NCBI GenBank assembly: GCA_038326325.1
Contig: JBBQJW010000004.1
Span: 57,417-121,416, forward strand
Direction of reading: 5' to 3'
DNA: 64,000 nt
Source: Chitinophagales bacterium
GTDB lineage: Bacteria > Bacteroidota > Bacteroidia > Chitinophagales > UBA10324
The notes beneath the pieces were generated by a model that was not told where the DNA came from, ran no database searches, and saw only the letters and a list, made by a program, of their open reading frames with translations. Of the stretch, positions 1 through 64,000 are shown one piece after another (within the stretch, counting starts at the first letter, position 1; each line of letters opens with the position of its first letter). Both the position numbers and the translations under genes were made by a program.

Positions 1-612
1 AACCCAACCGAGCTGAGCAGGTTTTAATTTATAGAAATATTTAGATGAATTTGCATCAAGGTAATTCTCCACAATATCAGTAGAAGATTCCTTCCAATTG
101 AAAAGAGAAGTGTTTGCAGGAGAAGGATCTTTTACATTATCATCAGCATAATACATTTGATTTTGCGCAGATACAGAACCACCTGGAATCGCAATAGTTA
201 AATTTTTTCCACTTGCTATTTTAAGCTTATGACCATATATATCACTTGCATCAAAATAAACTGATCCTTCTGTGATTAAAGGATTATTGTCACTAACAGT
301 AGGTGTTGAGTTTAAGGCCATAAATCCCCGAACATAATCACCTGTAACACTTAAAACCACCTGACCTGTAAAAGCAGAACCGTCTTCATTTGCAAATGTA
401 TTTGCATCAACAGAAAGTACTGCTGATTTTTTTAAAGTGTCATTTAAAATTCCGATAGCATTTTCAAATGAAATTTGTTCGCTTCCAAAAGCATCGTGCC
501 TGCTGAAATAATTTATTCCTTTCATAGGTCCGAAATCCTGTTGATCATTTCTGCAGGAAAAAAGCTCTATGCTAAAAATCACAACTAAGAAAAAAACGCT
601 AAAAATTTTCAT
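1..612 (-). CDS. Hypothetical secreted lipoprotein (3' end runs off the window start)
   Basis: The reverse frame is open from the ATG at 612..610 down to position 1. It is absent from the ORF track because no stop lies in the window. The N-terminus MKIFSVFFLVVIFSIELFSC resembles a signal peptide with a lipobox-like Cys. Confidence 0.5.
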   Translation of the reverse strand, partial: MKIFSVFFLVVIFSIELFSCRNDQQDFGPMKGINYFSRHDAFGSEQISFENAIGILNDTLKKSAVLSVDANTFANEDGSAFTGQVVLSVTGDYVRGFMALNSTPTVSDNNPLITEGSVYFDASDIYGHKLKIASGKNLTIAIPGGSVSAQNQMYYADDNVKDPSPANTSLFNWKESSTDIVENYLDANSSKYFYKLKPAQLGWV

Positions 613-720
613 GACGGTAATATTTTATTGAGGGGCAAATTAATAAAACTTCTTAAGAAAGTGTCAAACTCAATATCATTTTATGTTAATCGTCTCAATT
701 TATTACATATTTGTCGAATA

Positions 721-1308
721 ATGATAGTAATTGATAATACCATTATTTCAGAGGATCTAATCGATAAACAATTTGTTTGCAATCTTGAAAAATGCAAGGG
801 GGCATGTTGTGTTGAAGGTGAATCAGGAGCCCCTCTTGAACAAGATGAAATTGAAATTATGGATAAGATTTATGAAAAGGTAAAGCCCTATATGTTATCT
901 GATGGAATAAAAACAATTGAAGAATTTGGTAAGTGGGTAATTGATTCAGATGGTGATTTTGTAACACCATTAGTTTCAGGCAGAGGTAGATGTGCCTATG
1001 TTTTTTTTGATAATGGAATTGCGAAATGTGCAATTGAAAAAGCCAATGCGGATGGGAAAATTGATTTCAAAAAACCAATCTCGTGTCATTTATATCCTGT
1101 TCGAATTACGAAGCATAAAGATTATGATGCTGTAAATTATAATAGGTGGGAAGTTTGTTCTCCTGCTTGTGTAAATGGAAAAAAATTAGGTGTATCAGTG
1201 TATCAATTTGTTAAAACTGCTTTGATTAGAAAGTACGGCAACAATTGGTTTGAGCAATTGGAAGGAGCAGCAAAATTTGCAGAAGAATCTACCACCGAAA
1301 AAAAATAA
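721..1308 (+). CDS. DUF3109 family protein (Cys-rich)
   Basis: The motif CNLEKCKGACCVEGESGAPL plus later Cys residues fit my memory of Bacteroidota DUF3109 proteins. The track start at 628 is a TTG; the ATG at 721 (MIVIDNTIISEDL) is the more plausible start. Confidence 0.6.
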   Translation: MIVIDNTIISEDLIDKQFVCNLEKCKGACCVEGESGAPLEQDEIEIMDKIYEKVKPYMLSDGIKTIEEFGKWVIDSDGDFVTPLVSGRGRCAYVFFDNGIAKCAIEKANADGKIDFKKPISCHLYPVRITKHKDYDAVNYNRWEVCSPACVNGKKLGVSVYQFVKTALIRKYGNNWFEQLEGAAKFAEESTTEKK

Positions 1309-1403
1309 AATATTCTAAGGAAATACTCCAAGATATTATTTATAATTATAAAAATTTTCTTTTCTGAATTCGAAAACTCAATCCCTACTTTCGTCGGCAC
1401 TTT

Positions 1404-2378
1404 ATGAATCGCAATCTTGATGAAATTCGTAAGCCCGTTGAAAACGAATTAAGATTATTCGAAGAGAAATTCAGTGCATCGATGAAAACGAAAACACCTT
1501 TGCTCGATGCGATAATGAAATATATAGTTAAACAAAAGGGAAAGCGTGTTCGACCCATGTTTGTTTTTTTATCTGCCGCGGTTTCAGGAGAAATAACTGA
1601 AGCAACTTATCGTGGGGCTGCATTAATTGAACTGTTACATACTGCCACTCTCGTTCATGACGATGTAGTAGATAATTCAGATGAACGAAGAGGCTTTTTT
1701 TCCATTAACGCACTCTGGAAAAATAAAATTGCCGTTCTCGTTGGGGATTACCTGCTTTCAAAAGGATTATTACTTGCAGTAGGCAATAAAGATTTTAGAC
1801 TACTCGAAATTGTTTCCGATGCTGTTCGCGAAATGAGTGAAGGCGAATTGTTGCAAATTGAAAAAACACGCAAGCTGAATATTACAGAAGAAATTTATTT
1901 TGAAATTATCAGGCAGAAAACGGCAACGCTAATTTCATCGGCATGTGCAGTAGGAGCGGCTTCATCCAAAGCTTCAGATGAAATAATTTCCAAAATGAAA
2001 TTGTTTGGAGAAAAAGTTGGAATTGCTTTTCAGATAAAAGATGATTTGCTTGATTTTGGGAGTGAAGACACAGGAAAGCCACACGGCCTTGATTTGAAAG
2101 AAAAAAAAATGACTCTGCCACTTATTTATGCTTTGAGCAAAGCCTCATCATCAGAGAAAAAAAGAATAAAAAATATAATTCGAAATCATAACGATGAACC
2201 TAAGTTGGTTAATGAAGTAATTGAATTTATTAATAAAGAAGGAGGAATGCAGTATGCGACTGAACAAATGAATTTATATAGAGATGACTCAATAAAATTG
2301 CTAAGCGAGTTAAAAGAAAATAAATCTTTACAGTCCTTAAAAGACCTTGTTTTTTTTACCACTGAACGAAAAAAATAA
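1404..2378 (+). CDS. Polyprenyl diphosphate synthase (trans-isoprenyl diphosphate synthase family)
   Basis: Both Asp-rich motifs are present: LVHDDVVDNSDERRG (FARM) and FQIKDDLLDF (SARM). The length of about 324 aa is typical of octaprenyl/solanesyl-PP synthases. Confidence 0.85.
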   Translation: MNRNLDEIRKPVENELRLFEEKFSASMKTKTPLLDAIMKYIVKQKGKRVRPMFVFLSAAVSGEITEATYRGAALIELLHTATLVHDDVVDNSDERRGFFSINALWKNKIAVLVGDYLLSKGLLLAVGNKDFRLLEIVSDAVREMSEGELLQIEKTRKLNITEEIYFEIIRQKTATLISSACAVGAASSKASDEIISKMKLFGEKVGIAFQIKDDLLDFGSEDTGKPHGLDLKEKKMTLPLIYALSKASSSEKKRIKNIIRNHNDEPKLVNEVIEFINKEGGMQYATEQMNLYRDDSIKLLSELKENKSLQSLKDLVFFTTERKK

Positions 2379-2483
2379 AATATTTAAAACAATACCTGTT
2401 TTATTATTATTTTATTTAAGGTAATTTAGTTAAGGGCTTATTTGCTATTATGAAAAGTAATTTTACCTTTGAAACCAATGCTT

Positions 2484-2491
2484 TAAATTTG
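2484..2491 (+). promoter_or_regulatory. Candidate Bacteroidota -7 box (TAaaTTTG) upstream of the OmpA-family gene
   Basis: Exact match to TAnnTTTG, 40 nt upstream of the ATG at 2531. No well-spaced -33 TTTG was seen. Confidence 0.3.
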
Positions 2492-2530
2492 ATTAAAAGC
2501 GACATAAATTTTTACAAGTAAATAATCATC

Positions 2531-4279
2531 ATGAGAAAAATTTACCTCTTATCAATCCTCTTAGGACTTAATTTATTAAGTGTTAATGTGAAGGCACAAA
2601 CTCCTTACGATACATCTGCTTATAAACCAATTTTGCCCCTATATCGCGATGTTATCGGAGATACAACAGTTATTTCAAAAAAGAATATGCCTCAGCAAAA
2701 ACAGTTTGAAAAGGGGCAATATATTTTTCCACCTAAACCAAAAAATAAATGGGAAGTTGGGTTAAATGGTGGATTATTATTTATTAGCGGTGATGTTTCT
2801 ACTAGAGGAGGATGGGGAGTTGGTCTTGATGTAAAGAAGTCTCTTGGATATGCTGTCAGTTTGAAAGGTCAATTTTTACATGGTTCAACAAAAGGAATTA
2901 ATTGGCAAGGAAACACAGGATTGGCAAACAATCCGGTTTTAACTTCAGCACACCCCGCTACAAATTATTATGGAAACGGAGGAATATTTTATTACAACTA
3001 CAAAACAGATATTGATGAAATTAATATGCAGGCTGTTCTTACTATTAATAATATAGGTTATCATAAAATTGCACGCGAAAGAAAATGTAATTTATATGGT
3101 GGATTAGGGGGCGGTTTTATGAATTATCGCACTATGATGGATGCATTGGATGCAAATGGTAATAGATATGATTTTCAATCAATTTATACCAATGGAACAT
3201 ATACTGATAGGAAAACTACTTTAGCCGCGTTGAAGAAAATTTTGGATGGTACTTATGAAACAGCAGCAGAAGGACAACCAGATCAACCTAAATTTTTTGA
3301 CAGGGTTACAAAACCTGTTATTACTGGAAGTATTGGCCTTGGGTTCCATTTAACTCATAGATTGAATTTAAATATTTCCGAAAAACTATCAATTACAAAT
3401 GATGACTTATTAGATGGTCAGCGCTGGCAGGAACATCCTTCTTCTGATCCTGTGTTAACAGGAAATTTTGATACCTATCATTATATCAGTGCCTCACTTG
3501 GATACTTTATTGGTGGAAGAAAAAGAGTTGAACCTTTATATTGGCAGAATCCAAACGACTATACTTATGATGCAATACAAACCTTAATTAAAAAGAATGT
3601 TGATGATTTAGTGGATACTGATGATGATGGAGTTGTAAATAGATTAGATAAAGAACCCGGAAGTGAACCTAATGCAATAGTTGATACACATGGTGTAACA
3701 CAGGATTCTGATAAAGACGGAATACCTGATGCTAAGGACAAGGATCCATTTTCACCCATTGGTGCTAAGGTTGATGTTGATGGAATTCCTACTGATACCG
3801 ACAAGGATGGTGTGCCAGATTATCATGATAAGGAAGTTAATACTAATCCTGCAGGATTAGTAGATGCAAACGGCAAAACAATCACAGGTGGAGGTGCCGG
3901 AGGTTACTGGTGGTTACCAATGATTTTTTATGATTTAGACAAAGACTTTATCAAACCTGAAATGTTTGAAAGAATGAAATACATTGCTACTGTAATGAAG
4001 ATGTATCCTGATTTAAAAATTGTTGCAGTTGGTCATACTGATATTCGCGCTTCAAATAAATATAATGATGATTTGTCAATGCGTCGCGTGAACAATGCAA
4101 AAAAATTCTTGTCTGATACTTATGGAATTGATGGTAGCAGGATCATAACTAAATCAAGTGGTGAAACTGATAATTTGGTTAAGAATCTTCCTGATGCTTA
4201 TAATGCGAAGTATGAAGGACAGCAATATTATAATCGTCGTGTAGAATTTAAAGTTTACGACTCTAAGACTGATAAATAA
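2531..4279 (+). CDS. OmpA family outer-membrane protein with thrombospondin type-3 (DxDxDGxxD) repeats
   Basis: Signal peptide, then repeated DTDDDGVVN / DSDKDGIPD / DTDKDGVPD calcium-binding motifs. The C-terminal OmpA-like domain is visible in VGHTD..., LSMRRV and NRRVEF. Confidence 0.85.
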   Translation: MRKIYLLSILLGLNLLSVNVKAQTPYDTSAYKPILPLYRDVIGDTTVISKKNMPQQKQFEKGQYIFPPKPKNKWEVGLNGGLLFISGDVSTRGGWGVGLDVKKSLGYAVSLKGQFLHGSTKGINWQGNTGLANNPVLTSAHPATNYYGNGGIFYYNYKTDIDEINMQAVLTINNIGYHKIARERKCNLYGGLGGGFMNYRTMMDALDANGNRYDFQSIYTNGTYTDRKTTLAALKKILDGTYETAAEGQPDQPKFFDRVTKPVITGSIGLGFHLTHRLNLNISEKLSITNDDLLDGQRWQEHPSSDPVLTGNFDTYHYISASLGYFIGGRKRVEPLYWQNPNDYTYDAIQTLIKKNVDDLVDTDDDGVVNRLDKEPGSEPNAIVDTHGVTQDSDKDGIPDAKDKDPFSPIGAKVDVDGIPTDTDKDGVPDYHDKEVNTNPAGLVDANGKTITGGGAGGYWWLPMIFYDLDKDFIKPEMFERMKYIATVMKMYPDLKIVAVGHTDIRASNKYNDDLSMRRVNNAKKFLSDTYGIDGSRIITKSSGETDNLVKNLPDAYNAKYEGQQYYNRRVEFKVYDSKTDK

Positions 4280-4301
4280 TTTTTATTAAATAATTTTGAA
4301 A

Positions 4302-4328
4302 GGCTCACAGCAATGTGAGCCTTTTTTA
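4302..4328 (+). terminator. Rho-independent terminator after the OmpA-family gene
   Basis: GGCTCACA-gcaa-TGTGAGCC perfect 8-bp stem (4302-4321) followed by TTTTTT. Confidence 0.7.
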
Positions 4329-4333
4329 TTTTA

Positions 4334-4714
4334 GTGAACGCCAAACTTTTCAATTATGGAAAACGATTTCATCAGAACCATCTGCTTAAATTTCCAGAGG
4401 TAACAGAGGATATTAAATGGGGACACGACTTGTGTTTTCTGATTGGTGAAAAAATGTTTTGTGTAACAGGAGTGGAAGGTGACTTTGGTGTTTCGTTAAA
4501 AGTAAGCGACGAAGAGTTTGAAGAACTGTCATCAAGAGATGGAATAATTCCTGCTCCGTATTTAGCGAGACACAAATGGATATTTATTAACGACCCAAAG
4601 TGTTTTACAAAAAGAGAATGGGAACATTATCTCAAACAATCTTATGAATTGATAAAATCAAAATTGAAAAAGAAGAAAGTTTTCTCACTCGAAGGGATTG
4701 GCAAAAAAAGGTGA
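4334..4714 (+). CDS. MmcQ/YjbR family DNA-binding protein
   Basis: FPEVTEDIKWGHDLCFLIGEKMFC and PAPYLARHKWI fit the YjbR fold family. Apparent GTG start. Confidence 0.65.
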   Translation: MNAKLFNYGKRFHQNHLLKFPEVTEDIKWGHDLCFLIGEKMFCVTGVEGDFGVSLKVSDEEFEELSSRDGIIPAPYLARHKWIFINDPKCFTKREWEHYLKQSYELIKSKLKKKKVFSLEGIGKKR

Positions 4715-4814
4715 TTTGAAATATTTTATCCGCTGGTAGTTTTCAAATTGCACTAAAAGAAAAAGGGGCGCAATCTTTCGACTACAACCCCTTGGAATTT
4801 ATTCTTTCTGAAAA

Positions 4815-5780
4815 TTAATGTCCTCCGATGTAACTGTTTAAATCAGAAACAGAAGATTCAAATTCAAATGCATCATTTACTTTAAAATAATTTCCTTTAT
4901 CGTAAGTGTGACCATAAGCAAATTTTGCAAATTCTAATTTCGATGCTTCGAAATCGAATAACTGCATAATTTGTTTTACCTGCTCAGCTACCACACAATT
5001 AGAACCTATGATCTGTTTAGCAATATCAAGTTTTGTACTCTCAAAAGATTTGCTTGCAATTGAAGATTTTGCAGATTCAAAATCACCGGGAGCCATCGGC
5101 ATCGGACAACCTATTGGTCCGCCATAACCTGGAACATAAACAACTGTTGATTGTGTAACAGTCGGGTCAACATAACCGCCGGAAGTTGTTGTTGTTTGGC
5201 TGTAAGTAGTAGTTGTTTGTGAAGAATTCATTCCTGTTCCGTCATTCACATTTACATTCATACCAACACCAACTCCGCCGAGATTCATTCCAACATTCAT
5301 GTTTACATTATCGTTTGGATTTCCTGTTGTCGTAGTTGTAGTTGTTGTTTGTTGAACTGTTCCACCAACTGGCTGTGTTACAATTGTAGTAGTTGGAATA
5401 GGTGAACCATAAACAACTACATATTGATTTGGAGCAGGCGGTGCATTTGGAATAATTGGAACAACCGACATCACGCGCATTACTATTTCTCCCTTCGTAT
5501 TTTTCTTAATGTTATAAGTGTATTCACCGGGATCAGTGAAGCCAATTGATTTATCTATGTCTGGAAGATTGTTGTTCTCGAAAATTATTTTGCACTTATA
5601 CATTGTTGCATTTAATCCTGAAACTTTCACATTGGTTTGTGGGTCGGGATTTTGTTTTACTGCATTGATAACAACCCAGAATTTTTCTCCGTCTTCAGAG
5701 AAAAAAACACAGTTGAATTGTGCATCTGCTTTCAGTATAAAACTTAAAAACAGAACAGCGAGAATTGTAAATTTTTTCAT
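4815..5780 (-). CDS. Secreted protein with Thr-rich low-complexity linker and C-terminal DUF4476-like domain
   Basis: Signal peptide MKKFTILAVLFLSFILKADA, poly-T/N/G linker, and a C-terminal FESAKSSI...FEASKLEFAKFAYGHTYDKGNYFKV pattern typical of DUF4476. Confidence 0.6.
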   Translation of the reverse strand: MKKFTILAVLFLSFILKADAQFNCVFFSEDGEKFWVVINAVKQNPDPQTNVKVSGLNATMYKCKIIFENNNLPDIDKSIGFTDPGEYTYNIKKNTKGEIVMRVMSVVPIIPNAPPAPNQYVVVYGSPIPTTTIVTQPVGGTVQQTTTTTTTTGNPNDNVNMNVGMNLGGVGVGMNVNVNDGTGMNSSQTTTTYSQTTTTSGGYVDPTVTQSTVVYVPGYGGPIGCPMPMAPGDFESAKSSIASKSFESTKLDIAKQIIGSNCVVAEQVKQIMQLFDFEASKLEFAKFAYGHTYDKGNYFKVNDAFEFESSVSDLNSYIGGH

Positions 5781-5854
5781 GTGTTAAAGATTTTAGAATT
5801 TGGGGTATTGTAAAGACTGTGCCAAAATGGGAATTTTTTTTGAATCACTGAAAT

Positions 5855-7009
5855 CTACTTCAACACAGTTCTTGATATTACCATGCGCTGAACTTCTGAA
5901 GTGCCTTCATATATCTGCGTGATTTTTGCATCTCGCATTAATCGCTCTACATGATATTCTTTTACATAACCATAACCACCATGAACTTGTATTGCTTCAA
6001 CTGTTGTGCGCATTGCCATTTCGGAAGAAAATACTTTTGCTATGGAACCGGATAAAGTGTAATCAAGATGCTGATCTTTTTCCCATGCAGCTTTCAAACA
6101 TAAAAGTCTTGCTGCTTCCACTTCAGTTGCCATATCAGCGAGTTTAAATTGTATCGCCTGGTGATGCATGATTTCTTTTCCGAATGCTTTGCGTTCCTTG
6201 GAATAAGCGAGCGCTAATTCATAAGCGCCGGAACCAATACCCAACGCTTGTGATGCGATTCCGATTCTTCCGCCCGCTAAAGTTTTCATAGCGAACTTGA
6301 AACCGAAACCATCTTCACCAATTCTGTTTTCTTTTGGAACAATTACATCCTGAAACATAATTGTATGTGTATCACTCCCGCGGATTCCTAATTTATTTTC
6401 TTTTCCACCCACTATAACTCCCTTCAGGTTTTTCTCAACTATGAATGCGTTGATGCCACGACTACCTTTTGAAGCGTCAGTTTGCGCAATCACTAAATAA
6501 ACCGAACAGGAATTCCCATTGGTAATCCAGTTCTTGGTTCCATTGAGAATATAATGATCGCCATTATCAATTGCAGTTGTGCGTTGTGAAGTTGCGTCAG
6601 AGCCGGCTTCAGGTTCTGAAAGACAGAACGCTCCGATATATAATTCGCCATCTTTATTTCCTTGGGCAAGCGGCGTGAGATATTTTCTTTTCTGTTCTTC
6701 TGTTCCGAAAGTTTCTAAACCCCAGCAAACAAGAGAATTATTTACACTCATGCACACTGAAACTGAAGCGTCAATCTTGCTGATTTCTTCCATCGCAAGT
6801 ACATAAGAAACCGTATCCATTCCACTTCCTCCGTATTCAGGTGAAACCATCATTCCCATGAAACCCAACTCAGCTAATTTTTTTATTTGCTCTTTCGGAA
6901 ATTTCTGATTTTCGTCGCGCTCGATTACTCCGGGTAATAATTCAGTCTTCGCAAAATTTCTTGCGGCATCGCGAACGGCGATTTGTTCTTCAGTTAATTG
7001 AAAATTCAT
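5855..7009 (-). CDS. Acyl-CoA dehydrogenase (short/medium-chain type)
   Basis: Full-length ACAD architecture with motifs GAFCLSEPEAGSD, QALGIG and YEGTSEVQR. Confidence 0.9.
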   Translation of the reverse strand: MNFQLTEEQIAVRDAARNFAKTELLPGVIERDENQKFPKEQIKKLAELGFMGMMVSPEYGGSGMDTVSYVLAMEEISKIDASVSVCMSVNNSLVCWGLETFGTEEQKRKYLTPLAQGNKDGELYIGAFCLSEPEAGSDATSQRTTAIDNGDHYILNGTKNWITNGNSCSVYLVIAQTDASKGSRGINAFIVEKNLKGVIVGGKENKLGIRGSDTHTIMFQDVIVPKENRIGEDGFGFKFAMKTLAGGRIGIASQALGIGSGAYELALAYSKERKAFGKEIMHHQAIQFKLADMATEVEAARLLCLKAAWEKDQHLDYTLSGSIAKVFSSEMAMRTTVEAIQVHGGYGYVKEYHVERLMRDAKITQIYEGTSEVQRMVISRTVLK

Positions 7010-7042
7010 TCTTGAAATTTAAAGATGGCGAAAATAAATATT

Positions 7043-7070
7043 TAGTTGGCAGTTTGCGATTGGCAGTTGG
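7043..7070. repeat. Tandem heptamer array AGTTGGC x4 (degenerate)
   Basis: AGTTGGC|AGTTTGC|GATTGGC|AGTTGGC in the intergenic gap between two minus-strand genes. Confidence 0.6.
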
Positions 7071-7089
7071 CAGAATTTTCGGAACAGCA

Positions 7090-8082
7090 TCAATTCTTTT
7101 TTTTCTGATTTTCACTTATAAATTCTTCGCAAACCCATTTTATAGTTTCATTAAAATCGCGGTACCTGAAATTCAGCGCTTCACAAACTTTAGAGTCATC
7201 ATAAAAAAATTTATTGCCCGAAGTGCGAGCCGATTCAACAGTGACCAATGGTTCTTTCCCAATTAATGAAAGAAGAGATAAAAATCTCGCGCCGATAATA
7301 GCAGTAGATGAATTCACTTTAAATTTTGGTCGAGGTTTATTGAATGCATCAGCAACAGCAAAGAAAAAATCTTTGTAAGTCATGTTCGCGGCGCTGCAAA
7401 CAAATCGTTCGTTTACGATTTCACTTTTCATTAACTGAACGGCAATCTCACAAACATCTCGCACATCAGTCATTCCATTTCCGCCAACCGGATATGCTTT
7501 CAATCCGTTGTAAACTGTTTTAAATAATTTGCAGGTGTTATCATTCCAATCGCCCGGTCCGAAAATCATTGTCGGATTAATTACTACGGCATTTAATCCT
7601 TCCGCCACTCCACGCCACACTTCCATTTCAGATTTATGCTTGCTGATTGCGTATCGCGTGTTGAGTTTATTTTCTTCCCACTTATGTTTTTCTGAAATCA
7701 GTTCCTGTGCTTCCGTTCTTCCGAGCGATGCGACCGAACTTACATGTAACAGTTTTTTTATTCCTGAATTTAAACACTCATTCACCACATTGGCTGTGCC
7801 TTCCACATTCACTTTCATCATTCGTGCTTCATCTTTCTTATAGAAAGAAACTATAGCGGCGCAGTGATACACCTGTTCGCAATCCTTCATCGCTTCTTCC
7901 AATGAAAACACATCAAGCACATCACCAATCATCCATTCCACTTTTGAAATTTCTTCTTCAGTTAAAATGAAATTCTTTTTTCCGCGATGCAACGCGCGAA
8001 CAGAAGTATTTTCTTTCAGCAATCTTCTGATTAAATACTGACCGAGAAAACCTGTTGCGCCAGTGACTAAAACTTTTTGCAT
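7090..8082 (-). CDS. NAD-dependent epimerase/dehydratase family (extended SDR) protein
   Basis: N-terminal VLVTGATGFLGQYL Rossmann motif and YAISK catalytic motif. I prefer the ATG at 8082 over the longer track ORF, which runs to 8163. Confidence 0.8.
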   Translation of the reverse strand: MQKVLVTGATGFLGQYLIRRLLKENTSVRALHRGKKNFILTEEEISKVEWMIGDVLDVFSLEEAMKDCEQVYHCAAIVSFYKKDEARMMKVNVEGTANVVNECLNSGIKKLLHVSSVASLGRTEAQELISEKHKWEENKLNTRYAISKHKSEMEVWRGVAEGLNAVVINPTMIFGPGDWNDNTCKLFKTVYNGLKAYPVGGNGMTDVRDVCEIAVQLMKSEIVNERFVCSAANMTYKDFFFAVADAFNKPRPKFKVNSSTAIIGARFLSLLSLIGKEPLVTVESARTSGNKFFYDDSKVCEALNFRYRDFNETIKWVCEEFISENQKKKN

Positions 8083-8172
8083 CAGCGGCGAAAGTAATTC
8101 AGAGTTAAGAGTGAAAATGATTTCATGGAAAAAGAAAAGTTCTCTCAGAAAATATTTCCCCACTTCATTTTT

Positions 8173-8207
8173 CTAACAACTAACCATAAACAACCAACAA
8201 CCAAAAC
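8173..8207. repeat. Tandem heptamer array CYAACAA x5 (degenerate)
   Basis: CTAACAA|CTAACCA|TAAACAA|CCAACAA|CCAAAAC in the divergent intergenic region upstream of purF. Confidence 0.55.
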
Positions 8208-8208
8208 T

Positions 8209-8216
8209 TACATTTG
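8209..8216 (+). promoter_or_regulatory. Candidate -7 box (TAcaTTTG) for purF
   Basis: Exact TAnnTTTG match 20 nt upstream of the ATG at 8237. Confidence 0.3.
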
Positions 8217-8236
8217 CCGCTCAACTTTCCGATTGA

Positions 8237-10126
8237 ATGAGTGATGCCATCAAGCACGAGTGCGGAGTAGCGCTAATCAGATTATTAAAGCCGCTTGATT
8301 TTTATAAGGAGAAATACGGCACGCCCCTTTACGGGCTCAACAAATTATATCTGCTCATGGAAAAGCAGCACAACCGCGGTCAAGACGGTGCGGGAATCGG
8401 AGTGGTGAAACTTGGAAATAATTCGCGCTCGCATTTCATGAATCGTCAGCGCTCGACTTCTCCTCAGGCGATTTCAGAAATATTTCAGCAGATAGGTTCT
8501 AAAATTTCTGAACTCAAAAAACTGAACTCAGATTTATTCGACAACACCGAATGGCTGAAAAAGAACGCGCAGTTCGTGGGCGAATTGCTCATGGGGCATT
8601 TGCGTTACGGCACGCACGGAAAAAACGAACTGGAAAGTTGCCATCCGTTTATCATTAACGACCAATCTGCTTTGCGCAGTTTGCAGATGTGCGGCAATTT
8701 TAATCTCACCAACATCGAAGACTTAGGAAATTATATTGAAGAGAGTGGCGACAAGCCCGACACTTCCATCGTGCTTGAACGAGTGAGCGCGCACATGGAA
8801 ACGGAGATTGAGCGAGTGCATAATGAACTGAAACAGCTCACTGTTTCGCGTACCGAACTCAATCAGAAAATTGGCGAGCAAGTAAACTTTCACAACATTC
8901 TGAAAAACGCGACCGCTGAATTCGATGGTGGTTACAACATGGTTGGCTTGAGCGGAACCGGTGTCGCTTTCGTGCTACGCGACGCGCATGGCATTCGCCC
9001 TTCGTTTTATTATGTGAATGATGAAGTGGTGGTCGCCGCGTCGGAGCGCACCGCGATTCAAACCGCGTTCAATGTTCCGGTTAGTGATATTAAAGAACTC
9101 ACTCCCGGTTGCGCGCTCATCATTGACCAGAATGGAAATGTGGGCGAACACGAATGTCAGCCGCCGCAGAAAAAAACTTCTTGCAGCTTCGAGCGCATTT
9201 ATTTCAGCCGCGGAAGTGATACGGATATTTATAACGAGCGAAAAAAATTAGGTGAGTATTTAACCCCGCAGGTGGTTGAAGCTATTGACCACGATTTTAA
9301 AAACACGGTTTTCTCTTTCATTCCCAACACCGCCGAAATTGCATTTTACGGATTGATAAAAGGCGGAGAAGATGTGCTGAACGAATGGAAGATGAAGGCC
9401 ATTCGCGAACCCGCCGCTCTCACCGATGATAACCGCGCCCGCGAAATTATTTCGCGCCGTTTGCGCATTGAAAAAATCGCCATCAAGGATGTGAAGATGC
9501 GCACCTTTATCACGCAGGACAGTGAGCGCAACGAAATGGTGGAGCATGTATACGACATCACTTACGGCAGCATTCGCCCAAACATTGATTCCCTTGTAGT
9601 GATTGACGACAGCATCGTGCGCGGCACCACGCTCAAGCGCAGCATCATAAAAATGCTCGACCGTTTACAGCCGAAAAAAATTGTAATCGTATCAAGCGCT
9701 CCGCAAATTCGTTACCCCGACTGTTACGGTATTGATATGAGTAAGATGGGCGAGTTCATCGCCTTTCGAGCGGCGGTCGCCTTGCTGAAGGAGAGAGGAA
9801 TGGAAAATAAATTAGATGAAGTTTATGATTTGTGTAAAATGGAAAATGAAAAATCGGTTGAGCAAATCGTAAACAAAGTGAAACTGATTTACGAACCATT
9901 CACCGCTGAAGAAGTGGCGGCGAAGATCGCGGAGTTAGTAAAAGATGAAAGCGTGAACGCGGAAGTGCAGGTGATATTTCAGAAAATAGAAAACCTGCAT
10001 CGCGCCATTCCCAATCATATCGGCTCGTGGTACTTCAATGGAAATTATCCGACACACGGCGGCAACAAAGTAGTGAACCGCTCCTTCATTAATTATATGG
10101 AAGGAAAAAGTGTGAGGGCTTATTGA
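8237..10126 (+). CDS. purF: Amidophosphoribosyltransferase (long Bacteroidota-type, class II glutamine amidotransferase N-terminus)
   Basis: N-terminal MSDAIKHECGVALI (Ntn Cys), NRGQDGAGIG, and a PRTase-type VVIDDSIVRGTT motif. Confidence 0.85.
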   Translation: MSDAIKHECGVALIRLLKPLDFYKEKYGTPLYGLNKLYLLMEKQHNRGQDGAGIGVVKLGNNSRSHFMNRQRSTSPQAISEIFQQIGSKISELKKLNSDLFDNTEWLKKNAQFVGELLMGHLRYGTHGKNELESCHPFIINDQSALRSLQMCGNFNLTNIEDLGNYIEESGDKPDTSIVLERVSAHMETEIERVHNELKQLTVSRTELNQKIGEQVNFHNILKNATAEFDGGYNMVGLSGTGVAFVLRDAHGIRPSFYYVNDEVVVAASERTAIQTAFNVPVSDIKELTPGCALIIDQNGNVGEHECQPPQKKTSCSFERIYFSRGSDTDIYNERKKLGEYLTPQVVEAIDHDFKNTVFSFIPNTAEIAFYGLIKGGEDVLNEWKMKAIREPAALTDDNRAREIISRRLRIEKIAIKDVKMRTFITQDSERNEMVEHVYDITYGSIRPNIDSLVVIDDSIVRGTTLKRSIIKMLDRLQPKKIVIVSSAPQIRYPDCYGIDMSKMGEFIAFRAAVALLKERGMENKLDEVYDLCKMENEKSVEQIVNKVKLIYEPFTAEEVAAKIAELVKDESVNAEVQVIFQKIENLHRAIPNHIGSWYFNGNYPTHGGNKVVNRSFINYMEGKSVRAY

Positions 10127-10173
10127 TTTTAGAATTCAGATTTTTGATTGGAGATTATTTGTGATTGATGCTT
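10125..10173. repeat. Heptad-phased GATTNNN array (about 7 units)
   Basis: GATTTTA|GAATTCA|GATTTTT|GATTGGA|GATTATT|TGTGATT|GATGCTT starting at the purF stop codon. Confidence 0.5.
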
Positions 10174-10192
10174 TGAAAATGAAATGGATTAG

Positions 10193-10456
10193 ATGAATTT
10201 GCGCAAGCGAAAAGAAAACGAACTCAAATTCGGGAACTGGAAAGAAACAGATTCAGGAAGAATTTATTTCTTCGAAGTGAAAGGTAGAAAGGGATGGAAA
10301 GCTCGTTATGTGAAAGAAGTTGACTTGAATGAGAATACTTTGAAATTTTTTCAGGAAATTTACAACGAAGAAAATGTGTTAGTAGAATTGCACGAGAAAT
10401 TTCCGATTGATAAAGGACATAAAAAAATTAAAGGAAATGGAAATAACAAAAGATAA
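10193..10456 (+). CDS. Hypothetical small basic protein (87 aa)
   Basis: ATG-initiated ORF. It overlaps the next ORF by 20 nt. I recognise no family. Confidence 0.4.
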   Translation: MNLRKRKENELKFGNWKETDSGRIYFFEVKGRKGWKARYVKEVDLNENTLKFFQEIYNEENVLVELHEKFPIDKGHKKIKGNGNNKR

Positions 10457-10697
10457 AGCTGCGAAAAAAATGCTGAGTTACATGAAGCATCAAATCACCA
10501 TCAATGAATTGGTTGATTGGGCGGAGAATGCCGCGATGGAAGGAAAATTCAAATCAGGTCAGGAAAAAATATTGCGTGAAGTTACGGGGCGCATCGGAGT
10601 TGCTGATGTAAAAGCATTCGGATTAACTTGGGAAGATTGTGATTCGCTCATGAAAAAACTTGGATTCAAAATTCGTATTGAAGCAATTGCCGCTTAA
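10437..10697 (+). CDS. Hypothetical small acidic protein (about 86 aa)
   Basis: The ATG at 10437 (MEITKDKAAKK...) lies inside the 3' end of the upstream ORF. The track start at 10407 is a TTG. Confidence 0.4.
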   Translation: MEITKDKAAKKMLSYMKHQITINELVDWAENAAMEGKFKSGQEKILREVTGRIGVADVKAFGLTWEDCDSLMKKLGFKIRIEAIAA

Positions 10698-10742
10698 GTA
10701 ATTTTTTTGGAATACGGTGTAACACCCACTAAACCTCTCATA

Positions 10743-10763
10743 CTTGCGAAGCAATCTGTAAAG
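10743..10763. repeat. Short copy of dispersed TTGCGAAGCAATCTrTAA element
   Basis: CTTGCGAAGCAATCTGTAAAG resembles TTTTGAAGCAATCTATAATAG at 44504-44524. Confidence 0.4.
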
Positions 10764-10769
10764 ATTTAA

Positions 10770-11291
10770 TTAATTTGTAACAGATAAATTTTTATCTAAT
10801 TGAAAAGTATCAGTTTTTAGAATAAGAGCACCTAAGCCATTTTTCCCTCTATACTTATGTGTTATTGAAAAACCTATAAACTCTTGTTTAAAATTATTTC
10901 TTAATCCATCCAAATAAATATGAATTAAACTATCTCTTTTTCTATAACTCTTTTGCATTTCTCTCATTTCCTTAATTGCAGGTATTTTCTCAACATCAAA
11001 AGTGTAGCCCTGTGAAGAATTTTCATCTTTCAAATTCTGAACCTGCTCGTCTATATATGTATTAGTGTTTTTAATTGTATCGATAATAGCCAAACTATCC
11101 TGATACTGTTTAAGGGAAACAACTGAACTAAAAGTAGAATCTAATTTTCCAAACTCAACAGATTCATAGCTTGAAGCATCATTAAGATTTTTTTGTAAAT
11201 AATCTCTAACTGATTTTTCTGCTATTTGTTGAGGATTCTGACTACAGGAAATAATAAAGGAAGAGATGATTAAAATGCATAGATTTTTCAT
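10770..11291 (-). CDS. Hypothetical lipoprotein (173 aa)
   Basis: MKNLCILIISSFIISCSQ is a signal peptide plus lipobox Cys. I recognise no domain. Confidence 0.5.
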   Translation of the reverse strand: MKNLCILIISSFIISCSQNPQQIAEKSVRDYLQKNLNDASSYESVEFGKLDSTFSSVVSLKQYQDSLAIIDTIKNTNTYIDEQVQNLKDENSSQGYTFDVEKIPAIKEMREMQKSYRKRDSLIHIYLDGLRNNFKQEFIGFSITHKYRGKNGLGALILKTDTFQLDKNLSVTN

Positions 11292-11366
11292 GGGTTCAAA
11301 TTTTGATTATTTATTTTTTGATAATATTTATTTAAAAATTTGGCAGTGTTATACCTGTTGATGTTT

Positions 11367-11822
11367 TCATTTATTCATTCTCAAAGAATCAACTTGTGTT
11401 TGTAAAATTTTTACATGGTCATTTAATTTATCAATTTTATTGGTCGAGGTATTTGTAAAATATAATGCAAGGGCGGCTATTAAAATTGAAATTCCAGGAA
11501 GTATAATTTTTAAGGGGTCGTAAATATTATCCCAGAATTCCTTTCGTCCTTCTTTCAAAAATTTTTTATTAATGTAGCTCTGTCTCCCTTTTGAAGTAAT
11601 TACCATGTCGTGTGTGCCTTTCAAATCAAAACAACATTCAACCTCTTTCTCTTCGTTAAGTAATTCATGAAATATATCAATATCAGCGATAGGAATATTC
11701 GTTCTTTTTGCAATTTCAATATTCGAAAGTCGAATCTTAGGGATTTGAGGATTTTTTTCTTTTCCTGCACTATCAAAAAGTTCTTGCAAAATTATATGCC
11801 TAATTTTATATTGTTTTCTCAT
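11367..11822 (-). CDS. Hypothetical protein: N-terminal HTH-like region, one TM helix, C-terminal coiled coil
   Basis: PGISILIAALALYF is a hydrophobic helix, followed by KIDKLNDHVKILQTQVDSLR. The N-terminal 80 aa look like a small wHTH, which is inference only. Confidence 0.45.
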   Translation of the reverse strand: MRKQYKIRHIILQELFDSAGKEKNPQIPKIRLSNIEIAKRTNIPIADIDIFHELLNEEKEVECCFDLKGTHDMVITSKGRQSYINKKFLKEGRKEFWDNIYDPLKIILPGISILIAALALYFTNTSTNKIDKLNDHVKILQTQVDSLRMNK

Positions 11823-11928
11823 AATACTTTTTTAGTTTGTTGGTATTTCTAACCCTATTCTCATGTTTGTGTGTTTTCACCAGCAGGGTTTTATCGCTCA
11901 CAAGGTAATTAAAATCAATCAAAAAATA

Positions 11929-11951
11929 AAAGTTCACAAAAAGTGAACTTT
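11929..11951. promoter_or_regulatory. Perfect inverted repeat AAAGTTCAC-N5-GTGAACTTT (candidate HigA operator)
   Basis: 9-bp arms with a 5-bp spacer, ending 14 bp upstream of the candidate -7 box of higB. Confidence 0.4.
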
Positions 11952-11964
11952 AAAAAATCTGCGA

Positions 11965-11972
11965 TATATTTG
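11965..11972 (+). promoter_or_regulatory. Candidate -7 box (TAtaTTTG) of the higBA operon
   Basis: Exact TAnnTTTG ending 1 nt before the higB ATG (11974). This implies a leaderless or near-leaderless mRNA if it is the real promoter. Confidence 0.35.
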
Positions 11973-11973
11973 T

Positions 11974-12264
11974 ATGCGAATTCACCTGATAAAAAAACAA
12001 ACGATTGAAGATTACGCAAGGCAAAATGCAAGAAGCAGAAGTTCATTCGCGATATGGTTCACCGCAATCCGATACGCTGATTGGAACGAACCGAAAGACA
12101 TGCAAAAAACTTTCGGCTCCGCCGACTTGCTTGGCAAAAACTGCAATAGAGTTGTGTTTGACATCGGTGGAAACAATTACAGAATGATTTGCAAGTATGT
12201 TTTCGGAGAAAAGGAAATTCATTTGTTCGTGTGCTGGATTGGAATACACGCCGAATACGATTAA
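11974..12264 (+). CDS. higB: Type II toxin HigB (mRNA interferase, HigB_toxin family)
   Basis: WNEPKDMQKTFGSADLL..NRVVFDIGGNNYRMICKY...IGIHAEYD matches the conserved HigB pattern. Toxin-first gene order. Confidence 0.85.
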   Translation: MRIHLIKKQTIEDYARQNARSRSSFAIWFTAIRYADWNEPKDMQKTFGSADLLGKNCNRVVFDIGGNNYRMICKYVFGEKEIHLFVCWIGIHAEYD

Positions 12265-12316
12265 CTCTGTAAAAAGAACGAGCAATACACTGTAAACAAT
12301 TTCTAAAAAAATAAAA

Positions 12317-12757
12317 ATGGAAACACTCAAATATAAAATCATCAAAAGCAAAAGGCAATACAATGAGTATTGTAATCAGCTTGAAGAATTGGTGAGTGTG
12401 AGAAGCAAGACAAAATCACTAAATGAAGAAATTGAACTGCTTACTTTCTTAATTGAAAAATGGGATGGCGAGCATAATACATTTAACGATTCAGACCCGA
12501 TTCAACTTTTAAAATCACTAATGAGCGAATATGACATGAAAGCAATTTCATTAGCCGCGACTTTAGGAGTAAGCAAAGGTTTGGTTTCAGATATTTTGAG
12601 TTACAAAAAAGGTTTGAGTAAAGAAATTATCAGAAAACTTTCTTCCACTTTTAAATTATCGCACGAAGCATTCAACAGGCATTATGACCTTATTACTTCC
12701 ATGAACGCAAGACACTCTAAAAATAAAATTGCAAACTCAGGAAGGCGAGCCGCATAA
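12317..12757 (+). CDS. higA: Antitoxin HigA (XRE-type HTH transcriptional regulator)
   Basis: N-terminal Y..Y...EEL region, DPIQLLKSLMSEYDMK, and an HTH at ISLAATLGVSKGLVSDILSYKKGLSKEIIRKL. It lies immediately downstream of higB. Confidence 0.8.
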   Translation: METLKYKIIKSKRQYNEYCNQLEELVSVRSKTKSLNEEIELLTFLIEKWDGEHNTFNDSDPIQLLKSLMSEYDMKAISLAATLGVSKGLVSDILSYKKGLSKEIIRKLSSTFKLSHEAFNRHYDLITSMNARHSKNKIANSGRRAA

Positions 12758-12773
12758 TTTTTCAATTCCCAAT

Positions 12774-12808
12774 ATTCACAATTCACGATTGACCATTCAC
12801 CCTTCACT
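12774..12808. repeat. Tandem heptamer array ATTCACY x5
   Basis: ATTCACA|ATTCACG|ATTGACC|ATTCACC|CTTCACT between convergent higA and the methyltransferase gene. The same unit recurs at 14268-14281 and 28763-28790. Confidence 0.65.
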
Positions 12809-13832
12809 ATTTTTTCTCAAACACCAATCTCGCATGGTCCATTATTTCGCGCTCGAAGCAAACACGGTTTGGTCGCACGCGAAGCAGCGCCCATTGATAA
12901 CGAAATTCCTTATCAATAAAATATTTTGGAATCAAAGACAAGTACCACAGGTATTTTTTCCATTGGAATTTGTAGTAAAGTTTTGTCCACTCGCGGTTGG
13001 TTCTCACATAATCTAATCGTCCGCTGCTGTAATAAATTTTCTTGAGGTAAGGTTCTGCCACGCGAATAATGTGTTCGTGTCCGTACGACAACCACGAATC
13101 AGGATTGTGCTTGGTGAGCAGCGCGAGAATGTATTCGCTTGAATCTTTCGGCGCGTTGATGTCAAACTTTTCGTAAGGCAGCATGTTCTTGCTGAACACC
13201 ATCGCCTGCATGTAAAAACGGCAACCGGGTTTCAGTAAATCAAAAACATGATGGAAGTAATCGTCGTACACCGCATCCTGTTTTCCATCTGTAAAATCTT
13301 TTACCGAAGCCACATGTTCGAAACTTCCGAAAGCTGTTACAGCGTCAAACATCCCGAAATCTTCTGGTGTAACATAACGGGCGTCTTTCAAATAAACTTC
13401 CAGTCCGTTTTTGCGACAGGCAGCAGCTTGTCCTTCTGAAAGATTTACACCGATGGCTTTGCAGCCGATATTTTTTTTCAGCCACATGAGCCAGCCGCCC
13501 CATCCGCAACCAAGGTCGAGCACTCTGCTGTCTTTTGTAATTCGCAACTGGTCGGCGACAAAACGATATTTTTTTTCCTGTGCCTGGTCGAGCGTCAACG
13601 AATAATCGCCATCGTAAAACGCGTTGCTGAAATGCGCGTTCTCACCCAGACTATAACGGACAAATTTGTCGAGGTTGGTATAGGTGAAATTCATTTCCTT
13701 GGCTTTGTCCCACTGCTGACCTTCTGTATAACTCTTACTGTTGCCGCGCCATTTTCCATCGGCTTCCTCAACAACTACTTTTTGTTTCGCCTTGGTTTCA
13801 GGAATCAAAACTTCTTCAGTTTGCTGACTCAT
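12807..13832 (-). CDS. Class I SAM-dependent methyltransferase (cyclopropane-fatty-acyl-phospholipid synthase-like)
   Basis: VLDLGCGWGGWLMWL SAM-binding motif I, with overall length and pattern resembling the CFA/mycolic acid methyltransferase family. Confidence 0.75.
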   Translation of the reverse strand: MSQQTEEVLIPETKAKQKVVVEEADGKWRGNSKSYTEGQQWDKAKEMNFTYTNLDKFVRYSLGENAHFSNAFYDGDYSLTLDQAQEKKYRFVADQLRITKDSRVLDLGCGWGGWLMWLKKNIGCKAIGVNLSEGQAAACRKNGLEVYLKDARYVTPEDFGMFDAVTAFGSFEHVASVKDFTDGKQDAVYDDYFHHVFDLLKPGCRFYMQAMVFSKNMLPYEKFDINAPKDSSEYILALLTKHNPDSWLSYGHEHIIRVAEPYLKKIYYSSGRLDYVRTNREWTKLYYKFQWKKYLWYLSLIPKYFIDKEFRYQWALLRVRPNRVCFEREIMDHARLVFEKK

Positions 13833-13975
13833 ATTGGTTTTAGTTTTATGATTTAAAAGTAAAACTGCGTTTCGTTTTTCAAAATAAAAAGAAAATATTT
13901 TTTTTGAAATTCTAATCGCTTGAGAATGGGATATTCTATAAATGAAAAAAGAAGTAAAAGTTACAGGTGATAAAA

Positions 13976-14189
13976 TTACACATCTTCAAATAATTCACGA
14001 ACAGGTTTGCCTTTCAGTTTGCCTTGCTTAATTAATTTTCATTTCTTCCACGCCCTTTTTTATTCCAGCAAGAATTTGTTTTTTGTTTCCATCATCTTGA
14101 ATAGTAAATCTTTTAACAAATTTTAAATGCTTGAGTAATTCAAGAAAGAAATCTGCTTTATTATCTTTTATTTCAATCGTGATTTTCAT
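13976..14189 (-). pseudogene. Small antitoxin-like gene apparently split by a +1 frameshift in a T4/A4 run
   Basis: The frame from the ATG at 14189 reads MKITIEIKDNKADFFLELLKHLKFVKRFTIQDDGNKKQILAGIKKGVEEMKIN* (stop at 14030..14028). Removing one base of the TTTT run (14036-14039) gives ...GVEEMKLIKQGKLKGKPVRELFEDV* ending at 13976. That tail is a conserved C-terminal signature as I remember it from small Bacteroidota proteins. Confidence 0.45.
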
Positions 14190-14267
14190 TTGGAATTTTA
14201 TTGAGTCTAAAAATAATTTAAAGGAACCTCATTTGTTCAATTGAATTTCAGGGGATAAAAATTGAGC

Positions 14268-14281
14268 ATTCACCATTCACA
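14268..14281. repeat. ATTCACY heptamer x2
   Basis: ATTCACC|ATTCACA just downstream of the VWA gene stop. Confidence 0.5.
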
Positions 14282-14285
14282 ATTT

Positions 14286-15422
14286 TTACAACTTCGATCT
14301 CATTTTCACCTCTTCAAGCAAGGCATTCTGTTGCGAAGTATTTTTAATTTTCACATAACCTGCATTCAGTTTTGACGAAAGTTTTTGTAAAATTTTTTGT
14401 GATTCATTGTCCTTGCCTATTCCAACGATGGTGAAATTCTTTTGACGAGTATCTTCATTTAATTTTTCCAGAGATTTTTCCGGCATATCAAAACCTCCAT
14501 CAGTGAGAATAAAAATCTGGTTGTTACCTGATGAAATGTAATTCTGCAAAAGAGTGGAAACTCCCAAATCAAATCCCGCTGAAATATTCGTCGTGCCTCG
14601 CGCCTCCAGCGATTGAATAATGCTATCCATCAATTCATGATTGCTTCCGTTATTCGGAGGAAGAATTAATTCCGCGCCATTGCTGAACGACACGATGGAT
14701 ACTTTATCAATTCCTCGCGTCTGGCTCAATAATTTCTCCAATGATTTTTTCAGCAATTCAATTTTATCATCCTTCAGCATCGAAGAAGAAACATCCACGA
14801 CAAATACAATGTTATTAGCCGAGAATTCTGAAACTGGAAATTCAGGTGTGGAAACGGAATCAATTGGTTGTGGCGGAACGGCAACCGTATCAAACGCGAT
14901 TGGTGGTGTAACAGAAAGAATAATGGAATCTGATTTTTCAAGCGGACGAAGAACAATTATATCGTCTATCGGAACATCAGGAGGTTTTTCTTTTGTCGTG
15001 AAAGTGATAAGTGGTGCAGTCGGCTGGTAACTGTTCGGCTCATTAAATCTGGCGCAGTGTAACATCGCATTGTCAATGTGTTTTATGTTGCCGGTCATTT
15101 TTAGCTCAACAGGTTTGTTACTGTCGCTCAAATAAACTTTTATGCTTTCGTTAAATCCTCCCGCTGTAACAGGTTCATAATTTATTTGCAGAATTCCGGT
15201 ATCGCCCGGTTGAATGCCTGTTGGTTTCTGATACGAAATATTTTCCCCACCATTTACAATCAGTACGAAAACAGTTTTGTTTCCACGATTAACAAACCGA
15301 AAATCAGATTGCAGTTTGCTTACCGATTCCAGAGTTCCGTAATTGTGAGTGGAAACAATGGGCAATGTTTGAGCGAATGAAATTTTTGAGAATAATAAAA
15401 GGAGAAGGAATATTTTTTTCAA
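14286..15422 (-). CDS. Secreted VWA domain protein with N-terminal DUF1573-like Ig-fold domain
   Basis: Signal peptide and MIDAS motif IVFVVDVSSSM (DxSxS), with later TTN and TDGG elements. The N-terminal FRFVNRGNKTVFV...GILQINYEP pattern resembles DUF1573. Apparent TTG start. Confidence 0.75.
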   Translation of the reverse strand: MKKIFLLLLLFSKISFAQTLPIVSTHNYGTLESVSKLQSDFRFVNRGNKTVFVLIVNGGENISYQKPTGIQPGDTGILQINYEPVTAGGFNESIKVYLSDSNKPVELKMTGNIKHIDNAMLHCARFNEPNSYQPTAPLITFTTKEKPPDVPIDDIIVLRPLEKSDSIILSVTPPIAFDTVAVPPQPIDSVSTPEFPVSEFSANNIVFVVDVSSSMLKDDKIELLKKSLEKLLSQTRGIDKVSIVSFSNGAELILPPNNGSNHELMDSIIQSLEARGTTNISAGFDLGVSTLLQNYISSGNNQIFILTDGGFDMPEKSLEKLNEDTRQKNFTIVGIGKDNESQKILQKLSSKLNAGYVKIKNTSQQNALLEEVKMRSKL

Positions 15423-15467
15423 TTGGAAAAATCAGAATTGAATAACGAAGATTAATGTGAAAATATT

Positions 15468-15824
15468 TTATTGACTCAATTCTTTTGTAAGGGCAATTTT
15501 TAATTTAGGAAGATGAATGTTGCATATGTCATAGACGATTTCGTAATCAAGTAATTCGTAATGATGAGATATAAAATCTCTGAACATTACAATATCACCC
15601 CAGTTTATTTCAGGATATTTTGATTGAATCTCTGGAATTAATTTCAATAATTTTTTTGTGCTCTCGCCTGCCGCCTGAAGGCGCATTCCTATTGCATCCA
15701 ATATTAAATTTCCATCCCGTGAATCAATGAAATCGTTCGCGTTTTTTATTCCAGCGAATCGGATTTCGCAAACTTCAATATGTTCAAGAATGATTCTTAA
15801 AATTTGTTTTTGTGAATCAGACAT
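15468..15824 (-). CDS. hepT: HepT-like toxin (DUF86 / nucleotidyltransferase substrate-binding family)
   Basis: Rx4HxY motif present as RDFISHHY. Length of 118 aa. It overlaps the upstream MntA gene by 8 nt. Confidence 0.85.
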   Translation of the reverse strand: MSDSQKQILRIILEHIEVCEIRFAGIKNANDFIDSRDGNLILDAIGMRLQAAGESTKKLLKLIPEIQSKYPEINWGDIVMFRDFISHHYELLDYEIVYDICNIHLPKLKIALTKELSQ

Positions 15825-16107
15825 AAATAATATCAGTTCCTACAATTGAATAAAACCTTGATGTTAGATGATTACCCTCTCGAACAATATCAATTTTGTT
15901 TTTGAAACGCTCTTCTAGAAAACGGCTAACTCCCATGAGCAAACTAAAATCAGGCGTACTCAATTTTACCAGAATATCAATATCACTTTTCGCGTTCTGT
16001 TCATTGCGCGCATAAGAACCAAACAACGCAATTTTTTCCACTCCAAATTTTTCTGAGAGTGTCGCTTTGTCTGACTTAAGAGTGCTGATAATTTGTTCGC
16101 GATTCAT
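15817..16107 (-). CDS. mntA: MntA-like nucleotidyltransferase antitoxin
   Basis: GSYARNEQNAKSDIDILV matches the GSxxRGx(n)SDxDxxV minimal nucleotidyltransferase motif. Length of 96 aa. Confidence 0.85.
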   Translation of the reverse strand: MNREQIISTLKSDKATLSEKFGVEKIALFGSYARNEQNAKSDIDILVKLSTPDFSLLMGVSRFLEERFKNKIDIVREGNHLTSRFYSIVGTDIIYV

Positions 16108-16242
16108 GTCGCTAAATTAAGAAAGCATTATCAATTTTATTTTGAGATTCTTTATTCACTTCTGAATTTATTCATGTGCTTTTCATGTTCGTGTAAAACA
16201 CTAATTTTTTCTTCTGATTCATTTTAAACAATATACGCCTAA

Positions 16243-16872
16243 CTACCTCGGAAATAATTTATTGATTGCGTCGGTTCTTGAATGCACTTGAAGTTTCGAA
16301 TAAATATTCCGGATGTAAGTGCGCACTGTATCAACTCCCAAAAAAAGTTTGTCGCTGATTTCTTTATAACGATAACCCGCTGAAAGCAAATCGAGAATTT
16401 CTCTTTCGCGCTTCGTGAGTTGACCGAGTAAATCGGTATCTGTTTTCTTAACCGGGAAAGATGTCACCACTCGTCGGGCAATCTGCGGCGACATGGGCGA
16501 ACCGCCTGAGTGTATCAGTCGAATGGATTGCAGCAATTCGTTTTCGTCGGTGTTCTTTAAAATATATCCAGTAGCGCCCGCGCATAACGCGTTGAAAAGA
16601 TTTTCATTGTCTTCGAACACCGTGCAGATCAGAAACTGAATGGAAGAGTTGGTTGCTTTCAATTCACTGATACACTGAATGCCGCTTTTGCCCGGAAGAT
16701 TAATATCCATTAACACCACATCAACCGATTGAAGAACAGAAAAATCGGAAATAAAATCTTCAGCGTTCGTATAACTTTTCAAAAAAATAAAATCATCAGC
16801 GCTTTTGATAACCGACTCGAAATGATTTTTCAATTCCAAGTCGTCTTCAACTATTGCGATTTTTACAGACAT
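16243..16872 (-). CDS. Response regulator, NarL/LuxR family
   Basis: Receiver domain (DVVLMDINLPGKSG phospho-acceptor Asp) plus a C-terminal LuxR HTH (LTKREREILDLLSAGYRYKEISDKLFLGVDTVRTYIRNIYSKL). Confidence 0.9.
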   Translation of the reverse strand: MSVKIAIVEDDLELKNHFESVIKSADDFIFLKSYTNAEDFISDFSVLQSVDVVLMDINLPGKSGIQCISELKATNSSIQFLICTVFEDNENLFNALCAGATGYILKNTDENELLQSIRLIHSGGSPMSPQIARRVVTSFPVKKTDTDLLGQLTKREREILDLLSAGYRYKEISDKLFLGVDTVRTYIRNIYSKLQVHSRTDAINKLFPR

Positions 16873-16975
16873 CCTTTTCTATTTATAAAAACCATTTCAT
16901 CAAAAAATAATATTCATTTCTAAAATCAAATGTATTCATGAAACTAACCTCCCTCAATCGCATGATAGTAGGTAT

Positions 16976-19900
16976 TTAAGAAAATGGCAGACGCATTTTA
17001 ATAATTGTTCCTAGGGCAGATGATTGCAATTCAAAAGCGCCTTTCACTTCATCGGCCCGCTTTTTCATGTTGCGCAATCCATTGCCGAATTTGTTTTCGT
17101 CGGCTATTAAAAATCCTTTCCCGTCGTCACTAATTTTTATCAAAAGTCCTTCATCCTTCAGGTTTAATTCCAGCGTGAATTTATTCGCTCCGGAATGTTT
17201 TAGCGCATTGTTACACGCTTCTTTCAATATGAAAAGATAATTGCGTTTCACATCGGGACTTATCATTAATTCAGGTGGAACGGAAATCAATTCCGGTAAA
17301 TCAAGTTGACACTGAATGTTTGTGTTGTCGAAAAAATTTCCGCAGTAGTGTCGGGTGTAAGCGATAAGATTTTGAAGCGTGTCGTTTTCAGGATTTATGG
17401 TCCATACAATTTCACTCAGGTTTTGTATCAGGTTGCCGGATGCTTCGTTGATTTTTGTAACGGTATTTTTATTTGAAGTATCAGTTTTCAATAACTGGCG
17501 GCTCATCAGTGAAATTTTCGTGAGCCCCGCGCCGATTTCATCATGAATGTCGCGGGCGATGTGCGCTCTCACTTTTTCTATCGCCTGCTGTTTTTCCAAC
17601 TGAACAATTTGCCTGCGAAGTTTAATGGTTGACAAATACCTCACGATAAAAAGCACTACTGTTACACTAAGCAGAACCGAAAACAATTTAAACCACAGTG
17701 TTTGCCAAATGGCGGGTTCAATAATTACACTCAATATTTTTTCATGCTTGCTCCATTCACCTTGTTCAGTTCCCGCTTTAATGTGCAACTTATAATTGGC
17801 GGGATATAAATTGGTGTAACTCGCATACCTTCTGCTTCCGCAATTATTCCAGTCGTCATCATATCCTTCCAGCCAATAAGCATATTGAATTGAGGAAGAA
17901 TTTGAAAAATCAATAGCGGCGAAATCGAATGAAATAAAATTCTGATTGTGGTTTAGTTTAATTTCATTCAGAAAATTGATTTCATATTTTCCTTCATAAT
18001 TTTTATCGAATATTTTCAATGAATTTATTTTCAAAGAATAATCGGGCGCCCGAACTGGATTATAAGTTGGATTAAAAGAATAGACTCTGTTGCCATAAGC
18101 AAATGAGATTTTATCGTCAGTGCTTAATTCAAGATTTGATACTGATTTATTTGAAGGCAATCCATCGGCGGTAGTGAAATTCCGAAAAGATGAATTTGAA
18201 ATGTTGAATTGTAATAAACCTTGCACGCCATTTATCCAGAGATTATTTTTATTGTCGAAGCAAATGCTGTTTAGAAATTCAATTCTGTTTCCGTTGAGAA
18301 TATTGAACGACTTCAGAGTAAAAGCTGAATCAAGAAATAATAATCCGTTCTCTTCAGTTGTAATCCAGATGTTTTTTTTATCGTCAAAAGTGAAGTCAGT
18401 AATTCCTGACATGAGTTTGTACTTTTTATTTATTGCCTCATTAAAAAATTCAAATTGATTTGTGCTGCTGTTCATTTTGCAAAGCGAATTCCCTGAAGCC
18501 ATCCATATATTTCCAGAGGCATCTTTATTAAAACTGTTGATACTATTAAAAGAAAAATCAGGAGATAATCCTGCAACTGTTTCTAACGATGCTTTTTTTC
18601 CAGTTTGCAGGTTCAGTTTAAATAATCCATAATTCTGATTATGACTGGCGAGATAAATAATTCCGTTGTCATCCGCAATCATATCATAAACACTTAAATG
18701 GTTTTTATCTATACCAAATGCAGAAGCTACATCAAGCAGATAAATTTTATTTGTTTGCTTATTGAATAAATACAACCCTTTAGTAGTTCCAATGAATAAC
18801 GAATCATGATAATTGAGCAAACAAAATGGTTCTGCCTTAAACTCATCTGCTTGTGGCAATAGAATTATTTTTTTAACTCCTGTAACATTATCAATTGTGC
18901 AAAGCCGCCGGTTATCATAAATACTAACGAGGTAAGTAATTTTTTTTATGGTGTCTTCTTCAAACAATCCGATACTCCTTAGTTCGTTGTATTCTTTATA
19001 TGAAAAAATTTGTTTCTCCGGATTCATGATGCTGAAACCCCGTTCAGATCCAATCCATATTTTTCCATCCTTACCATTAAATAAACAGAATGCCGACAAT
19101 CCGATGAAAGAATGTTCTTCAGAAGGCTGATTCTTATAGGTGATAAATGTTTTGTTCTCTGTATCATAAATCATCAATCCTTTTTCGGTACACAACCATA
19201 ATTTATTTTTTTCCTGCGGCGCAGATTGATACACGATGTTGCTGAGATTAACAGGAGTTGAATAATCATACTTGAATTGTACGAATTTTTTCGTGTCAAG
19301 GTCAAACTGTAACAGTCCGGCTCCCCATGTGCCACACCATAAAATATTTTCATGAATTGGGTCGGCATACAAATTCAGAAAAAGATTATTGAACTGTTGA
19401 TTCAGCAAATCGGCATAATTGAAATGATAAGCGGTGAAAGATTTTGTTGCGATATTGAATTGAAACAATCCGTCGAAGCTGGCGAGCCATAAATTTCCTT
19501 TTGCATCGGAAATTAAATTGCTGATGAAATTTCTTTTGTTTACAATATTGCTATTGGCTGCCAAAGCAACGGGGCGATAATTTGCTGATGATTTTAAATC
19601 GGCTTTCAATTCGTAGATGCCTTCGCCGATGGTGCTAATCCATAAATTGTGTTCGACATCTTCGACGATACCCGTTGCCTGAATATTTTTTTTTGAAAGC
19701 ACCTGACCGTACGAAATAAAATTGTCGTGGAGCTTATCGTATAACAACAATCCCGAGAATGTGACAACCCACAATCGTTTTCGGCTATCTAAGAATAATC
19801 GTGTGATGTAGTTATTGTTTAATCCATCCTTTCCATCAATACTTTTTTTATAGTTTTTAAATTCATAACCATCGAAGCGGTTCAATCCATTCTTGGTGCC

Positions 19901-20086
19901 TATCCACATGTAGCCTTCCTCATCCTGAACAATGGAAGTGACATAATTATCTGACAATCCGTCTTTCTCAGAATAATTATTGAAGAAAAAAGTTGGCGAC
20001 TGCGCTACAACTGTTACACTGCAAACCGAAATGAAAGCGAGCGTACACAACAATTGAAACAAGCATGCGCCTCCTTTTTTTTTCAT
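16976..20086 (-). CDS. Sensor histidine kinase with periplasmic two-component-regulator beta-propeller/Y_Y_Y domains, HisKA_3 and HATPase_c
   Basis: Repeated W(I/V)GT..GL..(F/Y) propeller motifs, one TM helix (LWFKLFSVLLSVTVVLFIV), an H-box ARDIHDEIGAGL, and a C-terminal ATPase (NALKHSGA, DDGKGF, GNGLRNM). Confidence 0.85.
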   Translation of the reverse strand: MKKKGGACLFQLLCTLAFISVCSVTVVAQSPTFFFNNYSEKDGLSDNYVTSIVQDEEGYMWIGTKNGLNRFDGYEFKNYKKSIDGKDGLNNNYITRLFLDSRKRLWVVTFSGLLLYDKLHDNFISYGQVLSKKNIQATGIVEDVEHNLWISTIGEGIYELKADLKSSANYRPVALAANSNIVNKRNFISNLISDAKGNLWLASFDGLFQFNIATKSFTAYHFNYADLLNQQFNNLFLNLYADPIHENILWCGTWGAGLLQFDLDTKKFVQFKYDYSTPVNLSNIVYQSAPQEKNKLWLCTEKGLMIYDTENKTFITYKNQPSEEHSFIGLSAFCLFNGKDGKIWIGSERGFSIMNPEKQIFSYKEYNELRSIGLFEEDTIKKITYLVSIYDNRRLCTIDNVTGVKKIILLPQADEFKAEPFCLLNYHDSLFIGTTKGLYLFNKQTNKIYLLDVASAFGIDKNHLSVYDMIADDNGIIYLASHNQNYGLFKLNLQTGKKASLETVAGLSPDFSFNSINSFNKDASGNIWMASGNSLCKMNSSTNQFEFFNEAINKKYKLMSGITDFTFDDKKNIWITTEENGLLFLDSAFTLKSFNILNGNRIEFLNSICFDNKNNLWINGVQGLLQFNISNSSFRNFTTADGLPSNKSVSNLELSTDDKISFAYGNRVYSFNPTYNPVRAPDYSLKINSLKIFDKNYEGKYEINFLNEIKLNHNQNFISFDFAAIDFSNSSSIQYAYWLEGYDDDWNNCGSRRYASYTNLYPANYKLHIKAGTEQGEWSKHEKILSVIIEPAIWQTLWFKLFSVLLSVTVVLFIVRYLSTIKLRRQIVQLEKQQAIEKVRAHIARDIHDEIGAGLTKISLMSRQLLKTDTSNKNTVTKINEASGNLIQNLSEIVWTINPENDTLQNLIAYTRHYCGNFFDNTNIQCQLDLPELISVPPELMISPDVKRNYLFILKEACNNALKHSGANKFTLELNLKDEGLLIKISDDGKGFLIADENKFGNGLRNMKKRADEVKGAFELQSSALGTIIKMRLPFS

Positions 20087-20195
20087 TTCAAGCGCAAGGT
20101 ACTCATCTGAAATAAAGAAGATGGTAGTGAATTTTTTTTCAGAATATTTAGATCACGAATGAATTCGTCTTGAAATTAATCCTGCAAGAGATATG

Positions 20196-21527
20196 TTATA
20201 ACGGAGTGACTGTAACAGTTATTAATTCACCTGGATTAAGATTGTAGAGGAGCGTATGCGGGTTATTGTCAATGGGAAAAGAAGGCATGTGGTAAGAACC
20301 TCCGTATGGGTCGCCGGGAAAAGGAAGGATAGTGCCTGAGCAATCGTGCGAAAACGAGGGCTTGTCCCCTAGTGAATTGATGATTAAGTAAATGTTACCA
20401 TTCTGAACAATTCCATCGATGGTCGTAATGTTTAATAAATTTCCATTACTGGTTGGTGTAATGGTACAGGGATAACCAGTTTGAATTTTTAATGAGTCAA
20501 ATGTTCCGCTTGTGTTTGTGAAGTCGAATGCGTGTATCGTATTATCATCATTATAGTTAAAAATGAACGAACCATAATCTGCGAAGTTGAAAGTGCAGGC
20601 ATAGCCTTGAATGTTCGTTCCTTTGAAATGAACATCAACATAATAGGGTCTCTTGACCCTGACCAATGAACTCAGGGAGATTTGGGATGCGCCAGCGTTG
20701 GTAACTCCACTCACCATCGCTGTAACAGCCGCCGGATTGACGCTCATGTTTGACGCTGACTGAGGAGCCGTATAAATGTTGAAGATGGTTCCGGTTGAAT
20801 AAAAAAGAGTGCCATCGTTTTGATTGCCTTGCAAATTCCCATTTACCGTCCAGTTGACTTGCGAGGGTGATGGATAATCAACCATGACACCGAGAGGCAT
20901 TAACTCATCATTGCCATCATTGTCTGTTAGAGTTTCGAGCGTAACAACTCTTACCGAAAAGGTTCCACCCGTGCTAACTGAACCACTTGCGGGAACGATT
21001 CTCATTTTTTCATAAAGCCCGTAAACACTGAAGTGTGTGGTCGTAATACTTTCTGTTCCTGCAACAGAATCTAAAACCGCGTTGTTGAATGAATACCAGA
21101 TTTTATCTGCTTTTTGATATGCTATACCAAAGGCAAGGAATGAAGTTCCAAGCACATCGGTTGAATCGTAATGAAACCGAAGTGTAACAGCTTGAGCGAA
21201 CTGCTGCCCATCGGGCGTCAACGAATATCCAACACCTGCGCCACCCGGAGTGGTGTTGGTTACGGGCTGAATGGTAATAGTCGTTGAAGTCGAAAGCGCG
21301 TTTGCTGGAATAATAATTTCTAATCTTCCATCGGCGGAGAAAATGGTTCCGCCAGAAGCATCAATGGTTGCGGAGTTAGAAACTCCTGTTGGTGTTCCAA
21401 CGGCAGTCGGAGTTCCGTAATTAATTGTAGCTGGTGGATCCTTTTCTTTTTTCTTGCATGAAAAAAAACCCATGAATAATGAAAAGGCGACAACTGTAAC
21501 AGTTTTTAAAATGAATTTAGATTTCAT
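20196..21527 (-). CDS. Hypothetical lipoprotein (443 aa)
   Basis: The signal/lipobox is MGFFSCKKKEK. The protein is Thr/Gly/Ser-rich and looks like an all-beta composition. No domain recognised. Confidence 0.55.
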   Translation of the reverse strand: MKSKFILKTVTVVAFSLFMGFFSCKKKEKDPPATINYGTPTAVGTPTGVSNSATIDASGGTIFSADGRLEIIIPANALSTSTTITIQPVTNTTPGGAGVGYSLTPDGQQFAQAVTLRFHYDSTDVLGTSFLAFGIAYQKADKIWYSFNNAVLDSVAGTESITTTHFSVYGLYEKMRIVPASGSVSTGGTFSVRVVTLETLTDNDGNDELMPLGVMVDYPSPSQVNWTVNGNLQGNQNDGTLFYSTGTIFNIYTAPQSASNMSVNPAAVTAMVSGVTNAGASQISLSSLVRVKRPYYVDVHFKGTNIQGYACTFNFADYGSFIFNYNDDNTIHAFDFTNTSGTFDSLKIQTGYPCTITPTSNGNLLNITTIDGIVQNGNIYLIINSLGDKPSFSHDCSGTILPFPGDPYGGSYHMPSFPIDNNPHTLLYNLNPGELITVTVTPL

Positions 21528-21571
21528 TACGAAGATTTTTCAGAATTAATTTATTATGAAATTTTTTACGG

Positions 21572-23227
21572 CTAAAGTTTTATCACTTTTAATGCATGCG
21601 TGTTTTCTCCGCTCAAGCGGAACAAGTAAATTCCGGATGCTAAATCATATACAGAGATGACTGTGTTTTCTGTTGTCAATCCTGTTAAAACAATCCTTCC
21701 AGCCAAATCTGTAAGCTCATAAGTAGACCCATGCGAAGGCGAATTAATTTTTACAGTAATAAAATTATTGGCGGGGTTTGGATAAATTATAAATCCGTTG
21801 TCATTATTAAAATCATTAATGCCATTAGGTGTAACAGTGATGACTATAGTTGCTATTCCATTGCCGCTGCCGGCCGCTATTTGTACAGGACTGTGTTGCT
21901 CCAGACTTGTTCCATCACCGAGTTGTCCCTGCGCATTGTATCCCCATGCCCAAAGAATGCCGTTAGATTTAATTCCAAAACTGTGACTGGCTCCTGAAGC
22001 ATTATTCATCCAATCGGTTTCAGTTCCAACCTGCTGTGGGCTATGCTGATCTGTGGTAGTACCATCGCCTAATTGTCCATAGTTATTATCACCCCACGAC
22101 CAAAGTGTTCCATTTGATTTTACACCCAATGTGTGACGAGCACCCGTTGCACTGCTTATCCAATTAGCAGCTGTTCCTACCTGAACAGGACTGTTGCTTT
22201 GCGTTGTAGTTCCATCGCCCAATTGTCCATAAAAATTATCGCCCCACGACCATAAAGTACCATCGGATTTAATTCCATGACTATTGTATTCACCGGCGGA
22301 AATATTTATCCAGTTTGTTGCTGTTCCAACCTGCACCGGGTTGTGCTGATCGCCTGTATTTCCAACACCTGTTTGTCCGTAGCCACCATATCCCCATCCC
22401 CACAAAGTTCCATCAGATTTAATGGCAAGACTGTGTTGCTTGCCTGCTGCCACACTTACCCAATTGGTTCCGGTTCCTACCTGAACCATGTTATGTTGCT
22501 CGATAGTGGTGCCATCACCTAACTGCCCGTTTGAATTAATTCCGCACGCCCAAAGTGTGCCGTCTGATTTCACGGCAATGGTGTGCGCATATCCGGCTGC
22601 AATACTTTTCCAACTTGTAACGCCGCCGATTTGCACAGGGTTGTGCTGGTCGGTGGTGGTTCCATCGCCTAATTGTCCATTCACATTACTTCCCCAGCCA
22701 TAAAGATTTCCATTTGATTTTATTCCGAAACTGTGTTGATAGCCGGCTGCAATGATTTTCCAATCAGTATTTGTTCCGACTTGTGTGGGAATGTTTTGCG
22801 ATGTGGTGGTTCCATCACCTAATTGTCCGTAACTGTTTTGTCCCCACGACCAGAGACTGCTATCGGATTTGACTCCGATGTTATGTGAAACACCCGAAGT
22901 GATTATTGCCCATGAGCAATCGCCGGAACCGCTTACTGAATAAGTGGTAGTGATTGATGGAGTAGCAGTAACACTTACTCCCGTGGTGGCACTCAATCCT
23001 TCGGATGGGCTCCATGTGTATGTGGTTGTTCCGGCGGCAGTGAGTGTTGTTGAACCTCCAATAATTATTGTGGAAGGATTTGCCGTAATGGTAACTACAC
23101 ATTGAGCGTTTGAATTTACTGAAAGCATCATTGAAGCAATCAGAAACAATGCGATGGAAAAAATATATATCGTGCGACTGATTTTATTCTTTTTGTTTTT
23201 TTGAAATTGGCGAGTCATAGTTTTCAT
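21572..23227 (-). CDS. RCC1-repeat (regulator of chromosome condensation-like) protein with T9SS C-terminal sorting domain
   Basis: About 8 repeats of W(S/G)WG.N..GQLGDGTT......P.QVG, and a C-terminal IIYPNPANNFITVKI...GIYLFRL Por secretion tail. Confidence 0.8.
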   Translation of the reverse strand: MKTMTRQFQKNKKNKISRTIYIFSIALFLIASMMLSVNSNAQCVVTITANPSTIIIGGSTTLTAAGTTTYTWSPSEGLSATTGVSVTATPSITTTYSVSGSGDCSWAIITSGVSHNIGVKSDSSLWSWGQNSYGQLGDGTTTSQNIPTQVGTNTDWKIIAAGYQHSFGIKSNGNLYGWGSNVNGQLGDGTTTDQHNPVQIGGVTSWKSIAAGYAHTIAVKSDGTLWACGINSNGQLGDGTTIEQHNMVQVGTGTNWVSVAAGKQHSLAIKSDGTLWGWGYGGYGQTGVGNTGDQHNPVQVGTATNWINISAGEYNSHGIKSDGTLWSWGDNFYGQLGDGTTTQSNSPVQVGTAANWISSATGARHTLGVKSNGTLWSWGDNNYGQLGDGTTTDQHSPQQVGTETDWMNNASGASHSFGIKSNGILWAWGYNAQGQLGDGTSLEQHSPVQIAAGSGNGIATIVITVTPNGINDFNNDNGFIIYPNPANNFITVKINSPSHGSTYELTDLAGRIVLTGLTTENTVISVYDLASGIYLFRLSGENTHALKVIKL

Positions 23228-23254
23228 GATGGCTATTTTTTGTAATTAATTTTT

Positions 23255-25027
23255 CTAATGTTGAACTAAGAATTTTTGATTGAAAGTTTTTTCATTGGTT
23301 ATTAATTGACAGAAATAAATTCCATCTGATAAGTTTTTAGTTTCAATTTTCAGGTTTGAAGTTTTCAGGAGCGAAGAATAAATTTCTCGTCCTGATACAT
23401 CAAAAATTTTAACTGTTACATTTTCATTTTTGAACTGAGTATTTTTAATAAATAAAAACTCATCTGCCGGATTTGGATAAATAATAAATGAAGTTTTATT
23501 ATTCAATTCATCTATTGAATTGATGCATGATTTAACAAATACAAAAACTGTGTCAGAACTGTTACACTCAGGAGAAATTGAATATAAATAAATTACGGTA
23601 TGTAAACCCAGCCCTGCGATTGAAGGATTAAAAATATTTCCGCTTATGCCTGCACCAATAAATGTTCCGCCTGAAGGTGAGCCAATGAGATTTGAAGATG
23701 TTCCATTCAAACAAACTGAATCAGGTAAACCACTTTGGGTTACAGTGAGATTACATTCAAGGCAAAGTGTTGTAATCATGCCACCGTGGTCAATTACTGT
23801 TGCAGGAACTGTTACAGTTCCGCCTAAAGAAAATACCGGCGATGGGGTTGAAACAGTTGGAACATGTGAAGAAACAACTGGCCACGCATTGCCCTGGCTG
23901 CAACCGCTGTTTCCGAGCGAATCAGTTTTTATTAAATAAATATTGAAGTTGTCAACTGCAAGCAAAACAAATCCGCCATCTGCCGTTTGTTGAACGGAAG
24001 AATGAGAATCACCGCCACCGTAAGTTCTTGTCCAAAGTGTATCGCCGTTTGCATCTGTTCTTATAAGTAAGCTGTGATATGTTCCATTTGGAAAAGCCTG
24101 CGACCATCCCGAAAAAATATAGCCACCGTCTGTGGTTTGCTTGCCACAATTAATATAGACATGATTAACTCCGCTATATGTTTTACTCCATTGCCAGTTT
24201 CCATTGTTGTCAGTTTTTAATGCAGTTCCTTCAACACCGGTGGCACCATAAGCAATTCCGGAAATAATAAATCCAGAGTCTGTTGTTTGTTGTATGTATA
24301 GTCCTCCGTTTATATGAGGTGGCCCTTCGACAATATATGCTTTTGTCCAGAGAGTATCACCTGTTACACTTGTCTTTATTAAATAAATTCCTCCTGTACT
24401 GTAGTTACCGGAAATAACAAAGCCCCCACCGATTGCTTCTGTTACAGCGTATCCATAATCATCACCAGTGCCGCCAAAATTTTTTGTCCAGAGTGTATCA
24501 CCTACTGCATCAGTTTTTATGATTAATACATTGCGAATGCCATTGATATCAACTTTATTTCCTGCTATTATATATCCGCCATCAGTAGTTTGTTTTACTG
24601 AATTTCCCTGCCCGTTCAGATTTCCTCCGTAAGTTTTTGTCCAAAGTGTAACACCCAGCGCATTTGTTTTAATCAAGTAAACTTCATCAGCACCTGTTCC
24701 GAAACTGTTCGAGTATCCAGTAATTATATAGCCGCCGTCGCTTGTCTGTTCAACAGAAAAACCCTCATCATAACTTGTTCCGCCATAAGATTGTGTCCAA
24801 AGCGTATCACCGGTGGCATCAGTCTTTATTAAATACACATCCCGAATTCCGGCGCCGATATTTTCCGCTGTTCCTGATATTATATATCCGCCATCAGTGG
24901 TTTGATGAACGCAGTATCCCTGTGTAATAGCACCACCCGTAAAAGTTTTCTGAAAAGTTACCTGCGCATGTAAAGTGTTAAAGAAGAAAAAACAAAAAGT
25001 GATTTTGAGAACCAGAATTTTTTTCAT
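23255..25027 (-). CDS. T9SS-sorted protein with 7-8 tandem ~50-aa TDGGYII.G / GDTLWTK repeats (propeller-like)
   Basis: The repeats are QTTDGGYIISG...YLIKTDA.GDTLWT.TYGG. The C-terminal tail is IIYPNPADEFLFIKN...GIYFCQL. I prefer the ATG at 25027, because the track start at 25048 is a TTG. Confidence 0.75.
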   Translation of the reverse strand: MKKILVLKITFCFFFFNTLHAQVTFQKTFTGGAITQGYCVHQTTDGGYIISGTAENIGAGIRDVYLIKTDATGDTLWTQSYGGTSYDEGFSVEQTSDGGYIITGYSNSFGTGADEVYLIKTNALGVTLWTKTYGGNLNGQGNSVKQTTDGGYIIAGNKVDINGIRNVLIIKTDAVGDTLWTKNFGGTGDDYGYAVTEAIGGGFVISGNYSTGGIYLIKTSVTGDTLWTKAYIVEGPPHINGGLYIQQTTDSGFIISGIAYGATGVEGTALKTDNNGNWQWSKTYSGVNHVYINCGKQTTDGGYIFSGWSQAFPNGTYHSLLIRTDANGDTLWTRTYGGGDSHSSVQQTADGGFVLLAVDNFNIYLIKTDSLGNSGCSQGNAWPVVSSHVPTVSTPSPVFSLGGTVTVPATVIDHGGMITTLCLECNLTVTQSGLPDSVCLNGTSSNLIGSPSGGTFIGAGISGNIFNPSIAGLGLHTVIYLYSISPECNSSDTVFVFVKSCINSIDELNNKTSFIIYPNPADEFLFIKNTQFKNENVTVKIFDVSGREIYSSLLKTSNLKIETKNLSDGIYFCQLITNEKTFNQKFLVQH

Positions 25028-25122
25028 GACCCTTGAATTATTATTCAAAGGACATATAAAACCTATCTCAGGTCAATCGCATGAAAGTAAGTATTTGAAA
25101 GAGTGAATTGTGATTTTATAAA

Positions 25123-25884
25123 TTATTCGGAGCGAAATTTATTTAAATGCTTTTCATGGGCATTGATAAACTCAACTACTTTTTCTTCAAGAGGAGTATG
25201 TGCTTTTGTATCTCCTGAAAGTAATGCTGAATATCTTTCGTTCAAGGCATCCACATCTTTTTCTGAAAATCCACGGCGAGTCAGTCCAACTTTATTCACT
25301 CGATTGATTCTTGCCGGCGCCCCTGCGACAATTACGAATGGCGAAACATGTTTATTTACTGCTGTATTCATTCCCACCATTACACTTTCACCAACATCAA
25401 CCCACTGATGCACGGCTGAACCCATTCCGAAATTCGCGTTGTCGCCTGCTGTAACACCACCACCAAATTTGGTGAGCGCACTCATCATCACATTGTCTCC
25501 AATCTGACAATCATGCGCGATATATACCTTGTTCATGATGTAACACTTATTACCTATTCGTGTGTTCTTGCGGCGCACAGGTGAATGCACATTCACATAT
25601 TCGCGCAAAGTGTTTCCATCTCCGATACTAATTATTCCATCTTCAATAAATACATCTCCTTTCGCACCCATCTCGCCAAGCGCACCCAAAGCAACAAATG
25701 CTTCGAAGCGATTGTATTGTCCGATTTCAATGTTGTTTTGAAAAAAACAATGTGGTCCGATGTAATTGTTGTCACCTATTTTAATATTTCCTTTTAAGAT
25801 TGAATATGCGCCAATCCTGTTTCCATCTCCGAGTGTTACACTTCCTTCAATGATCGCCGTGGAATGAATATTATTTCCTTTCAT
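25123..25884 (-). CDS. LpxA-like acyl-ACP:UDP-sugar acyltransferase paralog (left-handed beta-helix plus LpxA-type C-terminal helical domain)
   Basis: Hexapeptide repeats throughout. The C-terminal segment PARINRVNKVGLTRRGFSEKDVDALNERYSAL resembles the LpxA helical domain. It is distinct from the canonical lpxA at 51852-52652. Confidence 0.7.
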   Translation of the reverse strand: MKGNNIHSTAIIEGSVTLGDGNRIGAYSILKGNIKIGDNNYIGPHCFFQNNIEIGQYNRFEAFVALGALGEMGAKGDVFIEDGIISIGDGNTLREYVNVHSPVRRKNTRIGNKCYIMNKVYIAHDCQIGDNVMMSALTKFGGGVTAGDNANFGMGSAVHQWVDVGESVMVGMNTAVNKHVSPFVIVAGAPARINRVNKVGLTRRGFSEKDVDALNERYSALLSGDTKAHTPLEEKVVEFINAHEKHLNKFRSE

Positions 25885-26904
25885 TTATAAAATCACTTTT
25901 GCTGAGTTATACATTCGTTCAATTATCTCCACCACTTTCATTCCTTCAACAGCGTTGGTCATAATTTGCCCCTTGCCTGAAAGTGCATCCACCACATTAG
26001 CAATAATCTTATCGTGATTGCTCATGCTTCCCTGATAAAATCCATAATCGTTAGCAGGTTTCGATTCGGGTAAATTAAAATTATCGAAGCCGTTTGTCTT
26101 TTGATATTCTAGGGTGTTTAAATATTGTCCTCCAATTTTTATTGTTCCGTTTTCAGCAAACACTGTTATGGAACCTTCCATATTTTGCTTGTAACTTGCA
26201 GTGGTGTAATTGATATTTCCAAGTGCTCCAGATTTGAATTTAAAAGTGAATGCACCTGTATCTTCAAATTCAATCAAGTCGTAGTGACAAACATTTTTCA
26301 TCACTCCGCCAATAGATTCCAGTTCCACATCACCGAATAAATAATATGCAATGTCAACGAAGTGAGAGAATTGAGTGAACAATGTGCCTCCATCAGCATC
26401 GCGTTTCCCTTTCCAGTCGCTCTTCTGATAATATTCTTTGTTGCGATTCCAGTAACAGTTCACCACTACAAAATAAATTTTCCCAAGCTTACCCTCTTCC
26501 ATCAATTTCCTAACATGCTGCACCGGAGGATTGAAGCGATTTTGTTTCACTACAAAAATCTGCTTGTTGTTTTTCAGTCCGGCGAAAACCAATTTCTCTG
26601 CATCATCTTTATGCAAGGTCATTGGTTTTTCAATCAATACATTTTTTCCCGCCTCAAGAGAAGCAAAAGCAGATGCAAAATGATTTCCATTTGGAGTGCA
26701 AATGCAAACAACATCAATATCATTTCGTTTTAATAATTCATTAAGTGAATTTGTTGATGGCAGATTATAATTTTTCTGAAAATTATTTCTGCTCTCTTCC
26801 TTCACATCAAATGCCGCCACCAATTCAGCTTCCGGATTTTCAGCAATATGTTTTGCATGTCGGTTGCCAATGTATCCGCAACCAATAATGCCAAATCGAA
26901 TCAT
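25885..26904 (-). CDS. Gfo/Idh/MocA family NAD(P)-dependent oxidoreductase
   Basis: N-terminal MIRFGIIGCGYIGNRHAKH Rossmann motif, EKPM motif and a C-terminal alpha/beta domain. Its stop abuts the start of the LpxA-like gene with no intergenic gap. Confidence 0.85.
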   Translation of the reverse strand: MIRFGIIGCGYIGNRHAKHIAENPEAELVAAFDVKEESRNNFQKNYNLPSTNSLNELLKRNDIDVVCICTPNGNHFASAFASLEAGKNVLIEKPMTLHKDDAEKLVFAGLKNNKQIFVVKQNRFNPPVQHVRKLMEEGKLGKIYFVVVNCYWNRNKEYYQKSDWKGKRDADGGTLFTQFSHFVDIAYYLFGDVELESIGGVMKNVCHYDLIEFEDTGAFTFKFKSGALGNINYTTASYKQNMEGSITVFAENGTIKIGGQYLNTLEYQKTNGFDNFNLPESKPANDYGFYQGSMSNHDKIIANVVDALSGKGQIMTNAVEGMKVVEIIERMYNSAKVIL

Positions 26905-27012
26905 AGAAATTTATTGAGCGGCTAAAATAATTGTACCAATTAACTATTCTTATTAAATCTTAAAAGTCGTTCGTAATGACTTTGTGCTTTTAAAACCGCT
27001 AACATTGTTCCC

Positions 27013-27828
27013 ATGAATCGCATCCCGGAAAATTTGTATTTGAATTACGGCCAGCATAAGATTCATTACATCTTATTCGGCAAGGGGGAAAAATTGCTTT
27101 TCTGTTTTCATGGTTTTGGTGAAACGGCTTTCAATTTTTCAGTACTTCAACCATCACTTGAAAATATTTACACCGTTGTTTCCATTGACTTGCCTTTTCA
27201 TGGATTGACTCAATGGAATGAACGATTTTTTTTGAAAAGCGATTTGAAAAATATTCTCGAATTGTTTTTAAATCAACTCGGGAAGAAAAAATTTTCGTTG
27301 ATGGGATTTAGTTTAGGCGGGAAAATGGTTATTGGCGCTGTGAAAGAAACACCGGAATTAGTTGAAGAAATTTTTCTGATTTCACCTGATGGATTGAGAA
27401 ATAACATCTGGTACAACCTCGCGATTTATCCCGCATGGGGTAGAAGATTATTTCTTATCTTAGTGAAACATCCCGAAAAATATTTCGCGGCGGTTAGTTT
27501 TCTCGCGTGGCTGCGAATAATTCCAAAGGCGTTGAAAAAATTTCTTGAAACGCAATTGGAAACGGAAGAGAAAAGACAATTCTCTTTTGATGTGTGGTAC
27601 TGCATAAAAGATTTTGATACTGATGTAAAAACCGCGAGAGGTTTATTGAATCAATTCAAGATCCGCTCTTATCTTTTCTTCGGCGAATTTGATAAAGTGA
27701 TTAAACCTGCGATCGGAAAAAAATTTGTGAAAGGATTAAACAATACACAACTCATCATACTTCCTAAAGGACATCACCTCGTGAAAGAATATCTGAACGA
27801 TGAGATCACAAAAGCACTGAGCCGATGA
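27013..27828 (+). CDS. Alpha/beta hydrolase
   Basis: HGFGE oxyanion region, nucleophile elbow GFSLGG, and a C-terminal GHH. It overlaps the next gene by ATGA. Confidence 0.75.
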   Translation: MNRIPENLYLNYGQHKIHYILFGKGEKLLFCFHGFGETAFNFSVLQPSLENIYTVVSIDLPFHGLTQWNERFFLKSDLKNILELFLNQLGKKKFSLMGFSLGGKMVIGAVKETPELVEEIFLISPDGLRNNIWYNLAIYPAWGRRLFLILVKHPEKYFAAVSFLAWLRIIPKALKKFLETQLETEEKRQFSFDVWYCIKDFDTDVKTARGLLNQFKIRSYLFFGEFDKVIKPAIGKKFVKGLNNTQLIILPKGHHLVKEYLNDEITKALSR

Positions 27829-28985
27829 CGGTTTTTCTTTTTATCTGCGCGTTCTTCACTTGTGTTTACCTTGTATTGATGCTTTTGTATTTCAGCGGCT
27901 GGCTGATGACGAGGGATTTTTCTTTCCCCTCAGGACTCCTTCTGAGCAAACCATTTCAACCAAAAACAAAAGTCGCGGTTGTTGTAGCGGCGAGAAACGA
28001 AGAAGGAAATATTTCTGATTGTATCAATGATATTCTGAAACAGAATTATCCGAAAGAGTTATTTGAAATTATTGTTGTCGATGATTTTTCTTCAGATAAA
28101 ACTTATGGAATTCTGAAAACTGTTACAGATTCCCGATTCAGAATATTACAGATGAAGGATTTTGTTTCCGATGAAAAAAATTCTTCAAAGAAAAAATCAA
28201 TTGAAACCGCAATTGCAAACACAACTGCGACACTGATTGTAACGACCGACGCTGATTGTAGAATGAATGAAAACTGGTTGATGAGTTTGGTTGCGGAACA
28301 CGAATTGAATCAGAAACAATTTATCCTCGGGCCAGTAGCTTACCACAATGAGAAAAACATTTTCGAACGAATGCAGTCGCTCGATTTTTTTGGTTTCACC
28401 GGAATCGCCTGCGGAAGTTTAGCATGGAAAACGCCGGTGCTGTGTAACGGCGCGAACCTCGCTTACACGCGCGAACTGTTTTACCAGCTCGGTGGATTTA
28501 CCGACAACGAAAAAATTCCTTCCGGCGACGATATGTTTTTAATGCTGAAGGCGTTTAAAAAAAATCCAAACGATGTTTCCTATTTAAAATCGAATGACGC
28601 ATTGGTTCGAACTTATGCTTCTGTAACAGTCAAAGAGTTTTTACAGCAACGGATTCGTTGGGGCTCGAAGTCGAAACATTATTCCGGTTTTCGAATCACC
28701 GCTTCGCTCGCGGCGATTTTTCTTTTTTATTGCTGCATGATTTCAACTTTCGTTTTTTCATTATTCACCATTCACCATTCACTATTCACTGTATTTCTAT
28801 TTATGTTTTTAAGTAAGAGTTTAGTTGACGCCGCGTTTCTTTTCAGTGTGTCCAACTTTTTCAGAATGGAAAAACTGATGATGATATTTTTACCCGCGCA
28901 GCTTTTTCACATCGCGTATGTTTTGGTGGCGGGAGCGCTGAGTCAGATAAAATCGTACAGTTGGAAATCAAGAACAAGTAAATAA
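27825..28985 (+). CDS. Family 2 glycosyltransferase with C-terminal membrane domain
   Basis: VVVAARNEE, TTDADC (DxD) and QQRIRWG (QxxRW) motifs, plus N- and C-terminal TM helices. Confidence 0.8.
   Translation: MTVFLFICAFFTCVYLVLMLLYFSGWLMTRDFSFPSGLLLSKPFQPKTKVAVVVAARNEEGNISDCINDILKQNYPKELFEIIVVDDFSSDKTYGILKTVTDSRFRILQMKDFVSDEKNSSKKKSIETAIANTTATLIVTTDADCRMNENWLMSLVAEHELNQKQFILGPVAYHNEKNIFERMQSLDFFGFTGIACGSLAWKTPVLCNGANLAYTRELFYQLGGFTDNEKIPSGDDMFLMLKAFKKNPNDVSYLKSNDALVRTYASVTVKEFLQQRIRWGSKSKHYSGFRITASLAAIFLFYCCMISTFVFSLFTIHHSLFTVFLFMFLSKSLVDAAFLFSVSNFFRMEKLMMIFLPAQLFHIAYVLVAGALSQIKSYSWKSRTSK
28763..28790. repeat. ATTCACY heptamer x4 inside the GT2 coding sequence
   Basis: ATTCACC|ATTCACC|ATTCACT|ATTCACT, which encodes FTIHHSLFT within a predicted TM segment. 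Confidence 0.6.
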
Positions 28986-28990
28986 TCGCG

Positions 28991-29248
28991 ATGAACGAAC
29001 TCGAGTTTCAGATAATGGATGAAGTATATTTTCTCTGCTCTTTTCAGCAACTGCTTCAGGTTTTAGGATGTGATGAAGAGAAACTGAATGATTCGCTGAT
29101 TGAATTGCTGAGGAAGGAATTTATTCAGCAATTGGTTTTTGATGAAGAAGAAAAAGATTATATAAAATTAGAATCACCTGATTTCGCTCGCATGAAAAAC
29201 GCGAGTTATGTCGCCACAAAAAAAGGATTGCTCGAACACAACAGTTAG
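28991..29248 (+). CDS. Hypothetical acidic protein (85 aa)
   Basis: ATG ORF 6 nt after the GT2 stop. No recognised domain. Confidence 0.4.
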   Translation: MNELEFQIMDEVYFLCSFQQLLQVLGCDEEKLNDSLIELLRKEFIQQLVFDEEEKDYIKLESPDFARMKNASYVATKKGLLEHNS

Positions 29249-29281
29249 CCTCACCCCAACCCCTCTCTAAAGGAGAGGGGC
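29249..29281. repeat. GC-rich REP-like hairpin element
   Basis: CCTCACCCCAA-CCCCTCTC-taaag-GAGAGGGG-C with a perfect 8-bp stem (29260-29280) and no T-run. On the reverse strand it encodes the spurious peptide SPSPLERGWGEA, which I recognise as typical of dispersed GC-rich repeats. Confidence 0.5.
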
Positions 29282-29301
29282 AATACAGACGATAAAATTT
29301 A

Positions 29302-30573
29302 ATGAAGAATAACCCTGACCAGAAAAATGTTCGCGATAGTTCCCTTCCCCCTGAGGTAAGGGTTAAGGGTGGGGCGGAAACTCCCGCCGCTCTCGCCTGG
29401 CGAAGATTAAAAAAAAGCAAACCGGCGATGATTGGTTTGTGCGTGATTGGCGCGGCAATTTTTATTTCGGTGTTCGCTCATAGTTTTTCGGTTGACGATT
29501 CGCCGAACGCGAACGAAATGATTCCCGAACTCGCGTTGCAACCACCTGGATTTTCAATGGAATTTTTGAAAGTGAAAAAAGACAGGGAAGAAAACCCGTC
29601 TTCATTCATCAACAATTTTTTTTCAGGGGAAGAAAATTCTTATCGAATGATTCCGGTACTGGAACATAAAGTGGAAGGGAAATATTTAATCGTAAAATCT
29701 TTTCAGGGCGACGGACTTGATCCCGAGCAAATGACTTTCAACATGGCGGACGCGGCTTTTTCAAATTCGTTGAATGATACGAGTGTAACAGTTGAAAACG
29801 GCGAAGTCGTTTATAAAAACTTCAATAATCAGCGACGGAAAATCCAGCTTGCCGAATTGCGGCGACAAGTTGAAAAAGAAAATTTCATCCGCAGAACTTA
29901 CTGGCTCGGCACCGATACTTATGGTCGTGATATTCTCAGTCGCCTGTTAATCGGAACAAGAGTGTCACTGAGTGTCGGAGGCATAGCTGTTTTTATTTCT
30001 TTGTTGATAGGAGTGATGCTCGGTTCTCTGGCCGGTTATTTCAGAGGTGTAACAGATTCAATCATCTCGTGGCTCATCAATGTGATTTGGGCGATACCCA
30101 CTTTGCTTTTGGTTTTCGCGATTACCATCGCGTTAGGAAAAGGTTTCTGGCAAATATTTTTCGCGGTCGGTTTAACCATGTGGGTGGGAACCGCGCGCGT
30201 GATTCGCGGACAGGTGATGAGCTTGCGCGAACTCGATTACATAGAAGCGGCGCGGAGCATGGGTTACAGTCATATAAGAATTATTATTCGCCACATCATT
30301 CCGAATGTAATTGGTCCCGTGATGGTGATGGCGGCCTCGAATTTCGCGACAGCGATTCTGGTTGAAGCGGGTTTAAGTTTTCTCGGCATCGGAGTGCAGG
30401 CGCCAACTCCAAGTTGGGGAAGCATGATTCGCGATAATTATGGTTTCATCGTTTCAGGAAATCCGTGGATGGCGATTATTCCCGGAGTGGCGATTATGAT
30501 TTTAGTACTCGCCTTCAATTTGCTCGGCAATGGTTTGCGCGACGCGTTGGATGTGAGAACGCAGATGAAATGA
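29302..30573 (+). CDS. ABC transporter permease (DppC/OppC-like) with an enlarged extracytoplasmic loop
   Basis: N-terminal W-R-R-L-K-K-S-K-P-A-M-I-G-L pattern, a C-terminal BPD_transp_1 region including the EAA-like EAARSMGYSHIRII, and 423 aa against the usual length of about 300. Confidence 0.8.
   Translation: MKNNPDQKNVRDSSLPPEVRVKGGAETPAALAWRRLKKSKPAMIGLCVIGAAIFISVFAHSFSVDDSPNANEMIPELALQPPGFSMEFLKVKKDREENPSSFINNFFSGEENSYRMIPVLEHKVEGKYLIVKSFQGDGLDPEQMTFNMADAAFSNSLNDTSVTVENGEVVYKNFNNQRRKIQLAELRRQVEKENFIRRTYWLGTDTYGRDILSRLLIGTRVSLSVGGIAVFISLLIGVMLGSLAGYFRGVTDSIISWLINVIWAIPTLLLVFAITIALGKGFWQIFFAVGLTMWVGTARVIRGQVMSLRELDYIEAARSMGYSHIRIIIRHIIPNVIGPVMVMAASNFATAILVEAGLSFLGIGVQAPTPSWGSMIRDNYGFIVSGNPWMAIIPGVAIMILVLAFNLLGNGLRDALDVRTQMK
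29342..29375. repeat. Second GC-rich element related (inverted) to 29249-29281
   Basis: CCCTTCCCCCTGAGGTAAGGGTTAAGGGTGGGGC. Its reverse complement (CCCCACCCTTAACCC...) resembles CTCACCCCAACCCC of the first element. It lies inside the annotated 5' end of the ABC permease ORF. Confidence 0.4.
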
Positions 30574-30589
30574 GATTGCATTGATATTC

Positions 30590-32035
30590 TCAATGCTGCA
30601 CTACAACTTTTTTATTCACTGAATTATTTTTTGTGTGCACTTGCAGGAAATAAATTCCAGAAGGAATATCTGAAACATAAATTGTTGATTTTGCTTTGGT
30701 GTTACACTTTACTATTTCACCAAAAATATTGGTAAGAGTGTATTCAAAATTTTCATTACTGTTTGAACGGATAAAAATTTTTTCGTTTGCAGGGTTGGGA
30801 TAAATATTTATTGTTGATGATTCACTCAAAATATTTGTTATTCCTAAGTTTATATCATTTAAGTATCTGTTTACAAAAAAATTATAATCTTCATAAGAAC
30901 CCGCTGCTATTATTTTACCATCAGGCTGTAATGCAAGAGAAGTTACGGCTGCACCACAATTTTGACAAACCCCAGGGTAAGTAAACACCTTTCCTCCTAA
31001 TCCGAAGGAGCCATCAAGTGTACCATTTGAATTATATCTCGCCAACACCACATAATTATCTATACCCGTCTGCCCACCAACAATAATTTTTCCATCTGTC
31101 TGAATAACTAATGATAATCCTCCGGATGCATTATTAAAAGAAATTGTCATATCAGTAATTACTTTTCCTTGTCCTCCAAAAGTATTGTCCATTGTTCCAT
31201 TTGAATTTAGTCTTGCTAAACCAAATCCAGTAAACATGCCATTGTCAGCATTTCCGCAAACAACAATTTTGTCATCTGTCTGACAAGCAAGAGAATAGGA
31301 ATCGCAGTTAATAAAATCAACTGAATCTATTCCATTTATTCCAAAAGTGCTATCAATTAACCCGACTGAAGAATACCTTACAAGCTTAAAGTTATCGGAA
31401 GTATAAACTATTTTACCAGTTGATTGAATTGCAATCGAAGCTGGTCCGGTACCTCCTTCAAGATAATCAATATTAAACCCACCATTTCCAAAATTTGTAT
31501 CCAAATCGCCACTTGAATCAACTCTTGCAATAGCGAAACGACGATCTGTAATTAAACTGTATTTACCACCCATTACTATTTTACCATCTTGTTGAATTGC
31601 TATTGAAGTACAATATTCGTTTGCTCCTATATCAATTATTGTCTTTCCATTTATGCCAAATGTGGAGTCAAGAGTCCCATTTATATTATAGCGTTCAATT
31701 CCAAAATCACTGCCGTATTTACCACCCATTACTATTTTCCCATCATTTTGTACTGCAATTGAATATCCAATAATCTCTGAATTTGCAATTCCACCCAATC
31801 CGAATGTATTGTCGGTTATTCCATAGCTATCAAATCGTTGCAAAAAGGATCCTGCTCCTACAACAATTTTCCCATCTGATTGAACTGCAACAGAAGCAAA
31901 ACTCGTATTGCCATTTGCAAAGCCAAGAACAATTCCATCAAAATCAAAAGTGCTATCAATTGTTCCTGCTTGTCCGAAAGATAATTCTTGATAAAAAAGA
32001 TTTAGAGTAATTAGAATTAAAAATATTTTTTTCAT
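30590..32035 (-). CDS. Delta-60 repeat protein with T9SS C-terminal sorting domain
   Basis: About 8 repeats of D.TFG.(N)G......IA(I/V)Q.DGKIV.GG, and a C-terminal NIYPNPANEKIFIRS...GIYFLQV tail. Confidence 0.75.
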   Translation of the reverse strand: MKKIFLILITLNLFYQELSFGQAGTIDSTFDFDGIVLGFANGNTSFASVAVQSDGKIVVGAGSFLQRFDSYGITDNTFGLGGIANSEIIGYSIAVQNDGKIVMGGKYGSDFGIERYNINGTLDSTFGINGKTIIDIGANEYCTSIAIQQDGKIVMGGKYSLITDRRFAIARVDSSGDLDTNFGNGGFNIDYLEGGTGPASIAIQSTGKIVYTSDNFKLVRYSSVGLIDSTFGINGIDSVDFINCDSYSLACQTDDKIVVCGNADNGMFTGFGLARLNSNGTMDNTFGGQGKVITDMTISFNNASGGLSLVIQTDGKIIVGGQTGIDNYVVLARYNSNGTLDGSFGLGGKVFTYPGVCQNCGAAVTSLALQPDGKIIAAGSYEDYNFFVNRYLNDINLGITNILSESSTINIYPNPANEKIFIRSNSNENFEYTLTNIFGEIVKCNTKAKSTIYVSDIPSGIYFLQVHTKNNSVNKKVVVQH

Positions 32036-32088
32036 TTTGAGTTGTAGAAATTAATTTGAAAATAAAGTATGAATTAAATAAACATTCT

Positions 32089-32283
32089 TTAAAGTAATTC
32101 TATTTCTTGCTGATGTTCTTTTAAAACCTCAATAGTATTCTCAATAATGTTATTACACTCTTCTTCGGTCACAATATTTTCGTTGCTGAGTTTATCAAAT
32201 AATTCAGTTAATAATTTCAATCGTTCCTCAATTGAGTTTCTATTATCTAAACACATCATGAGTCTGAAATATAAATTTCCCAT
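32089..32283 (-). CDS. Hypothetical small protein (64 aa)
   Basis: Only an ORF in an otherwise empty 380-bp gap, with helical-looking composition. No other support. Confidence 0.25.
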   Translation of the reverse strand: MGNLYFRLMMCLDNRNSIEERLKLLTELFDKLSNENIVTEEECNNIIENTIEVLKEHQQEIELL

Positions 32284-32413
32284 TGTTAAATGTTTTCACA
32301 AAAATAATATTAAGCATTAAAAAAATTCCTCTAAAGTTTCGTTCAGCATTCAATATTCTTTTCAGTAAATAGAAGATTATCTGAGAAACCACTAAATCAT
32401 TTATTATTGCCTC

Positions 32414-35400
32414 ATGAATTTGCAGGCAGTACAAGATGCCTACAGTTTACATCCGAAGGTTCGGCTTATCGCTGAAAAACTAAAACCGCAAACGCAAACA
32501 ACATTGCACTTGCAGGGATTGGTGGGTTCATCTCATGCCTTTATCGCGGCGAGTGTTTTCAAACAACTGAATAAACCCGCCATTTTCATCTTCAACGACA
32601 AAGAAGAAGCGGCATACTTTCAAAACGATTTACAGAACCTGGTTGGAAAAAAGGAAATTTTATTTTTTCCTGATTCATTTAAAAAACCGGCGCGACTGCA
32701 GGAATTGAATTCGCACAACATTCAATTGCGCACCGAAGTTTTAAATCGCGTGGTGAACAGTCCCACAAAAAATGAGATCATCGTCACCTATCCCGAAGCG
32801 CTGTTCGAAAAAGTGGTGAACACTTCCACGCTGAAAAAAAATACTTTACTCATTCGCATCAATGAGAAACTGGATATTGATTTCATCACGGAAGTATTAG
32901 TGAATTATGGTTTCGAGCTGGTGGACTTTGTTTACGAGCCTGGGCAGTTCAGTATTCGCGGCGGAATAGTGGATGTGTTTTCGTTCGGCAATGATTTGCC
33001 ATATCGTTTTGAATTATTCGGAAAAGATGTGGAGAGCATTCGATTGTTCGATCCTGTAACACAATTGTCGCAGCGAAAAATTTCGCAGGTCACTATTGTG
33101 CCGAACATTCAAACACGATTCAGCGACGAAGAAAAAACTTCGCTCTTCGATTTCATTTCAACTGATACAGTCGTGTGGGCGAAAGATGTTCGATTCGTTT
33201 CCGACAAACTGAAAGAGTGCTGGGAGTTCGCGATTGATTTACTGGAACAATTACAAAAGTTAGGATTGAATAAAGATGAAGAAAACACTTACCTGAAAAA
33301 TCCACCCGGGCAAAGCTTCGAAAACCCGGAAGCGTTTCTTTCCGACTTAAAAAAATTCTCCATCGTTGAATTCGGCAAGCAGTTTTATTTCAGAACAGAT
33401 GATACTGTTACATTCAATTTTGCTCCGCAACCTTCCTTCAATAAAAATTTCAATCTCCTTATTTCAACCTGGAAAAAGGAACAGGAGGAAAAATATCAGT
33501 TGCTGCTTTTCTCTGATAATCAAAAACAGGTGGAGCGCTTCGAGCACATCTTTCACGATTTGAAAGCTGATATTCCTTTCATCCCCATTTATATTTCCAT
33601 TCACGAAGGATTCATTGACCGCGAACTGAAACTCGCCTGTTACACCGACCACCAGGTGTTCGAGCGCTACCATCGTTACCAACTCAAGCAGGGATTCAGC
33701 AACAGCAAAGCCATCTCGCTCAAGTTGCTTCGCGAATTAAAGCCGGGCGATTTCGTCACGCACATCGACCACGGAGTCGGCACATATAGCGGTCTTGAAA
33801 AAATTGATGTCAATGGTCAGGTGCAGGAAGCCGTGCGAATTATTTATCGTGACAACGATATTCTATATGTCGGAATTAATTCGCTGCACAAGATTTCGAA
33901 GTTCGTGGGCAAGGAAGGAACTCCGCCGCGCGTAAACAAACTCGGCAGCGACGCGTGGGAAGCGCTGAAGCGAAAAACAAAAACGAAGGTCAAAGACATC
34001 GCGAAAGATTTAATCAAACTTTACGCGAAGCGAAAGGCGAGCAACGGTCATGCGTTCGCCGATGATAATTACATGCAGAATGAACTCGAAGCGAGTTTCA
34101 TTTATGAAGACACGCCCGACCAGATGAAAGCGGTGGCCGATGTAAAGCGCGACATGCAAAATAAAAATCCGATGGACCGCCTCGTGTGCGGCGATGTCGG
34201 TTTCGGAAAAACGGAAGTCGCCATTCGCGCCGCGTTCAAAGCGGTGATTGACGGCAAGCAGGTAGGAGTGCTCGTGCCTACAACCATTCTCGCGTTTCAG
34301 CATTACAAAACTTTCAGCGAGCGGCTGAAAGAATTCCCTGTAACAGTCGATTACATCAATCGTTTTCGTTCTTCCAAAGAACAAAAAGAAACTTTGCAAA
34401 AACTCGCCGAAGGCAAAGTGGATATACTCATCGGCACGCACGCCATCACGGGTAAGAATGTAAAATTCAAAGACCTCGGTCTGCTCATCATTGACGAAGA
34501 ACAAAAGTTCGGTGTAACAACCAAGGAGAAACTGCGCGAGTTCAAAGCGAATGTCGATACGCTCACGCTCACCGCCACTCCAATTCCGCGCACCATGCAG
34601 TTCTCGCTCATGGGCGCGCGCGACCTCAGCATCATCAACACGCCGCCGCCGAATCGGCAGCCAATAGAAACCGAACTCATTCCGTTCGACCCAGAGCGAC
34701 TGAAAGAAATTATTGAATACGAAGTGTATCGAGGCGGTCAGGTTTTTTTCGTGCACAACCGCGTGAAGGATATTACCGAACTTACCAGCAAGCTGAAAGA
34801 AATTTGTCCGGATGTTGACATTGCAATGGCGCACGGACAAATGGAAGGTCATCAGTTGGAAGAAGTGATGCTCGGTTTTGTGGAGCGCCGCTACGATGTG
34901 CTCATGAGCACCAACATTATTGAGTCGGGTTTGGATATTCCGAACGCGAACACCATCATCATTCACGATGCGCAGAATTTTGGACTGAGCGATTTACACC
35001 AGTTGCGCGGACGCGTTGGACGCAGTAATCGCAAAGCGTTTTGTTATTTAATCACTCCGCCACTCAGCACGCTCACGCAGGAAGCGCGCAAGCGACTCAC
35101 CACTATTGAAGAGTTCAGCGACCTCGGCAGCGGATTTAATGTCGCCATGCGCGACATGGATATTCGCGGCGCGGGCGATATTCTCGGTGGCGAGCAAAGC
35201 GGATTTATTTCGGAAATTGGTTACGATACTTATCATAAAATTCTGGATGAAGCCATTCGCGAACTCAAAGAAACTGATTTCAAAGATTTGTTCAAGGATG
35301 AATTCACCACTGAAAAAAACTTTGTGCGCGATTGCACCATCGACACCGATGTAGAGATGCACATACCTGATGAATATGTGAGCAGCAATGCGGAGCGATT

Positions 35401-35794
35401 GGTTTTATATCGCGAACTCGATGAGTTGGAAGACGAGGCGGCGATGGATAAATATCGCGAGCGGCTCACTGACCGCTTCGGTCCGATACCGTTACAGGTG
35501 GAAGAATTGTTTGACGGGCTGCGGTTGCGCAAACTCGCGAAGCAACTTGGCTTCGAAAAAATCGTGCAGCGCCGCGGTGTCATGAAATGTTTCTTCCTCG
35601 AAAATCAGGACTCCGCCTTTTACCAGACCGAAACATTCACCCGCATTATCGGATACATACAGCACCACCCGAATAAATGCTCGCTCAAGCAAACCGAAAA
35701 GAATTTAATACTCACTTTAAATTCCGTGCGCTCACTGCACGAAGCCATCGAACTGCTTAAGAGAATAACGGAGTTTGAAGTGGTGGTGAATTGA
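32414..35794 (+). CDS. mfd: Transcription-repair coupling factor
   Basis: 1126 aa. It has a UvrB-homology N-terminus, a CarD-like RID (GDFVTHIDHGVG), SF2 helicase motifs (GDVGFGKTEV, DEEQKFG, LTATPIPRT, QLRGRVGRS) and a TRCF C-terminal domain. Confidence 0.95.
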   Translation: MNLQAVQDAYSLHPKVRLIAEKLKPQTQTTLHLQGLVGSSHAFIAASVFKQLNKPAIFIFNDKEEAAYFQNDLQNLVGKKEILFFPDSFKKPARLQELNSHNIQLRTEVLNRVVNSPTKNEIIVTYPEALFEKVVNTSTLKKNTLLIRINEKLDIDFITEVLVNYGFELVDFVYEPGQFSIRGGIVDVFSFGNDLPYRFELFGKDVESIRLFDPVTQLSQRKISQVTIVPNIQTRFSDEEKTSLFDFISTDTVVWAKDVRFVSDKLKECWEFAIDLLEQLQKLGLNKDEENTYLKNPPGQSFENPEAFLSDLKKFSIVEFGKQFYFRTDDTVTFNFAPQPSFNKNFNLLISTWKKEQEEKYQLLLFSDNQKQVERFEHIFHDLKADIPFIPIYISIHEGFIDRELKLACYTDHQVFERYHRYQLKQGFSNSKAISLKLLRELKPGDFVTHIDHGVGTYSGLEKIDVNGQVQEAVRIIYRDNDILYVGINSLHKISKFVGKEGTPPRVNKLGSDAWEALKRKTKTKVKDIAKDLIKLYAKRKASNGHAFADDNYMQNELEASFIYEDTPDQMKAVADVKRDMQNKNPMDRLVCGDVGFGKTEVAIRAAFKAVIDGKQVGVLVPTTILAFQHYKTFSERLKEFPVTVDYINRFRSSKEQKETLQKLAEGKVDILIGTHAITGKNVKFKDLGLLIIDEEQKFGVTTKEKLREFKANVDTLTLTATPIPRTMQFSLMGARDLSIINTPPPNRQPIETELIPFDPERLKEIIEYEVYRGGQVFFVHNRVKDITELTSKLKEICPDVDIAMAHGQMEGHQLEEVMLGFVERRYDVLMSTNIIESGLDIPNANTIIIHDAQNFGLSDLHQLRGRVGRSNRKAFCYLITPPLSTLTQEARKRLTTIEEFSDLGSGFNVAMRDMDIRGAGDILGGEQSGFISEIGYDTYHKILDEAIRELKETDFKDLFKDEFTTEKNFVRDCTIDTDVEMHIPDEYVSSNAERLVLYRELDELEDEAAMDKYRERLTDRFGPIPLQVEELFDGLRLRKLAKQLGFEKIVQRRGVMKCFFLENQDSAFYQTETFTRIIGYIQHHPNKCSLKQTEKNLILTLNSVRSLHEAIELLKRITEFEVVVN

Positions 35795-35866
35795 AAATAA
35801 TTTTTTTGAGAAAGACCTTATGGGAACGGAATATATCCCTCTTCATTTTAATATTAATTTCCCCCT

Positions 35867-37738
35867 ATGAAAAAAATATTTTTAATCGCGTGTTGTTTCG
35901 TTTCCTTTTTCTGTAAAGCACAAACACCTTCTCAGGATTCGGTTTGGGTAGTTACACACTACAGTAAAATTGAAAAGCAAATCATCATGCGTGATGGGGT
36001 AAAATTATATACAACTATTTATCTGCCGAACGATGCAACAGAAAAACATCCGATACTGATAAGAAGAACTCCATATAGTTGTGCGCCCTATGGAGAAAAT
36101 AAATTTTATGATTACTGGAATCATCCTGAACGAATGATGTATTTAAAAGAGAATTACATTTTGGTTTCGCAGGATGTAAGAGGAAAATTTATGAGCGAAG
36201 GAACATTTGAAGATGTGAGACCATTTATTAAAGATAAAAAATTGAATACCGATGTTGATGAAGCAAGTGATGCTTATGATTGCATTGACTGGCTCATAAA
36301 AAATATTCCAAACAACAATGGCAATGTTGGAGTGTCTGGAATTTCTTATCCCGGCTTTTACGCGACTATGGCGGCATTGAGTAATCATCCTGCATTGAAA
36401 GCAGTGAGTCCGCAAGCGCCGGTTACTGATTGGTTTATTGGTGATGATGATCATCATAAAGGGGTTTCATTTATCATGGATAACTTTTTTTTTGACAGAG
36501 AATTCAGTGTTCCGCGTTACGCCCCGACGACAGAGTGGGCGAAAGTTCCTCCGATTAAAAGTGACGACAACTATAAATACTTTCTTGAACAAGGAACTTT
36601 TTCTGAAATCAAAAGCAAATATTTTGGAGACAGCATTCAGATGTGGAACGACCTTATAGCTCATCCAAATTATGATGATTGGTGGAAAGCGCGCGATGCA
36701 AGAAGAGCGTGTTATAATATAAAACCCGCCATACTTATTGTAGGTGGATTGTTTGATGCTGAAGACTGTTACGGTGCTTGGAATACCTACAAAGCCATAG
36801 AGAAACAATCGCCAGAAACTGATTGCCGCATAATTGAAGGTCCGTGGTTTCATGGCGGATGGGCGCGTTCATCGGGTGAGCAACTTGGCAATTGCTGGTT
36901 CGGTGAAAAAATTTCTGAATATTATTTGAAGAATTTTGAATTACCATTCTTCAATTATTATTTAAAGGGAAAAGGAAATTGGAATTCAATTTCCGAAGCC
37001 AACATTTTTATTTCCGGTGAAAATAAATGGCATCAGTTTACAGAGTGGCCACCGAAAAATATTTCAACTGAAAATTTATTTCTGCAATCAAACGGAAATC
37101 TTTCGTTCACGAAACCAACTACAACTAACAGTTTTGATTCTTATGTAAGCGACCCGATGAAACCCGTTCCTTATACTGAAGATGTTCATTTCGATCGAAC
37201 CAGGGAATACATGTGCGACGACCAGCGCTTCGCCGCCCGCCGGCCTGATGTGCTTGTTTATGAATCGGAAATTTTAATGGATAGTGTAACACTCGCCGGA
37301 CCCTTGATCGCTGATTTGTTCGTTTCACTTACGACAACTGACGCTGATTTCGTGGTGAAGCTGATTGATGTTTTTCCTGATGATTTTAAATATCCTGACT
37401 CAGTAAAAATTGATTATCCGATGGGCGGTTATCAGATGTTGGTGCGCGCGGAAATTATGCGTGGAAGTTTTCGTAACAGTTTTGAAAACCCGGAACCATT
37501 TACAGTTGGAAAAATTTCAGAAGTAAAATTTGAAATGCCGGATGTCGCCCACAGTTTTCAGAAAGGTCATCGTATAATGGTGCAGATACAAAGCACCTGG
37601 TTTCCCCTCGCCGACAGAAATCCTCAGCAGTTCATTGATTCATATCACTGCACTTCAAACGATTTAATAAAATCTACCATCAGTATTTATCACGACGCAC
37701 AACATCCATCAACTATTTTGTTGCCTGTGCTGAAATAA
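35867..37738 (+). CDS. CocE/NonD family hydrolase (S15 X-Pro dipeptidyl-peptidase-like)
   Basis: Signal peptide, GISYPGFY nucleophile motif, and a C-terminal PepX_C-like jelly-roll (RGSFRNSFENPEP...HRIMVQIQSTWFP). Confidence 0.85.
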   Translation: MKKIFLIACCFVSFFCKAQTPSQDSVWVVTHYSKIEKQIIMRDGVKLYTTIYLPNDATEKHPILIRRTPYSCAPYGENKFYDYWNHPERMMYLKENYILVSQDVRGKFMSEGTFEDVRPFIKDKKLNTDVDEASDAYDCIDWLIKNIPNNNGNVGVSGISYPGFYATMAALSNHPALKAVSPQAPVTDWFIGDDDHHKGVSFIMDNFFFDREFSVPRYAPTTEWAKVPPIKSDDNYKYFLEQGTFSEIKSKYFGDSIQMWNDLIAHPNYDDWWKARDARRACYNIKPAILIVGGLFDAEDCYGAWNTYKAIEKQSPETDCRIIEGPWFHGGWARSSGEQLGNCWFGEKISEYYLKNFELPFFNYYLKGKGNWNSISEANIFISGENKWHQFTEWPPKNISTENLFLQSNGNLSFTKPTTTNSFDSYVSDPMKPVPYTEDVHFDRTREYMCDDQRFAARRPDVLVYESEILMDSVTLAGPLIADLFVSLTTTDADFVVKLIDVFPDDFKYPDSVKIDYPMGGYQMLVRAEIMRGSFRNSFENPEPFTVGKISEVKFEMPDVAHSFQKGHRIMVQIQSTWFPLADRNPQQFIDSYHCTSNDLIKSTISIYHDAQHPSTILLPVLK

Positions 37739-37866
37739 AATAACTTCTCAGTCAACTCCCAATAAAATCTGTCGCTCCAATTGGTACGCAATAGGAGGTG
37801 CTTTATACTGTTACAGCAACCGATAAAACTGTTACTCAAAAAATAATTGTGCAGGATTAAGCACAA

Positions 37867-38778
37867 CTAATATTGCGGATAAAACTCAAACTCACGCTCA
37901 ATAATATAAACGGGGTTTCCGGTAGCATTATACTTTGTTTGTTTTATCCATTTACTTGTTCCAACAAATCCTTCATATAGATAAGTGCATTTGTCAGTAA
38001 TATTTCGGTCGCTATCATATTCGTATTCTCCGGTTCTGTCACCATTTTCATCATATATATTTAAATGTCTAGTGCGCAAACTTCCATCATTATTATAGTC
38101 CCACGATTCCAATAAATCTCTTTTGATAGTATAGTGACGAACGAGTTTCAATTTATTAGCAGAGTTGTAGTAATCATCTTCAATTTGATTTCCATTCGTG
38201 TCATACTTGTATATATCTCTGTATGATAAATTTCCGTTTGCATCCAAATTTTTTTCTTCAATGCGATTTCCTTTTTCATCATACAGATAAAAATATTTCT
38301 CCTTAAGTTTTCCATCAGCTCCAAAAAAATTCCATTCAATAATATTTCCATTTGCATTGTAAACAGCAACACATTTTGATTTTAAAATATTGTCGCCGAT
38401 ATAATTAGTCATCTTTAATTGATTGCCTTTATCATCATAGGTAGTAAGCAATCGCGACTCAACAATTCCGTTTTCACCATAAGTGTTACACTCAATATTA
38501 TTTCCACGCGCATCAAAAATGTAAACTGTTCTTTCCTCTAACCTTCCATCGGCGATATATTTATATTGCTCAGAATTATTTCCAGAGGAATCATATTTAT
38601 AAATCAGAATAGAAATAATGGTGTCCTTCTGAGGTTGACCGGATGTATCTTTTACACTGTATTTGATTTCTCTTTGCAATTTTATTTTGCCTGCAAATGC
38701 CTGAGTCCTTGTTAAACACTGTCCGCGTGAATTATGAAGAAAAAAAATAAAGCTAAGAAGCAGAAAAAAAAATTTCAT
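37867..38778 (-). CDS. Secreted protein made of YD-type repeats (Y.YD..GN)
   Basis: At least 7 copies of Y(K/L/I)YD..GN.(I/L)E spaced about 24 aa apart. There is a signal peptide from the ATG at 38778; the track start at 38787 is a TTG. Confidence 0.6.
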   Translation of the reverse strand: MKFFFLLLSFIFFLHNSRGQCLTRTQAFAGKIKLQREIKYSVKDTSGQPQKDTIISILIYKYDSSGNNSEQYKYIADGRLEERTVYIFDARGNNIECNTYGENGIVESRLLTTYDDKGNQLKMTNYIGDNILKSKCVAVYNANGNIIEWNFFGADGKLKEKYFYLYDEKGNRIEEKNLDANGNLSYRDIYKYDTNGNQIEDDYYNSANKLKLVRHYTIKRDLLESWDYNNDGSLRTRHLNIYDENGDRTGEYEYDSDRNITDKCTYLYEGFVGTSKWIKQTKYNATGNPVYIIEREFEFYPQY

Positions 38779-38906
38779 CGGGGGCAAAGATAAACTTAGT
38801 TGAAAAGAAATTTATTTTCTTGATTTACAAAATGAATGCCGTCAACTACATTCAATTGCTTTGTTCATTTGTCATTTTATTTTCACCTCGCAATGAAACA
38901 GCGAAC

Positions 38907-39515
38907 ATGAAAACTTACCGCATACTCAACCTCGGCGATTCATACACGATTGGCGAATCGGTTCCGTCGGAAGAAAATTTCCCGAATCAGCTCGCGGCGC
39001 TATTAAAAAAATCGGGAATGGAAATTTCTTCTCCTGAAATTATCGCCGTTACAGGTTGGACCACCGATGAACTGATGAATGGTATAAAAGAAAATCAGCC
39101 TTCGCCGCCTTATGATATTGTTACACTATTGATTGGAGTGAATAATCAGTACCGCGGAAAAAGTATGGATGAATACCGGAAAGAATTTCGTGAGTTGCTG
39201 AATCTTGCAATCAGTTATGCAAACAAAAAAGCAAATCATGTTATTGTTATTTCCATTCCCGACTGGGGAGTAATGCCTTTCGCTGAAGGTCGCGACAGAA
39301 ATAAAATTGCGACTGAGATTGATGAATTCAACAAAGTGAATGAAGAAGAGGCGAAAATTTCCGGTTGCCGTTACATCAACATCACGGATATAAGCAGAAA
39401 GGCAACAACTGATTTATCGCTCGCCGCTTCAGATGGTTTGCATCCTTCGGCAAAACAATATTCATTGTGGGTTGAAAAAATATTTCCTGTTGCAAAAGAA
39501 ATTTTATTGAAATAA
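38907..39515 (+). CDS. SGNH/GDSL hydrolase family protein
   Basis: Block I ILNLGDSYTIGES, block III GVNNQ, and block V DGLHPS. The start is uncertain: the ATG at 38832 would add a hydrophobic N-terminus. Confidence 0.75.
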   Translation: MKTYRILNLGDSYTIGESVPSEENFPNQLAALLKKSGMEISSPEIIAVTGWTTDELMNGIKENQPSPPYDIVTLLIGVNNQYRGKSMDEYRKEFRELLNLAISYANKKANHVIVISIPDWGVMPFAEGRDRNKIATEIDEFNKVNEEEAKISGCRYINITDISRKATTDLSLAASDGLHPSAKQYSLWVEKIFPVAKEILLK

Positions 39516-39560
39516 TTTTTTCTGTCCGTCGCGGATTATTTTTCGCAATCAATAAATTCA

Positions 39561-40316
39561 ATGACAACAACTTTTATTACGGGCGCAACATCGGGATTCG
39601 GAGAAGCAATTGCAAAACGATTCGCCTCTGAAGGTCATCGTATAATTATTTGCGGAAGACGAAAAGAAAAATTAACCGCACTCAAAAATTTCATTACCGC
39701 TGAATTCAAAACTGAAGTCGCGACTTTGTGTTTCGACATCCAGAAGAAATCAGAAGTAAAAGACGCTGTAACATCTTTATCCGACGATTGGAAAAACATT
39801 GATGTGTTGGTGAACAACGCCGGCAACGCGCATGGTTTCGATTCAATTGAAGACGGTTCGCTCGATGATTGGGACGCGATGATTGACACCAACCTGAAGG
39901 GATTATTGTATGTAACAAAAGCGGTGCTGCCATTGATGAAGCAAAGTGGCAACCCATATATTTTCAATATTGGTTCCACCGCCGGAAAATATGTTTACGA
40001 AAAAGGAAATGTTTATTGTGCCACCAAATTTGCTGTCGACGCGCTTTCGCAAGCGATGCGAATTGATTTACTGAAAAAGAAAATTCGTGTAACAGTCATT
40101 CATCCCGGCGCCGCCGAAACCGAATTTTCATTGGTGCGATTGAAAGGCGACACGGAGAAAGCGAAAAGCGTTTACAAAGGTTTCACTCCGTTGTCGGCGA
40201 ATGACATCGCCGATGTCATCAGTTACTGTTACAGTACGCCCGTTCATGTGAACATCAACGAAATGGTGATCGTGCCGACCGCGCAGGCGAATCCCTTTTA
40301 CATCAACCGCGAATGA
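39561..40316 (+). CDS. SDR family NAD(P)-dependent oxidoreductase (YdfG-like)
   Basis: TGATSGFG cofactor motif, NNAG, and catalytic YCATKFA. Confidence 0.9.
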   Translation: MTTTFITGATSGFGEAIAKRFASEGHRIIICGRRKEKLTALKNFITAEFKTEVATLCFDIQKKSEVKDAVTSLSDDWKNIDVLVNNAGNAHGFDSIEDGSLDDWDAMIDTNLKGLLYVTKAVLPLMKQSGNPYIFNIGSTAGKYVYEKGNVYCATKFAVDALSQAMRIDLLKKKIRVTVIHPGAAETEFSLVRLKGDTEKAKSVYKGFTPLSANDIADVISYCYSTPVHVNINEMVIVPTAQANPFYINRE

Positions 40317-41431
40317 AAAAAATATTCGTCTTCATTCTTTGTTTGTGTTTCGTAGCTGAAAAAATTTCCGCGCAGTCGTTAGTGTTACAGACACTCGGTT
40401 CGCTTCAACCTTATTGCAATGAATCTTCCGGGCTCGAGCAAACCGATTCAACAACTGTTTGGTCGCACAATGACAGTGGAGGAAAACCTACGCTTTACCA
40501 TTTTTCCCTAACCGGACAATTACTCGATTCTGTTACAGTTGGTAACGCGACGAATGTTGATTGGGAAGATCTCGCCAATGACCACAATGGAACACTATTC
40601 ATCGGTGATTTCGGAAATAATAACTGCGACCGAACTAACCTGAGAATCTATCGCGTGTCAACTTACGCGATGCTTTCAGGGGCGGATACCATTTACGCCG
40701 ATACCATTTCTTTTTCTTATCCTGATCAAATCGCGTTTCCTCCATCAGGAGCGAATCTGAATTTCGATTGCGAAGCGATGATTTATTCAGGCGATTCGCT
40801 TTATCTGTTTTCAAAAAACATTTCAACTTCAAACAGCACGGGATTCACGAAATGTTATCGCCTTCCCTCATCACCCGGAAATTATGTCGCTGAATTGATT
40901 GATAGTTTTCATACTGGAACATACATCACATCCGCTGATATTACTGTAGATGATTCATCGCTCGTGTTACTCGCGTACACTTCCGTTTTTATTTTCCGCG
41001 GGTTTCAGAATCACGATTTTTTTTCCGTTACACCGCAGGTCTCGACCTTTTCCGGCGTGACTCAAAAGGAAGGTGTTCATTGGAAGGACGAGCGACATTT
41101 ATTCATCAGCGACGAACGATTTTTCGGAACGGGCGGAAATTTATATGTCACCGATGTAACATCAGAAATTGAAGCGTCTAAAGGATTAAAAAAAAACTTC
41201 GGGGTCTTTCCCAATCCATCAAACGATCAATTGTCAATCACTTCTATAAGCGTTACCAGCGAAAAATTATCCGCAAGCGTCTTCGACACATTCGGAAGAG
41301 AAATCTTCACCACAACTAATCTAAAATTCCCTTTTCAATTGAATACACATCAGTGGCTGGAGGGAATTTATTTCATCCGTATTACTTCTCCCTCTGTGAA
41401 AGAAGAAATTCCGTTTTTAATTCTTCATTAA
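40313..41431 (+). CDS. Hypothetical secreted protein with T9SS C-terminal sorting domain
   Basis: Signal peptide and a C-terminal FGVFPNPSNDQLSI...GIYFIRI tail. Its start overlaps the SDR stop (ATGA). Confidence 0.65.
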   Translation: MKKIFVFILCLCFVAEKISAQSLVLQTLGSLQPYCNESSGLEQTDSTTVWSHNDSGGKPTLYHFSLTGQLLDSVTVGNATNVDWEDLANDHNGTLFIGDFGNNNCDRTNLRIYRVSTYAMLSGADTIYADTISFSYPDQIAFPPSGANLNFDCEAMIYSGDSLYLFSKNISTSNSTGFTKCYRLPSSPGNYVAELIDSFHTGTYITSADITVDDSSLVLLAYTSVFIFRGFQNHDFFSVTPQVSTFSGVTQKEGVHWKDERHLFISDERFFGTGGNLYVTDVTSEIEASKGLKKNFGVFPNPSNDQLSITSISVTSEKLSASVFDTFGREIFTTTNLKFPFQLNTHQWLEGIYFIRITSPSVKEEIPFLILH

Positions 41432-41484
41432 GAATGAATTTCCCACAACCTTTCCACAACACATAAATCATTGGCGCGCTCTAT

Positions 41485-41492
41485 TACATTTG
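41485..41492 (+). promoter_or_regulatory. Candidate -7 box (TAcaTTTG) upstream of carB
   Basis: Exact TAnnTTTG, 115 nt upstream of the carB ATG. Confidence 0.25.
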
Positions 41493-41606
41493 TCGCCTGA
41501 GATGAAAGGAAAAAATTATTGCCGCTCAGAGAGAAATTTATCGCCTCTGAATTTCATTTTCAACTTTCACGCTTTTAAAATTTTCTCAACTTTCCAACCA
41601 TAATAA

Positions 41607-44426
41607 ATGGCAAGAGATACAAGCATAAAATCAGTCCTCATCATTGGTAGCGGCCCCATCATCATTGGTCAGGCATGCGAATTTGATTACTCGGGAACAC
41701 AAGCGTCTCGTTCATTGCGCGAAGAAGGAATCGAAGTGTCGCTCATCAACAGCAACCCGGCTACCATCATGACCGACCCTGTAACAGCCGACCATATTTA
41801 TTTATTACCCCTCACCGTCGAAAGCATTATTCAGATTCTGGAAGAAAGAAAAATTGACGCCGTGCTTCCAACAATGGGCGGACAAACCGCTCTCAATCTC
41901 TGCAAGGAAGCGGATGAAATGGGCGTATGGAAAAAATATAATGTGCGATTGATTGGCGTTGACATTGAAGGAATAGAGCGCGCCGAAAACCGCGAAGTGT
42001 TCCGTCGCCTCATGGGAGAAATCGGTGTTCCCGTCGCGCCTTCAAGAGTCGCTAATTCCATGTTGGAAGGAAAAGAGATCGCGCAGGAGATTGGTTTTCC
42101 ATTGGTGATTCGTCCTTCATATACGCTCGGTGGTTCGGGCGGCGGCTTCGTTCACAAGAAAGAAGAATTCGACGCGGCGCTTGAGCGCGGACTGAAAGCT
42201 TCTCCCACTCACGAAGTATTAGTAGAGCGTGCTGTTCTTGGTTGGAAAGAATTTGAACTGGAATTATTGCGCGACAGCGCCGATAATGTGTGCATCATTT
42301 GTACGGTTGAAAATTTTGACCCGATGGGTGTTCACACAGGTGACTCCATCACTTGTGCGCCCGCAATGACATTGAGTGACACGGCGTATCAGCGCATGCG
42401 CGACATGGCGATCAAGATGATGCGCAGCATGGGGAATTTTGCAGGCGGTTGCAATGTGCAATTCGCACTCGACCCTGAGACTGAAGATTTATTAGCGGTA
42501 GAAATTAATCCGCGCGTGTCGCGTTCATCAGCGCTCGCTTCGAAAGCGACCGGTTATCCGATTGCTAAGATTGCCGCGAAGTTGGCGATAGGTTATCGCC
42601 TCGATGAATTACAAAATCAAATCACGAAAACCACTTCAGCGTATTTCGAACCCGCATTGGATTATGTGGTCGTAAAAATTCCGCGCTGGAATTTCGACAA
42701 GTTTCCCGGAGCCGACGAAACACTCGGACTGCAAATGAAATCAGTGGGTGAAGTAATGAGCATTGGCAGAACTTTTATCGAGGCGTTACAGAAAGCGTGT
42801 CAGAGTCTGGAGAATGATTCAATCGGTCTCGGAGCTGATGGAAAATTGTACAGCAAAAAATCAGAAGAAGTTTTAGATCGCATTCAGCATCCGAGTTGGG
42901 ATCGGTTATTCAGAATAAAAGACGCGCTCACGCTCGGTGTATCAGTCAAGACCATTCAGAAACTCACGCTCATTGACCCGTGGTTTCTCGACCAGATAAA
43001 TCAATTGGTAAAAACAGAAACAGAGTTGCGCAAATTCAATTTGCAAAATGTGCCGAAAGATGTATTGCTCGAAGCGAAACAAATGGGTTACTCCGATTCG
43101 CAACTCGCTTTTCTCTTCACCAACTGTACCGACGATGATGTTTACGCGAAGCGAAAAGAGTTAGGCGTCAAACGCACTTACAAATTAGTCGACACCTGCG
43201 CCGCCGAATTCGAAGCGCGCACTCCTTACTACTATTCCTCTTTCGAAAGCGAAAACGAAAGCGCTGTTACAGATAAGAAAAAAATTATTGTTTTAGGTTC
43301 AGGTCCAAACAGAATCGGGCAGGGAATTGAATTCGATTACTGCTGCGTGCACGGGCTTATCGCCATTCGTGAGTGTGGTTACGAAGCCATCATGATCAAC
43401 TGCAATCCCGAAACCGTCTCTACTGATTTCGACATCGCTGATAAATTGTATTTCGAACCCGTGTATTGGGAACACCTGATTGAAATTATTGAAATGGAAA
43501 AACCCGAAGGTGTGATTGTGCAACTCGGCGGACAAACCGCGCTCAAACTCGCGAAGCGCCTTAACGCAAACGGAATAAAAATTATTGGAACAAGTTTCGA
43601 GAACATGGATATTGCCGAAGACCGCGGCGCGTTTTCAGATTTACTTAAAGAATTGGAAATTCCATATCCCGAATACGGAGTCGCGATGAATGTTGACGAA
43701 GCCGTGGAAGTCGCGCACCGCATAGGTTATCCGGTGCTCGTTCGCCCGAGTTATGTGTTGGGAGGTCAGCGCATGCGCATCGTCATAAATGATGAAGAAT
43801 TGGAAACCGCCGTGTTGAAATTGCTCAAGCACATGCCGGGAAATAAAATTCTCATTGACCACTTTCTCGACCGTGCCGAAGAAGCCGAGATTGATTGCAT
43901 TTGCGACGGCGAAGATGTTCATGTGATGGGAGTGATGGAACACATTGAACCCGCTGGCATTCATAGCGGCGACAGTAGCGCCGTTCTTCCGTCATTCGAT
44001 TTACCTTTTGAGGTGGTTGACAAGATGGTGGAGTATGCGGGAAAAATTGCGCGCGCCATAAAAATCAAGGGGCTCATCAACATTCAGTACGCGATAAAAA
44101 AAGGAAAAGTATATGTGATTGAAGCGAACCCTCGCGCATCGCGCACCACACCGTTCATAGCCAAGGCGTACCAGATTCCGTACCTCAACATCGCTACTAA
44201 AGTTATGCTCGGCGAAAAGAAAATCAGCGACTTCAAGTACGACCGCAAGCTCACCGGCTACGCCATCAAGCAACCCGTTTTCTCGTTCGATAAATTTCCG
44301 AATGTCAACAAAGAACTCGGCCCCGAAATGAAATCAACCGGCGAAGCCATCATCTTCATCAAAGATTTATACGACCCCTTCTTCCGCACATTGTACAAGG
44401 AGAAGAGTATGTATCTAAGCAGGTAG
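41607..44426 (+). CDS. carB: Carbamoyl-phosphate synthase large subunit
   Basis: 939 aa with duplicated ATP-grasp halves (IIGSGPIIIGQACEFDYSG and VLGSGPNRIGQGIEFDYC). No C-terminal MGS-like extension beyond about 940 aa. Confidence 0.95.
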   Translation: MARDTSIKSVLIIGSGPIIIGQACEFDYSGTQASRSLREEGIEVSLINSNPATIMTDPVTADHIYLLPLTVESIIQILEERKIDAVLPTMGGQTALNLCKEADEMGVWKKYNVRLIGVDIEGIERAENREVFRRLMGEIGVPVAPSRVANSMLEGKEIAQEIGFPLVIRPSYTLGGSGGGFVHKKEEFDAALERGLKASPTHEVLVERAVLGWKEFELELLRDSADNVCIICTVENFDPMGVHTGDSITCAPAMTLSDTAYQRMRDMAIKMMRSMGNFAGGCNVQFALDPETEDLLAVEINPRVSRSSALASKATGYPIAKIAAKLAIGYRLDELQNQITKTTSAYFEPALDYVVVKIPRWNFDKFPGADETLGLQMKSVGEVMSIGRTFIEALQKACQSLENDSIGLGADGKLYSKKSEEVLDRIQHPSWDRLFRIKDALTLGVSVKTIQKLTLIDPWFLDQINQLVKTETELRKFNLQNVPKDVLLEAKQMGYSDSQLAFLFTNCTDDDVYAKRKELGVKRTYKLVDTCAAEFEARTPYYYSSFESENESAVTDKKKIIVLGSGPNRIGQGIEFDYCCVHGLIAIRECGYEAIMINCNPETVSTDFDIADKLYFEPVYWEHLIEIIEMEKPEGVIVQLGGQTALKLAKRLNANGIKIIGTSFENMDIAEDRGAFSDLLKELEIPYPEYGVAMNVDEAVEVAHRIGYPVLVRPSYVLGGQRMRIVINDEELETAVLKLLKHMPGNKILIDHFLDRAEEAEIDCICDGEDVHVMGVMEHIEPAGIHSGDSSAVLPSFDLPFEVVDKMVEYAGKIARAIKIKGLINIQYAIKKGKVYVIEANPRASRTTPFIAKAYQIPYLNIATKVMLGEKKISDFKYDRKLTGYAIKQPVFSFDKFPNVNKELGPEMKSTGEAIIFIKDLYDPFFRTLYKEKSMYLSR

Positions 44427-44432
44427 TGTAAC

Positions 44433-44467
44433 AGTTGACAGTAAGCAATTGGCAGTTTACAGTATTT
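44433..44467. repeat. Heptad array AGTTGRC-like x5 (degenerate)
   Basis: AGTTGAC|AGTAAGC|AATTGGC|AGTTTAC|AGTATTT immediately after the carB stop. Confidence 0.45.
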
Positions 44468-44481
44468 GCTTCAACTTGTCG

Positions 44482-44557
44482 TTGCGAAAAAGTTGTAATC
44501 AACTTTTGAAGCAATCTATAATAGTCACACGCTGTCATGCTGAGCTTGTCGAAGCAT
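44482..44557. repeat. Two REP-like hairpin modules
   Basis: Module 2 is TTGCg-AAAAGTTG-taat-CAACTTTT-gaa-GCAA (44482-44514). Module 1 is GTCATGCTGAGCTTGTCGAAGCAT with an ATGCT/AGCAT stem (44534-44557). Related modules occur at 55333-55398. Confidence 0.5.
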
Positions 44558-44600
44558 TTTTTTGGGGAAAAGAATAACTGTAACAGTCAGCACATAACTA

Positions 44601-44635
44601 AGCCTAATAACCAAAAACTATTAACTAAAAACTAA
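44601..44635. repeat. Heptad array WWAACTA-like x5
   Basis: AGCCTAA|TAACCAA|AAACTAT|TAACTAA|AAACTAA. Confidence 0.45.
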
Positions 44636-44772
44636 GAGCGGGTGCATTGGGAGGAAATGCACAGCTATATATTCTTTTTTTGATGGAGTGTTAGTGTAAC
44701 AGTCAAAGTCAATCCCCAAAAATAGGTTTTGCGTTTGAGCTAATCAATTGCCTCCAACTTTAATTAAAAAAA

Positions 44773-44800
44773 CCCTTTCGTTTTGCGAAAGGGTTTTTTT
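44773..44800. terminator. Bidirectional intrinsic terminator
   Basis: CCCTTTCG-ttttg-CGAAAGGG stem flanked by an A-run (5') and a T-run (3'), between convergent carB and the small lipoprotein gene. Confidence 0.7.
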
Positions 44801-44866
44801 AAAATTTTAAGTTGATCAACTTTTTATCAATCCGACCGGATCCATTAAGCCGGACTAACTATCAAC

Positions 44867-45049
44867 TTACATTTTGTGCATAGTGTCAACTTTAGAAGTG
44901 TCAACAGGAACAACATTAACTGAATCAACAGCCATTGTTTCAGTTGTCATTGCAGTTGAATCAGCTCCTTCAGTTCCTTCAGTTTTTGAATTGCATGCAG
45001 CGAGGGATACTACAGCCACAGCAGCCAGGATGGTGAAAATTTTTTTCAT
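44867..45049 (-). CDS. Small lipoprotein (60 aa)
   Basis: MKKIFTILAAVAVVSLAACNSK is a classical lipoprotein signal. A terminator lies downstream. Confidence 0.5.
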   Translation of the reverse strand: MKKIFTILAAVAVVSLAACNSKTEGTEGADSTAMTTETMAVDSVNVVPVDTSKVDTMHKM

Positions 45050-45112
45050 TTTGGGTTTAAATTTTTAATGTGTGCAAAAATAATCATGTTTATATACCCT
45101 GCAAGCAAGCAA

Positions 45113-46417
45113 TTACTTTTTTCGGAAATATATCTGAATGGGGGCACCATGAAAATCAAAATGTTTACGAATCTGATTCTCTAAAAAGTTTCGATAGGGT
45201 TCTCTGATTTCAGTCGGGTGATTACAGAAAAAAGCAAACGCAGGAAAGTGTGTCGGTAATTGAGTCATGTATTTAATCTTCACATAATTTCCTCTGTAAG
45301 ATGGTGGAGGTGTAGCTTCAATCACTTTTCCCATCACATCATTTAACTCAGATGTTGAGATTTTTCGTTTGCGGTTTTCGTGAACTTTAATAGCTTCTTC
45401 AATCACTTTAAAAATTCGTTGCTTCTCAATTACCGATGTGAAAATGATGGGCACATCCTGAAATGGAGCAATGCGATGATGAATACTTTCTTCAAAAACC
45501 TTAGTGGACTTTGTATTCTTCTCAACCAAATCCCACTTGTTCACTACAATCACAATCCCCTTTTTCTTTTTTTCAGCCATTGCGAAAATATTCAGGTCTT
45601 GTCCCTCAATACCCATTGTTGCATCAATCATGAGCACAATAACATCTGCTTCATCCATTGCTTTGATAGCACGAATCACAGAATAATATTCAAGATACTC
45701 ATGCACTTTGGCTTTTTTTCGAATGCCTGCGGTGTCAACTAAATAAAATTCTTTATGAAAAAGATTGTAGTAAGTGTGAATGGAATCGCGAGTGGTTCCG
45801 GCAATATCTGTTACAATATTTCTATCCTGACCAAGCATTGCATTAACCATCGAACTTTTTCCAACATTTGGTTGACCAACAATTGCAAAACGAGGTATAT
45901 CAGCTTTTAAAACTTCTGCTTCATCGTCAATGTTTGCGACCACTTCATCTAATAATTCTCCGGTTCCGCTTCCACTGATTGATGCAATGAAAAATACATC
46001 TTCAAAACCGAGACTATAAAATTCGTTTGCTAATAATTGTCTTTCACCGTTGTCAACTTTATTTACTGCAACCAATATTTTTTTATTAGTACGACGAAGC
46101 ATGTTAGCGATATCCAATTCCAAATCTGTGATGCCGCATGTAACATCCATCACAAACAAAATAACATTGGCTTCATCAATGGCTATTTCAACCTGCTTTC
46201 TTATTTCTGATTCGAATACATCTTCAGAGTGTGTAACGAAACCACCTGTGTCTATCAGATTAAAAGTTTTTCCGTTCCATTCTGCAATACCGTAAAGTCG
46301 GTCGCGTGTAACACCACTTAAATCATCCACTATTGCCATGCGTTCACCAACTAATCTGTTGTAAAGAGTTGACTTTCCTACATTCGGTCGCCCGACTATT
46401 GCTACAGTATTATTCAT
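45113..46417 (-). CDS. der: Ribosome biogenesis GTPase Der (EngA)
   Basis: Two tandem GTPase domains (GRPNVGKST and GQPNVGKSS, DTGG/DTAG, NKVD/NKWD) plus a KH-like C-terminus. Confidence 0.95.
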   Translation of the reverse strand: MNNTVAIVGRPNVGKSTLYNRLVGERMAIVDDLSGVTRDRLYGIAEWNGKTFNLIDTGGFVTHSEDVFESEIRKQVEIAIDEANVILFVMDVTCGITDLELDIANMLRRTNKKILVAVNKVDNGERQLLANEFYSLGFEDVFFIASISGSGTGELLDEVVANIDDEAEVLKADIPRFAIVGQPNVGKSSMVNAMLGQDRNIVTDIAGTTRDSIHTYYNLFHKEFYLVDTAGIRKKAKVHEYLEYYSVIRAIKAMDEADVIVLMIDATMGIEGQDLNIFAMAEKKKKGIVIVVNKWDLVEKNTKSTKVFEESIHHRIAPFQDVPIIFTSVIEKQRIFKVIEEAIKVHENRKRKISTSELNDVMGKVIEATPPPSYRGNYVKIKYMTQLPTHFPAFAFFCNHPTEIREPYRNFLENQIRKHFDFHGAPIQIYFRKK

Positions 46418-47298
46418 TTATATCCAAGTTGCTTTAATATTAATTTATTGTTTCTCCAGTTGTCTTTCACTTTCACGGTGAGTTCTAAAAATATTTTTTT
46501 TCCTAAAAATTTCTCGGTTTCCTCACGCGCCGCTATTCCTAATTTTTTTATCGCGCTTCCGCCTTTCCCCAACAAAATCGCTTTCTGGCTTTCGCGCTCG
46601 ACAAAGATGCTCGACAAAATGCGAATGATTTTTTCATCTTCTTTAAACTCTGTTACAATCACCTCGCTTGAGTATGGAATTTCTTCTCTGAACTGTTCGA
46701 ATATTTTTTCACGAACAATTTCTGAAACAATGAATCGCTGCGATTTATCGGTGAGTTCATCTTCAGTAAAATAAGGGGGATTTTCAGGGAGCAATTCGAT
46801 AATTCGTTCTTTCAGTTTTTGAATATTTATTTCTTTCAATGCTGAAACAGGAATCATTTCTTCAATCCCGAAAAATAATTTCCATTTATTAAGTGCTGCT
46901 AAAATTTCTTCTTCGGTTTTGAAATAATCAACTTTGTTAAGAATGAAAAGTTTTGGTTTTTTCAAACCATTCATTAACTCGGCATTGCTTGCCCACTCTT
47001 CTTCCTTTTCAAAAACACTTATCACGGGAATTACTAAATCAGCATCTTCAACAGCACTGTTTACTTCTTCCATCATTGACTTATGTAATTCGTATTTCGG
47101 TTGAAGCAATCCAGGAGTATCAGAAAAAACAATCTGGAAATTTTCTTCAGTTAAAATTCCTTTGATTCGATGTCGTGTAGTTTGCACTTTGGATGAAACA
47201 ATAGAAATCTTCTCTCCAAGAAAAGCATTCATCAGAGTGGATTTACCCGCATTCGGATTACCCATCAACATCACAAAACCGGCTAGGTGTTTTTTCAT
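46414..47298 (-). CDS. era: GTPase Era
   Basis: GNPNAGKSTL, DTPG, NKVD and a C-terminal KH domain (ILLGKGGSAIKKLG). It overlaps the der start by 4 nt. I prefer the ATG at 47298 to the TTG at 47307. Confidence 0.95.
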   Translation of the reverse strand: MKKHLAGFVMLMGNPNAGKSTLMNAFLGEKISIVSSKVQTTRHRIKGILTEENFQIVFSDTPGLLQPKYELHKSMMEEVNSAVEDADLVIPVISVFEKEEEWASNAELMNGLKKPKLFILNKVDYFKTEEEILAALNKWKLFFGIEEMIPVSALKEINIQKLKERIIELLPENPPYFTEDELTDKSQRFIVSEIVREKIFEQFREEIPYSSEVIVTEFKEDEKIIRILSSIFVERESQKAILLGKGGSAIKKLGIAAREETEKFLGKKIFLELTVKVKDNWRNNKLILKQLGYK

Positions 47299-47433
47299 GA
47301 GGCGCAAAAGTCGGTTTTTTCAGCTCATAATTTTTATTTGATAATAATGCGGTTACATTTGCACCCCGCATCAACAAAAAGTTGATACAATTCCAACAAC
47401 AATTTTTCGCTTTAAGTGAGATAAAAGATACAT

Positions 47434-47506
<73 letters not shown>

Positions 47507-47512
47507 CTAAAA

Positions 47513-47554
47513 AGAAACCCTTGAAAGAATTTCCTTTCAAGGGTTTCTTATTTT
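47513..47554. terminator. Long bidirectional terminator hairpin
   Basis: AGAAACCCTTGAAAG-aatttc-CTTTCAAGGGTTTCT, a 15-bp perfect stem, with a flanking A-run and T-run. It sits between the tRNA (+) and the convergent GSIII gene (-). Confidence 0.75.
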
Positions 47555-47570
47555 AAAGATATAGATTTTT

Positions 47571-49766
47571 CTATCTGAGAAACAACATCTCTCTATACTT
47601 AGGCAACGACCACAGATCATCGCTAACAACTAACTCTAATTTATCAGCGTGATAGCGAATAGAATCGAAGTATGGTTTTACTTTTTCACAGTAGGCAATC
47701 GCTTTATCACGGGCGTGTTCTATTTCGTTCGCTTTCTTGCGCGCTTCAGTCATGTCATCCACTTCTTTAATTATTTCAGAGATATGTTCTGCGATTTCAT
47801 TCAGTAATTCTTTTTGCGCTTTCAAACTTTTTTCTTTTACTCCCATTGACTCAGCAGTTTGAATGGACTGTGCTAACTGTTGCTGATAGCGCATCGATGA
47901 AGGAACAATATAAGTGAGGGCAACTTCACCAATCATTCTACTTTCTATCTGAACCATCTTCATGTATTTTTCTAATTCAATTTCGTGACGGGCGTGAATT
48001 TCTTTTTCACTGAAAACTTTATTTTCAGTCATTACTTTAATAGCTTTTTCGGTTACATAAAAGTCAAGCGCGTAAGGAGTTGTTTTTACATTGTTAAGTC
48101 CACGCTTTTTCGCTTCTTTTTCCCACTCTTCGCTGTAATTATTTCCTTCGAAACAAATTCTTTTGCTGCTGCTGATGTCTTGCTGTAACACCGATAAGAT
48201 TGCTGAGTCTTTCGATTCGCCCTTCTTAATTAATTCATCAACTCTGATTTTAAATTTCTTTAACTGGTCAGCCACAATTGTGTTAAGAACAATCATGGTA
48301 GAACTGCAATTTGCAGAGGAACCGACTGCTCTTACTTCGAATTTATTTCCTGTAAATGCGAAAGGTGATGTACGATTACGATCAGTATTATCCAACATCA
48401 AATCAGGAATCTTATTATGAATATCGAGTTTCAATAACTGATGATCCTGTTCATCTAAGTTTCCTTTTTTCACTCTCTTCTCTACTTCATTTAAAACTTC
48501 AGTCAAATAACTTCCAATAAATACACTGATGATTGCCGGAGGTGCTTCATTCGCTCCCAAACGAAAATCATTCGCAGCACTTGCAATAGCTGCTCGAATC
48601 AAATCAGCATTTTCTTCAACGGCTTTAATTGTATTTACAAAAAAAGTAAGGAACATGAAATTCGTTTTCGGCGTGCGACCGGGAGCCAATAAATTTTTCC
48701 CTGTATCAGTAGCCATGCTCCAGTTATTGTGCTTACCCGAACCGTTGACTCCAGCGAAAGGTTTTTCGTGTAACAGTACCCGCAGCTTATGTCGGCGGGC
48801 AACTCTGTCCATCAAGTCCATAAGTAATTGATTGTGGTCAATGGCAATATTCACTTCTTCAAAAAACGGCGCGCACTCGAATTGAGATGGAGCGACTTCA
48901 TTGTGTCTTGTCTTTAACGGAATACCAAGTTTGTAACATTCATTTTCGTAATCAACCATATAAGCTTGAACACGCTCTGGAATAGAGCCGAAATAATGAT
49001 CTTCCAATTGTTGTCCCTTTGCAGAACTATGACCAAACAATGTTCGGCCCGAAGCTACCAAATCAGGCCGCGCTTCATACAATGCCTCATCTACTAAAAA
49101 ATATTCCTGTTCCCAGCCAAGAGTGGGTGTAACACGAGTTACATTTTTATCAAAATAATGACAAACTTCAACTGCTGCAGTTTCTAATGCCTGAAGTGAT
49201 TTTAGTAATGGCGCTTTATAATCCAAGGACTCGCCATTATACGAGACAAAAATTGTTGGAATGCAAAGTGTTTTACTATTTCCAGCATCCATTATAAAAG
49301 CAGGACTACTTGGGTCCCATGCGGAATATCCTCGCGCCTCGAATGTCACGCGCAAACCGCCACTCGGAAAACTTGATGCGTCCGGTTCTTGTTGCACCAA
49401 AGCGTTGCCATCAAAAATTTCCAACCCTTTTCCTGTTGTTGTTTGCTGAAAAAAAGCGTCGTGCTTTTCTGCAGTTGCTCCTGTTAAAGGTTGAAACCAG
49501 TGTGTATAATGTGTAACACCCCTACTAATTGCCCAAGCTTTCATGCCACTAGCAACCTGTTCAGCAGTTGCGCGATCAATCTTTGAGCCTGATTTAATGG
49601 CGAGCATTACATTTTCAAAAGCATCTTTTGAAAGGTAGGTTTTCATCACCTCCTCGGTAAAAACATTCATCGCATAGAAATCAGAAATCTTGTTTCCTGG
49701 TGATTCTATTTCAGCAATGTGGTTTTCAGAAACTTTATTAAGGGCTTGGAATCTTGTATTTGACAT
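47571..49766 (-). CDS. glnN: Glutamine synthetase type III
   Basis: A GS of about 730 aa with the GSIII-specific N-terminal domain and catalytic-domain motifs (HNEVAPSQFE, GVNGSGKHNNWS). I prefer the ATG at 49766 (MSNTRFQ...) over the TTG at 49799. Confidence 0.9.
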   Translation of the reverse strand: MSNTRFQALNKVSENHIAEIESPGNKISDFYAMNVFTEEVMKTYLSKDAFENVMLAIKSGSKIDRATAEQVASGMKAWAISRGVTHYTHWFQPLTGATAEKHDAFFQQTTTGKGLEIFDGNALVQQEPDASSFPSGGLRVTFEARGYSAWDPSSPAFIMDAGNSKTLCIPTIFVSYNGESLDYKAPLLKSLQALETAAVEVCHYFDKNVTRVTPTLGWEQEYFLVDEALYEARPDLVASGRTLFGHSSAKGQQLEDHYFGSIPERVQAYMVDYENECYKLGIPLKTRHNEVAPSQFECAPFFEEVNIAIDHNQLLMDLMDRVARRHKLRVLLHEKPFAGVNGSGKHNNWSMATDTGKNLLAPGRTPKTNFMFLTFFVNTIKAVEENADLIRAAIASAANDFRLGANEAPPAIISVFIGSYLTEVLNEVEKRVKKGNLDEQDHQLLKLDIHNKIPDLMLDNTDRNRTSPFAFTGNKFEVRAVGSSANCSSTMIVLNTIVADQLKKFKIRVDELIKKGESKDSAILSVLQQDISSSKRICFEGNNYSEEWEKEAKKRGLNNVKTTPYALDFYVTEKAIKVMTENKVFSEKEIHARHEIELEKYMKMVQIESRMIGEVALTYIVPSSMRYQQQLAQSIQTAESMGVKEKSLKAQKELLNEIAEHISEIIKEVDDMTEARKKANEIEHARDKAIAYCEKVKPYFDSIRYHADKLELVVSDDLWSLPKYREMLFLR

Positions 49767-49942
49767 GCAATTGATTTTATGCAGCAAACTTAATATCAAC
49801 TTTAAATTTTCATAAATATTTTTTGATTATTTTTTATTAAAACAATGTTTTAGCCATAAATCGTAAAATATTTTTTACATATTTTAGTTAAAATGTAAAA
49901 TTATTTCATCATAGTTCAATAATTATTCAAATTAAATTTTAA

Positions 49943-51199
49943 TTAATGTTTAAATACTTTCTTTATCAATCCGGTTGGAATCAAACTAATTACAGCAAGG
50001 GCTAAAAAGAAAGTACCTGAACTTTTATAACGAGATAAGGCTCCCAAGTTGGGTACAATCATTCCTAATAAAATATAAACGGAAATAGTATAGCCGATTG
50101 ATAAGTAAAATAAATGTGGAAACACTTTTCTTTTTATAACTGAATAAATAATCAAAAATATCAGCGAGAAAAAAAGTAACCAGTCTTGAAGTCCAATAAA
50201 TATTTGATAACCATTTTTTGCATTCCAAATAAATGGTTGAAGAAAAGAATGCACAAAAGCATGAGGAATTAATTGCATAAAAGAAATTGCATCTGGATGA
50301 AGTTGAGGTAATGGAATAGAATTTTCGCTTACGGTTAGAGATGCGAAAGCATTTTTCCACCACACAATCTTATCAACAGGTGAAATTCCGCCAACAACAG
50401 AACTGACGAGCAACACAATAAAAAAAAATACAAAAAATGAAATTGAATAATAAATCAGTAGATTTTTTTTCTTATTTCTGAAAATTAAATAGACTGCAAT
50501 CAATGGAATTAGAATAAGCAAAATATAGGAACGAACTATATATAAAAGAATAATTGAGATTAAAACCAGAAATATTTTCGAAAACAAAAATTCCTCATTT
50601 TGTTTTAACGAATAAAACAGCATCCCGATTCCAAGTAATGACAAACCATCTTTATGAATACCGGAAGTCCAGAAAACAACAGAAGGAATAAAAATCAAAG
50701 CAGACAACAATAAAATTGATTTCTCTTTCAGTTCATCTTTGAAAGCACGATAAAGAAAAACGCATCCGGCAAATGAAAGAATATTATAAAACACAACATG
50801 CACATTATAGTAGCATCCTGAAATCAAAGCCACTAAAGCATGGAACCGGATAATTAAATAATAACTTTCATCTCCATAAGGAATGCTATTATGGGTCCAT
50901 CTTTCTATACCTGAATATGATGGATAATGACAGGGCAAAAAAACTAATTTAAAGTAAGTTGTAAATCCGAAATTGGGGAATGTATTATAGACCCTTATTC
51001 CTTGTTTGAAGCTATAAAAAGTATCAGCTCCGCTATAACTTAAACTATGTATGTAGCCATATAATATTCCCACTAAAACTTTGAATAGAAAAATGCCACA
51101 CCACCATTTAATTTTTATGTCTGATGTTTTAAAAAATTTCATTCTGCTCATACAAAAGCAGACAAGAGCAGAATAAAAAAATACGAGTAGCCACTGCAT
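49943..51199 (-). CDS. Polytopic membrane protein of unknown function (10 or more TM helices)
   Basis: Very hydrophobic throughout, and the last gene of the lpx-ABC string. Start taken at the ATG at 51199. Confidence 0.55.
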   Translation of the reverse strand: MQWLLVFFYSALVCFCMSRMKFFKTSDIKIKWWCGIFLFKVLVGILYGYIHSLSYSGADTFYSFKQGIRVYNTFPNFGFTTYFKLVFLPCHYPSYSGIERWTHNSIPYGDESYYLIIRFHALVALISGCYYNVHVVFYNILSFAGCVFLYRAFKDELKEKSILLLSALIFIPSVVFWTSGIHKDGLSLLGIGMLFYSLKQNEEFLFSKIFLVLISIILLYIVRSYILLILIPLIAVYLIFRNKKKNLLIYYSISFFVFFFIVLLVSSVVGGISPVDKIVWWKNAFASLTVSENSIPLPQLHPDAISFMQLIPHAFVHSFLQPFIWNAKNGYQIFIGLQDWLLFFSLIFLIIYSVIKRKVFPHLFYLSIGYTISVYILLGMIVPNLGALSRYKSSGTFFLALAVISLIPTGLIKKVFKH

Positions 51200-51250
51200 G
51201 ATGGTCAAAGATGAAAAAGAAATGAGCTTATCAAAAACGAATTCGATTGA

Positions 51251-51868
51251 TTACTTATAATTGGCGATAAGGATTTTTTCGTCGCAGTTTTCAAATTCCC
51301 TTTCGATGTTTGAAGCAATAATCACAATCCGGTTTTCAGAATATTGCTGCATTAGGTTCTTCCACCACTGCACACCTTGTTCATCTAAATTGGTAGTGGG
51401 TTCATCCAACAATAAAACAGGTGTATCAGATAAAATGGCGAGCATCAATTTTGCCCGCTGTTTCATGCCCGAGGAATAATGTTTGATTTGTCGCAACGAT
51501 GATTTTCCGAATCCACTTAATTCAAGAATGGATGAAAAGGAAAGTTGTTCTTTAAATTTTTTGAAGCCGGAATGAAACTGTAACAGTTCCTGCAAAGTCA
51601 TTTCTTCCGGCAATTCGAGATAAGGAGAAGCAATGGTAATATGCTGATAAAAATTTTCAAGTTCAATATTGTTTTCCTGTTCCTTATAAAATATTTCTCC
51701 TTGAGATGGAATAATATTTCCGGCTATCACCTGTAACAGTGTTGACTTGCCGCTCCCATTATTCCCAAGTATCGCATAAGATTTACCTGATTGAAAAGTG
51801 TAATCGAGATTACGGAATATCCACTCGTAATTAAATCGTTTGCCTGTTGCCTTAAGAGAAATCTTCAT
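51251..51868 (-). CDS. ABC transporter ATP-binding protein
   Basis: Walker A GNNGSGKST, signature YSSGMKQR, and Walker B LLLDEPT. The 5' end overlaps the lpxA 3' end. Confidence 0.85.
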   Translation of the reverse strand: MKISLKATGKRFNYEWIFRNLDYTFQSGKSYAILGNNGSGKSTLLQVIAGNIIPSQGEIFYKEQENNIELENFYQHITIASPYLELPEEMTLQELLQFHSGFKKFKEQLSFSSILELSGFGKSSLRQIKHYSSGMKQRAKLMLAILSDTPVLLLDEPTTNLDEQGVQWWKNLMQQYSENRIVIIASNIEREFENCDEKILIANYK

Positions 51869-52652
51869 GCGCAACAGAATCGTAGCCCTTGATAATTCCT
51901 TTTTCGGAGCCGCGAATAAACTGAATAATTGAATCGCGCTCAGGTGATGATTGAAATTTTTCTTCTAATGCTTCCAATGCGCGCGATACATTATCGTGTT
52001 CAACAAAAATCACTCTGTATATATTGTGTATCTCGTTAATTGATTCCTGAGTATATCCTCTTCTTTTTAAACCAACTGAATTTACACCGGCATAAGAAAG
52101 TGGTTCACGGGCTGCTTTAATAAATGGTGGAACATCTTTTCGCACTAAACTTCCGCCAGTGATAAAAGATTGTGTTCCGATTTTTAAAAACTGCTGAACG
52201 GCAGAAACTCCGCCGATATTTACGAAATCTTCAATGATGATATGTCCGGCGAGATTCACATTGTTGGCAAGAATAACATTGTTGCCAATGATGCAATCAT
52301 GTGCCACATGAGAGTAAGCCATTAGTAAACAATTATTTCCAATTTGTGTTTTGTTGCTCCACTTTGTTCCGCGATTGACTGTTACACATTCACGAATAAT
52401 AGTATTGTCGCCGATTATTGTAATAGTATCTTCTCCTTCAAATTTTAAATCCTGAGGTTCGCCACTGATAACTGCACCGGGAAATATTTTACAATTTTTG
52501 CCAATACGCGCACCATCCATTATCGTTGAATTCGGACCAATCCATGTGCCTTCTTCCACTTCGCAATTTGCTGCAATGGTTGTGAATGGTTCAATGGTTA
52601 CATTGTTTCCAATCTTTGCCTTCGGGTGTATATAAGCGAGGTTCGATATCAT
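51852..52652 (-). CDS. lpxA: Acyl-ACP--UDP-N-acetylglucosamine O-acyltransferase
   Basis: Hexapeptide helix plus C-terminal helical domain (GVNSVGLKRRGYTQESINEIHNIYRVIF). It sits in the conserved lpxD-lpxC/fabZ-lpxA order. Confidence 0.9.
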   Translation of the reverse strand: MISNLAYIHPKAKIGNNVTIEPFTTIAANCEVEEGTWIGPNSTIMDGARIGKNCKIFPGAVISGEPQDLKFEGEDTITIIGDNTIIRECVTVNRGTKWSNKTQIGNNCLLMAYSHVAHDCIIGNNVILANNVNLAGHIIIEDFVNIGGVSAVQQFLKIGTQSFITGGSLVRKDVPPFIKAAREPLSYAGVNSVGLKRRGYTQESINEIHNIYRVIFVEHDNVSRALEALEEKFQSSPERDSIIQFIRGSEKGIIKGYDSVAHEDFS

Positions 52653-52726
52653 TTAGTGGGTTCGCTTTTATTGAATGTTTTTAAAATTTTGCTTTCAGAC
52701 TTTGATAAAATGATTTTGGTTGCACA

Positions 52727-54127
52727 CTACAAAGGTTGCTTGCGAACAATTTGCGCAACAAGGTCTGCCTCAGTTACTATTTTATTTCCGACATAAATTT
52801 TTCCATGCATTTCGCAAATGCCGCGACGGATTGGTGAGAGTAATTCGAGTTTCATAATTAAAGTATCACCCGGAATTACTTTGCTTTTGAATCTTGCATT
52901 ATCAATTTTCAGAAAATAAGTATCCCAGTTTTCAGGATCGTTTACAGTGTTGAGAACAAGTATTCCACCAGTTTGGGCCATTGCTTCAATCTGTAACACT
53001 CCTGGCATTACAGGGTTTCCGGGAAAGTGTCCCTGAAAAAAATATTCGTTGAAGGTGACATTTTTAACCCCGACAACATACTGATCATTGAGTTCAATAA
53101 TTTTGTCAACCAACAGGAATGGATACTTGTGTGGCAATGCGCGTTCAATCTGCCGGATATCATAAACCGGTGGAGTGTTCGGGTCGTAGAAAGGAGCCAT
53201 CTTTCCGTTTTTCATTTCTTTAATCATTGTCTTTATCTTTTTTGCAAAAGCAACATTTGTTGAGTGACCGGGACGCGAACCTGTAATGTGCGCCATCACC
53301 GGAGAACCGATGAGCGCAAGGTCGCCAACCACATCTAACAATTTATGCCTTGCAGGTTCATTATCGTATCGAAGTTCAGTATTGTTTAAGTAACCTTCGC
53401 TGTTCACCTTCACATCATCGCGGTCGAAGAGTTTATTCAGTTTGGCAAGTGTATCAGCATCGGGTTTTTTCTCTACCACTACAATTGCATTATCCAGATC
53501 GCCACCCTTTATGAGATTGTTTTTTACAAGCCCTTCAATTTCGTGAAGAAAGCAAAAAGTTCTTGCACCACCAATTTCAGTATTAAATTCTGAAATATTT
53601 TTCATCGAAGCGTGTTGCCTTCCCAACACATTCGAATCGTAATCAATCATCACACTTACTTCGTAATCATCGGCGGGTGTGGCTTTCATCTCTACATTTT
53701 TTTCTTTATCAAAATGAGAAATGTTTGCCGGTAATTTTATGTAGTTGCGAATAGCATCCTGTTCTACAATCCTTGAAGAGAATAATGCTTCGATGAACGC
53801 AGAAGAGCTTCCATCCATAATTGGAATTTCAGGTCCTGAAACTTCCATTAAAATATTATCGAGCTGCGCACCCACAAGCGCTGCGAGAACATGTTCGATG
53901 GTGTGAACTTTTACTCCATTTCGGGCGATAGTTGTTCCACGCGAAGTATCCACAACAAAATCAACATCAGCTTTAATAGTATTATCGCCAGGAAGATCTG
54001 TGCGCTGAAAAATAAATCCTGTATTGGGTGCAGCGGGTTTAAAAGTGATGGTTGCAGGCACACCTGTATGCAATCCTTTTCCGGAAAGTGTAACGGATTT
54101 ACTTATGGTGCGTTGCTTTACAATCAT
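52727..54127 (-). CDS. lpxC/fabZ: Bifunctional UDP-3-O-acyl-GlcNAc deacetylase / 3-hydroxyacyl-ACP dehydratase
   Basis: The N-terminal LpxC region contains TIEHVLAAL and HSTN. The C-terminal FabZ hot-dog region contains LPHKYPFLLVD and FFQGHFPGNPVMPGVL. This fusion is typical of Bacteroidota. Confidence 0.9.
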   Translation of the reverse strand: MIVKQRTISKSVTLSGKGLHTGVPATITFKPAAPNTGFIFQRTDLPGDNTIKADVDFVVDTSRGTTIARNGVKVHTIEHVLAALVGAQLDNILMEVSGPEIPIMDGSSSAFIEALFSSRIVEQDAIRNYIKLPANISHFDKEKNVEMKATPADDYEVSVMIDYDSNVLGRQHASMKNISEFNTEIGGARTFCFLHEIEGLVKNNLIKGGDLDNAIVVVEKKPDADTLAKLNKLFDRDDVKVNSEGYLNNTELRYDNEPARHKLLDVVGDLALIGSPVMAHITGSRPGHSTNVAFAKKIKTMIKEMKNGKMAPFYDPNTPPVYDIRQIERALPHKYPFLLVDKIIELNDQYVVGVKNVTFNEYFFQGHFPGNPVMPGVLQIEAMAQTGGILVLNTVNDPENWDTYFLKIDNARFKSKVIPGDTLIMKLELLSPIRRGICEMHGKIYVGNKIVTEADLVAQIVRKQPL

Positions 54128-54129
54128 TC

Positions 54130-55176
54130 CTATTTGGTGCTGTTCTGTTTTAAAATTTCCAATTCTTTTTCGAGCTGGTCTAATTTTAAACGCAGCGAAG
54201 GTAAGTGACGAAACACAACTTGTGACCTTAATGATTCAGTATAGTCAAACGCGGGAGAACCGGTAAATGCTTTGCCGGGAACTTCAATACTTTTTGAAAC
54301 TCCACTTTGGGCGTTTATTCGAGTGCGATCGGCGATTGTAATGTGACCTACAAAACCAACTTGTCCGCCAATCATGCAATTTTTTCCAATCTTGGTGGAA
54401 CCCGATACGCCTGTTTGCGCGGCTATTACAGTGTTCTCGCCAATCTCAACATTGTGTGCGATCTGAACGAGATTATCGAGCTTCACTCCGCAGCGAATAA
54501 TTGTACTTCCTAAAGTTGCTCGGTCAATTGTTGAGTTTGCTCCAATTTCCACATCATCTTCAATTATCACATTTCCGAGTTGCGGAATTTTCATGTACGA
54601 ACCATCAGTCAATGGCGCATGACCAAAACCATCGGAACCAATCACCACACCCGAATGAATGACGCAATCGTTTCCAATTTTTGTTTCAGCGTAAATTTTC
54701 ACTCCAGAATAAATAATCGTTCGCGATTTTATTTCACATCGGTCGCCGATAGTCGTGTTTGGAAAAATTTTCACTCCATCGTGTATCACTGTTTCCTCGC
54801 CGATGTAAGCGAAGGCACCAATATATACATCCTTACCAATTTTAGCTGATAAAGAAATAAAACTCGGTTGCTCCATTCCTGTTTTATCAGTGAGAGCAGT
54901 ACTGAATTTTTGCATCACAAAAGCGAAAGCTGCGTAAGGTTCCTCTACCCGAATGATTGCCTGTAAATTTTTATTTTCAATCTTAACTGAATCACCAACC
55001 AATAATGCTGATGCTTTTGTAGTGGATACCTGCTCCGTATATTTCGGATTGGCGATGAATGTAACAGCGCCAACCTGCGCATCTTCAATACGAGCAGGAT
55101 GAGTAATTATAGTTTCAGGATTTCCTTCGAGGCGACCGTTGAGCAAACGGCATATTTCCCCGGCTGTAAAATTCAT
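54130..55176 (-). CDS. lpxD: UDP-3-O-(3-hydroxyacyl)glucosamine N-acyltransferase
   Basis: N-terminal uridine-binding domain, a long hexapeptide helix, and a C-terminal coiled helix. Position upstream of lpxC/fabZ. Confidence 0.9.
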
Positions 55177-55332
55177 GGCGCTAAAATAATTTTTTATAGG
55201 GAATATCTGATATTCAAATCCTCTTCGAGAGAAGTGAAGGGATAAAAAAATTATATGGGGGTTTGTTTTTTTGAAAAAATCATCGCGCTTCCCTTTAGAC
55301 TTGCTACATGATTTTTTTATTGAGTTAGCGGT

Positions 55333-55398
55333 GTCATTCTAAGTTTATCGAAGAAACAACAAAAGAGATTTCCGTTGCAATCGATAACCCGAAGCAAC
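55333..55398. repeat. REP-like hairpin modules related to 44482-44557
   Basis: GTCATTCTAAGTTTATCGAAGAA (compare GTCATGCTGAGCTTGTCGAAGCA) and CGTTGCAATCGATAACCCGAAGCAAC (GTTGC/GCAAC stem). Confidence 0.5.
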
Positions 55399-55465
55399 AC
55401 TATTTCCTTTGCGTATTTTCATTTTAATATTGTAGACCTCTTGCATAAATCAAGGGAGTTCAAAA

Positions 55466-55666
55466 TTATAAATGCCTACAATGAGATTTGCGCGCAGCTT
55501 CGCTGATGCCATAATCTCCACTGAAATGGAACATCTTTCGATACTCCCGAAGATACATCAGTGTCATTAGTAGCTGGTCTTCTATATACAGTTTAGGTGG
55601 TCTTCGTCGGAGGGATGTTTGCGCATATCTTGATGATGAGCTTTTACAGCTTTGACCATCTCGCAA
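55466..55666 (-). pseudogene. N-terminal stub of an IS5-like/DDE_Tnp_4-type transposase (HTH region only)
   Basis: RRRPPKLYIEDQLLMTLMYLREYRKMFHFSGDYGISEAA matches the HTH_Tnp_4 N-terminus of DDE_Tnp_4-type transposases as I remember them. No DDE domain follows. Confidence 0.6.
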
Positions 55667-55904
55667 ATGTTTTTCGCTTTATTGCTGTCCTGCGTTTAAA
55701 CAGTTCAGGTTTTATTTCTTTGAGTTACTTCCCAATACATACCGCAACTTTATTGCTGTTACACTTCTCTTTCAAATTTTGTTTTCCTTTATCTTTCAAC
55801 CATTTGTATGCTTATTTATGCAAAAGGTCTATTGCAGTTGCAATTACTCTTGCCGCTGGGTCTTTACTTTTTTATTTTAAAAAGAGTGGAATTACTAATT
55901 AACT

Positions 55905-56128
55905 AAATTTTTTTCTCAGTACACCGCGGCTTGCATCCGGGTAGTACGAAATATTTCAACATACAGTCCGCCTTGTGCAATCAATAACCTAAATTACAGT
56001 TGAGACCGTCATTTCCTTTTGTAAACCCATCTACGCTACAAGAATCTTGCAAATGCCTTGCTCTTCGTCAGCAACTGCACATGCATTTCCAAACCAATAA
56101 CCGCTTCGTATTTATCCTAGTGACTCAT
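55905..56128 (-). pseudogene. gatB: 5' fragment of gatB (aspartyl/glutamyl-tRNA amidotransferase subunit B) with in-frame stop and decay
   Basis: The reverse frame reads MSH*DKYEAVIGLEMHVQLLTKSKAFARFL*. The DKYEAVIGLE.HVQLLTKSK.F string is the conserved GatB N-terminus. There is a TAG at codon 4 (56119..56117) and a second stop at 56038..56036. The frame is lost further downstream, with only faint LPG...EKK similarity. Confidence 0.55.
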
Positions 56129-56139
56129 TAATATTTATT

Positions 56140-56664
56140 TTATTTTTTCTTACCACCAATTTTAAAACCAATTGGTTTTCTTGGTTTTGGTTTTTCAATT
56201 TGAGGTTTTGAAGTAAGGTATTCAATTATCTCGTTAATGTTTTCAATCTTCTTATTGAATTTAGATTCGAGTTCGTCAATTCTCTTATTCAGCAATGCAA
56301 AATCATTATTGTATTGCTTTAGGAGAATGAAAGCGCGAACAATAGAAATATTTACATTGATTGCAGTGTCGCTGCGCAGTGCACTTGAGAGCATTGTAAT
56401 GCCATGTTCAGTAAATGCGTAAGGTAATTTTTGTGTGCCTCCACGCTTTTCCGTTTTTGATGTCACAATTTGTGACATCAAAACTTTGAACTCTTCGGGA
56501 TTGAGTTGAAACATAAAACCAAATGGGAATCGCTTAATATTTCTTTTAACCGCCTGAACAAGCACTCTTGTCTGTACTCCATACATTTCTGCCAAATGAA
56601 AATCAAGCATAACTTTCTGTCCACGAATAATAAAAATCTTCTTTTGAATAATTACAAGTTCCAT
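56140..56664 (-). CDS. ORF6N domain-containing (KilA-N-related) DNA-binding protein
   Basis: IRGQKVMLDFHLAEMYGVQTRVLVQAVKRNIKRFPFGFMFQL and LPYAFTEHGITMLSSALRSDTAINVNISIVRAF are hallmark ORF6N motifs. Confidence 0.8.
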   Translation of the reverse strand: MELVIIQKKIFIIRGQKVMLDFHLAEMYGVQTRVLVQAVKRNIKRFPFGFMFQLNPEEFKVLMSQIVTSKTEKRGGTQKLPYAFTEHGITMLSSALRSDTAINVNISIVRAFILLKQYNNDFALLNKRIDELESKFNKKIENINEIIEYLTSKPQIEKPKPRKPIGFKIGGKKK

Positions 56665-56676
56665 TCTTGAAACACT

Positions 56677-59310
56677 TTAAACTGTAACAGATTGAACTTT
56701 TGATAAAGCAATCTCAATCGCCCGTTTCAATCCTTCAGCGTTTGTTCCACCGGCGGAAGCGAAATGTGGTTGACCACCACCGCCGCCTTTAATCTCAACA
56801 GAAATTTCCTTGATGATTTTTCCCGCGTCTAATTTTTTTTCTTTAGAAACCGCTTCATCAATCATCACGGCGAGCATCGCTTTGCCTCCCGCTTCCGCAC
56901 CGACCACCATAAACAGATTACCAACTTCATTCTTCGTGTCGTAACACAATTTTTTCAGAGCGTCCATCGAACCCACATCAGCAATTCCGCTAATCACTTT
57001 CAGTCCGTTTATTTCTTCCACACTTTTTATCAATCTGTTTTTCTCTGCAGTGATTTGAATATTGCCAAACCGCTCCACTTCCTTTTTCAGATTTTCATTT
57101 TCTGTTTTCAGTTGAGTAATGGAAGCGAGCACATCTTTCGGATGATTGAATTCTTCTTTTATATTTTGTATCGTCTGTAAATTCTCACGGATAAATTTTT
57201 CAGCAGCTTCGCCGGTTATGGCTTCTATTCTTCGCACACCCGCAGCAACAGCAGTTTCAGCGGTAATGATGAAAAAACCGATTTGCCCTGTGCTCTTTGC
57301 GTGAGTGCCGCCACACAACTCAACAGAATAATTTTTATCGAAAGTGATGACACGAACAAAGTCCCCGTACTTCTCACCGAACAAAGCCATTGCTCCGGTT
57401 GCGGTCGCGTCTTTGATTGGAACATTGCGTTGCTCATTCAAATGAATGTCTTCCCGAATTTTTTCATTCAACATCGATTGCACTTTCTCCAATTCTTCAT
57501 CAGTCATTTTCGCGAAGTGAGAAAAATCGAATCGCAAATAATCAGGAGAAACAAGAGAACCTTTCTGCTGCACATGAGTGCCCAGAATTTTTCTAAGTGC
57601 TGCGTGAAGCAAATGCGTGGCACTGTGATTTAAAATTGTTTTACCGCGAAGCGAGGCATCAATCTTGGCTGTTACACTTCCATCCATCTTTGCAGGAAGT
57701 TTATTTACATAAAGAATGATCAGCTCATTTTCCTTCTTGGTATCGAGTACCGAAATTTTTTCATCACCAAAAATCAGAACTCCTTTATCACCAACCTGTC
57801 CGCCGCTCTCTGCATAGAAAGGTGTCTTACCTAATACTAACTGAAAGACTTTTTTGTCTTTTGCTTTCTGCTCTCGAACCTTCAACACCACTGTTTCAGT
57901 TTCTAAAAAATCATAACCGATAAATTCTGTTCGGTCTGCTTCATTAATTATTTTCCAATCGCCTGTTACACTTACTGCATCTTTTCGTGAGCGGTCTTTT
58001 TGTTGTTTCATTTCAGCAGTGAAACCAATTTCATCCAGTTTCCATTTCTTTTCATCAACAATCAACTTTGTTAAATCGAGAGGGAAACCATAAGTGTCAT
58101 ACAATTCAAATGCAGTTTTTCCATCGAGTGTAAAATCCTTCGTCGCTTTTTCTTCCAACGAAGAAATTCTTTTCAATCCTGCTTCTAAAGTTTTTAAGAA
58201 AGAAGTTTCTTCTTCGAGAATTACTTTCTGAATAAAATCCTGTTGCGCTTTCAATTCTGGAAATACTCCGTCAAATTGTTCGGCAAGCACCGGCACCAAT
58301 TCATTTATGATTGGTGATTCAATATTCAAACTGCTATATGAATAACGAACGGCGCGACGAAGAATTCTTCTTATAACATAACCTGCTCCGGTGTTAGAAG
58401 GCAACTGTCCGTCAGCAATTGCAAAACTGATTGCACGAATGTGGTCGCTCATCACACGCATTGCAATGTCAGATTTTTCATTCGCGCCGTAATTGATTCC
58501 ACTTTTTTTCGAAATGAAATTTATCAGCGGAGTAAAAACATCTGAATCATAATTGCTTCGCTTCTGCTGTAACACCCGCACCAACCGTTCAAAACCCATT
58601 CCTGTATCAACATGCTTCGCAGGAAGAGTTTCTAATGAACCATCCGCCTTCCGGTTGTATTGAATAAATACATTGTTCCATATTTCAATTACCTCAGGGT
58701 GACTTGCATTCACTAAATTTTTTCCATCACCTTTTTTTCTTTCTGCTTCCGGGCGAATGTCAACATGAATTTCAGAACACGGACCACACGGACCAGTATC
58801 ACCCATCTCCCAGAAATTATCTTTCTTGTTTCCGTTGATGATTTTATTTTCATCAATCAGTTTACTCCATATAGTATATGCCTCGTTGTCGCGCTCTAAT
58901 TTTTCTTTTGCATCACCTTCAAAAACTGTTACATATAATTGGTCTTTCGGAATTTTATAAACTTCAGTCAGCAGTTCCCACGCCCACTCAATTGCTTCCT
59001 TCTTAAAGTAGTCACCGAAACTCCAGTTGCCCAACATCTCGAACATGGTGTGGTGGTAAGTATCAATTCCAACTTCTTCCAAATCATTATGCTTTCCACT
59101 CACACGCAAACATTTTTGTGTATCAGCAATGCGCGGTGCAGTCGGAGTTTGATTACCAAGAAAAAAATCTTTAAACTGATTCATGCCCGCATTCGTGAAC
59201 ATCAGTGTCGGGTCGTTCTTCACCACAATCGGAGCCGATGGAACAATGAGATGGTTCTTCGATTTAAAAAATTCGAGAAAAGTTTTTCTGATTTCTTTTG
59301 ATGTCATCAT
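56677..59310 (-). CDS. alaS: Alanine--tRNA ligase
   Basis: 877 aa with class II core motifs (FTNAGMNQFK, GDYFK), the editing-domain HxxxH (HSATHLLH), and a C-terminal DHHA1 GGGG motif. Confidence 0.95.
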   Translation of the reverse strand: MMTSKEIRKTFLEFFKSKNHLIVPSAPIVVKNDPTLMFTNAGMNQFKDFFLGNQTPTAPRIADTQKCLRVSGKHNDLEEVGIDTYHHTMFEMLGNWSFGDYFKKEAIEWAWELLTEVYKIPKDQLYVTVFEGDAKEKLERDNEAYTIWSKLIDENKIINGNKKDNFWEMGDTGPCGPCSEIHVDIRPEAERKKGDGKNLVNASHPEVIEIWNNVFIQYNRKADGSLETLPAKHVDTGMGFERLVRVLQQKRSNYDSDVFTPLINFISKKSGINYGANEKSDIAMRVMSDHIRAISFAIADGQLPSNTGAGYVIRRILRRAVRYSYSSLNIESPIINELVPVLAEQFDGVFPELKAQQDFIQKVILEEETSFLKTLEAGLKRISSLEEKATKDFTLDGKTAFELYDTYGFPLDLTKLIVDEKKWKLDEIGFTAEMKQQKDRSRKDAVSVTGDWKIINEADRTEFIGYDFLETETVVLKVREQKAKDKKVFQLVLGKTPFYAESGGQVGDKGVLIFGDEKISVLDTKKENELIILYVNKLPAKMDGSVTAKIDASLRGKTILNHSATHLLHAALRKILGTHVQQKGSLVSPDYLRFDFSHFAKMTDEELEKVQSMLNEKIREDIHLNEQRNVPIKDATATGAMALFGEKYGDFVRVITFDKNYSVELCGGTHAKSTGQIGFFIITAETAVAAGVRRIEAITGEAAEKFIRENLQTIQNIKEEFNHPKDVLASITQLKTENENLKKEVERFGNIQITAEKNRLIKSVEEINGLKVISGIADVGSMDALKKLCYDTKNEVGNLFMVVGAEAGGKAMLAVMIDEAVSKEKKLDAGKIIKEISVEIKGGGGGQPHFASAGGTNAEGLKRAIEIALSKVQSVTV

Positions 59311-59456
59311 AATGCGCTGATAAAAACTTGCGTTGTTTTACTCTTTGAAATGATTATTTTGCGTTTGAAAATTGAAGCACCAAAAATAAGAAATGGAACC
59401 TGCAAAACCGAAGTGCGCTTTAAGTGCCTTCAATTTGAAAAAGTGAAAACGAGCCG

Positions 59457-60428
59457 ATGAAAAAAATCAAGTATTACTATAATCCGAAAAGTCTTCGATA
59501 CGAAAAATATGTAGAGAGCGCCTGGAAAAAATTTCGTGTGGTGCTCGGCTTTCTTTCTGCAGCAAGTGTGTTTGCATTCATTATTGTATATCTCGCTTAC
59601 ACTTATCTCGATTCACCGAAAGAGAAAAAACTCAAACGCGAATTATCGCAATTGCAATATCAATATGATTTGATGAACGATAAAGTTGGTGAGATGAATG
59701 ATGCGCTCGCTGATTTGCAAGACCGCGACGACAATATATATAGGGTGATTTTTGAAGCAGAGCCGATTCCTGCAAGTGTGCGTGAAGCAGGTTACGGTGG
59801 CGCAAATCGTTTTGAAGAGTTGAATGGTTATGAAGATGCTGACTTAATGAAAAGCAGTTGGCTGAAGTTGACTCAGACCCGTTACAAGATGTACATACAA
59901 TCTAAATCATATGATGCTCTTGCTGCTTTAATAAAAAGTAAAACAGAAATGCTTGCATCTATTCCTGCTATACAACCTGTCGCGAATAAAGATTTAAAAA
60001 AAATTGGTTCTGGTTTTGGTGTACGCATTGATCCGATTTATAAAGTGCCGCGCATGCACGAAGGAATTGATTTCACCGCGGCGATTGGTACTCCGATTTA
60101 CGCGACAGGAAATGGTGTAGTGAGTTTAGTTGATTATGGAAGTCGTGATTACGGCAATCATGTAATCATCACGCATGGTTTCGGTTATCAGACTTTGTAT
60201 GGTCACATGAGCAGGGTGAAAGTTCGCATCGGACAAAAAGTAAATCGTGGCGATGTGATTGGTTATGTAGGCAACAGTGGTAAATCCACCGGGCCGCATT
60301 GCCATTACGAAGTAATTAAGAACGGAAGAAAAATAAATCCGATTAATTTTTTCTATAGTGATTTATCTCCGGAAGAATTTCAGCAGATGTTAGAGTTGGC
60401 AGAACGCAACGGTCAATCGCTCGATTGA
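59457..60428 (+). CDS. M23 family metallopeptidase (membrane-anchored, coiled-coil N-terminus)
   Basis: HEGIDF, GNHVII.HG and GPHCHYEV LytM-type zinc ligand motifs, plus an N-terminal TM helix. Confidence 0.85.
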   Translation: MKKIKYYYNPKSLRYEKYVESAWKKFRVVLGFLSAASVFAFIIVYLAYTYLDSPKEKKLKRELSQLQYQYDLMNDKVGEMNDALADLQDRDDNIYRVIFEAEPIPASVREAGYGGANRFEELNGYEDADLMKSSWLKLTQTRYKMYIQSKSYDALAALIKSKTEMLASIPAIQPVANKDLKKIGSGFGVRIDPIYKVPRMHEGIDFTAAIGTPIYATGNGVVSLVDYGSRDYGNHVIITHGFGYQTLYGHMSRVKVRIGQKVNRGDVIGYVGNSGKSTGPHCHYEVIKNGRKINPINFFYSDLSPEEFQQMLELAERNGQSLD

Positions 60429-60494
60429 TTTTAATTTCTTCTTGCTGAATATTTTTTGATTCGTGAATCATTAATTGATCTCTTGTTGATTCAG

Positions 60495-60771
60495 AAAATA
60501 TTTTGAAAAATTATTTTTAAATAATTTTTATTCGGGAAATATTTTTATGATTTCAATTTTAAAATCTTTGTGGTGGAAAATATTTTTCGATTTCGATTGA
60601 AATTTATTTTCCGTTTTTGAAATATCATTTCATTTCAATTTTCGTGAGAAATAATTTTTATGGTTTTAATATTTCAGAATTTTTGAATCAACTCAGAAAA
60701 TATTCAGAGTGAATAATTTTCAATTTCTCATTGGGGAAATGGTTATTTTGAATAAACTCAAAAAAATATTT
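60495..60771. repeat. Left array: about 7 degenerate AAAATATTTT(T)CRAT-type AT-rich repeats
   Basis: Cores at 60495-60504, 60537-60546, 60577-60587, 60619-60630 (degenerate), 60648-60659 (degenerate), 60697-60704 and 60763-60771, spaced about 30-65 bp apart. Confidence 0.55.
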
Positions 60772-60794
60772 CATGACTTCACTAAAAAACTAAA

Positions 60795-60811
60795 GGGCAC
60801 CGCTGGTGCCC
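60795..60811 (-). terminator. Intrinsic terminator for the tiny Lys/Ala-rich ORF
   Basis: GGGCACC-gct-GGTGCCC stem with AAA/TTT flanks, 28 nt downstream (minus strand) of the stop at 60839. Confidence 0.65.
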
Positions 60812-60838
60812 TTTGAGTTCTTCAAGAAAAAAGAAAAT

Positions 60839-60913
60839 CTATTTCTTTTTCTTAGCCGCTTTTTTCGCCTTCTTAGCAGGTTTCTTAGCAGCTTTTTTTG
60901 CTTTTGTAGCCAT
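60839..60913 (-). CDS. 24-codon Lys/Ala-rich ORF (histone H1-tail-like peptide)
   Basis: ATG GCT ACA AAA GCA AAA AAA GCT GCT AAG AAA CCT GCT AAG AAG GCG AAA AAA GCG GCT AAG AAA AAG AAA TAG translates to MATKAKKAAKKPAKKAKKAAKKKK. It is below the track cutoff and has its own terminator hairpin. Confidence 0.4.
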   Translation of the reverse strand: MATKAKKAAKKPAKKAKKAAKKKK

Positions 60914-60980
60914 AGTTAAAAAATTTTGGTATCACAAGTCTAACAAAACATTATGAAGTCGCTCGCATTTTATCGCTTCT

Positions 60981-61003
60981 TTATTCACAACAGTTTGTGA
61001 ATA
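60981..61003. promoter_or_regulatory. Inverted pair of DnaA-box-like 9-mers
   Basis: TTATTCACA (fits TTATNCACA 9/9) and, on the other strand, cTATTCACA (8/9). They are arranged as TATTCACAA-cagt-TTGTGAATA. Confidence 0.35.
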
Positions 61004-61041
61004 GCAGATGATGAATTGAAATCAATCGCGAATGTTGCATT

Positions 61042-61388
61042 GAAATATTTTTTTTCGCAATCATTTTTTACGACTGAAATTTTTCAAGGTTGATTAAATG
61101 GATTCATTAATATTATTTTTTATAAAAATTATTACTCTCCTGAAACACGCTGTGGCAGCATGTTTCATGGAATAAGTAATTTATTATTTTTTGAATCGAA
61201 AATTGAAAAACAAAAATTGAAATGATGAGAAATGAAAAATATTTTTTCTATTGATGAAGAAAAATGAAATTTGAAATGTGTTCACTAATCAGAACAAAAA
61301 AATTTATTTAATGATTGAAAAATATTTTTTAAGAAATTTTATTTTATGAAAAAAGAAAATCATGATCTGATTATTGAAAATATTTTTT
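61042..61388. repeat. Right array: 4 copies of ATTGAAAAATATTTTTT in inverted orientation relative to the left array
   Basis: Cores at 61042-61055, 61235-61247, 61318-61330 and 61377-61388, each preceded by (A)TTGA. Confidence 0.55.
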
Positions 61389-61459
61389 GTTGAAACACAT
61401 TTTTTTCATTGAGAAAAAAGATAAATCAGCAAAATTTAAAATGTTGAATGAGCTAAAAA

Positions 61460-62086
61460 TTAATCTTCCAAAACTTTTTCGAGCATGTATGACTCCATAA
61501 TTTGCTGAGGAGAAACACACAATTCTGTCAATGGAATTTTTCCATGATACAATTCCTGCAACTTGTTTTTCAGAGTGTCATTTGATAAATCAAATGTTTT
61601 TAAAGTTTTTGTTTCAGCCAATTGAAGCCCTGTAGTATAGAAGTAAATTTTATAAACGAGTTCTGAAGAATACATTTTAGAATCGTCCCAACTGAATTGC
61701 TCGTCGTAATTTTTCCCGATTTGCATTGAAGCAATTTTTTTCATCTTCGATAAAATTCCTTTTGATAAAATATTGCCCGCGGTCTTTAATCGTAAAATCA
61801 AAAAATGTTTGTCTTCTCCCTTTTTTATCCAATTTGTCAATGGAGTTTGTGTAACGCTATCAAACACTTCATACACAAATAAATTCCCTGTACTATCGGA
61901 TAACACAACTCCGCAATTATTAAATTTTGATTTTGTAATTGATTGCAGTGTCTTGTTCTGCGCAGAAGAAATATTCTGGAAAACAATGTCGCCATCTTTT
62001 ACGACTGATAAATCCGGTGAACAATTAAAAACTAAAATTGAAAAAGTAAAAATTATAAAAACCTGAATACAGACACGAACAACCAC
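61460..62086 (-). CDS. YiiX-like permuted papain-fold (C92 family) protein, possibly catalytically altered
   Basis: The GDIVFQ, VYEV, TPL..W, YD..F and K.YSSELVYKIY blocks follow the YiiX/YaeF pattern. Apparent GTG start with a signal/lipobox-like N-terminus (LVFNCS). Confidence 0.6.
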   Translation of the reverse strand: MVVRVCIQVFIIFTFSILVFNCSPDLSVVKDGDIVFQNISSAQNKTLQSITKSKFNNCGVVLSDSTGNLFVYEVFDSVTQTPLTNWIKKGEDKHFLILRLKTAGNILSKGILSKMKKIASMQIGKNYDEQFSWDDSKMYSSELVYKIYFYTTGLQLAETKTLKTFDLSNDTLKNKLQELYHGKIPLTELCVSPQQIMESYMLEKVLED

Positions 62087-62096
62087 TGAAAAATAG

Positions 62097-62516
62097 TTAA
62101 GCAGCTTTATAATAAATAATCATCGTGCGTGAATCATCAATCTGTTGAAGTACCAATTCATCAGTTGTGATTTTGATGATTTTCATTTTGTAAGATGTCT
62201 TGGTTGTTTTATCAGTAATGGTAATTGTTGTTCCGGCTTCATCAATTGTCCATGTGCCCGGAATAAAACCATCGGGTGCTAAACCTTGCTGCACGGAATG
62301 GTCAGTATTAAAAACCAAACGATATTCTTTTTGTGCTTCATCAGCAACTTGTGTTTTTGTTCCGTCTTCAATTTTTACCAGGCCCCAGCTTTTGCAAAGT
62401 CGTGCAGATGTTACATCTGTTGTTCCCTGTGCTTGCGATGAAAACGAAATCATCAGAAATAAAATACAAACACTTGCAGCAAGTGAATGAAAAAAAAATT
62501 TGGTGGTGCTTTTCAT
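62097..62516 (-). CDS. Secreted lipocalin-like domain protein (about 139 aa)
   Basis: There is a signal peptide from the ATG at 62516 (MKSTTKFFFHSLAASVCILFLMISFSSQAQG). GTWTIDEAGTTITIT....Y.I..IT.DELVL is a Lipocalin_4-like pattern. The longer track ORF (TTG at 62705) would overlap hppD. Confidence 0.45.
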   Translation of the reverse strand: MKSTTKFFFHSLAASVCILFLMISFSSQAQGTTDVTSARLCKSWGLVKIEDGTKTQVADEAQKEYRLVFNTDHSVQQGLAPDGFIPGTWTIDEAGTTITITDKTTKTSYKMKIIKITTDELVLQQIDDSRTMIIYYKAA

Positions 62517-62529
62517 TTGTATGTGTTGA

Positions 62530-63654
62530 TTATAAATTACCTCTGAGTTCCTGTTCGCGTTCGATAGATTCGAACAGTGCTTTAAAATTTCCTTTACCAA
62601 AAGATTGCGCGCCTTTGCGTTGAATGATTTCAAAAAATAAAGTGGGTCGGTCTTCCACCGGTTTTGTAAACAACTGTAACAGATATCCTTCATCGTCGCG
62701 GTCAACTAATATTTTTAATTTGCGAAGTATGTTCATGTCTTCGTCAATCACGCCAACTCTTTTTTGCAAATCATCATAATATGAATCGGGCACATCAAGA
62801 AAATCAATTCCTCGTCGTCTTAACTCTGTAACAGTTTCAATGATGTTATCTGTGGCCATTGCGATGTGTTGCACGCCTTGCGAATGATAAAATTCAAGAT
62901 ACTCTTCGATCTGCGATTTCTTTTTTCCTTCAGCAGGTTCGTTGATTGGAAATTTCACATACCCATTTCCGTTGCTCATCACTTTACTCATGAGCGCCGA
63001 ATATTCAGTGCTGATATCTTTATCGTCGAACGATAAAATATTTCTGAAGCCCATCACCTTTTCATAAAACTCAACCCAGGTATTCATTTCGCCCCAGCCA
63101 ACATTTCCAACACAGTGGTCAACATGTTTTAGCCCGACAGGAATTGTTTCGAAGGTTGATCTCCATTCTCTGAATCCGGGAAGAAAAATTCCGTTGTAAT
63201 TTTTTCGCTCTACAAAAACATGAACAGTATCACCATATAATTCTATACCAGCCATGCGCACTTCACCGTTATCATCTTTCAAAGTTTTCGGTTGCATGTA
63301 TGGCTTTGCTCCGCGCTTCGTAGTTTCTTCAAAAGATTTGTAAGCATCATCAACCCACAACGCAAGCACCTTCACCCCATCGCCATGTTTTTCTATGTGC
63401 TGCGAGATTTCATTTCCGGGGTGTAACGGTGTGGTAAGTACCAATGTGATTTTATTCTGACGCAATACATAACTCGCACGGTCGCGCACCCCTGTTTCTG
63501 GCCCCGCATAAGCAAGTGGTTGAAATCCAAAAGCAGTGCGATAGAAATAAGACGACTGCTTCGCGTTGCCGACATAAAATTCAATGTGGTCGGTTCCGTT
63601 GAGCGGAAGAAAATCTTTTTCCGTTGAGGTAGTTGGTTTGGTTAGCGTTTCCAT
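62530..63654 (-). CDS. hppD: 4-hydroxyphenylpyruvate dioxygenase
   Basis: Two VOC-fold modules with iron ligand contexts (HVDHCVGNV, GVQHIA, FFEIIQRKG) and a C-terminal FGKGNFKALFESIE. Confidence 0.9.
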   Translation of the reverse strand: METLTKPTTSTEKDFLPLNGTDHIEFYVGNAKQSSYFYRTAFGFQPLAYAGPETGVRDRASYVLRQNKITLVLTTPLHPGNEISQHIEKHGDGVKVLALWVDDAYKSFEETTKRGAKPYMQPKTLKDDNGEVRMAGIELYGDTVHVFVERKNYNGIFLPGFREWRSTFETIPVGLKHVDHCVGNVGWGEMNTWVEFYEKVMGFRNILSFDDKDISTEYSALMSKVMSNGNGYVKFPINEPAEGKKKSQIEEYLEFYHSQGVQHIAMATDNIIETVTELRRRGIDFLDVPDSYYDDLQKRVGVIDEDMNILRKLKILVDRDDEGYLLQLFTKPVEDRPTLFFEIIQRKGAQSFGKGNFKALFESIEREQELRGNL

Positions 63655-63769
63655 TCAGTCAATTCATTTTTTCAGATTTCAAAAGTAAAGAAAAGGAGTT
63701 AAGTAGAAATGATTTACATCAATGTATTAGTGAGAAATCTTTCGCATGTAAAATTTCTATTCAAATTAA

Positions 63770-64000
63770 TTAATGAGTCACAATAAATTTTCCTGATGAT
63801 AGATTATTTCCTTTCAATGAAATTTTGAAAAAATAAATTCCATTTATCAATATGGATGTATTAATACTTATTTCATTTTCATCCTGTTCAGTTTCTGTTT
63901 TTATTTTCTTCCCTAAAATATCAAAGACTTCTAACAAAGTATATTGAGCTGGCACATCTTTATTTAATCTTATTGAAATTTTGTTTGACGCTGGATTTGG
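63770..64000 (-). CDS. C-terminal part of a T9SS-sorted protein (5' end beyond the window)
   Basis: The frame is open to the window end and reads PNPASNKISIRLNKDVPAQYTLLEVFDILGKKI...GIYFFKISL, a Por secretion tail. Confidence 0.6.
   Translation of the reverse strand, partial: PNPASNKISIRLNKDVPAQYTLLEVFDILGKKIKTETEQDENEISINTSILINGIYFFKISLKGNNLSSGKFIVTH

Follow-up and report, generated by a model that had tools for sequence, protein, structure and literature searches.

The palindrome TGTWACA occurs about once per kilobase, with CTGTWACAG as its preferred form, in a freshwater Bacteroidota genome

The window, a 64,000-nt stretch of a freshwater Bacteroidota genome with a GC content of 38.1%, includes mfd (32414-35794(+)), carB (41607-44426(+)), GSIII (47571-49799(-)) and alaS (56677-59310(-)), and throughout it the palindrome TGTWACA is found at a density of approximately 1 per kb, with CTGTWACAG as the preferred form. 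Our recount gave 83 cores and 22 exact CTGTWACAG copies, all at the positions listed in the original prediction, and likewise reproduced the C or G on both outer sides (STGTWACAS) in 59 of the 83; one outer base is correct in 38 cores, and 23 have the core alone. Every 8-kb bin holds 7-14 cores, and the first exact copy is at 13334, with none upstream, as had been stated. The claim that about half of the exact sites extend to ACTGTWACAGT was overstated, because just 7 of the 22 do so on both sides (16 of 22 on at least one side). Sites are given below without strand; exact copies read CTGTTACAG or CTGTAACAG, STGTWACAS copies CTGTAACAC, GTGTAACAC, GTGTAACAG, CTGTTACAC, GTGTTACAC or GTGTTACAG, and the others are TGTWACA cores.

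At the left end the Val-Thr frame is used at 342-350 (CTGTAACAC; ORF 1-612(-)), 960-966 (TTGTAACAC; ORF 628-1308(+)), 3693-3701 (GTGTAACAC; ORF 2531-4279(+)), 4461-4469 (GTGTAACAG; ORF 4334-4714(+)), 5153-5161 (GTGTAACAG) and 5376-5382 (GTGTTACAA; both ORF 4815-5780(-)), and 10776-10782 (TTGTAACAG; ORF 10770-11291(-)), which adjoins the stop codon. The frame is xTG-TTA-CAx at 1633-1639 (CTGTTACAT; ORF 1404-2378(+)) and 7745-7751 (ATGTAACAG; ORF 7090-8163(-)), and 10717-10725 (GTGTAACAC) is non-coding, in the spacer 10698-10769. ORF 12807-13832(-) has two Val-Thr copies common to L092, 13334-13342 (CTGTTACAG) and 13368-13374 (GTGTAACAT). In ORF 14286-15422(-), 14906-14914 (GTGTAACAG) encodes Val-Thr, 15058-15064 (GTGTAACAT, Leu frame) is created relative to L092 by a synonymous TTG>TTA change, and 15164-15172 (CTGTAACAG) encodes PVT where L092 has PVD. 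ORF 16976-20086(-) carries 17209-17215 (TTGTTACAC, Cys-Asn), 17659-17667 (CTGTTACAC), 18881-18887 (CTGTAACAT) and 20011-20019 (CTGTTACAC; all three Val-Thr), and 19307-19315 (CTGTAACAG) read CTG-TTA-CAG, Leu-Leu-Gln. Val-Thr is encoded by 20210-20218, 20720-20728 and 21494-21502 (all CTGTAACAG) and 21182-21190 (GTGTAACAG) in ORF 20196-21527(-), by 21829-21837 (GTGTAACAG) in ORF 21572-23227(-), and by 23414-23420 (CTGTTACAT), 23809-23817 and 24439-24447 (both CTGTTACAG), 24361-24369 (CTGTTACAC) and 24646-24654 (GTGTAACAC) in ORF 23255-25048(-), where 23559-23567 (CTGTTACAC) is in the Cys-Asn frame. ORF 25123-25884(-) shares with L092 the sites 25449-25457 (CTGTAACAC, central A/T flipped) and 25539-25545 (ATGTAACAC, Cys-Tyr), while 25833-25841 (GTGTTACAC) encodes SVT against NFE in L092.

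Comparison with L092 in ORF 27825-28985(+) gives TVT against SVS at 28120-28128 (CTGTTACAG) and SVTV against SSSW at 28621-28629 (CTGTAACAG); in ORF 29302-30573(+) it gives SVTV against SAQI at 29783-29791 (GTGTAACAG), and the Val-Thr copy at 30047-30055 (GTGTAACAG) is common to both. A Cys-Asn copy lies at 30699-30707 (GTGTTACAC; ORF 30590-32035(-)). In mfd, the Val-Thr copy 33054-33062 (CTGTAACAC) and the Cys-Tyr copy 33637-33645 (CTGTTACAC) are common to L092 and L095, 33406-33412 (CTGTTACAT) encodes TVT where both have EIK, 34513-34519 (GTGTAACAA) differs from them by three synonymous changes, and at 34338-34346 (CTGTAACAG) the window's clade has FPVTVDY instead of the widely conserved FPCTVDY. 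Further copies are 37284-37292 (GTGTAACAC; ORF 35867-37738(+), Val-Thr), the non-coding 37808-37816 (CTGTTACAG; spacer 37739-37866), 38483-38491 (GTGTTACAC; ORF 37867-38787(-), Cys-Asn) and 39119-39125 (TTGTTACAC; ORF 38820-39515(+), Val-Thr). ORF 39561-40316(+) has Val-Thr copies at 39767-39773 (CTGTAACAT), 39911-39917 (ATGTAACAA) and 40087-40095 (GTGTAACAG) and a Cys-Tyr copy at 40226-40234 (CTGTTACAG); ORF 40313-41431(+) has 40382-40390 (GTGTTACAG, Leu frame), 40530-40538 (CTGTTACAG) and 41155-41161 (ATGTAACAT; both Val-Thr). Two exact Val-Thr copies, 41779-41787 (CTGTAACAG) and 43264-43272 (CTGTTACAG), lie in carB, and three non-coding ones follow: 44426-44434 (GTGTAACAG), whose first base is the final base of the carB stop codon, and, in the carB-der spacer, 44578-44586 (CTGTAACAG), without a longer surrounding repeat, and 44694-44702 (GTGTAACAG).

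Val-Thr copies continue at 45809-45815 (CTGTTACAA), 46139-46145 (ATGTAACAT) and 46306-46314 (GTGTAACAC; all ORF 45113-46417(-)) and 46651-46657 (CTGTTACAA; ORF 46414-47307(-)). GSIII carries 48183-48191 (CTGTAACAC, common to L299) and 48768-48776 (GTGTAACAG) in the Leu frame, 48932-48938 (TTGTAACAT, Cys-Tyr, common to L297 and L299), and the Val-Thr copies 49127-49135 (GTGTAACAC; AGTAACT in L297 and L299) and 49511-49519 (GTGTAACAC). Leu-Leu-Gln is encoded at 51578-51586 and 51731-51739 (both CTGTAACAG; ORF 51251-51874(-)), Val-Thr at 52379-52387 (CTGTTACAC; ORF 51852-52652(-)) and 55060-55066 (ATGTAACAG; ORF 54130-55176(-)), and 52991-52999 (CTGTAACAC; ORF 52727-54127(-)) is in the Leu frame. 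The copy at 55756-55764 (CTGTTACAC), originally called non-coding, is probably so, lying within a 101-aa ORF without a Pfam match. In alaS, 56682-56690 (CTGTAACAG, Val-Thr) falls in the final codons, 57669-57677 (CTGTTACAC) is common to L083 and L086 and not found in outgroups, 57963-57971 (CTGTTACAC) encodes SVT where every relative has SET, 58567-58575 (CTGTAACAC, Leu frame) is common to L081 and L086, and 58927-58933 (CTGTTACAT) is common to L083 and one-off in L081 and L086. The last sites are 62409-62415 (ATGTTACAT, Val-Thr) in the doubtful ORF 62200-62490(+) and 62674-62682 (Leu-Leu-Gln) and 62826-62834 (Val-Thr; both CTGTAACAG) in ORF 62530-63654(-), both common to L081 and L086.

It is clear that TGTWACA is far more abundant than chance or codon usage gives. 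The independent-base model yields 13.2 cores and approximately 0.5 exact copies, in line with the earlier estimates (about 13 and 0.5); Markov orders 1-3 give 8.7-13.1 and 0.1-0.65, and dinucleotide shuffles 0.25 exact copies (maximum 2) against the 22 observed. The original prediction had staked the enrichment on codon-shuffled and high-order Markov nulls. A synonymous-codon shuffle, which preserves all proteins and the codon usage gene by gene, produced 19.7 ± 3.7 cores (maximum 30) against 83 and 3.6 exact copies (maximum 7) against 22, figures that count five non-coding sites held fixed by the shuffle, so that the observed counts exceed this null 4-6 times; a codon-position shuffle gave 14.4 and 2.5. 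At order 5 a Markov model accounts for the number of cores (70 ± 9.5), but only because its training 6-mers are inflated by the motif itself, for which reason caution is needed in using such a model for refutation, and the excess of the 9-mer persists (8.5 ± 3.0 expected against 22).

The possibility that a favoured peptide creates the motif is opposed by the codon shuffle and by the coding frames. The three contexts originally described (Val-Thr, Leu-Leu-Gln and Cys-Tyr/Cys-Asn) were found where reported, 78 of 129 protein-permitted coding positions are filled, occupancy is similar in the three frames (0.61, 0.52 and 0.73), and the intergenic copies have the same C/G flanks without exception, all of which bears out the view that the motif is independent of frame. 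A mobile element or protein repeat was rejected as the source, since conservation around TGTWACA stops 5 bases from the centre. The enrichment is no local oddity: it spans 38 of the 53 genes of the window and is seen again at unlinked loci of relatives.

Full strength of the motif is shared by the window and one more distant relative, L299; several closer relatives have approximately 0.5-0.7 per kb, and the motif is absent in outgroups and in 80 carB loci from Bacteroidota and others.

The palindrome resembles HIP1 of cyanobacteria, itself unexplained, as well as the DNA uptake sequences known from Neisseria and Haemophilus, which hold as the closest analogues; full-text literature searches found no earlier description of it, consistent with the suggestion that Bacteroidota have no described equivalent. 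The motif is best read as a HIP1-like or uptake-sequence-like tag, which a putative symmetric protein would read on duplex DNA and a DNA-level drive would spread. Neither methyltransferase nor competence genes are encoded in the 64-kb window.

Three aspects go beyond the original prediction. The phylogenetic distribution is lineage-specific, shallow and apparently patchy; the sites are kept between relatives far more than control 7-mers; and new sites are often created by amino-acid replacement to Val-Thr, with synonymous changes at 15058 and 34513. The TGTWACA palindrome has altered even protein sequences.

The core TGTWACA occurs 83 times in the window, corresponding to 1.30 cores per kb at a GC content of 38.1%, and 59 of the copies carry C or G on both sides. 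The 22 exact CTGTWACAG sites of the original prediction were all recovered at the same positions, but its estimate that about half of these extend to ACTGTWACAGT was too high, since only 7 of the 22 do so. The 61 non-exact cores consist of 38 copies that deviate from CTGTWACAG at one outer base only and 23 that carry the core alone. Copies are found throughout the window, with 7-14 cores in every 8-kb bin and at least one core in 38 of the 53 ORFs. Among the palindromes of the window TGTWACA ranks first (z = 24), with an enrichment that is 6-9-fold for the core and about 90-fold for the 9-mer.

These numbers were compared with several null models. Dinucleotide shuffles gave 0.25 exact 9-mers (maximum 2), Markov models of orders 1-3 predicted 8.7-13.1 cores and 0.1-0.65 exact sites, and a codon-position shuffle gave 14.4 cores and 2.5 exact sites. 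The null that decides the question is a shuffle of synonymous codons within each gene, which preserves every protein and the codon usage of each gene. It left 19.7 +/- 3.7 cores (maximum 30) and 3.6 exact sites (maximum 7), figures that include the 5 non-coding copies that the shuffle cannot move, so the predicted excess clearly survives the codon-shuffled null that had been proposed as a check. The high-order Markov model, proposed along with it, gave a divided answer: at order 5 the core count was reproduced (70 +/- 9.5), whereas the exact 9-mer was still in excess (22 against 8.5 +/- 3.0). The order-5 model matches the core count because it is trained on 6-mers inflated by the motif itself, and since the 9-mer excess persists in a model that has learned these 6-mers, we regard high-order Markov models as an unfair refutation test in this case. 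It is clear from these comparisons that the excess of TGTWACA acts at the DNA level.

In total 78 cores are located within ORFs, distributed over three reading registers with 57 in the Val-Thr frame (xxT-GTW-ACA), 13 in the Leu frame (xTG-TTA-CAx) and 8 in the Cys-Tyr or Cys-Asn frame (TGT-WAC-Axx). The predominance of the Val-Thr frame, together with a mild enrichment of the Val-Thr dipeptide itself (97 against 72), is what would be seen with a translation-level artefact, i.e. a preferred Val-Thr codon pair (GTW-ACA) or an abundant peptide. Val-Thr dipeptides are coded GTW-ACA in 67 of the 97 cases, compared with approximately 19 predicted by codon usage. However, the codon preceding GTW-ACA ends in T in 57 of these 67, most sites are erased by the synonymous shuffle in which proteins and codon usage are fixed, and the other two frames are occupied at a similar rate. 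When a permitted position is defined as a place where the amino-acid sequence allows the core by synonymous choice, 78 of the 129 permitted positions carry it, with 0.61, 0.52 and 0.73 for the three frames, while outgroup loci of similar GC score 0.08-0.16 on this occupancy index. Symmetry of the flanks is also seen across codon positions: in the Val-Thr frame the upstream flank, a second codon position, is C 24, G 20, A 8 and T 5, and the downstream flank, a first codon position, is G 32, C 16, T 6 and A 3, with A and T equally frequent as the central base on the coding strand (30 versus 27). The same flanks are shared by the copies in spacers, where C or G is present on both sides at 10717, 37808, 44426, 44578 and 44694, as well as at a sixth possible spacer copy (55756) that falls in a doubtful ORF. 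The 5-6 spacer cores in 6.7 kb exceed the approximately 1.4 expected, and their density is 0.75 per kb compared with 1.36 per kb in genes. Adding that relatives of similar codon usage lack the motif, we find a translational origin highly improbable. The motif is near saturation, blind to frame and symmetric.

Information in the aligned sites is limited to R(-5) S(-4) T G T W and the mirror half. At position -4 the 166 half-sites have C 82, G 55, A 19 and T 10, with the order C>G>>A>T in both halves, and position -5 shows a weak preference for A or G; beyond -4 no position holds more than 0.13 bits, and no conservation was found in the window sites more than 5 bases from the centre. Neither TGTSACA (3 copies), TGTACA (4 copies) nor wider spacings are enriched in the window, and GTWAC outside TGTWACA was found 69 times, near the approximately 60 expected from dinucleotides. 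As these variants and the isolated GTWAC are not enriched, the unit is the 7-bp core with a preferred 9-11-bp form. The plus strand of the window carries TGTAACA 52 times and TGTTACA 31 times, a bias that is in large part explained by the Leu frame, which forbids TAA, and that goes the opposite way (8 versus 13) in L299, one of the loci from other genomes described below. Judged from the aligned sites, such symmetry would be expected of a duplex-DNA site read by a two-fold symmetric protein.

The lack of information in the flanks more than 5 bases from the centre also bears on whether the copies are a dispersed repeat, either as termini or remnants of a miniature mobile element or as parts of repeated protein domains. 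When viral contigs were scanned for pairs of exact 9-mers separated by 130-160 bp, loci very rich in the 9-mer did come up, namely the IMG/VR contigs L175, L106, L119, L186 and L100 with up to 1.8 exact CTGTWACAG per kb. These turned out to be tandem peptide modules of giant repeat proteins (e.g. ...ADGKAVTAGSYA...), unrelated to the motif of the window, with 25-35 conserved flanking bases and KAVTAG units in L175, L106 and L119. In the window the sites are spread over 38 unrelated genes, and no longer repeat surrounds the three copies that share one spacer (44426, 44578 and 44694). A dispersed repeat is accordingly the least probable of the explanations considered here, and both this and codon-pair or peptide effects are effectively excluded.

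For comparison with relatives, roughly 200 kb of sequence was available in addition to the ~64 kb of the focal genome. The nearest relatives of the window are freshwater metagenome contigs; its CarB protein (gene at 41607-44426, plus strand) is at most 76% identical to those of Chitinophagaceae and Saprospiraceae MAGs, and homologues of Mfd (32414-35794, plus strand) and GSIII (47571-49799, minus strand) are labelled 'Chitinophagales bacterium' in their sources. The density of the window is nearly matched by L299 (Logan SRR14117730; 72.6% nucleotide identity in the GSIII region, mostly unlinked genes), which has 1.27 cores per kb, 21 cores against 7.05 in the synonymous shuffle, an occupancy of 17 out of 24 and the same flank preference of C over G. 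Intermediate levels are seen in L092 (Mfd 92% identical in amino acids, aligned regions 82% in nucleotides) with 0.60 per kb and 14 cores against 3.2, in L095 (Mfd 91%, mfd 85% in nucleotides) with 0.74 per kb and 10 against 2.8, and in L081 and L086 (both with AlaRS 84-85% identical) with 0.57 per kb and 13 against 5.2, and 0.53 per kb and 12 against 6.1 (p 0.0125), respectively. L083 (AlaRS 82%) has 0.35 per kb, its 8 cores against 4.8 not being significant, and L084 (AlaRS 82%) has 0.41 per kb. L297, which is from the same sample as L083 (GSIII region 74.5% in nucleotides), has 0.26 per kb with no excess (4 against 2.9), and L089 and L090 (AlaRS 78% and 70%) both have 0.18 per kb and no shuffle excess. 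TGTWACA is the most over-represented palindrome also in L092, L095, L081 and L086, and in no outgroup.

Wider searches were based on carB. None of 80 carB loci from species-representative genomes of Bacteroidota and beyond was enriched, the best match being 76% identical, and in metagenome contigs none among the matches listed was closer than 76%. An apparent enrichment of exact 9-mers in Flavobacteriaceae carB loci was rejected, as it is one orthologous conserved peptide counted repeatedly. These results show that the trait is limited to a shallow clade of freshwater Chitinophagales-like lineages, within which it is apparently patchy, the relatives being drawn from different marker genes, and the distribution suggests a lineage-specific determinant.

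Two other palindromes came up in the same comparisons. The outgroup L090, which is not enriched in TGTWACA, contains 10 copies of AGTWACT in 22.6 kb (e.g. at 4682, 7325, 15447, 15924 and 20794 of that locus), often as CAGTWACTG, compared with an order-2 expectation of 1.8 and 3.8 in the synonymous shuffle (p 0.0025); this is possibly another palindrome built on the GTWAC centre, with a signal that is weak after multiple testing. In the window the second most over-represented palindrome is the AT-rich AAATATTT (46 against 10.8 expected), which is also enriched in L081, L083 and L003, including relatives without TGTWACA, and appears to be a separate and more general feature.

The 53 ORFs of the window encode unremarkable products, namely housekeeping and envelope proteins and cargo of type IX secretion (T9SS). 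Pfam searches covered 50 of them, the remaining three being carB, mfd and alaS (56677-59310, minus strand), and genes for a DNA methyltransferase, a restriction enzyme, Vsr or competence were absent among the 53 ORFs of the 64-kb window. The sole Rfam match in the window is one tRNA at 47434-47506, with era on one side and the gene for type III glutamine synthetase on the other. Some of the genes are poor in the motif. Six short ORFs (87-173 aa) without Pfam match and with a GC content of 0.28-0.37 are located at 10193-12757, where L092 has an FGE-sulfatase gene; the only motif copy in them is a core at the 3' end of ORF 10770-11291, no core lies between 10783 and 13333, and they likely constitute a recently acquired islet. 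Zero copies are present in a HepT/MNT pair and in an ORF6N (KilA-N-like DNA-binding) gene at 56140-56664, which is positioned directly downstream of alaS where all relatives have gatB, and for whose protein no relatives were found among viral contigs. A 9.6-kb block at 15468-25048 is missing from L092, in which nothing corresponding to it lies between the genes on either side. The block encodes the HepT/MNT pair, a toxin-antitoxin system, as well as a response regulator of the LuxR type, a Y_Y_Y sensor kinase and T9SS cargo proteins, among them one type with RCC1 repeats. It contains 16 cores and, being motif-rich, is not a recent foreign insertion. We also observed a 629-aa ORF at 8237-10126 that has neither a Pfam domain nor a motif copy and whose GC content of 0.46 is high compared with the rest of the window; in L092 a part of this ORF is conserved (86% nucleotide identity).

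Sites present in relatives are frequently kept in the window. In blastn-aligned regions this was the case for 8 of 10 sites in L092, 3 of 3 in L095, 3 of 4 in L081, 2 of 3 in L083 and 4 of 5 in L086, a total of 20 out of 25 compared with 0.16-0.43 for same-frame control 7-mers (0.16-0.35 without L095), although these are few sites and the relatives are not fully independent of one another. In the GSIII region 2 of 2 sites in L299 and 1 of 2 in L297 were kept, and at two shared sites the central A/T is flipped and the motif kept. As far as a few dozen aligned sites can tell, these comparisons show that existing sites are retained between relatives.

Conservation between relatives is also what a selected array of binding sites for an abundant dimeric nucleoid-associated or chromosome-organising protein would give, with purifying or positive selection maintaining approximately 1 site per kb; for HIP1, the iterated palindrome GCGATCGC of Cyanobacteria, where sites are likewise conserved, selection and a nucleoid role have been proposed (PMC5861425). 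The site is symmetric with flexible TG/CA steps, and TGTWACAW is the ChIP-seq consensus of Salmonella OmpR, a nucleoid-protein-like regulator (PMC3586657), so a common DNA-binding fold can read TGTWACA. The core is identical in sequence, but OmpR has tens of regulatory promoter sites in Enterobacteria, unlike the thousands of mostly intragenic copies of TGTWACA; the match is a sequence coincidence and proves only that a winged-helix protein can read the core. Moreover, known nucleoid proteins tolerate degenerate sites and impose neither an occupancy of 60% over all codon-permitted positions nor a rewriting of proteins, and strong, weak or no enrichment among related species is hard to square with an essential architectural role. 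A regular spacing was considered in this connection. In the window 9 pairs of cores are 139-156 bp apart against 1.9 expected, with a deficit below 140 bp; examples of such pairs are 14907/15058, 40088/40227/40383/40531, 44427/44579, 51579/51732 and 62675/62827. This preference for 140-160 bp is marginal (p ~0.08 over all distances scanned), is not repeated in L092 or L299 and is probably due to chance. We consider a selected binding-site array unlikely.

Sites that are present only in the window differ from the orthologous sequences at 3-6 of the 7 core bases, transversions included, and fall at variable residues. None of the 5 window sites in alaS was present in two outgroups, while some are common to closer relatives and one is found only in the window; in AlaRS the change is SET to SVT. 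Compared with L092 the window has 8 sites of its own, six of which coincide with amino-acid differences yielding Val-Thr (PVD>PVT, NFE>SVT, SVS>TVT, SSSW>SVTV, SAQI>SVTV and, in Mfd, EIK>TVT) and the other two with one and three synonymous changes, the direction of change being set without a DNA-level outgroup. Around residue 642 of Mfd (34338-34346) the widely conserved FPCTVDY reads FPVTVDY in the window and its two nearest relatives, and the Cys>Val change, which creates an exact CTGTAACAG, was apparently driven by the DNA motif in spite of the conserved residue. As the total number of Val-Thr dipeptides in eight shared proteins is similar (18 versus 16), sites seem to have been relocated to tolerant positions rather than merely added. 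From the alignments, then, the motif is shown to have been gained at the cost of synonymous and of some non-synonymous positions.

Gains of this kind are difficult to reconcile with a repair-bias ratchet, in which a methyltransferase would mark GTWAC or TGTWACA and methylation-dependent mismatch or very-short-patch repair would fix mutations by which a site is created or extended, the abundance being a functionless by-product as in Elhai's HIP model or in Dcm/Vsr for CCWGG. In E. coli, Dcm/Vsr has a modest effect on CCWGG, acting via one T>C step and depleting CTWGG. Similar to CCWGG, which is a methyltransferase target, TGTWACA is an odd-length palindrome with a W centre whose frequency is raised by a DNA-level process, and this shape is typical of type II methyltransferase targets. 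A density of approximately 1 per kb is also the saturation level predicted by Elhai's model, the 38 one-base deviants of the 9-mer at outer bases follow the pattern that he ascribes to the ratchet (PMC4390886), and TATWACA/TGTWATA, the C>T neighbour, is slightly under-represented (0.66-0.73 of expectation), a value that is based on a small sample and lies inside the spread of the other neighbours. That spread, 0.56-2.85 of expectation for the one-off neighbours of the core, includes no strong depletion and no strong enrichment. Unlike in Vsr repair with its single T>C step, each gain involves several substitutions with transversions and replacements among them, and the enrichment is far stronger and affects the core itself rather than its extension alone. 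In addition, neither a methyltransferase nor a Vsr gene is present within the 64-kb window. A ratchet of this type is therefore improbable, to about the same degree as the binding-site array.

Collectively, these data show that a DNA-level force keeps copies of TGTWACA, makes new ones and acts in some lineages but not in close relatives. Our preferred reading, to which we assign a probability of roughly 0.4, is that TGTWACA (preferred form R-S-TGTWACA-S-Y, optimum CTGTWACAG) is a genome-wide duplex-DNA tag of the HIP1 or uptake-sequence type that is spread via uptake or recombination. A putative lineage-specific dimeric protein would read the motif as a symmetric site, the best candidate for the reader or writer being a DNA methyltransferase, a partner protein that recognises the (possibly methylated) site, or both, and alleles bearing the motif would be favoured when conspecific DNA is taken up or recombined. 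The result would be a molecular drive like that described for the uptake sequences USS and DUS and now proposed for methylated HIP1. We prefer this mechanism because multi-base, protein-altering gains at variable residues and near-absence from orphan genes match uptake sequences (PMC2817400), because TGTWACA resembles HIP1 in being a palindrome and in having variants that deviate at the outer bases (PMC4390886), and because methylated HIP1 has been reported to raise transformation efficiency (bioRxiv 10.1101/2024.09.10.611283) and to co-vary with DNA-uptake genes (bioRxiv 10.64898/2026.06.24.733823). Against it stand the absence of methyltransferase, restriction, Vsr and competence genes from the 64-kb window and the point that direct selection for a chromosomal function would give the same sequence pattern.

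Like HIP1 and the alternate palindromes of Cyanobacteria, TGTWACA is a short palindrome present approximately once per kb in genes and spacers and in all frames, its conservation between relatives is above background, its one-base variants deviate mainly at the outermost bases, and its occurrence among related genomes is sporadic (PMC4390886, PMC5861425). On the basis of its excess, its presence in all frames, its conservation and its outer-base deviants, it would qualify at the sequence level as a highly iterated palindrome. The two sequences are unrelated, however, TGTWACA being AT-rich, with an odd number of bases, a degenerate W at its centre and neither GATC nor CG; it is found in another phylum, in Chitinophagales-like Bacteroidota, and appears far younger and shallower, being at full strength in some species and weak or absent in relatives at 72-80% nucleotide identity. 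With the DUS of Neisseriaceae and the USS of Pasteurellaceae it shares a density of approximately 1 per kb on both strands, intragenic placement at tolerant, poorly conserved residues with altered peptides, enriched one-off variants, near-absence from genes without homologues and lineage specificity (PMC2817400). Unlike these asymmetric 9-12-mers with flanking AT tracts or terminator pairing it is palindromic, and unlike the Neisseria DUS, which are concentrated in spacers and terminators, it is slightly sparser in spacers than in genes.

Full-text literature searches did not uncover a description of TGTWACA as a genomic feature, the sole sequence match being the Salmonella OmpR consensus, nor any HIP-like or uptake sequence in Bacteroidota, and sequence-specific DNA uptake or a receptor for it in Bacteroidota has no report in the literature searched. 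At slightly less than even odds, we suggest that freshwater Chitinophagales-like Bacteroidota carry a young self-propagating tag, whose symmetric reader/writer would be coupled to biased uptake, recombination or repair, and which may have come to occupy approximately 60-70% of the codon-permitted positions in some species, rewriting amino acids, with partial or no occupancy in sister species. If true, this would be the first system of the HIP or uptake-sequence type outside Cyanobacteria and Proteobacteria. The role and spread of HIP1 have been disputed for three decades, with selection, repair by-product and uptake signal all having advocates, and TGTWACA would offer an independent case with an unrelated sequence, in another phylum, ranging from full strength to absent among close relatives. 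Since its strength varies among close relatives, a correlation of occupancy with gene content could identify the protein behind the motif, and because the spread is recent and patchy, comparative genomics should be able to map the causal gene.

For sequence analysis in these lineages, substitutions driven by the motif, among them Glu>Val, Cys>Val and Glu-Ile-Lys>Thr-Val-Thr, can look like positive selection and bias studies of codon usage and dN/dS, while the motif itself is a sharp compositional marker for binning and for detection of recently acquired DNA. Should uptake or recombination be governed by the tag, no earlier signal of this type would be known from Bacteroidota, and placing the motif on constructs, methylated if needed, might aid the transformation of these uncultured-type lineages.

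What the first reader, a model, noticed from the sequence alone, without database searches (positions are those of the whole stretch)
60429..61459. 1-kb AT-rich non-coding region with two inverted arrays of AAAATATTTT-type repeats around a DnaA-box-like palindrome
This is the longest non-coding stretch in the window. The left half carries about 7 degenerate copies of (G)GAAAATATTTTTCGAT-like units. Several of them sit inside a longer ~45-bp degenerate unit (GGAAAATATTTTT-c/a-GATTTC-r-ATT...). The right half carries 4 clean copies of ATTGAAAAATATTTTTT, which is the reverse complement of the left unit, so the two arrays face each other. Between them lie a terminator, a 24-codon Lys/Ala ORF and TATTCACAA-cagt-TTGTGAATA. 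One arm of that palindrome is a perfect TTATNCACA DnaA-box match and the other matches 8 of 9. Phased A/T tracts imply intrinsically bent, easily melted DNA. Candidate roles are a replication origin or other iteron-type element, a nucleoid-organising site, or a complex regulatory region. The DnaA-box evidence is thin, because I found only this one pair.
Basis: partly seen in the sequence, partly recalled or inferred. Interest (0 to 1): 0.65.

Follow-up and report, generated by a model that had tools for sequence, protein, structure and literature searches.

The report
Tiny lysine-rich gene, AT-rich control region
The 1-kb AT-rich gap is most likely not a replication origin: it holds an unannotated, extremely conserved 24-codon Lys/Ala gene, its promoter, a conserved pair of DnaA-box-like sites and two more fixed-distance elements, all set in fast-evolving AT-rich filler DNA.

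Summary
The gap 60429-61459 is real. It is the longest and most AT-rich gap in the window (24% GC), and AAAATATTTT is over-represented there (5 exact copies against 0.12 expected).

Three details of the observation fail:
- The core word is its own reverse complement, so "arrays facing each other" is not demonstrable.
- There is no 10.5-bp phasing of A/T tracts.
- The 45-bp unit is barely above background.

Comparison with about 10 related uncultured Bacteroidota loci shows a conserved cassette:
- an intrinsic terminator;
- a 24-aa Lys/Ala ORF on the minus strand, whose 75 nt are identical in six lineages with heavily diverged or saturated synonymous sites in neighbouring genes;
- a Bacteroidota-type -7 box;
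- the palindrome, which is two 9-mers TTATNCACA that vary only at N, always 72-74 nt from the ATG;
- a covarying hairpin;
- an invariant 18-nt box.

The spacers between these elements have fixed length but free sequence. The left "array" is not conserved, and one relative has only 83 nt there.

For an origin I found one box by the Ori-Finder rule, no DnaA-trios, no gene-strand switch and no supporting skew. A 53%-GC relative keeps the cassette without any AT-rich unwinding element.

Best reading: a micro-gene with a complex, possibly DnaA-responsive, control region. The origin reading gets about 7%.

The parts
60429..60791 (.). Left AT-rich spacer between two convergent 3' ends (M23 gene, micro-gene). 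It holds AAAATATTTT-like words at 60495, 60508, 60536, 60577 and 60763. The only conserved island is TTTCTCATTGG at 60724-60734.
   Evidence: GC is 21%. Identity to the closest relatives is 55-61% with many indels, close to the 53% I obtained for shuffled right-half sequence. Spacer length varies: 480, 596 and 467 nt, and only 83 nt in L003. Alignment A4 shows the one island.
60792..60814 (-). Intrinsic terminator of the micro-gene (10-bp GC-rich stem followed by a T run).
   Evidence: Found by the terminator scan. The stem is kept in relatives, with loop changes and a compensated G/C insertion in L003. L081 and L089 have terminators of their own behind their ORFs.
60839..60913 (-). Micro-ORF encoding MATKAKKAAKKPAKKAKKAAKKKK (24 aa, Lys/Ala-rich). 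It is not annotated in any library searched.
   Evidence: The same ORF is present in L001, L002, L086, L094, L098-100 and L101. Variants of 23, 29 and 31 aa with in-frame differences occur in L003, L089 and L081. The 75 nt are 100% identical in six lineages. There is no hit in Pfam or NCBIfam. A metatranscriptome contig covers 60783-60912.
60914..60942 (-). Invariant 5' leader (CAAAATTTTTTAACT before the ATG) and candidate Bacteroidota -7 promoter box TAGACTTG (60935-60942).
   Evidence: The leader is invariant in all sequences. The -7 box reads TAGACTTG, TAGAATTG, TAACATTG or TAATATTG at the same place in all lineages, 7 of 8 matches to TAnnTTTG. The promoter consensus is from my own knowledge. 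The transcription start is not mapped.
60981..61004 (.). IR1: two inverted DnaA-box-like 9-mers, TTATTCACA-N6-TGTGAATAG.
   Evidence: It starts 72-74 nt from the start of the leader search pattern GCCATAGTT… in every sequence. The arms vary only at the N of TTATNCACA (T, A or G), and the change is not compensated in the other arm. The 6-nt spacer is free. It is the only such site in the 1.45 Mb scanned.
61042..61051 (.). A-tract/T-tract junction (GAAATATTTT). It is one of the repeat copies and is kept at this position within the close clade.
   Evidence: Alignment A3 shows AAATATTTT, AAAAATTTT or a T run at the same column in five sequences.
61137..61171 (.). IR2: hairpin or inverted repeat CTGAAAC-N15-GTTTCAG with outer pairs that vary between lineages.
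   Evidence: It lies at offset 231 from the leader pattern in six lineages, 209 in L003 and 242 in L081. 78.8% of cells pair, against 30-46% when the 3' partner is slid. Five pairs show changes on both sides. Covariation score is 0.239, reached by 5 of 500 shuffles.
61259..61336 (.). Conserved island around the invariant box TGTTCACTAATCAG(A/C)ACA (61279-61296), followed by A and T runs that include the repeat copy at 61319.
   Evidence: The box is identical in the window, L001, L002, L003, L086, L094 and L101, at offset 370 (349 in L003). Independent metagenome contigs match only 60774-61037 and 61259-61336, separated by 234 or 236 unlike letters of exactly the skipped length.
61005..61459 (.). 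Right AT-rich upstream region as a whole: fixed length, mostly free sequence. It holds repeat copies at 61042, 61236, 61319 and 61377.
   Evidence: The distance from the leader pattern to the C92 stop is 549-552 nt in four lineages, although identity is only 60-68% against 53% for shuffles. There is no conserved ORF. There is no consensus RNA structure beyond the three local inverted repeats.

Best explanation
The region is an intergenic control region built around an unannotated micro-gene. It is not an origin.

SHOWN
- A 24-codon Lys/Ala ORF on the minus strand, with an invariant A/T-rich leader and its own intrinsic terminator, is conserved across uncultured Bacteroidota with genomic GC from about 33% to 53%.
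- Upstream of it, at fixed distances, lie two inverted 9-mers that each fit the DnaA-box consensus TTATNCACA, a covarying hairpin, and an invariant 18-nt box.
- The DNA between these elements keeps its length but not its sequence.
- The left third of the gap keeps neither length nor sequence.

INFERRED MECHANISM
- A Bacteroidota housekeeping-sigma promoter (-7 box TAGACTTG, about 24 nt before the ATG) makes a short, probably abundant, mRNA for a basic peptide resembling a histone H1 tail.
- A DNA-binding protein occupies the 9-mer pair at roughly -50 to -75 and tunes that promoter. DnaA is the best candidate, because variation is confined to the degenerate position of its box.
- The hairpin and the 18-nt box are further protein sites or structures that must stay in register with the promoter. 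That would explain why the spacers have a fixed length.
- The AAAATATTTT words are mostly a lineage-specific product of AT-biased drift, slippage and small duplications in spacer DNA that is free in sequence. A few A-tract/T-tract junctions are held at fixed positions, perhaps as bends or sites for nucleoid proteins.
For: - Conservation of the cassette and its distances.
- The core of 164 nt is 97-100% identical while 4-fold sites of the flanking M23 and HPPD genes are 33-79% identical.
- The arms of IR1 vary only at N, uncompensated, and the 6-nt spacer is free.
- Covariation in IR2.
- Independent metagenomes match only the core and the box island, with unlike filler of equal length between them.
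- The right-half length is 549-552 nt.
- The left half is at near-random identity and is only 83 nt in L003.
- The motif is enriched only in the close clade and is absent from L089 and L081.
- A metatranscriptome contig lies over the ORF and terminator.
- Each homologue has its own terminator.
Against: - No transcription start, no translation and no protein binding has been measured.
- The RNA evidence is one short contig of depth 3.2. Contigs carry no strand information and could derive from contaminating DNA.
- The -33 promoter element is not recognisable.
- The persistence of about 1 kb of non-coding DNA in a compact genome, and the over-representation of AAAATATTTT even against an order-3 Markov model, hint at a function that depends on composition. 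Drift alone does not explain this.
- The frozen synonymous sites of the ORF are not explained by a simple peptide gene.
- Conserved islands separated by variable spacers of fixed length is also the classic pattern of enterobacterial oriC (from my own knowledge).
Confidence: 0.55

Rival explanations
1. The region is the chromosomal replication origin (oriC) of this lineage. DnaA would bind the box pair, the AT-rich flanks would act as the unwinding element, and the other conserved islands would be accessory protein sites. The micro-gene would be embedded in the origin.
For: - Two conserved DnaA-box-like 9-mers are present.
- This is the most AT-rich and longest non-coding stretch in the window.
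- Conserved islands are separated by variable spacers of fixed length.
- In Bacteroidetes the predicted oriC commonly lies far from dnaA, so the absence of dnaA in the window is no argument against an origin (PMC4755523).
Against: - Only one box passes the Ori-Finder rule (TTATCCACA, up to 1 mismatch). The whole window has 13 such boxes against 18.7 expected, with no cluster.
- No run of DnaA-trio triplets lies beside either box.
- Nine consecutive genes to the right are on the minus strand, like those to the left, so there is no orientation switch.
- GC4 skew of minus-strand genes is -0.04 on the left and +0.13 on the right, the opposite of an origin. This test is underpowered.
- The boxes keep a fixed distance to the micro-gene's ATG, which points to promoter control.
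- L081 keeps the ORF, IR1 and IR2, but its region has 43-55% GC and no AT-rich element.
- The left AT-rich half is only 83 nt in L003.
Confidence: 0.07
2. The AT-rich DNA has a function that depends on composition rather than sequence. It could be a binding platform for nucleoid-associated proteins, possibly including the Lys/Ala peptide itself. It could also be a transcriptional insulator or curved region between convergent and tandem transcription units. The AAAATATTTT words would be preferred sites with narrow minor grooves.
For: - About 1 kb of non-coding DNA persists in lineages whose synonymous sites in neighbouring genes are heavily diverged or saturated, although its sequence is free.
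- The motif excess survives order-2 and order-3 Markov controls.
- A-tract/T-tract junctions are held at positions +133 and about +400.
Against: - There is no helical phasing of A/T tracts.
- The motif is absent from L089 and L081, which keep the cassette.
- The left spacer shrinks to 83 nt in L003.
- The AT-richness tracks genomic GC.
Confidence: 0.15
3. The right half encodes an RNA. It could be a long 5' leader of the micro-gene starting near the 18-nt box, a 3'-UTR-derived small RNA of the C92/lipocalin/HPPD operon, or a divergent non-coding RNA. IR2 would be an RNA hairpin and the box a single-stranded seed.
For: - The IR2 stem covaries and includes G-U pairs on the plus strand.
- The box is invariant although its own potential stem is broken in several lineages (GAACA to GCACA), as expected for a single-stranded recognition sequence.
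- The C92 gene has no canonical terminator directly behind it.
Against: - There is no Rfam match.
- The consensus fold finds only the three local inverted repeats, and the covariation term is unfavourable at +0.96.
- Folding z-scores are weak, -2.2 and -1.1.
- No RNA run holds the right half, though this is not proof of absence.
- IR2 lacks a consistent U tract on either strand (my reading of the sequences).
Confidence: 0.15
4. The region is an iteron-type origin or the relic of a mobile element or decayed gene.
For: A short AT-rich word is repeated. An ORF6N-domain gene lies 4 kb away.
Against: - There is no Rep, integrase or transposase gene nearby.
- The repeats are self-complementary, irregularly spaced and not conserved.
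- There is no similarity to 72,556 plasmids or 50,697 phage records.
- tblastn of 322 neighbouring ORFs from relatives gives nothing significant.
Confidence: 0.03

Closest known systems
Bacterial oriC (DnaA-box cluster plus AT-rich unwinding element plus DnaA-trios)
   Same: AT-rich non-coding DNA. 9-mers that fit TTATNCACA. Conserved islands separated by spacers of fixed length and free sequence.
   Different: Only two boxes, in inverted orientation and tied to a promoter. No trios. No gene-strand or skew switch. A GC-rich relative keeps the cassette without an AT-rich element.
DnaA-controlled promoters and DnaA-box clusters outside oriC (dnaA autoregulation, nrdAB, B. subtilis sda and DnaA-box clusters; from my own knowledge)
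   Same: A small number of consensus DnaA boxes at a conserved position just upstream of a promoter.
   Different: The target is an unannotated 24-codon ORF. DnaA binding is untested. Another regulator with a similar half-site cannot be excluded.
Lys/Ala-rich histone-H1-like bacterial nucleoid proteins (Chlamydia Hc1/Hc2, Pseudomonas AlgP, Burkholderia H1-like protein)
   Same: Composition, and (A/P/S)KK-type repeats. The 31-aa homologue gives weak sub-threshold hits to HC2 and the Burkholderia H1-like model.
   Different: Only 23-31 aa with no structured domain. Below every family threshold. Absent from the protein collection.
bS22, the 30-aa basic ribosomal protein of Bacteroidota (PMC7797042)
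   Same: A tiny, very basic protein that was easily overlooked (the F. johnsoniae gene was annotated as hypothetical). Probably highly expressed.
   Different: The paper describes bS22 as rich in arginine and lysine, forming an alpha helix, and highly conserved in sequence. This peptide is a low-complexity Lys/Ala sequence, variable between lineages, with no NCBIfam hit.
Leader-peptide attenuators (hisL, thrL type)
   Same: A tiny ORF with extreme codon bias, directly followed by an intrinsic terminator.
   Different: No downstream gene on the same strand, because the next gene is convergent. No alternative anti-terminator pairing in the fold.
Iteron-type plasmid origins
   Same: A repeated short AT-rich word.
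   Different: No Rep gene. The repeats are palindromic, irregularly spaced and not conserved. No plasmid similarity.

Membership tests
Chromosomal origin oriC | Cluster of several DnaA boxes (Ori-Finder rule: TTATCCACA with up to 1 mismatch) | tested here: not met
   One box in the region (60981). The window has 13 against 18.7 expected, with no cluster. With TTATNCACA and up to 1 mismatch, only the pair is conserved.
Chromosomal origin oriC | AT-rich unwinding element next to a DnaA box, conserved among relatives | tested here: inconclusive
   The window and close relatives are 12-25% GC around the boxes. L081 keeps the boxes in DNA of 43-55% GC with no AT-rich element. The left AT-rich half is 83 nt in L003.
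Chromosomal origin oriC | DnaA-trios (3'-[G/A]A[T/A]-5' repeats) within about 16 bp of a box (PMC8287927) | tested here: not met
   No run of 3 or more such triplets on either strand within 45 nt of either box.
Chromosomal origin oriC | Switch of gene orientation and of GC skew at the site | tested here: not met
   Genes on both sides are on the minus strand, nine in a row to the right. The GC4 skew trend is opposite to the expectation, with low power. A whole-replicon skew analysis was not possible.
Chromosomal origin oriC | Replication starts here (marker frequency, autonomous replication) | not testable with these tools
   Only contig-level depth is available.
Iteron-type origin | Directly repeated iterons at regular spacing beside a rep gene | tested here: not met
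   The core word is self-complementary. Spacings are 13, 28, 41 and 186 nt on the left and 194, 83 and 58 nt on the right. There is no rep gene and no plasmid match.
DnaA-responsive promoter | Consensus DnaA box or boxes at a conserved position relative to a promoter | tested here: met
   TTATNCACA-N6-TGTGNATAR starts 72-74 nt from the start of the leader search pattern in all sequences. Variation is only at N.
DnaA-responsive promoter | DnaA binds the site and changes transcription | not testable with these tools
   Needs EMSA or footprinting and reporter assays.
Protein-coding small ORF | Reading frame, start context and composition kept while nucleotides change; own promoter and terminator | tested here: met
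   Variants of 23, 24, 29 and 31 aa with in-frame indels, an invariant leader and ATGGCTAC start, and a terminator behind each.
Protein-coding small ORF | Transcribed and translated | tested here: inconclusive
   One metatranscriptome contig covers 60783-60912 at depth 3.2, with no strand information. There are no proteomic data.
Structured non-coding RNA (Rfam families) | Match to a covariance model, or a consensus structure with covariation across the element | tested here: not met
   No Rfam hit at gathering score, and only chance-level hits at E-value up to 10. The consensus fold finds only local inverted repeats.

The most novel reading that the evidence does not exclude
A family of 23-31-aa Lys/Ala peptides resembling histone tails, missed by gene callers, is widespread in environmental Bacteroidota. 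It is expressed from a promoter governed by a conserved inverted pair of DnaA boxes. The replication initiator would then directly set the level of a tiny nucleic-acid-binding peptide, coupling replication to the nucleoid. The transcript would also carry an RNA-level function, which would explain why all 75 coding nucleotides are frozen across lineages whose neighbouring genes have heavily diverged or saturated synonymous sites.
Probability: 0.2. Interest if true: 0.65.

Novelty: new member of a known kind. Interest (0 to 1): 0.4.

Why it matters
The finding was flagged as a possible origin of replication in a phylum where no origin has, to my knowledge, been mapped experimentally. That reading is unlikely, so the locus should not be used as an oriC marker.

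The comparison does show three things:
- Gene callers skip a strongly conserved micro-gene. Its exact sequence is absent from a collection of 15 billion proteins.
- The micro-gene has an unusually elaborate upstream region with fixed geometry.
- DnaA-box-like sites can be conserved over large distances outside any recognisable origin.

If DnaA does bind here, this would be a clean, testable case of initiator-controlled transcription in Bacteroidota. The peptide would be a candidate new nucleoid or ribosome-associated factor.

Tried and rejected
- **Rfam.** Gathering and E-value modes gave no family.
- **Plasmid and phage similarity.** None found.
- **Decayed gene.** tblastn of 322 ORFs that lie beside the M23 gene in relatives gave nothing significant. 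There is no conserved ORF in the right half.
- **Bent DNA.** No 10.5-bp periodicity.
- **Oriented or facing arrays.** Not supported.
- **IR1 as an RNA or DNA hairpin.** Rejected. The changes at N and at the loop-closing pair are not compensated.
- **IR1 as a CRP/FNR-type site.** Rejected. The half-sites are everted (TCACA-N6-TGTGA rather than TGTGA-N6-TCACA). This is my reading of the sequence against a consensus I know.
- **The 18-nt box or IR2 as parS, dif or a sigma-54 promoter.** Only superficial resemblance. The centre and the key positions do not fit (my own knowledge).
- **Perfect Bacteroidota -7 boxes (TAnnTTTG) inside the repeats.** None. All copies lack the final G.
- **Leader-peptide attenuator for alaS.** Rejected. 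A convergent gene intervenes and there is no alternative pairing.
- **Antisense hydrophobic ORF as the real gene.** Rejected. It has no conserved start, it is not membrane-like in L081, and the terminator polarity fits the minus strand.
- **Homology search with the peptide.** Not possible. The minimum query is 40 aa, and the exact sequences are not in the collection.
- **RNA runs for the right half.** None listed.
- **Literature on mapped oriC in Bacteroidota.** I found only the statement that the predicted oriC is usually far from dnaA.
Full report
**1. What is there**

The stretch 60429-61459 lies between the stop codon of an M23 peptidase gene (59457-60428, plus strand) and the stop codon of a C92 peptidase gene (61460-62086, minus strand). 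alaS lies further left. A lipocalin-like gene and a 4-hydroxyphenylpyruvate-dioxygenase-like gene (HPPD) lie further right.

It is the longest gap in the window and has the lowest GC, 24.3% against 38.1%. Pfam annotation of the rest of the window shows ordinary housekeeping and cell-envelope genes: mfd, carB, der, lpxC-fabZ, lpxD and several type-9-secretion cargo proteins. There is no dnaA, dnaN or partition gene.

The closest relatives are uncultured, mostly freshwater, Bacteroidota genomes labelled Chitinophagaceae or Chitinophagales.

**2. The repeats**

AAAATATTTT occurs 5 times exactly in the gap, against 0.12 expected from dinucleotide shuffles. With up to one mismatch it occurs 10 times against 2.7 expected. 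No other gap of the window reaches half that density. The excess survives Markov models of order 2 and 3 trained on the region itself. So the repeated word is real.

- The word is its own reverse complement. The flanks of left and right copies are no more alike in inverted orientation (0.35) than in direct orientation (0.28). The repeat finder pairs them as direct repeats.
- A local alignment of the two halves scores 46 inverted and 39 direct, against 32.5 +/- 4.3 for shuffles with a maximum of 47.
- There is no excess power at the helical period for AA/TT, AAAA or TTTT.
- The "45-bp unit" is three units in a 41-nt register that are 51-59% identical, mainly through the word itself. Tandem Repeats Finder does not report it.

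**3. The centre is a gene**

On the minus strand, 60839-60913 encodes MATKAKKAAKKPAKKAKKAAKKKK. An intrinsic terminator follows at 60792-60814.

A metagenome scan with the 20-nt leader, plus look-ups through neighbouring proteins, gave the same ORF in L001, L002, L086, L094, L098-100 and L101. It gave shorter or longer versions in three more distant contigs:
- L003: 23 aa.
- L089: 29 aa.
- L081: 31 aa, from a genome of 53% GC, with Ser and Thr replacing part of the Ala.

In all of them the start context ...CAAAATTTTTTAACTATGGCTAC is kept, the frame stays open, indels are in frame, and each ORF has its own terminator.

The antisense frame is also open. It has no conserved start and is not membrane-like in L081. 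The terminator's T run is on the minus strand.

No Pfam or NCBIfam model reaches threshold. The exact sequences are absent from the 15-billion-protein collection. The peptide is too short for the homology search.

One metatranscriptome contig covers 60783-60912 at 99% identity. This is weak evidence of transcription.

**4. Calibration of conservation**

Between the window and its closest relatives, the 4-fold degenerate sites are 33-64% identical in the M23 gene and 43-79% identical in the HPPD gene. Synonymous sites are therefore saturated or nearly so.

Against that background:
- The 164 nt from the terminator to the -7 box are 97-100% identical in six lineages.
- The 75 coding nucleotides are identical in all six.
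- The left part of the gap is 55-61% identical with many indels, near the 53% I obtained for shuffled right-half sequence. Its length varies (480, 596, 467 nt) and it is only 83 nt in L003.
- The right part is 60-68% identical, but its length is 549-552 nt in four lineages.

Contigs from four unrelated metagenomes match the window only over 60774-61037 and 61259-61336. Between these blocks lie 234 or 236 unlike letters, exactly as many as are skipped.

**5. The conserved elements upstream of the gene**

a) *Candidate -7 promoter box.* It reads TAGACTTG, TAGAATTG, TAACATTG or TAATATTG, about 24 nt before the ATG. That is 7 of 8 matches to the Bacteroidota consensus TAnnTTTG, which I take from my own knowledge.

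The left arm reads TTATTCACA, TTATACACA or TTATGCACA. The right arm reads CTATTCACA or TTATTCACA when reverse-complemented; L003 is the weakest, at 7 of 9. The six bases between the arms vary freely. Variation falls on the N of TTATNCACA and is not compensated in the other arm. Each arm is therefore constrained as a 9-mer on its own, not as half of a hairpin. This is the pattern expected of two DnaA boxes.

c) *IR2 (61137-61171).* It is CTGAAAC-N15-GTTTCAG with outer pairs that differ between lineages. It sits at offset 231 in six lineages, 209 in L003 and 242 in L081. 78.8% of cells pair, against 30-46% with slid partners. Five pairs change on both sides. The covariation score is reached by 5 of 500 shuffles. 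L089 carries a different palindrome, TTCGAATT-N8-AATTCGAA, at about the same place.

d) *An invariant box, TGTTCACTAATCAG(A/C)ACA (61279-61296).* It is at offset 370 (349 in L003), always 139-140 nt from IR2. Its own potential stem is broken in several lineages, so it is read as sequence rather than structure.

Some copies of the A/T word sit at conserved columns, at +133 and just after the box.

There is no consensus RNA structure beyond these three local inverted repeats. The covariation term is +0.96 and the folding z-scores are -2.2 and -1.1. There is no conserved ORF, no Rfam match, and no RNA run that holds the right half.

**6. Is it an origin?**

Points in favour:
- It has two DnaA-box-like 9-mers.
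- It is the most AT-rich DNA in the window.
- It shows conserved islands separated by spacers of fixed length.
- In Bacteroidetes the predicted oriC is usually far from dnaA (PMC4755523).

Points against:
- Only one box passes the Ori-Finder rule. The window has fewer such boxes than chance would give, 13 against 18.7.
- No DnaA-trio run lies beside either box (rule from PMC8287927).
- Nine genes to the right are all on the minus strand, like the ten to the left.
- GC skew at 4-fold sites of minus-strand genes is -0.04 +/- 0.03 on the left and +0.13 +/- 0.06 on the right. An origin predicts the opposite sign. The test is underpowered.
- The boxes are tied to the ATG of the micro-gene.
- L081 keeps the ORF, leader, -7 box, IR1 and IR2 in DNA of 43-55% GC, with no AT-rich element.
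- L003 has almost no left half.
- Relatives whose M23 protein is 70% identical or less lack the whole block at this position.

I put the origin reading at about 7%.

An iteron origin or mobile relic is less likely still. There is no rep, integrase or transposase gene and no plasmid or phage similarity.

**7. Best reading**

The region is a micro-gene cassette with a complex upstream control region.

The promoter and the short transcript are inferred from sequence and conservation. So is the binding of a regulator at IR1, with DnaA as the best candidate. The fixed geometry of IR1, IR2 and the box is shown, but its purpose is not known. Protein sites that must stay in register with the promoter are the simplest explanation.

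Most AAAATATTTT copies lie in DNA that is free in sequence. They are enriched only within the close clade: 0 copies in L089 and L081, and few in the left halves of L001 and L086. I therefore read them mainly as a product of AT-biased drift, slippage and small duplications. A minority may be held in place as A-tract/T-tract junctions.

**8. What remains unexplained**

- Why all synonymous sites of the ORF are frozen.
- Why about 1 kb of non-coding DNA persists in a compact genome.
- What reads the 18-nt box.
- Whether IR2 acts as RNA or as DNA.

**9. Verdict**

The origin interpretation is not supported, and the "complex regulatory region" alternative is supported.

The repeats themselves are of low interest. 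The overlooked micro-gene, with its DnaA-box-like operator and fixed-geometry upstream region, is of moderate interest.

Noticed in passing
window 60839-60913 and the 164-nt core 60781-60944: All 75 coding nucleotides of the micro-ORF, and nearly all of its transcript, are identical in six lineages whose neighbouring genes have 33-79% identity at 4-fold sites. Synonymous positions are frozen. This hints at an extra RNA-level or codon-level constraint.
   Followed up: partly
L083, L084, L087, L088, L090-L092 (metagenome contigs): The 20-nt leader plus start, CAAAATTTTTTAACTATGGC, also precedes an unrelated gene beginning MALRLGDTAPNFKAQT in other metagenome contigs. I read this as peroxiredoxin-like. 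The leader may be a generic strong translation-start context without a Shine-Dalgarno sequence.
   Followed up: no
L081 2786-2799 and 3004-3017 (native coordinates): The GC-rich relative has its own exact 14-nt repeat, GAAGCGACGCATGC, twice and 218 nt apart, plus partial copies, in the region upstream of its micro-ORF. The copies lie roughly where the window has A/T word copies. This may be a lineage-specific equivalent.
   Followed up: no
L089 4276-4299 (native coordinates): L089 lacks the CTGAAAC hairpin. It has a different near-perfect palindrome, TTCGAATT-N8-AATTCGAA, at about the same distance from the micro-ORF.
   Followed up: no
L001 about 10975-11105: An insertion of about 130 nt with two short hairpins lies directly after the M23 stop. 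It is absent from the window and L002, and may be a small mobile insert.
   Followed up: no
L101/L102 4412-5580: This relative has no called C92 peptidase gene. The gap between the lipocalin-like gene and the M23 gene is 1170 nt, yet IR1, IR2 and the box keep exactly the same offsets.
   Followed up: no
window 55177-56664: An ORF6N-domain (KilA-N-like) gene lies at 56140-56664 beside alaS. It is preceded by about 960 nt containing only a 101-aa ORF. This may be a small accessory or phage-related insert.
   Followed up: no
window 62097-62705 versus 62530-63654: The mechanical 202-aa ORF overlaps the HPPD-like gene. The called gene in the matching Logan contig starts later (139 aa, 62097-62516).
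   Followed up: yes
window 21572-25048, 30590-32035, 40313-41431: Several proteins carry the type-9-secretion C-terminal sorting domain. One of them has RCC1 repeats. A hybrid two-component sensor and a LuxR-type response regulator lie at 16243-20086.
   Followed up: no
window 60813-60956 (+): The strand opposite the micro-ORF has an open 47-codon frame that would encode a Phe/Leu/Ala-rich peptide. This is an automatic consequence of Lys/Ala codons. It has no conserved start codon.
   Followed up: yes
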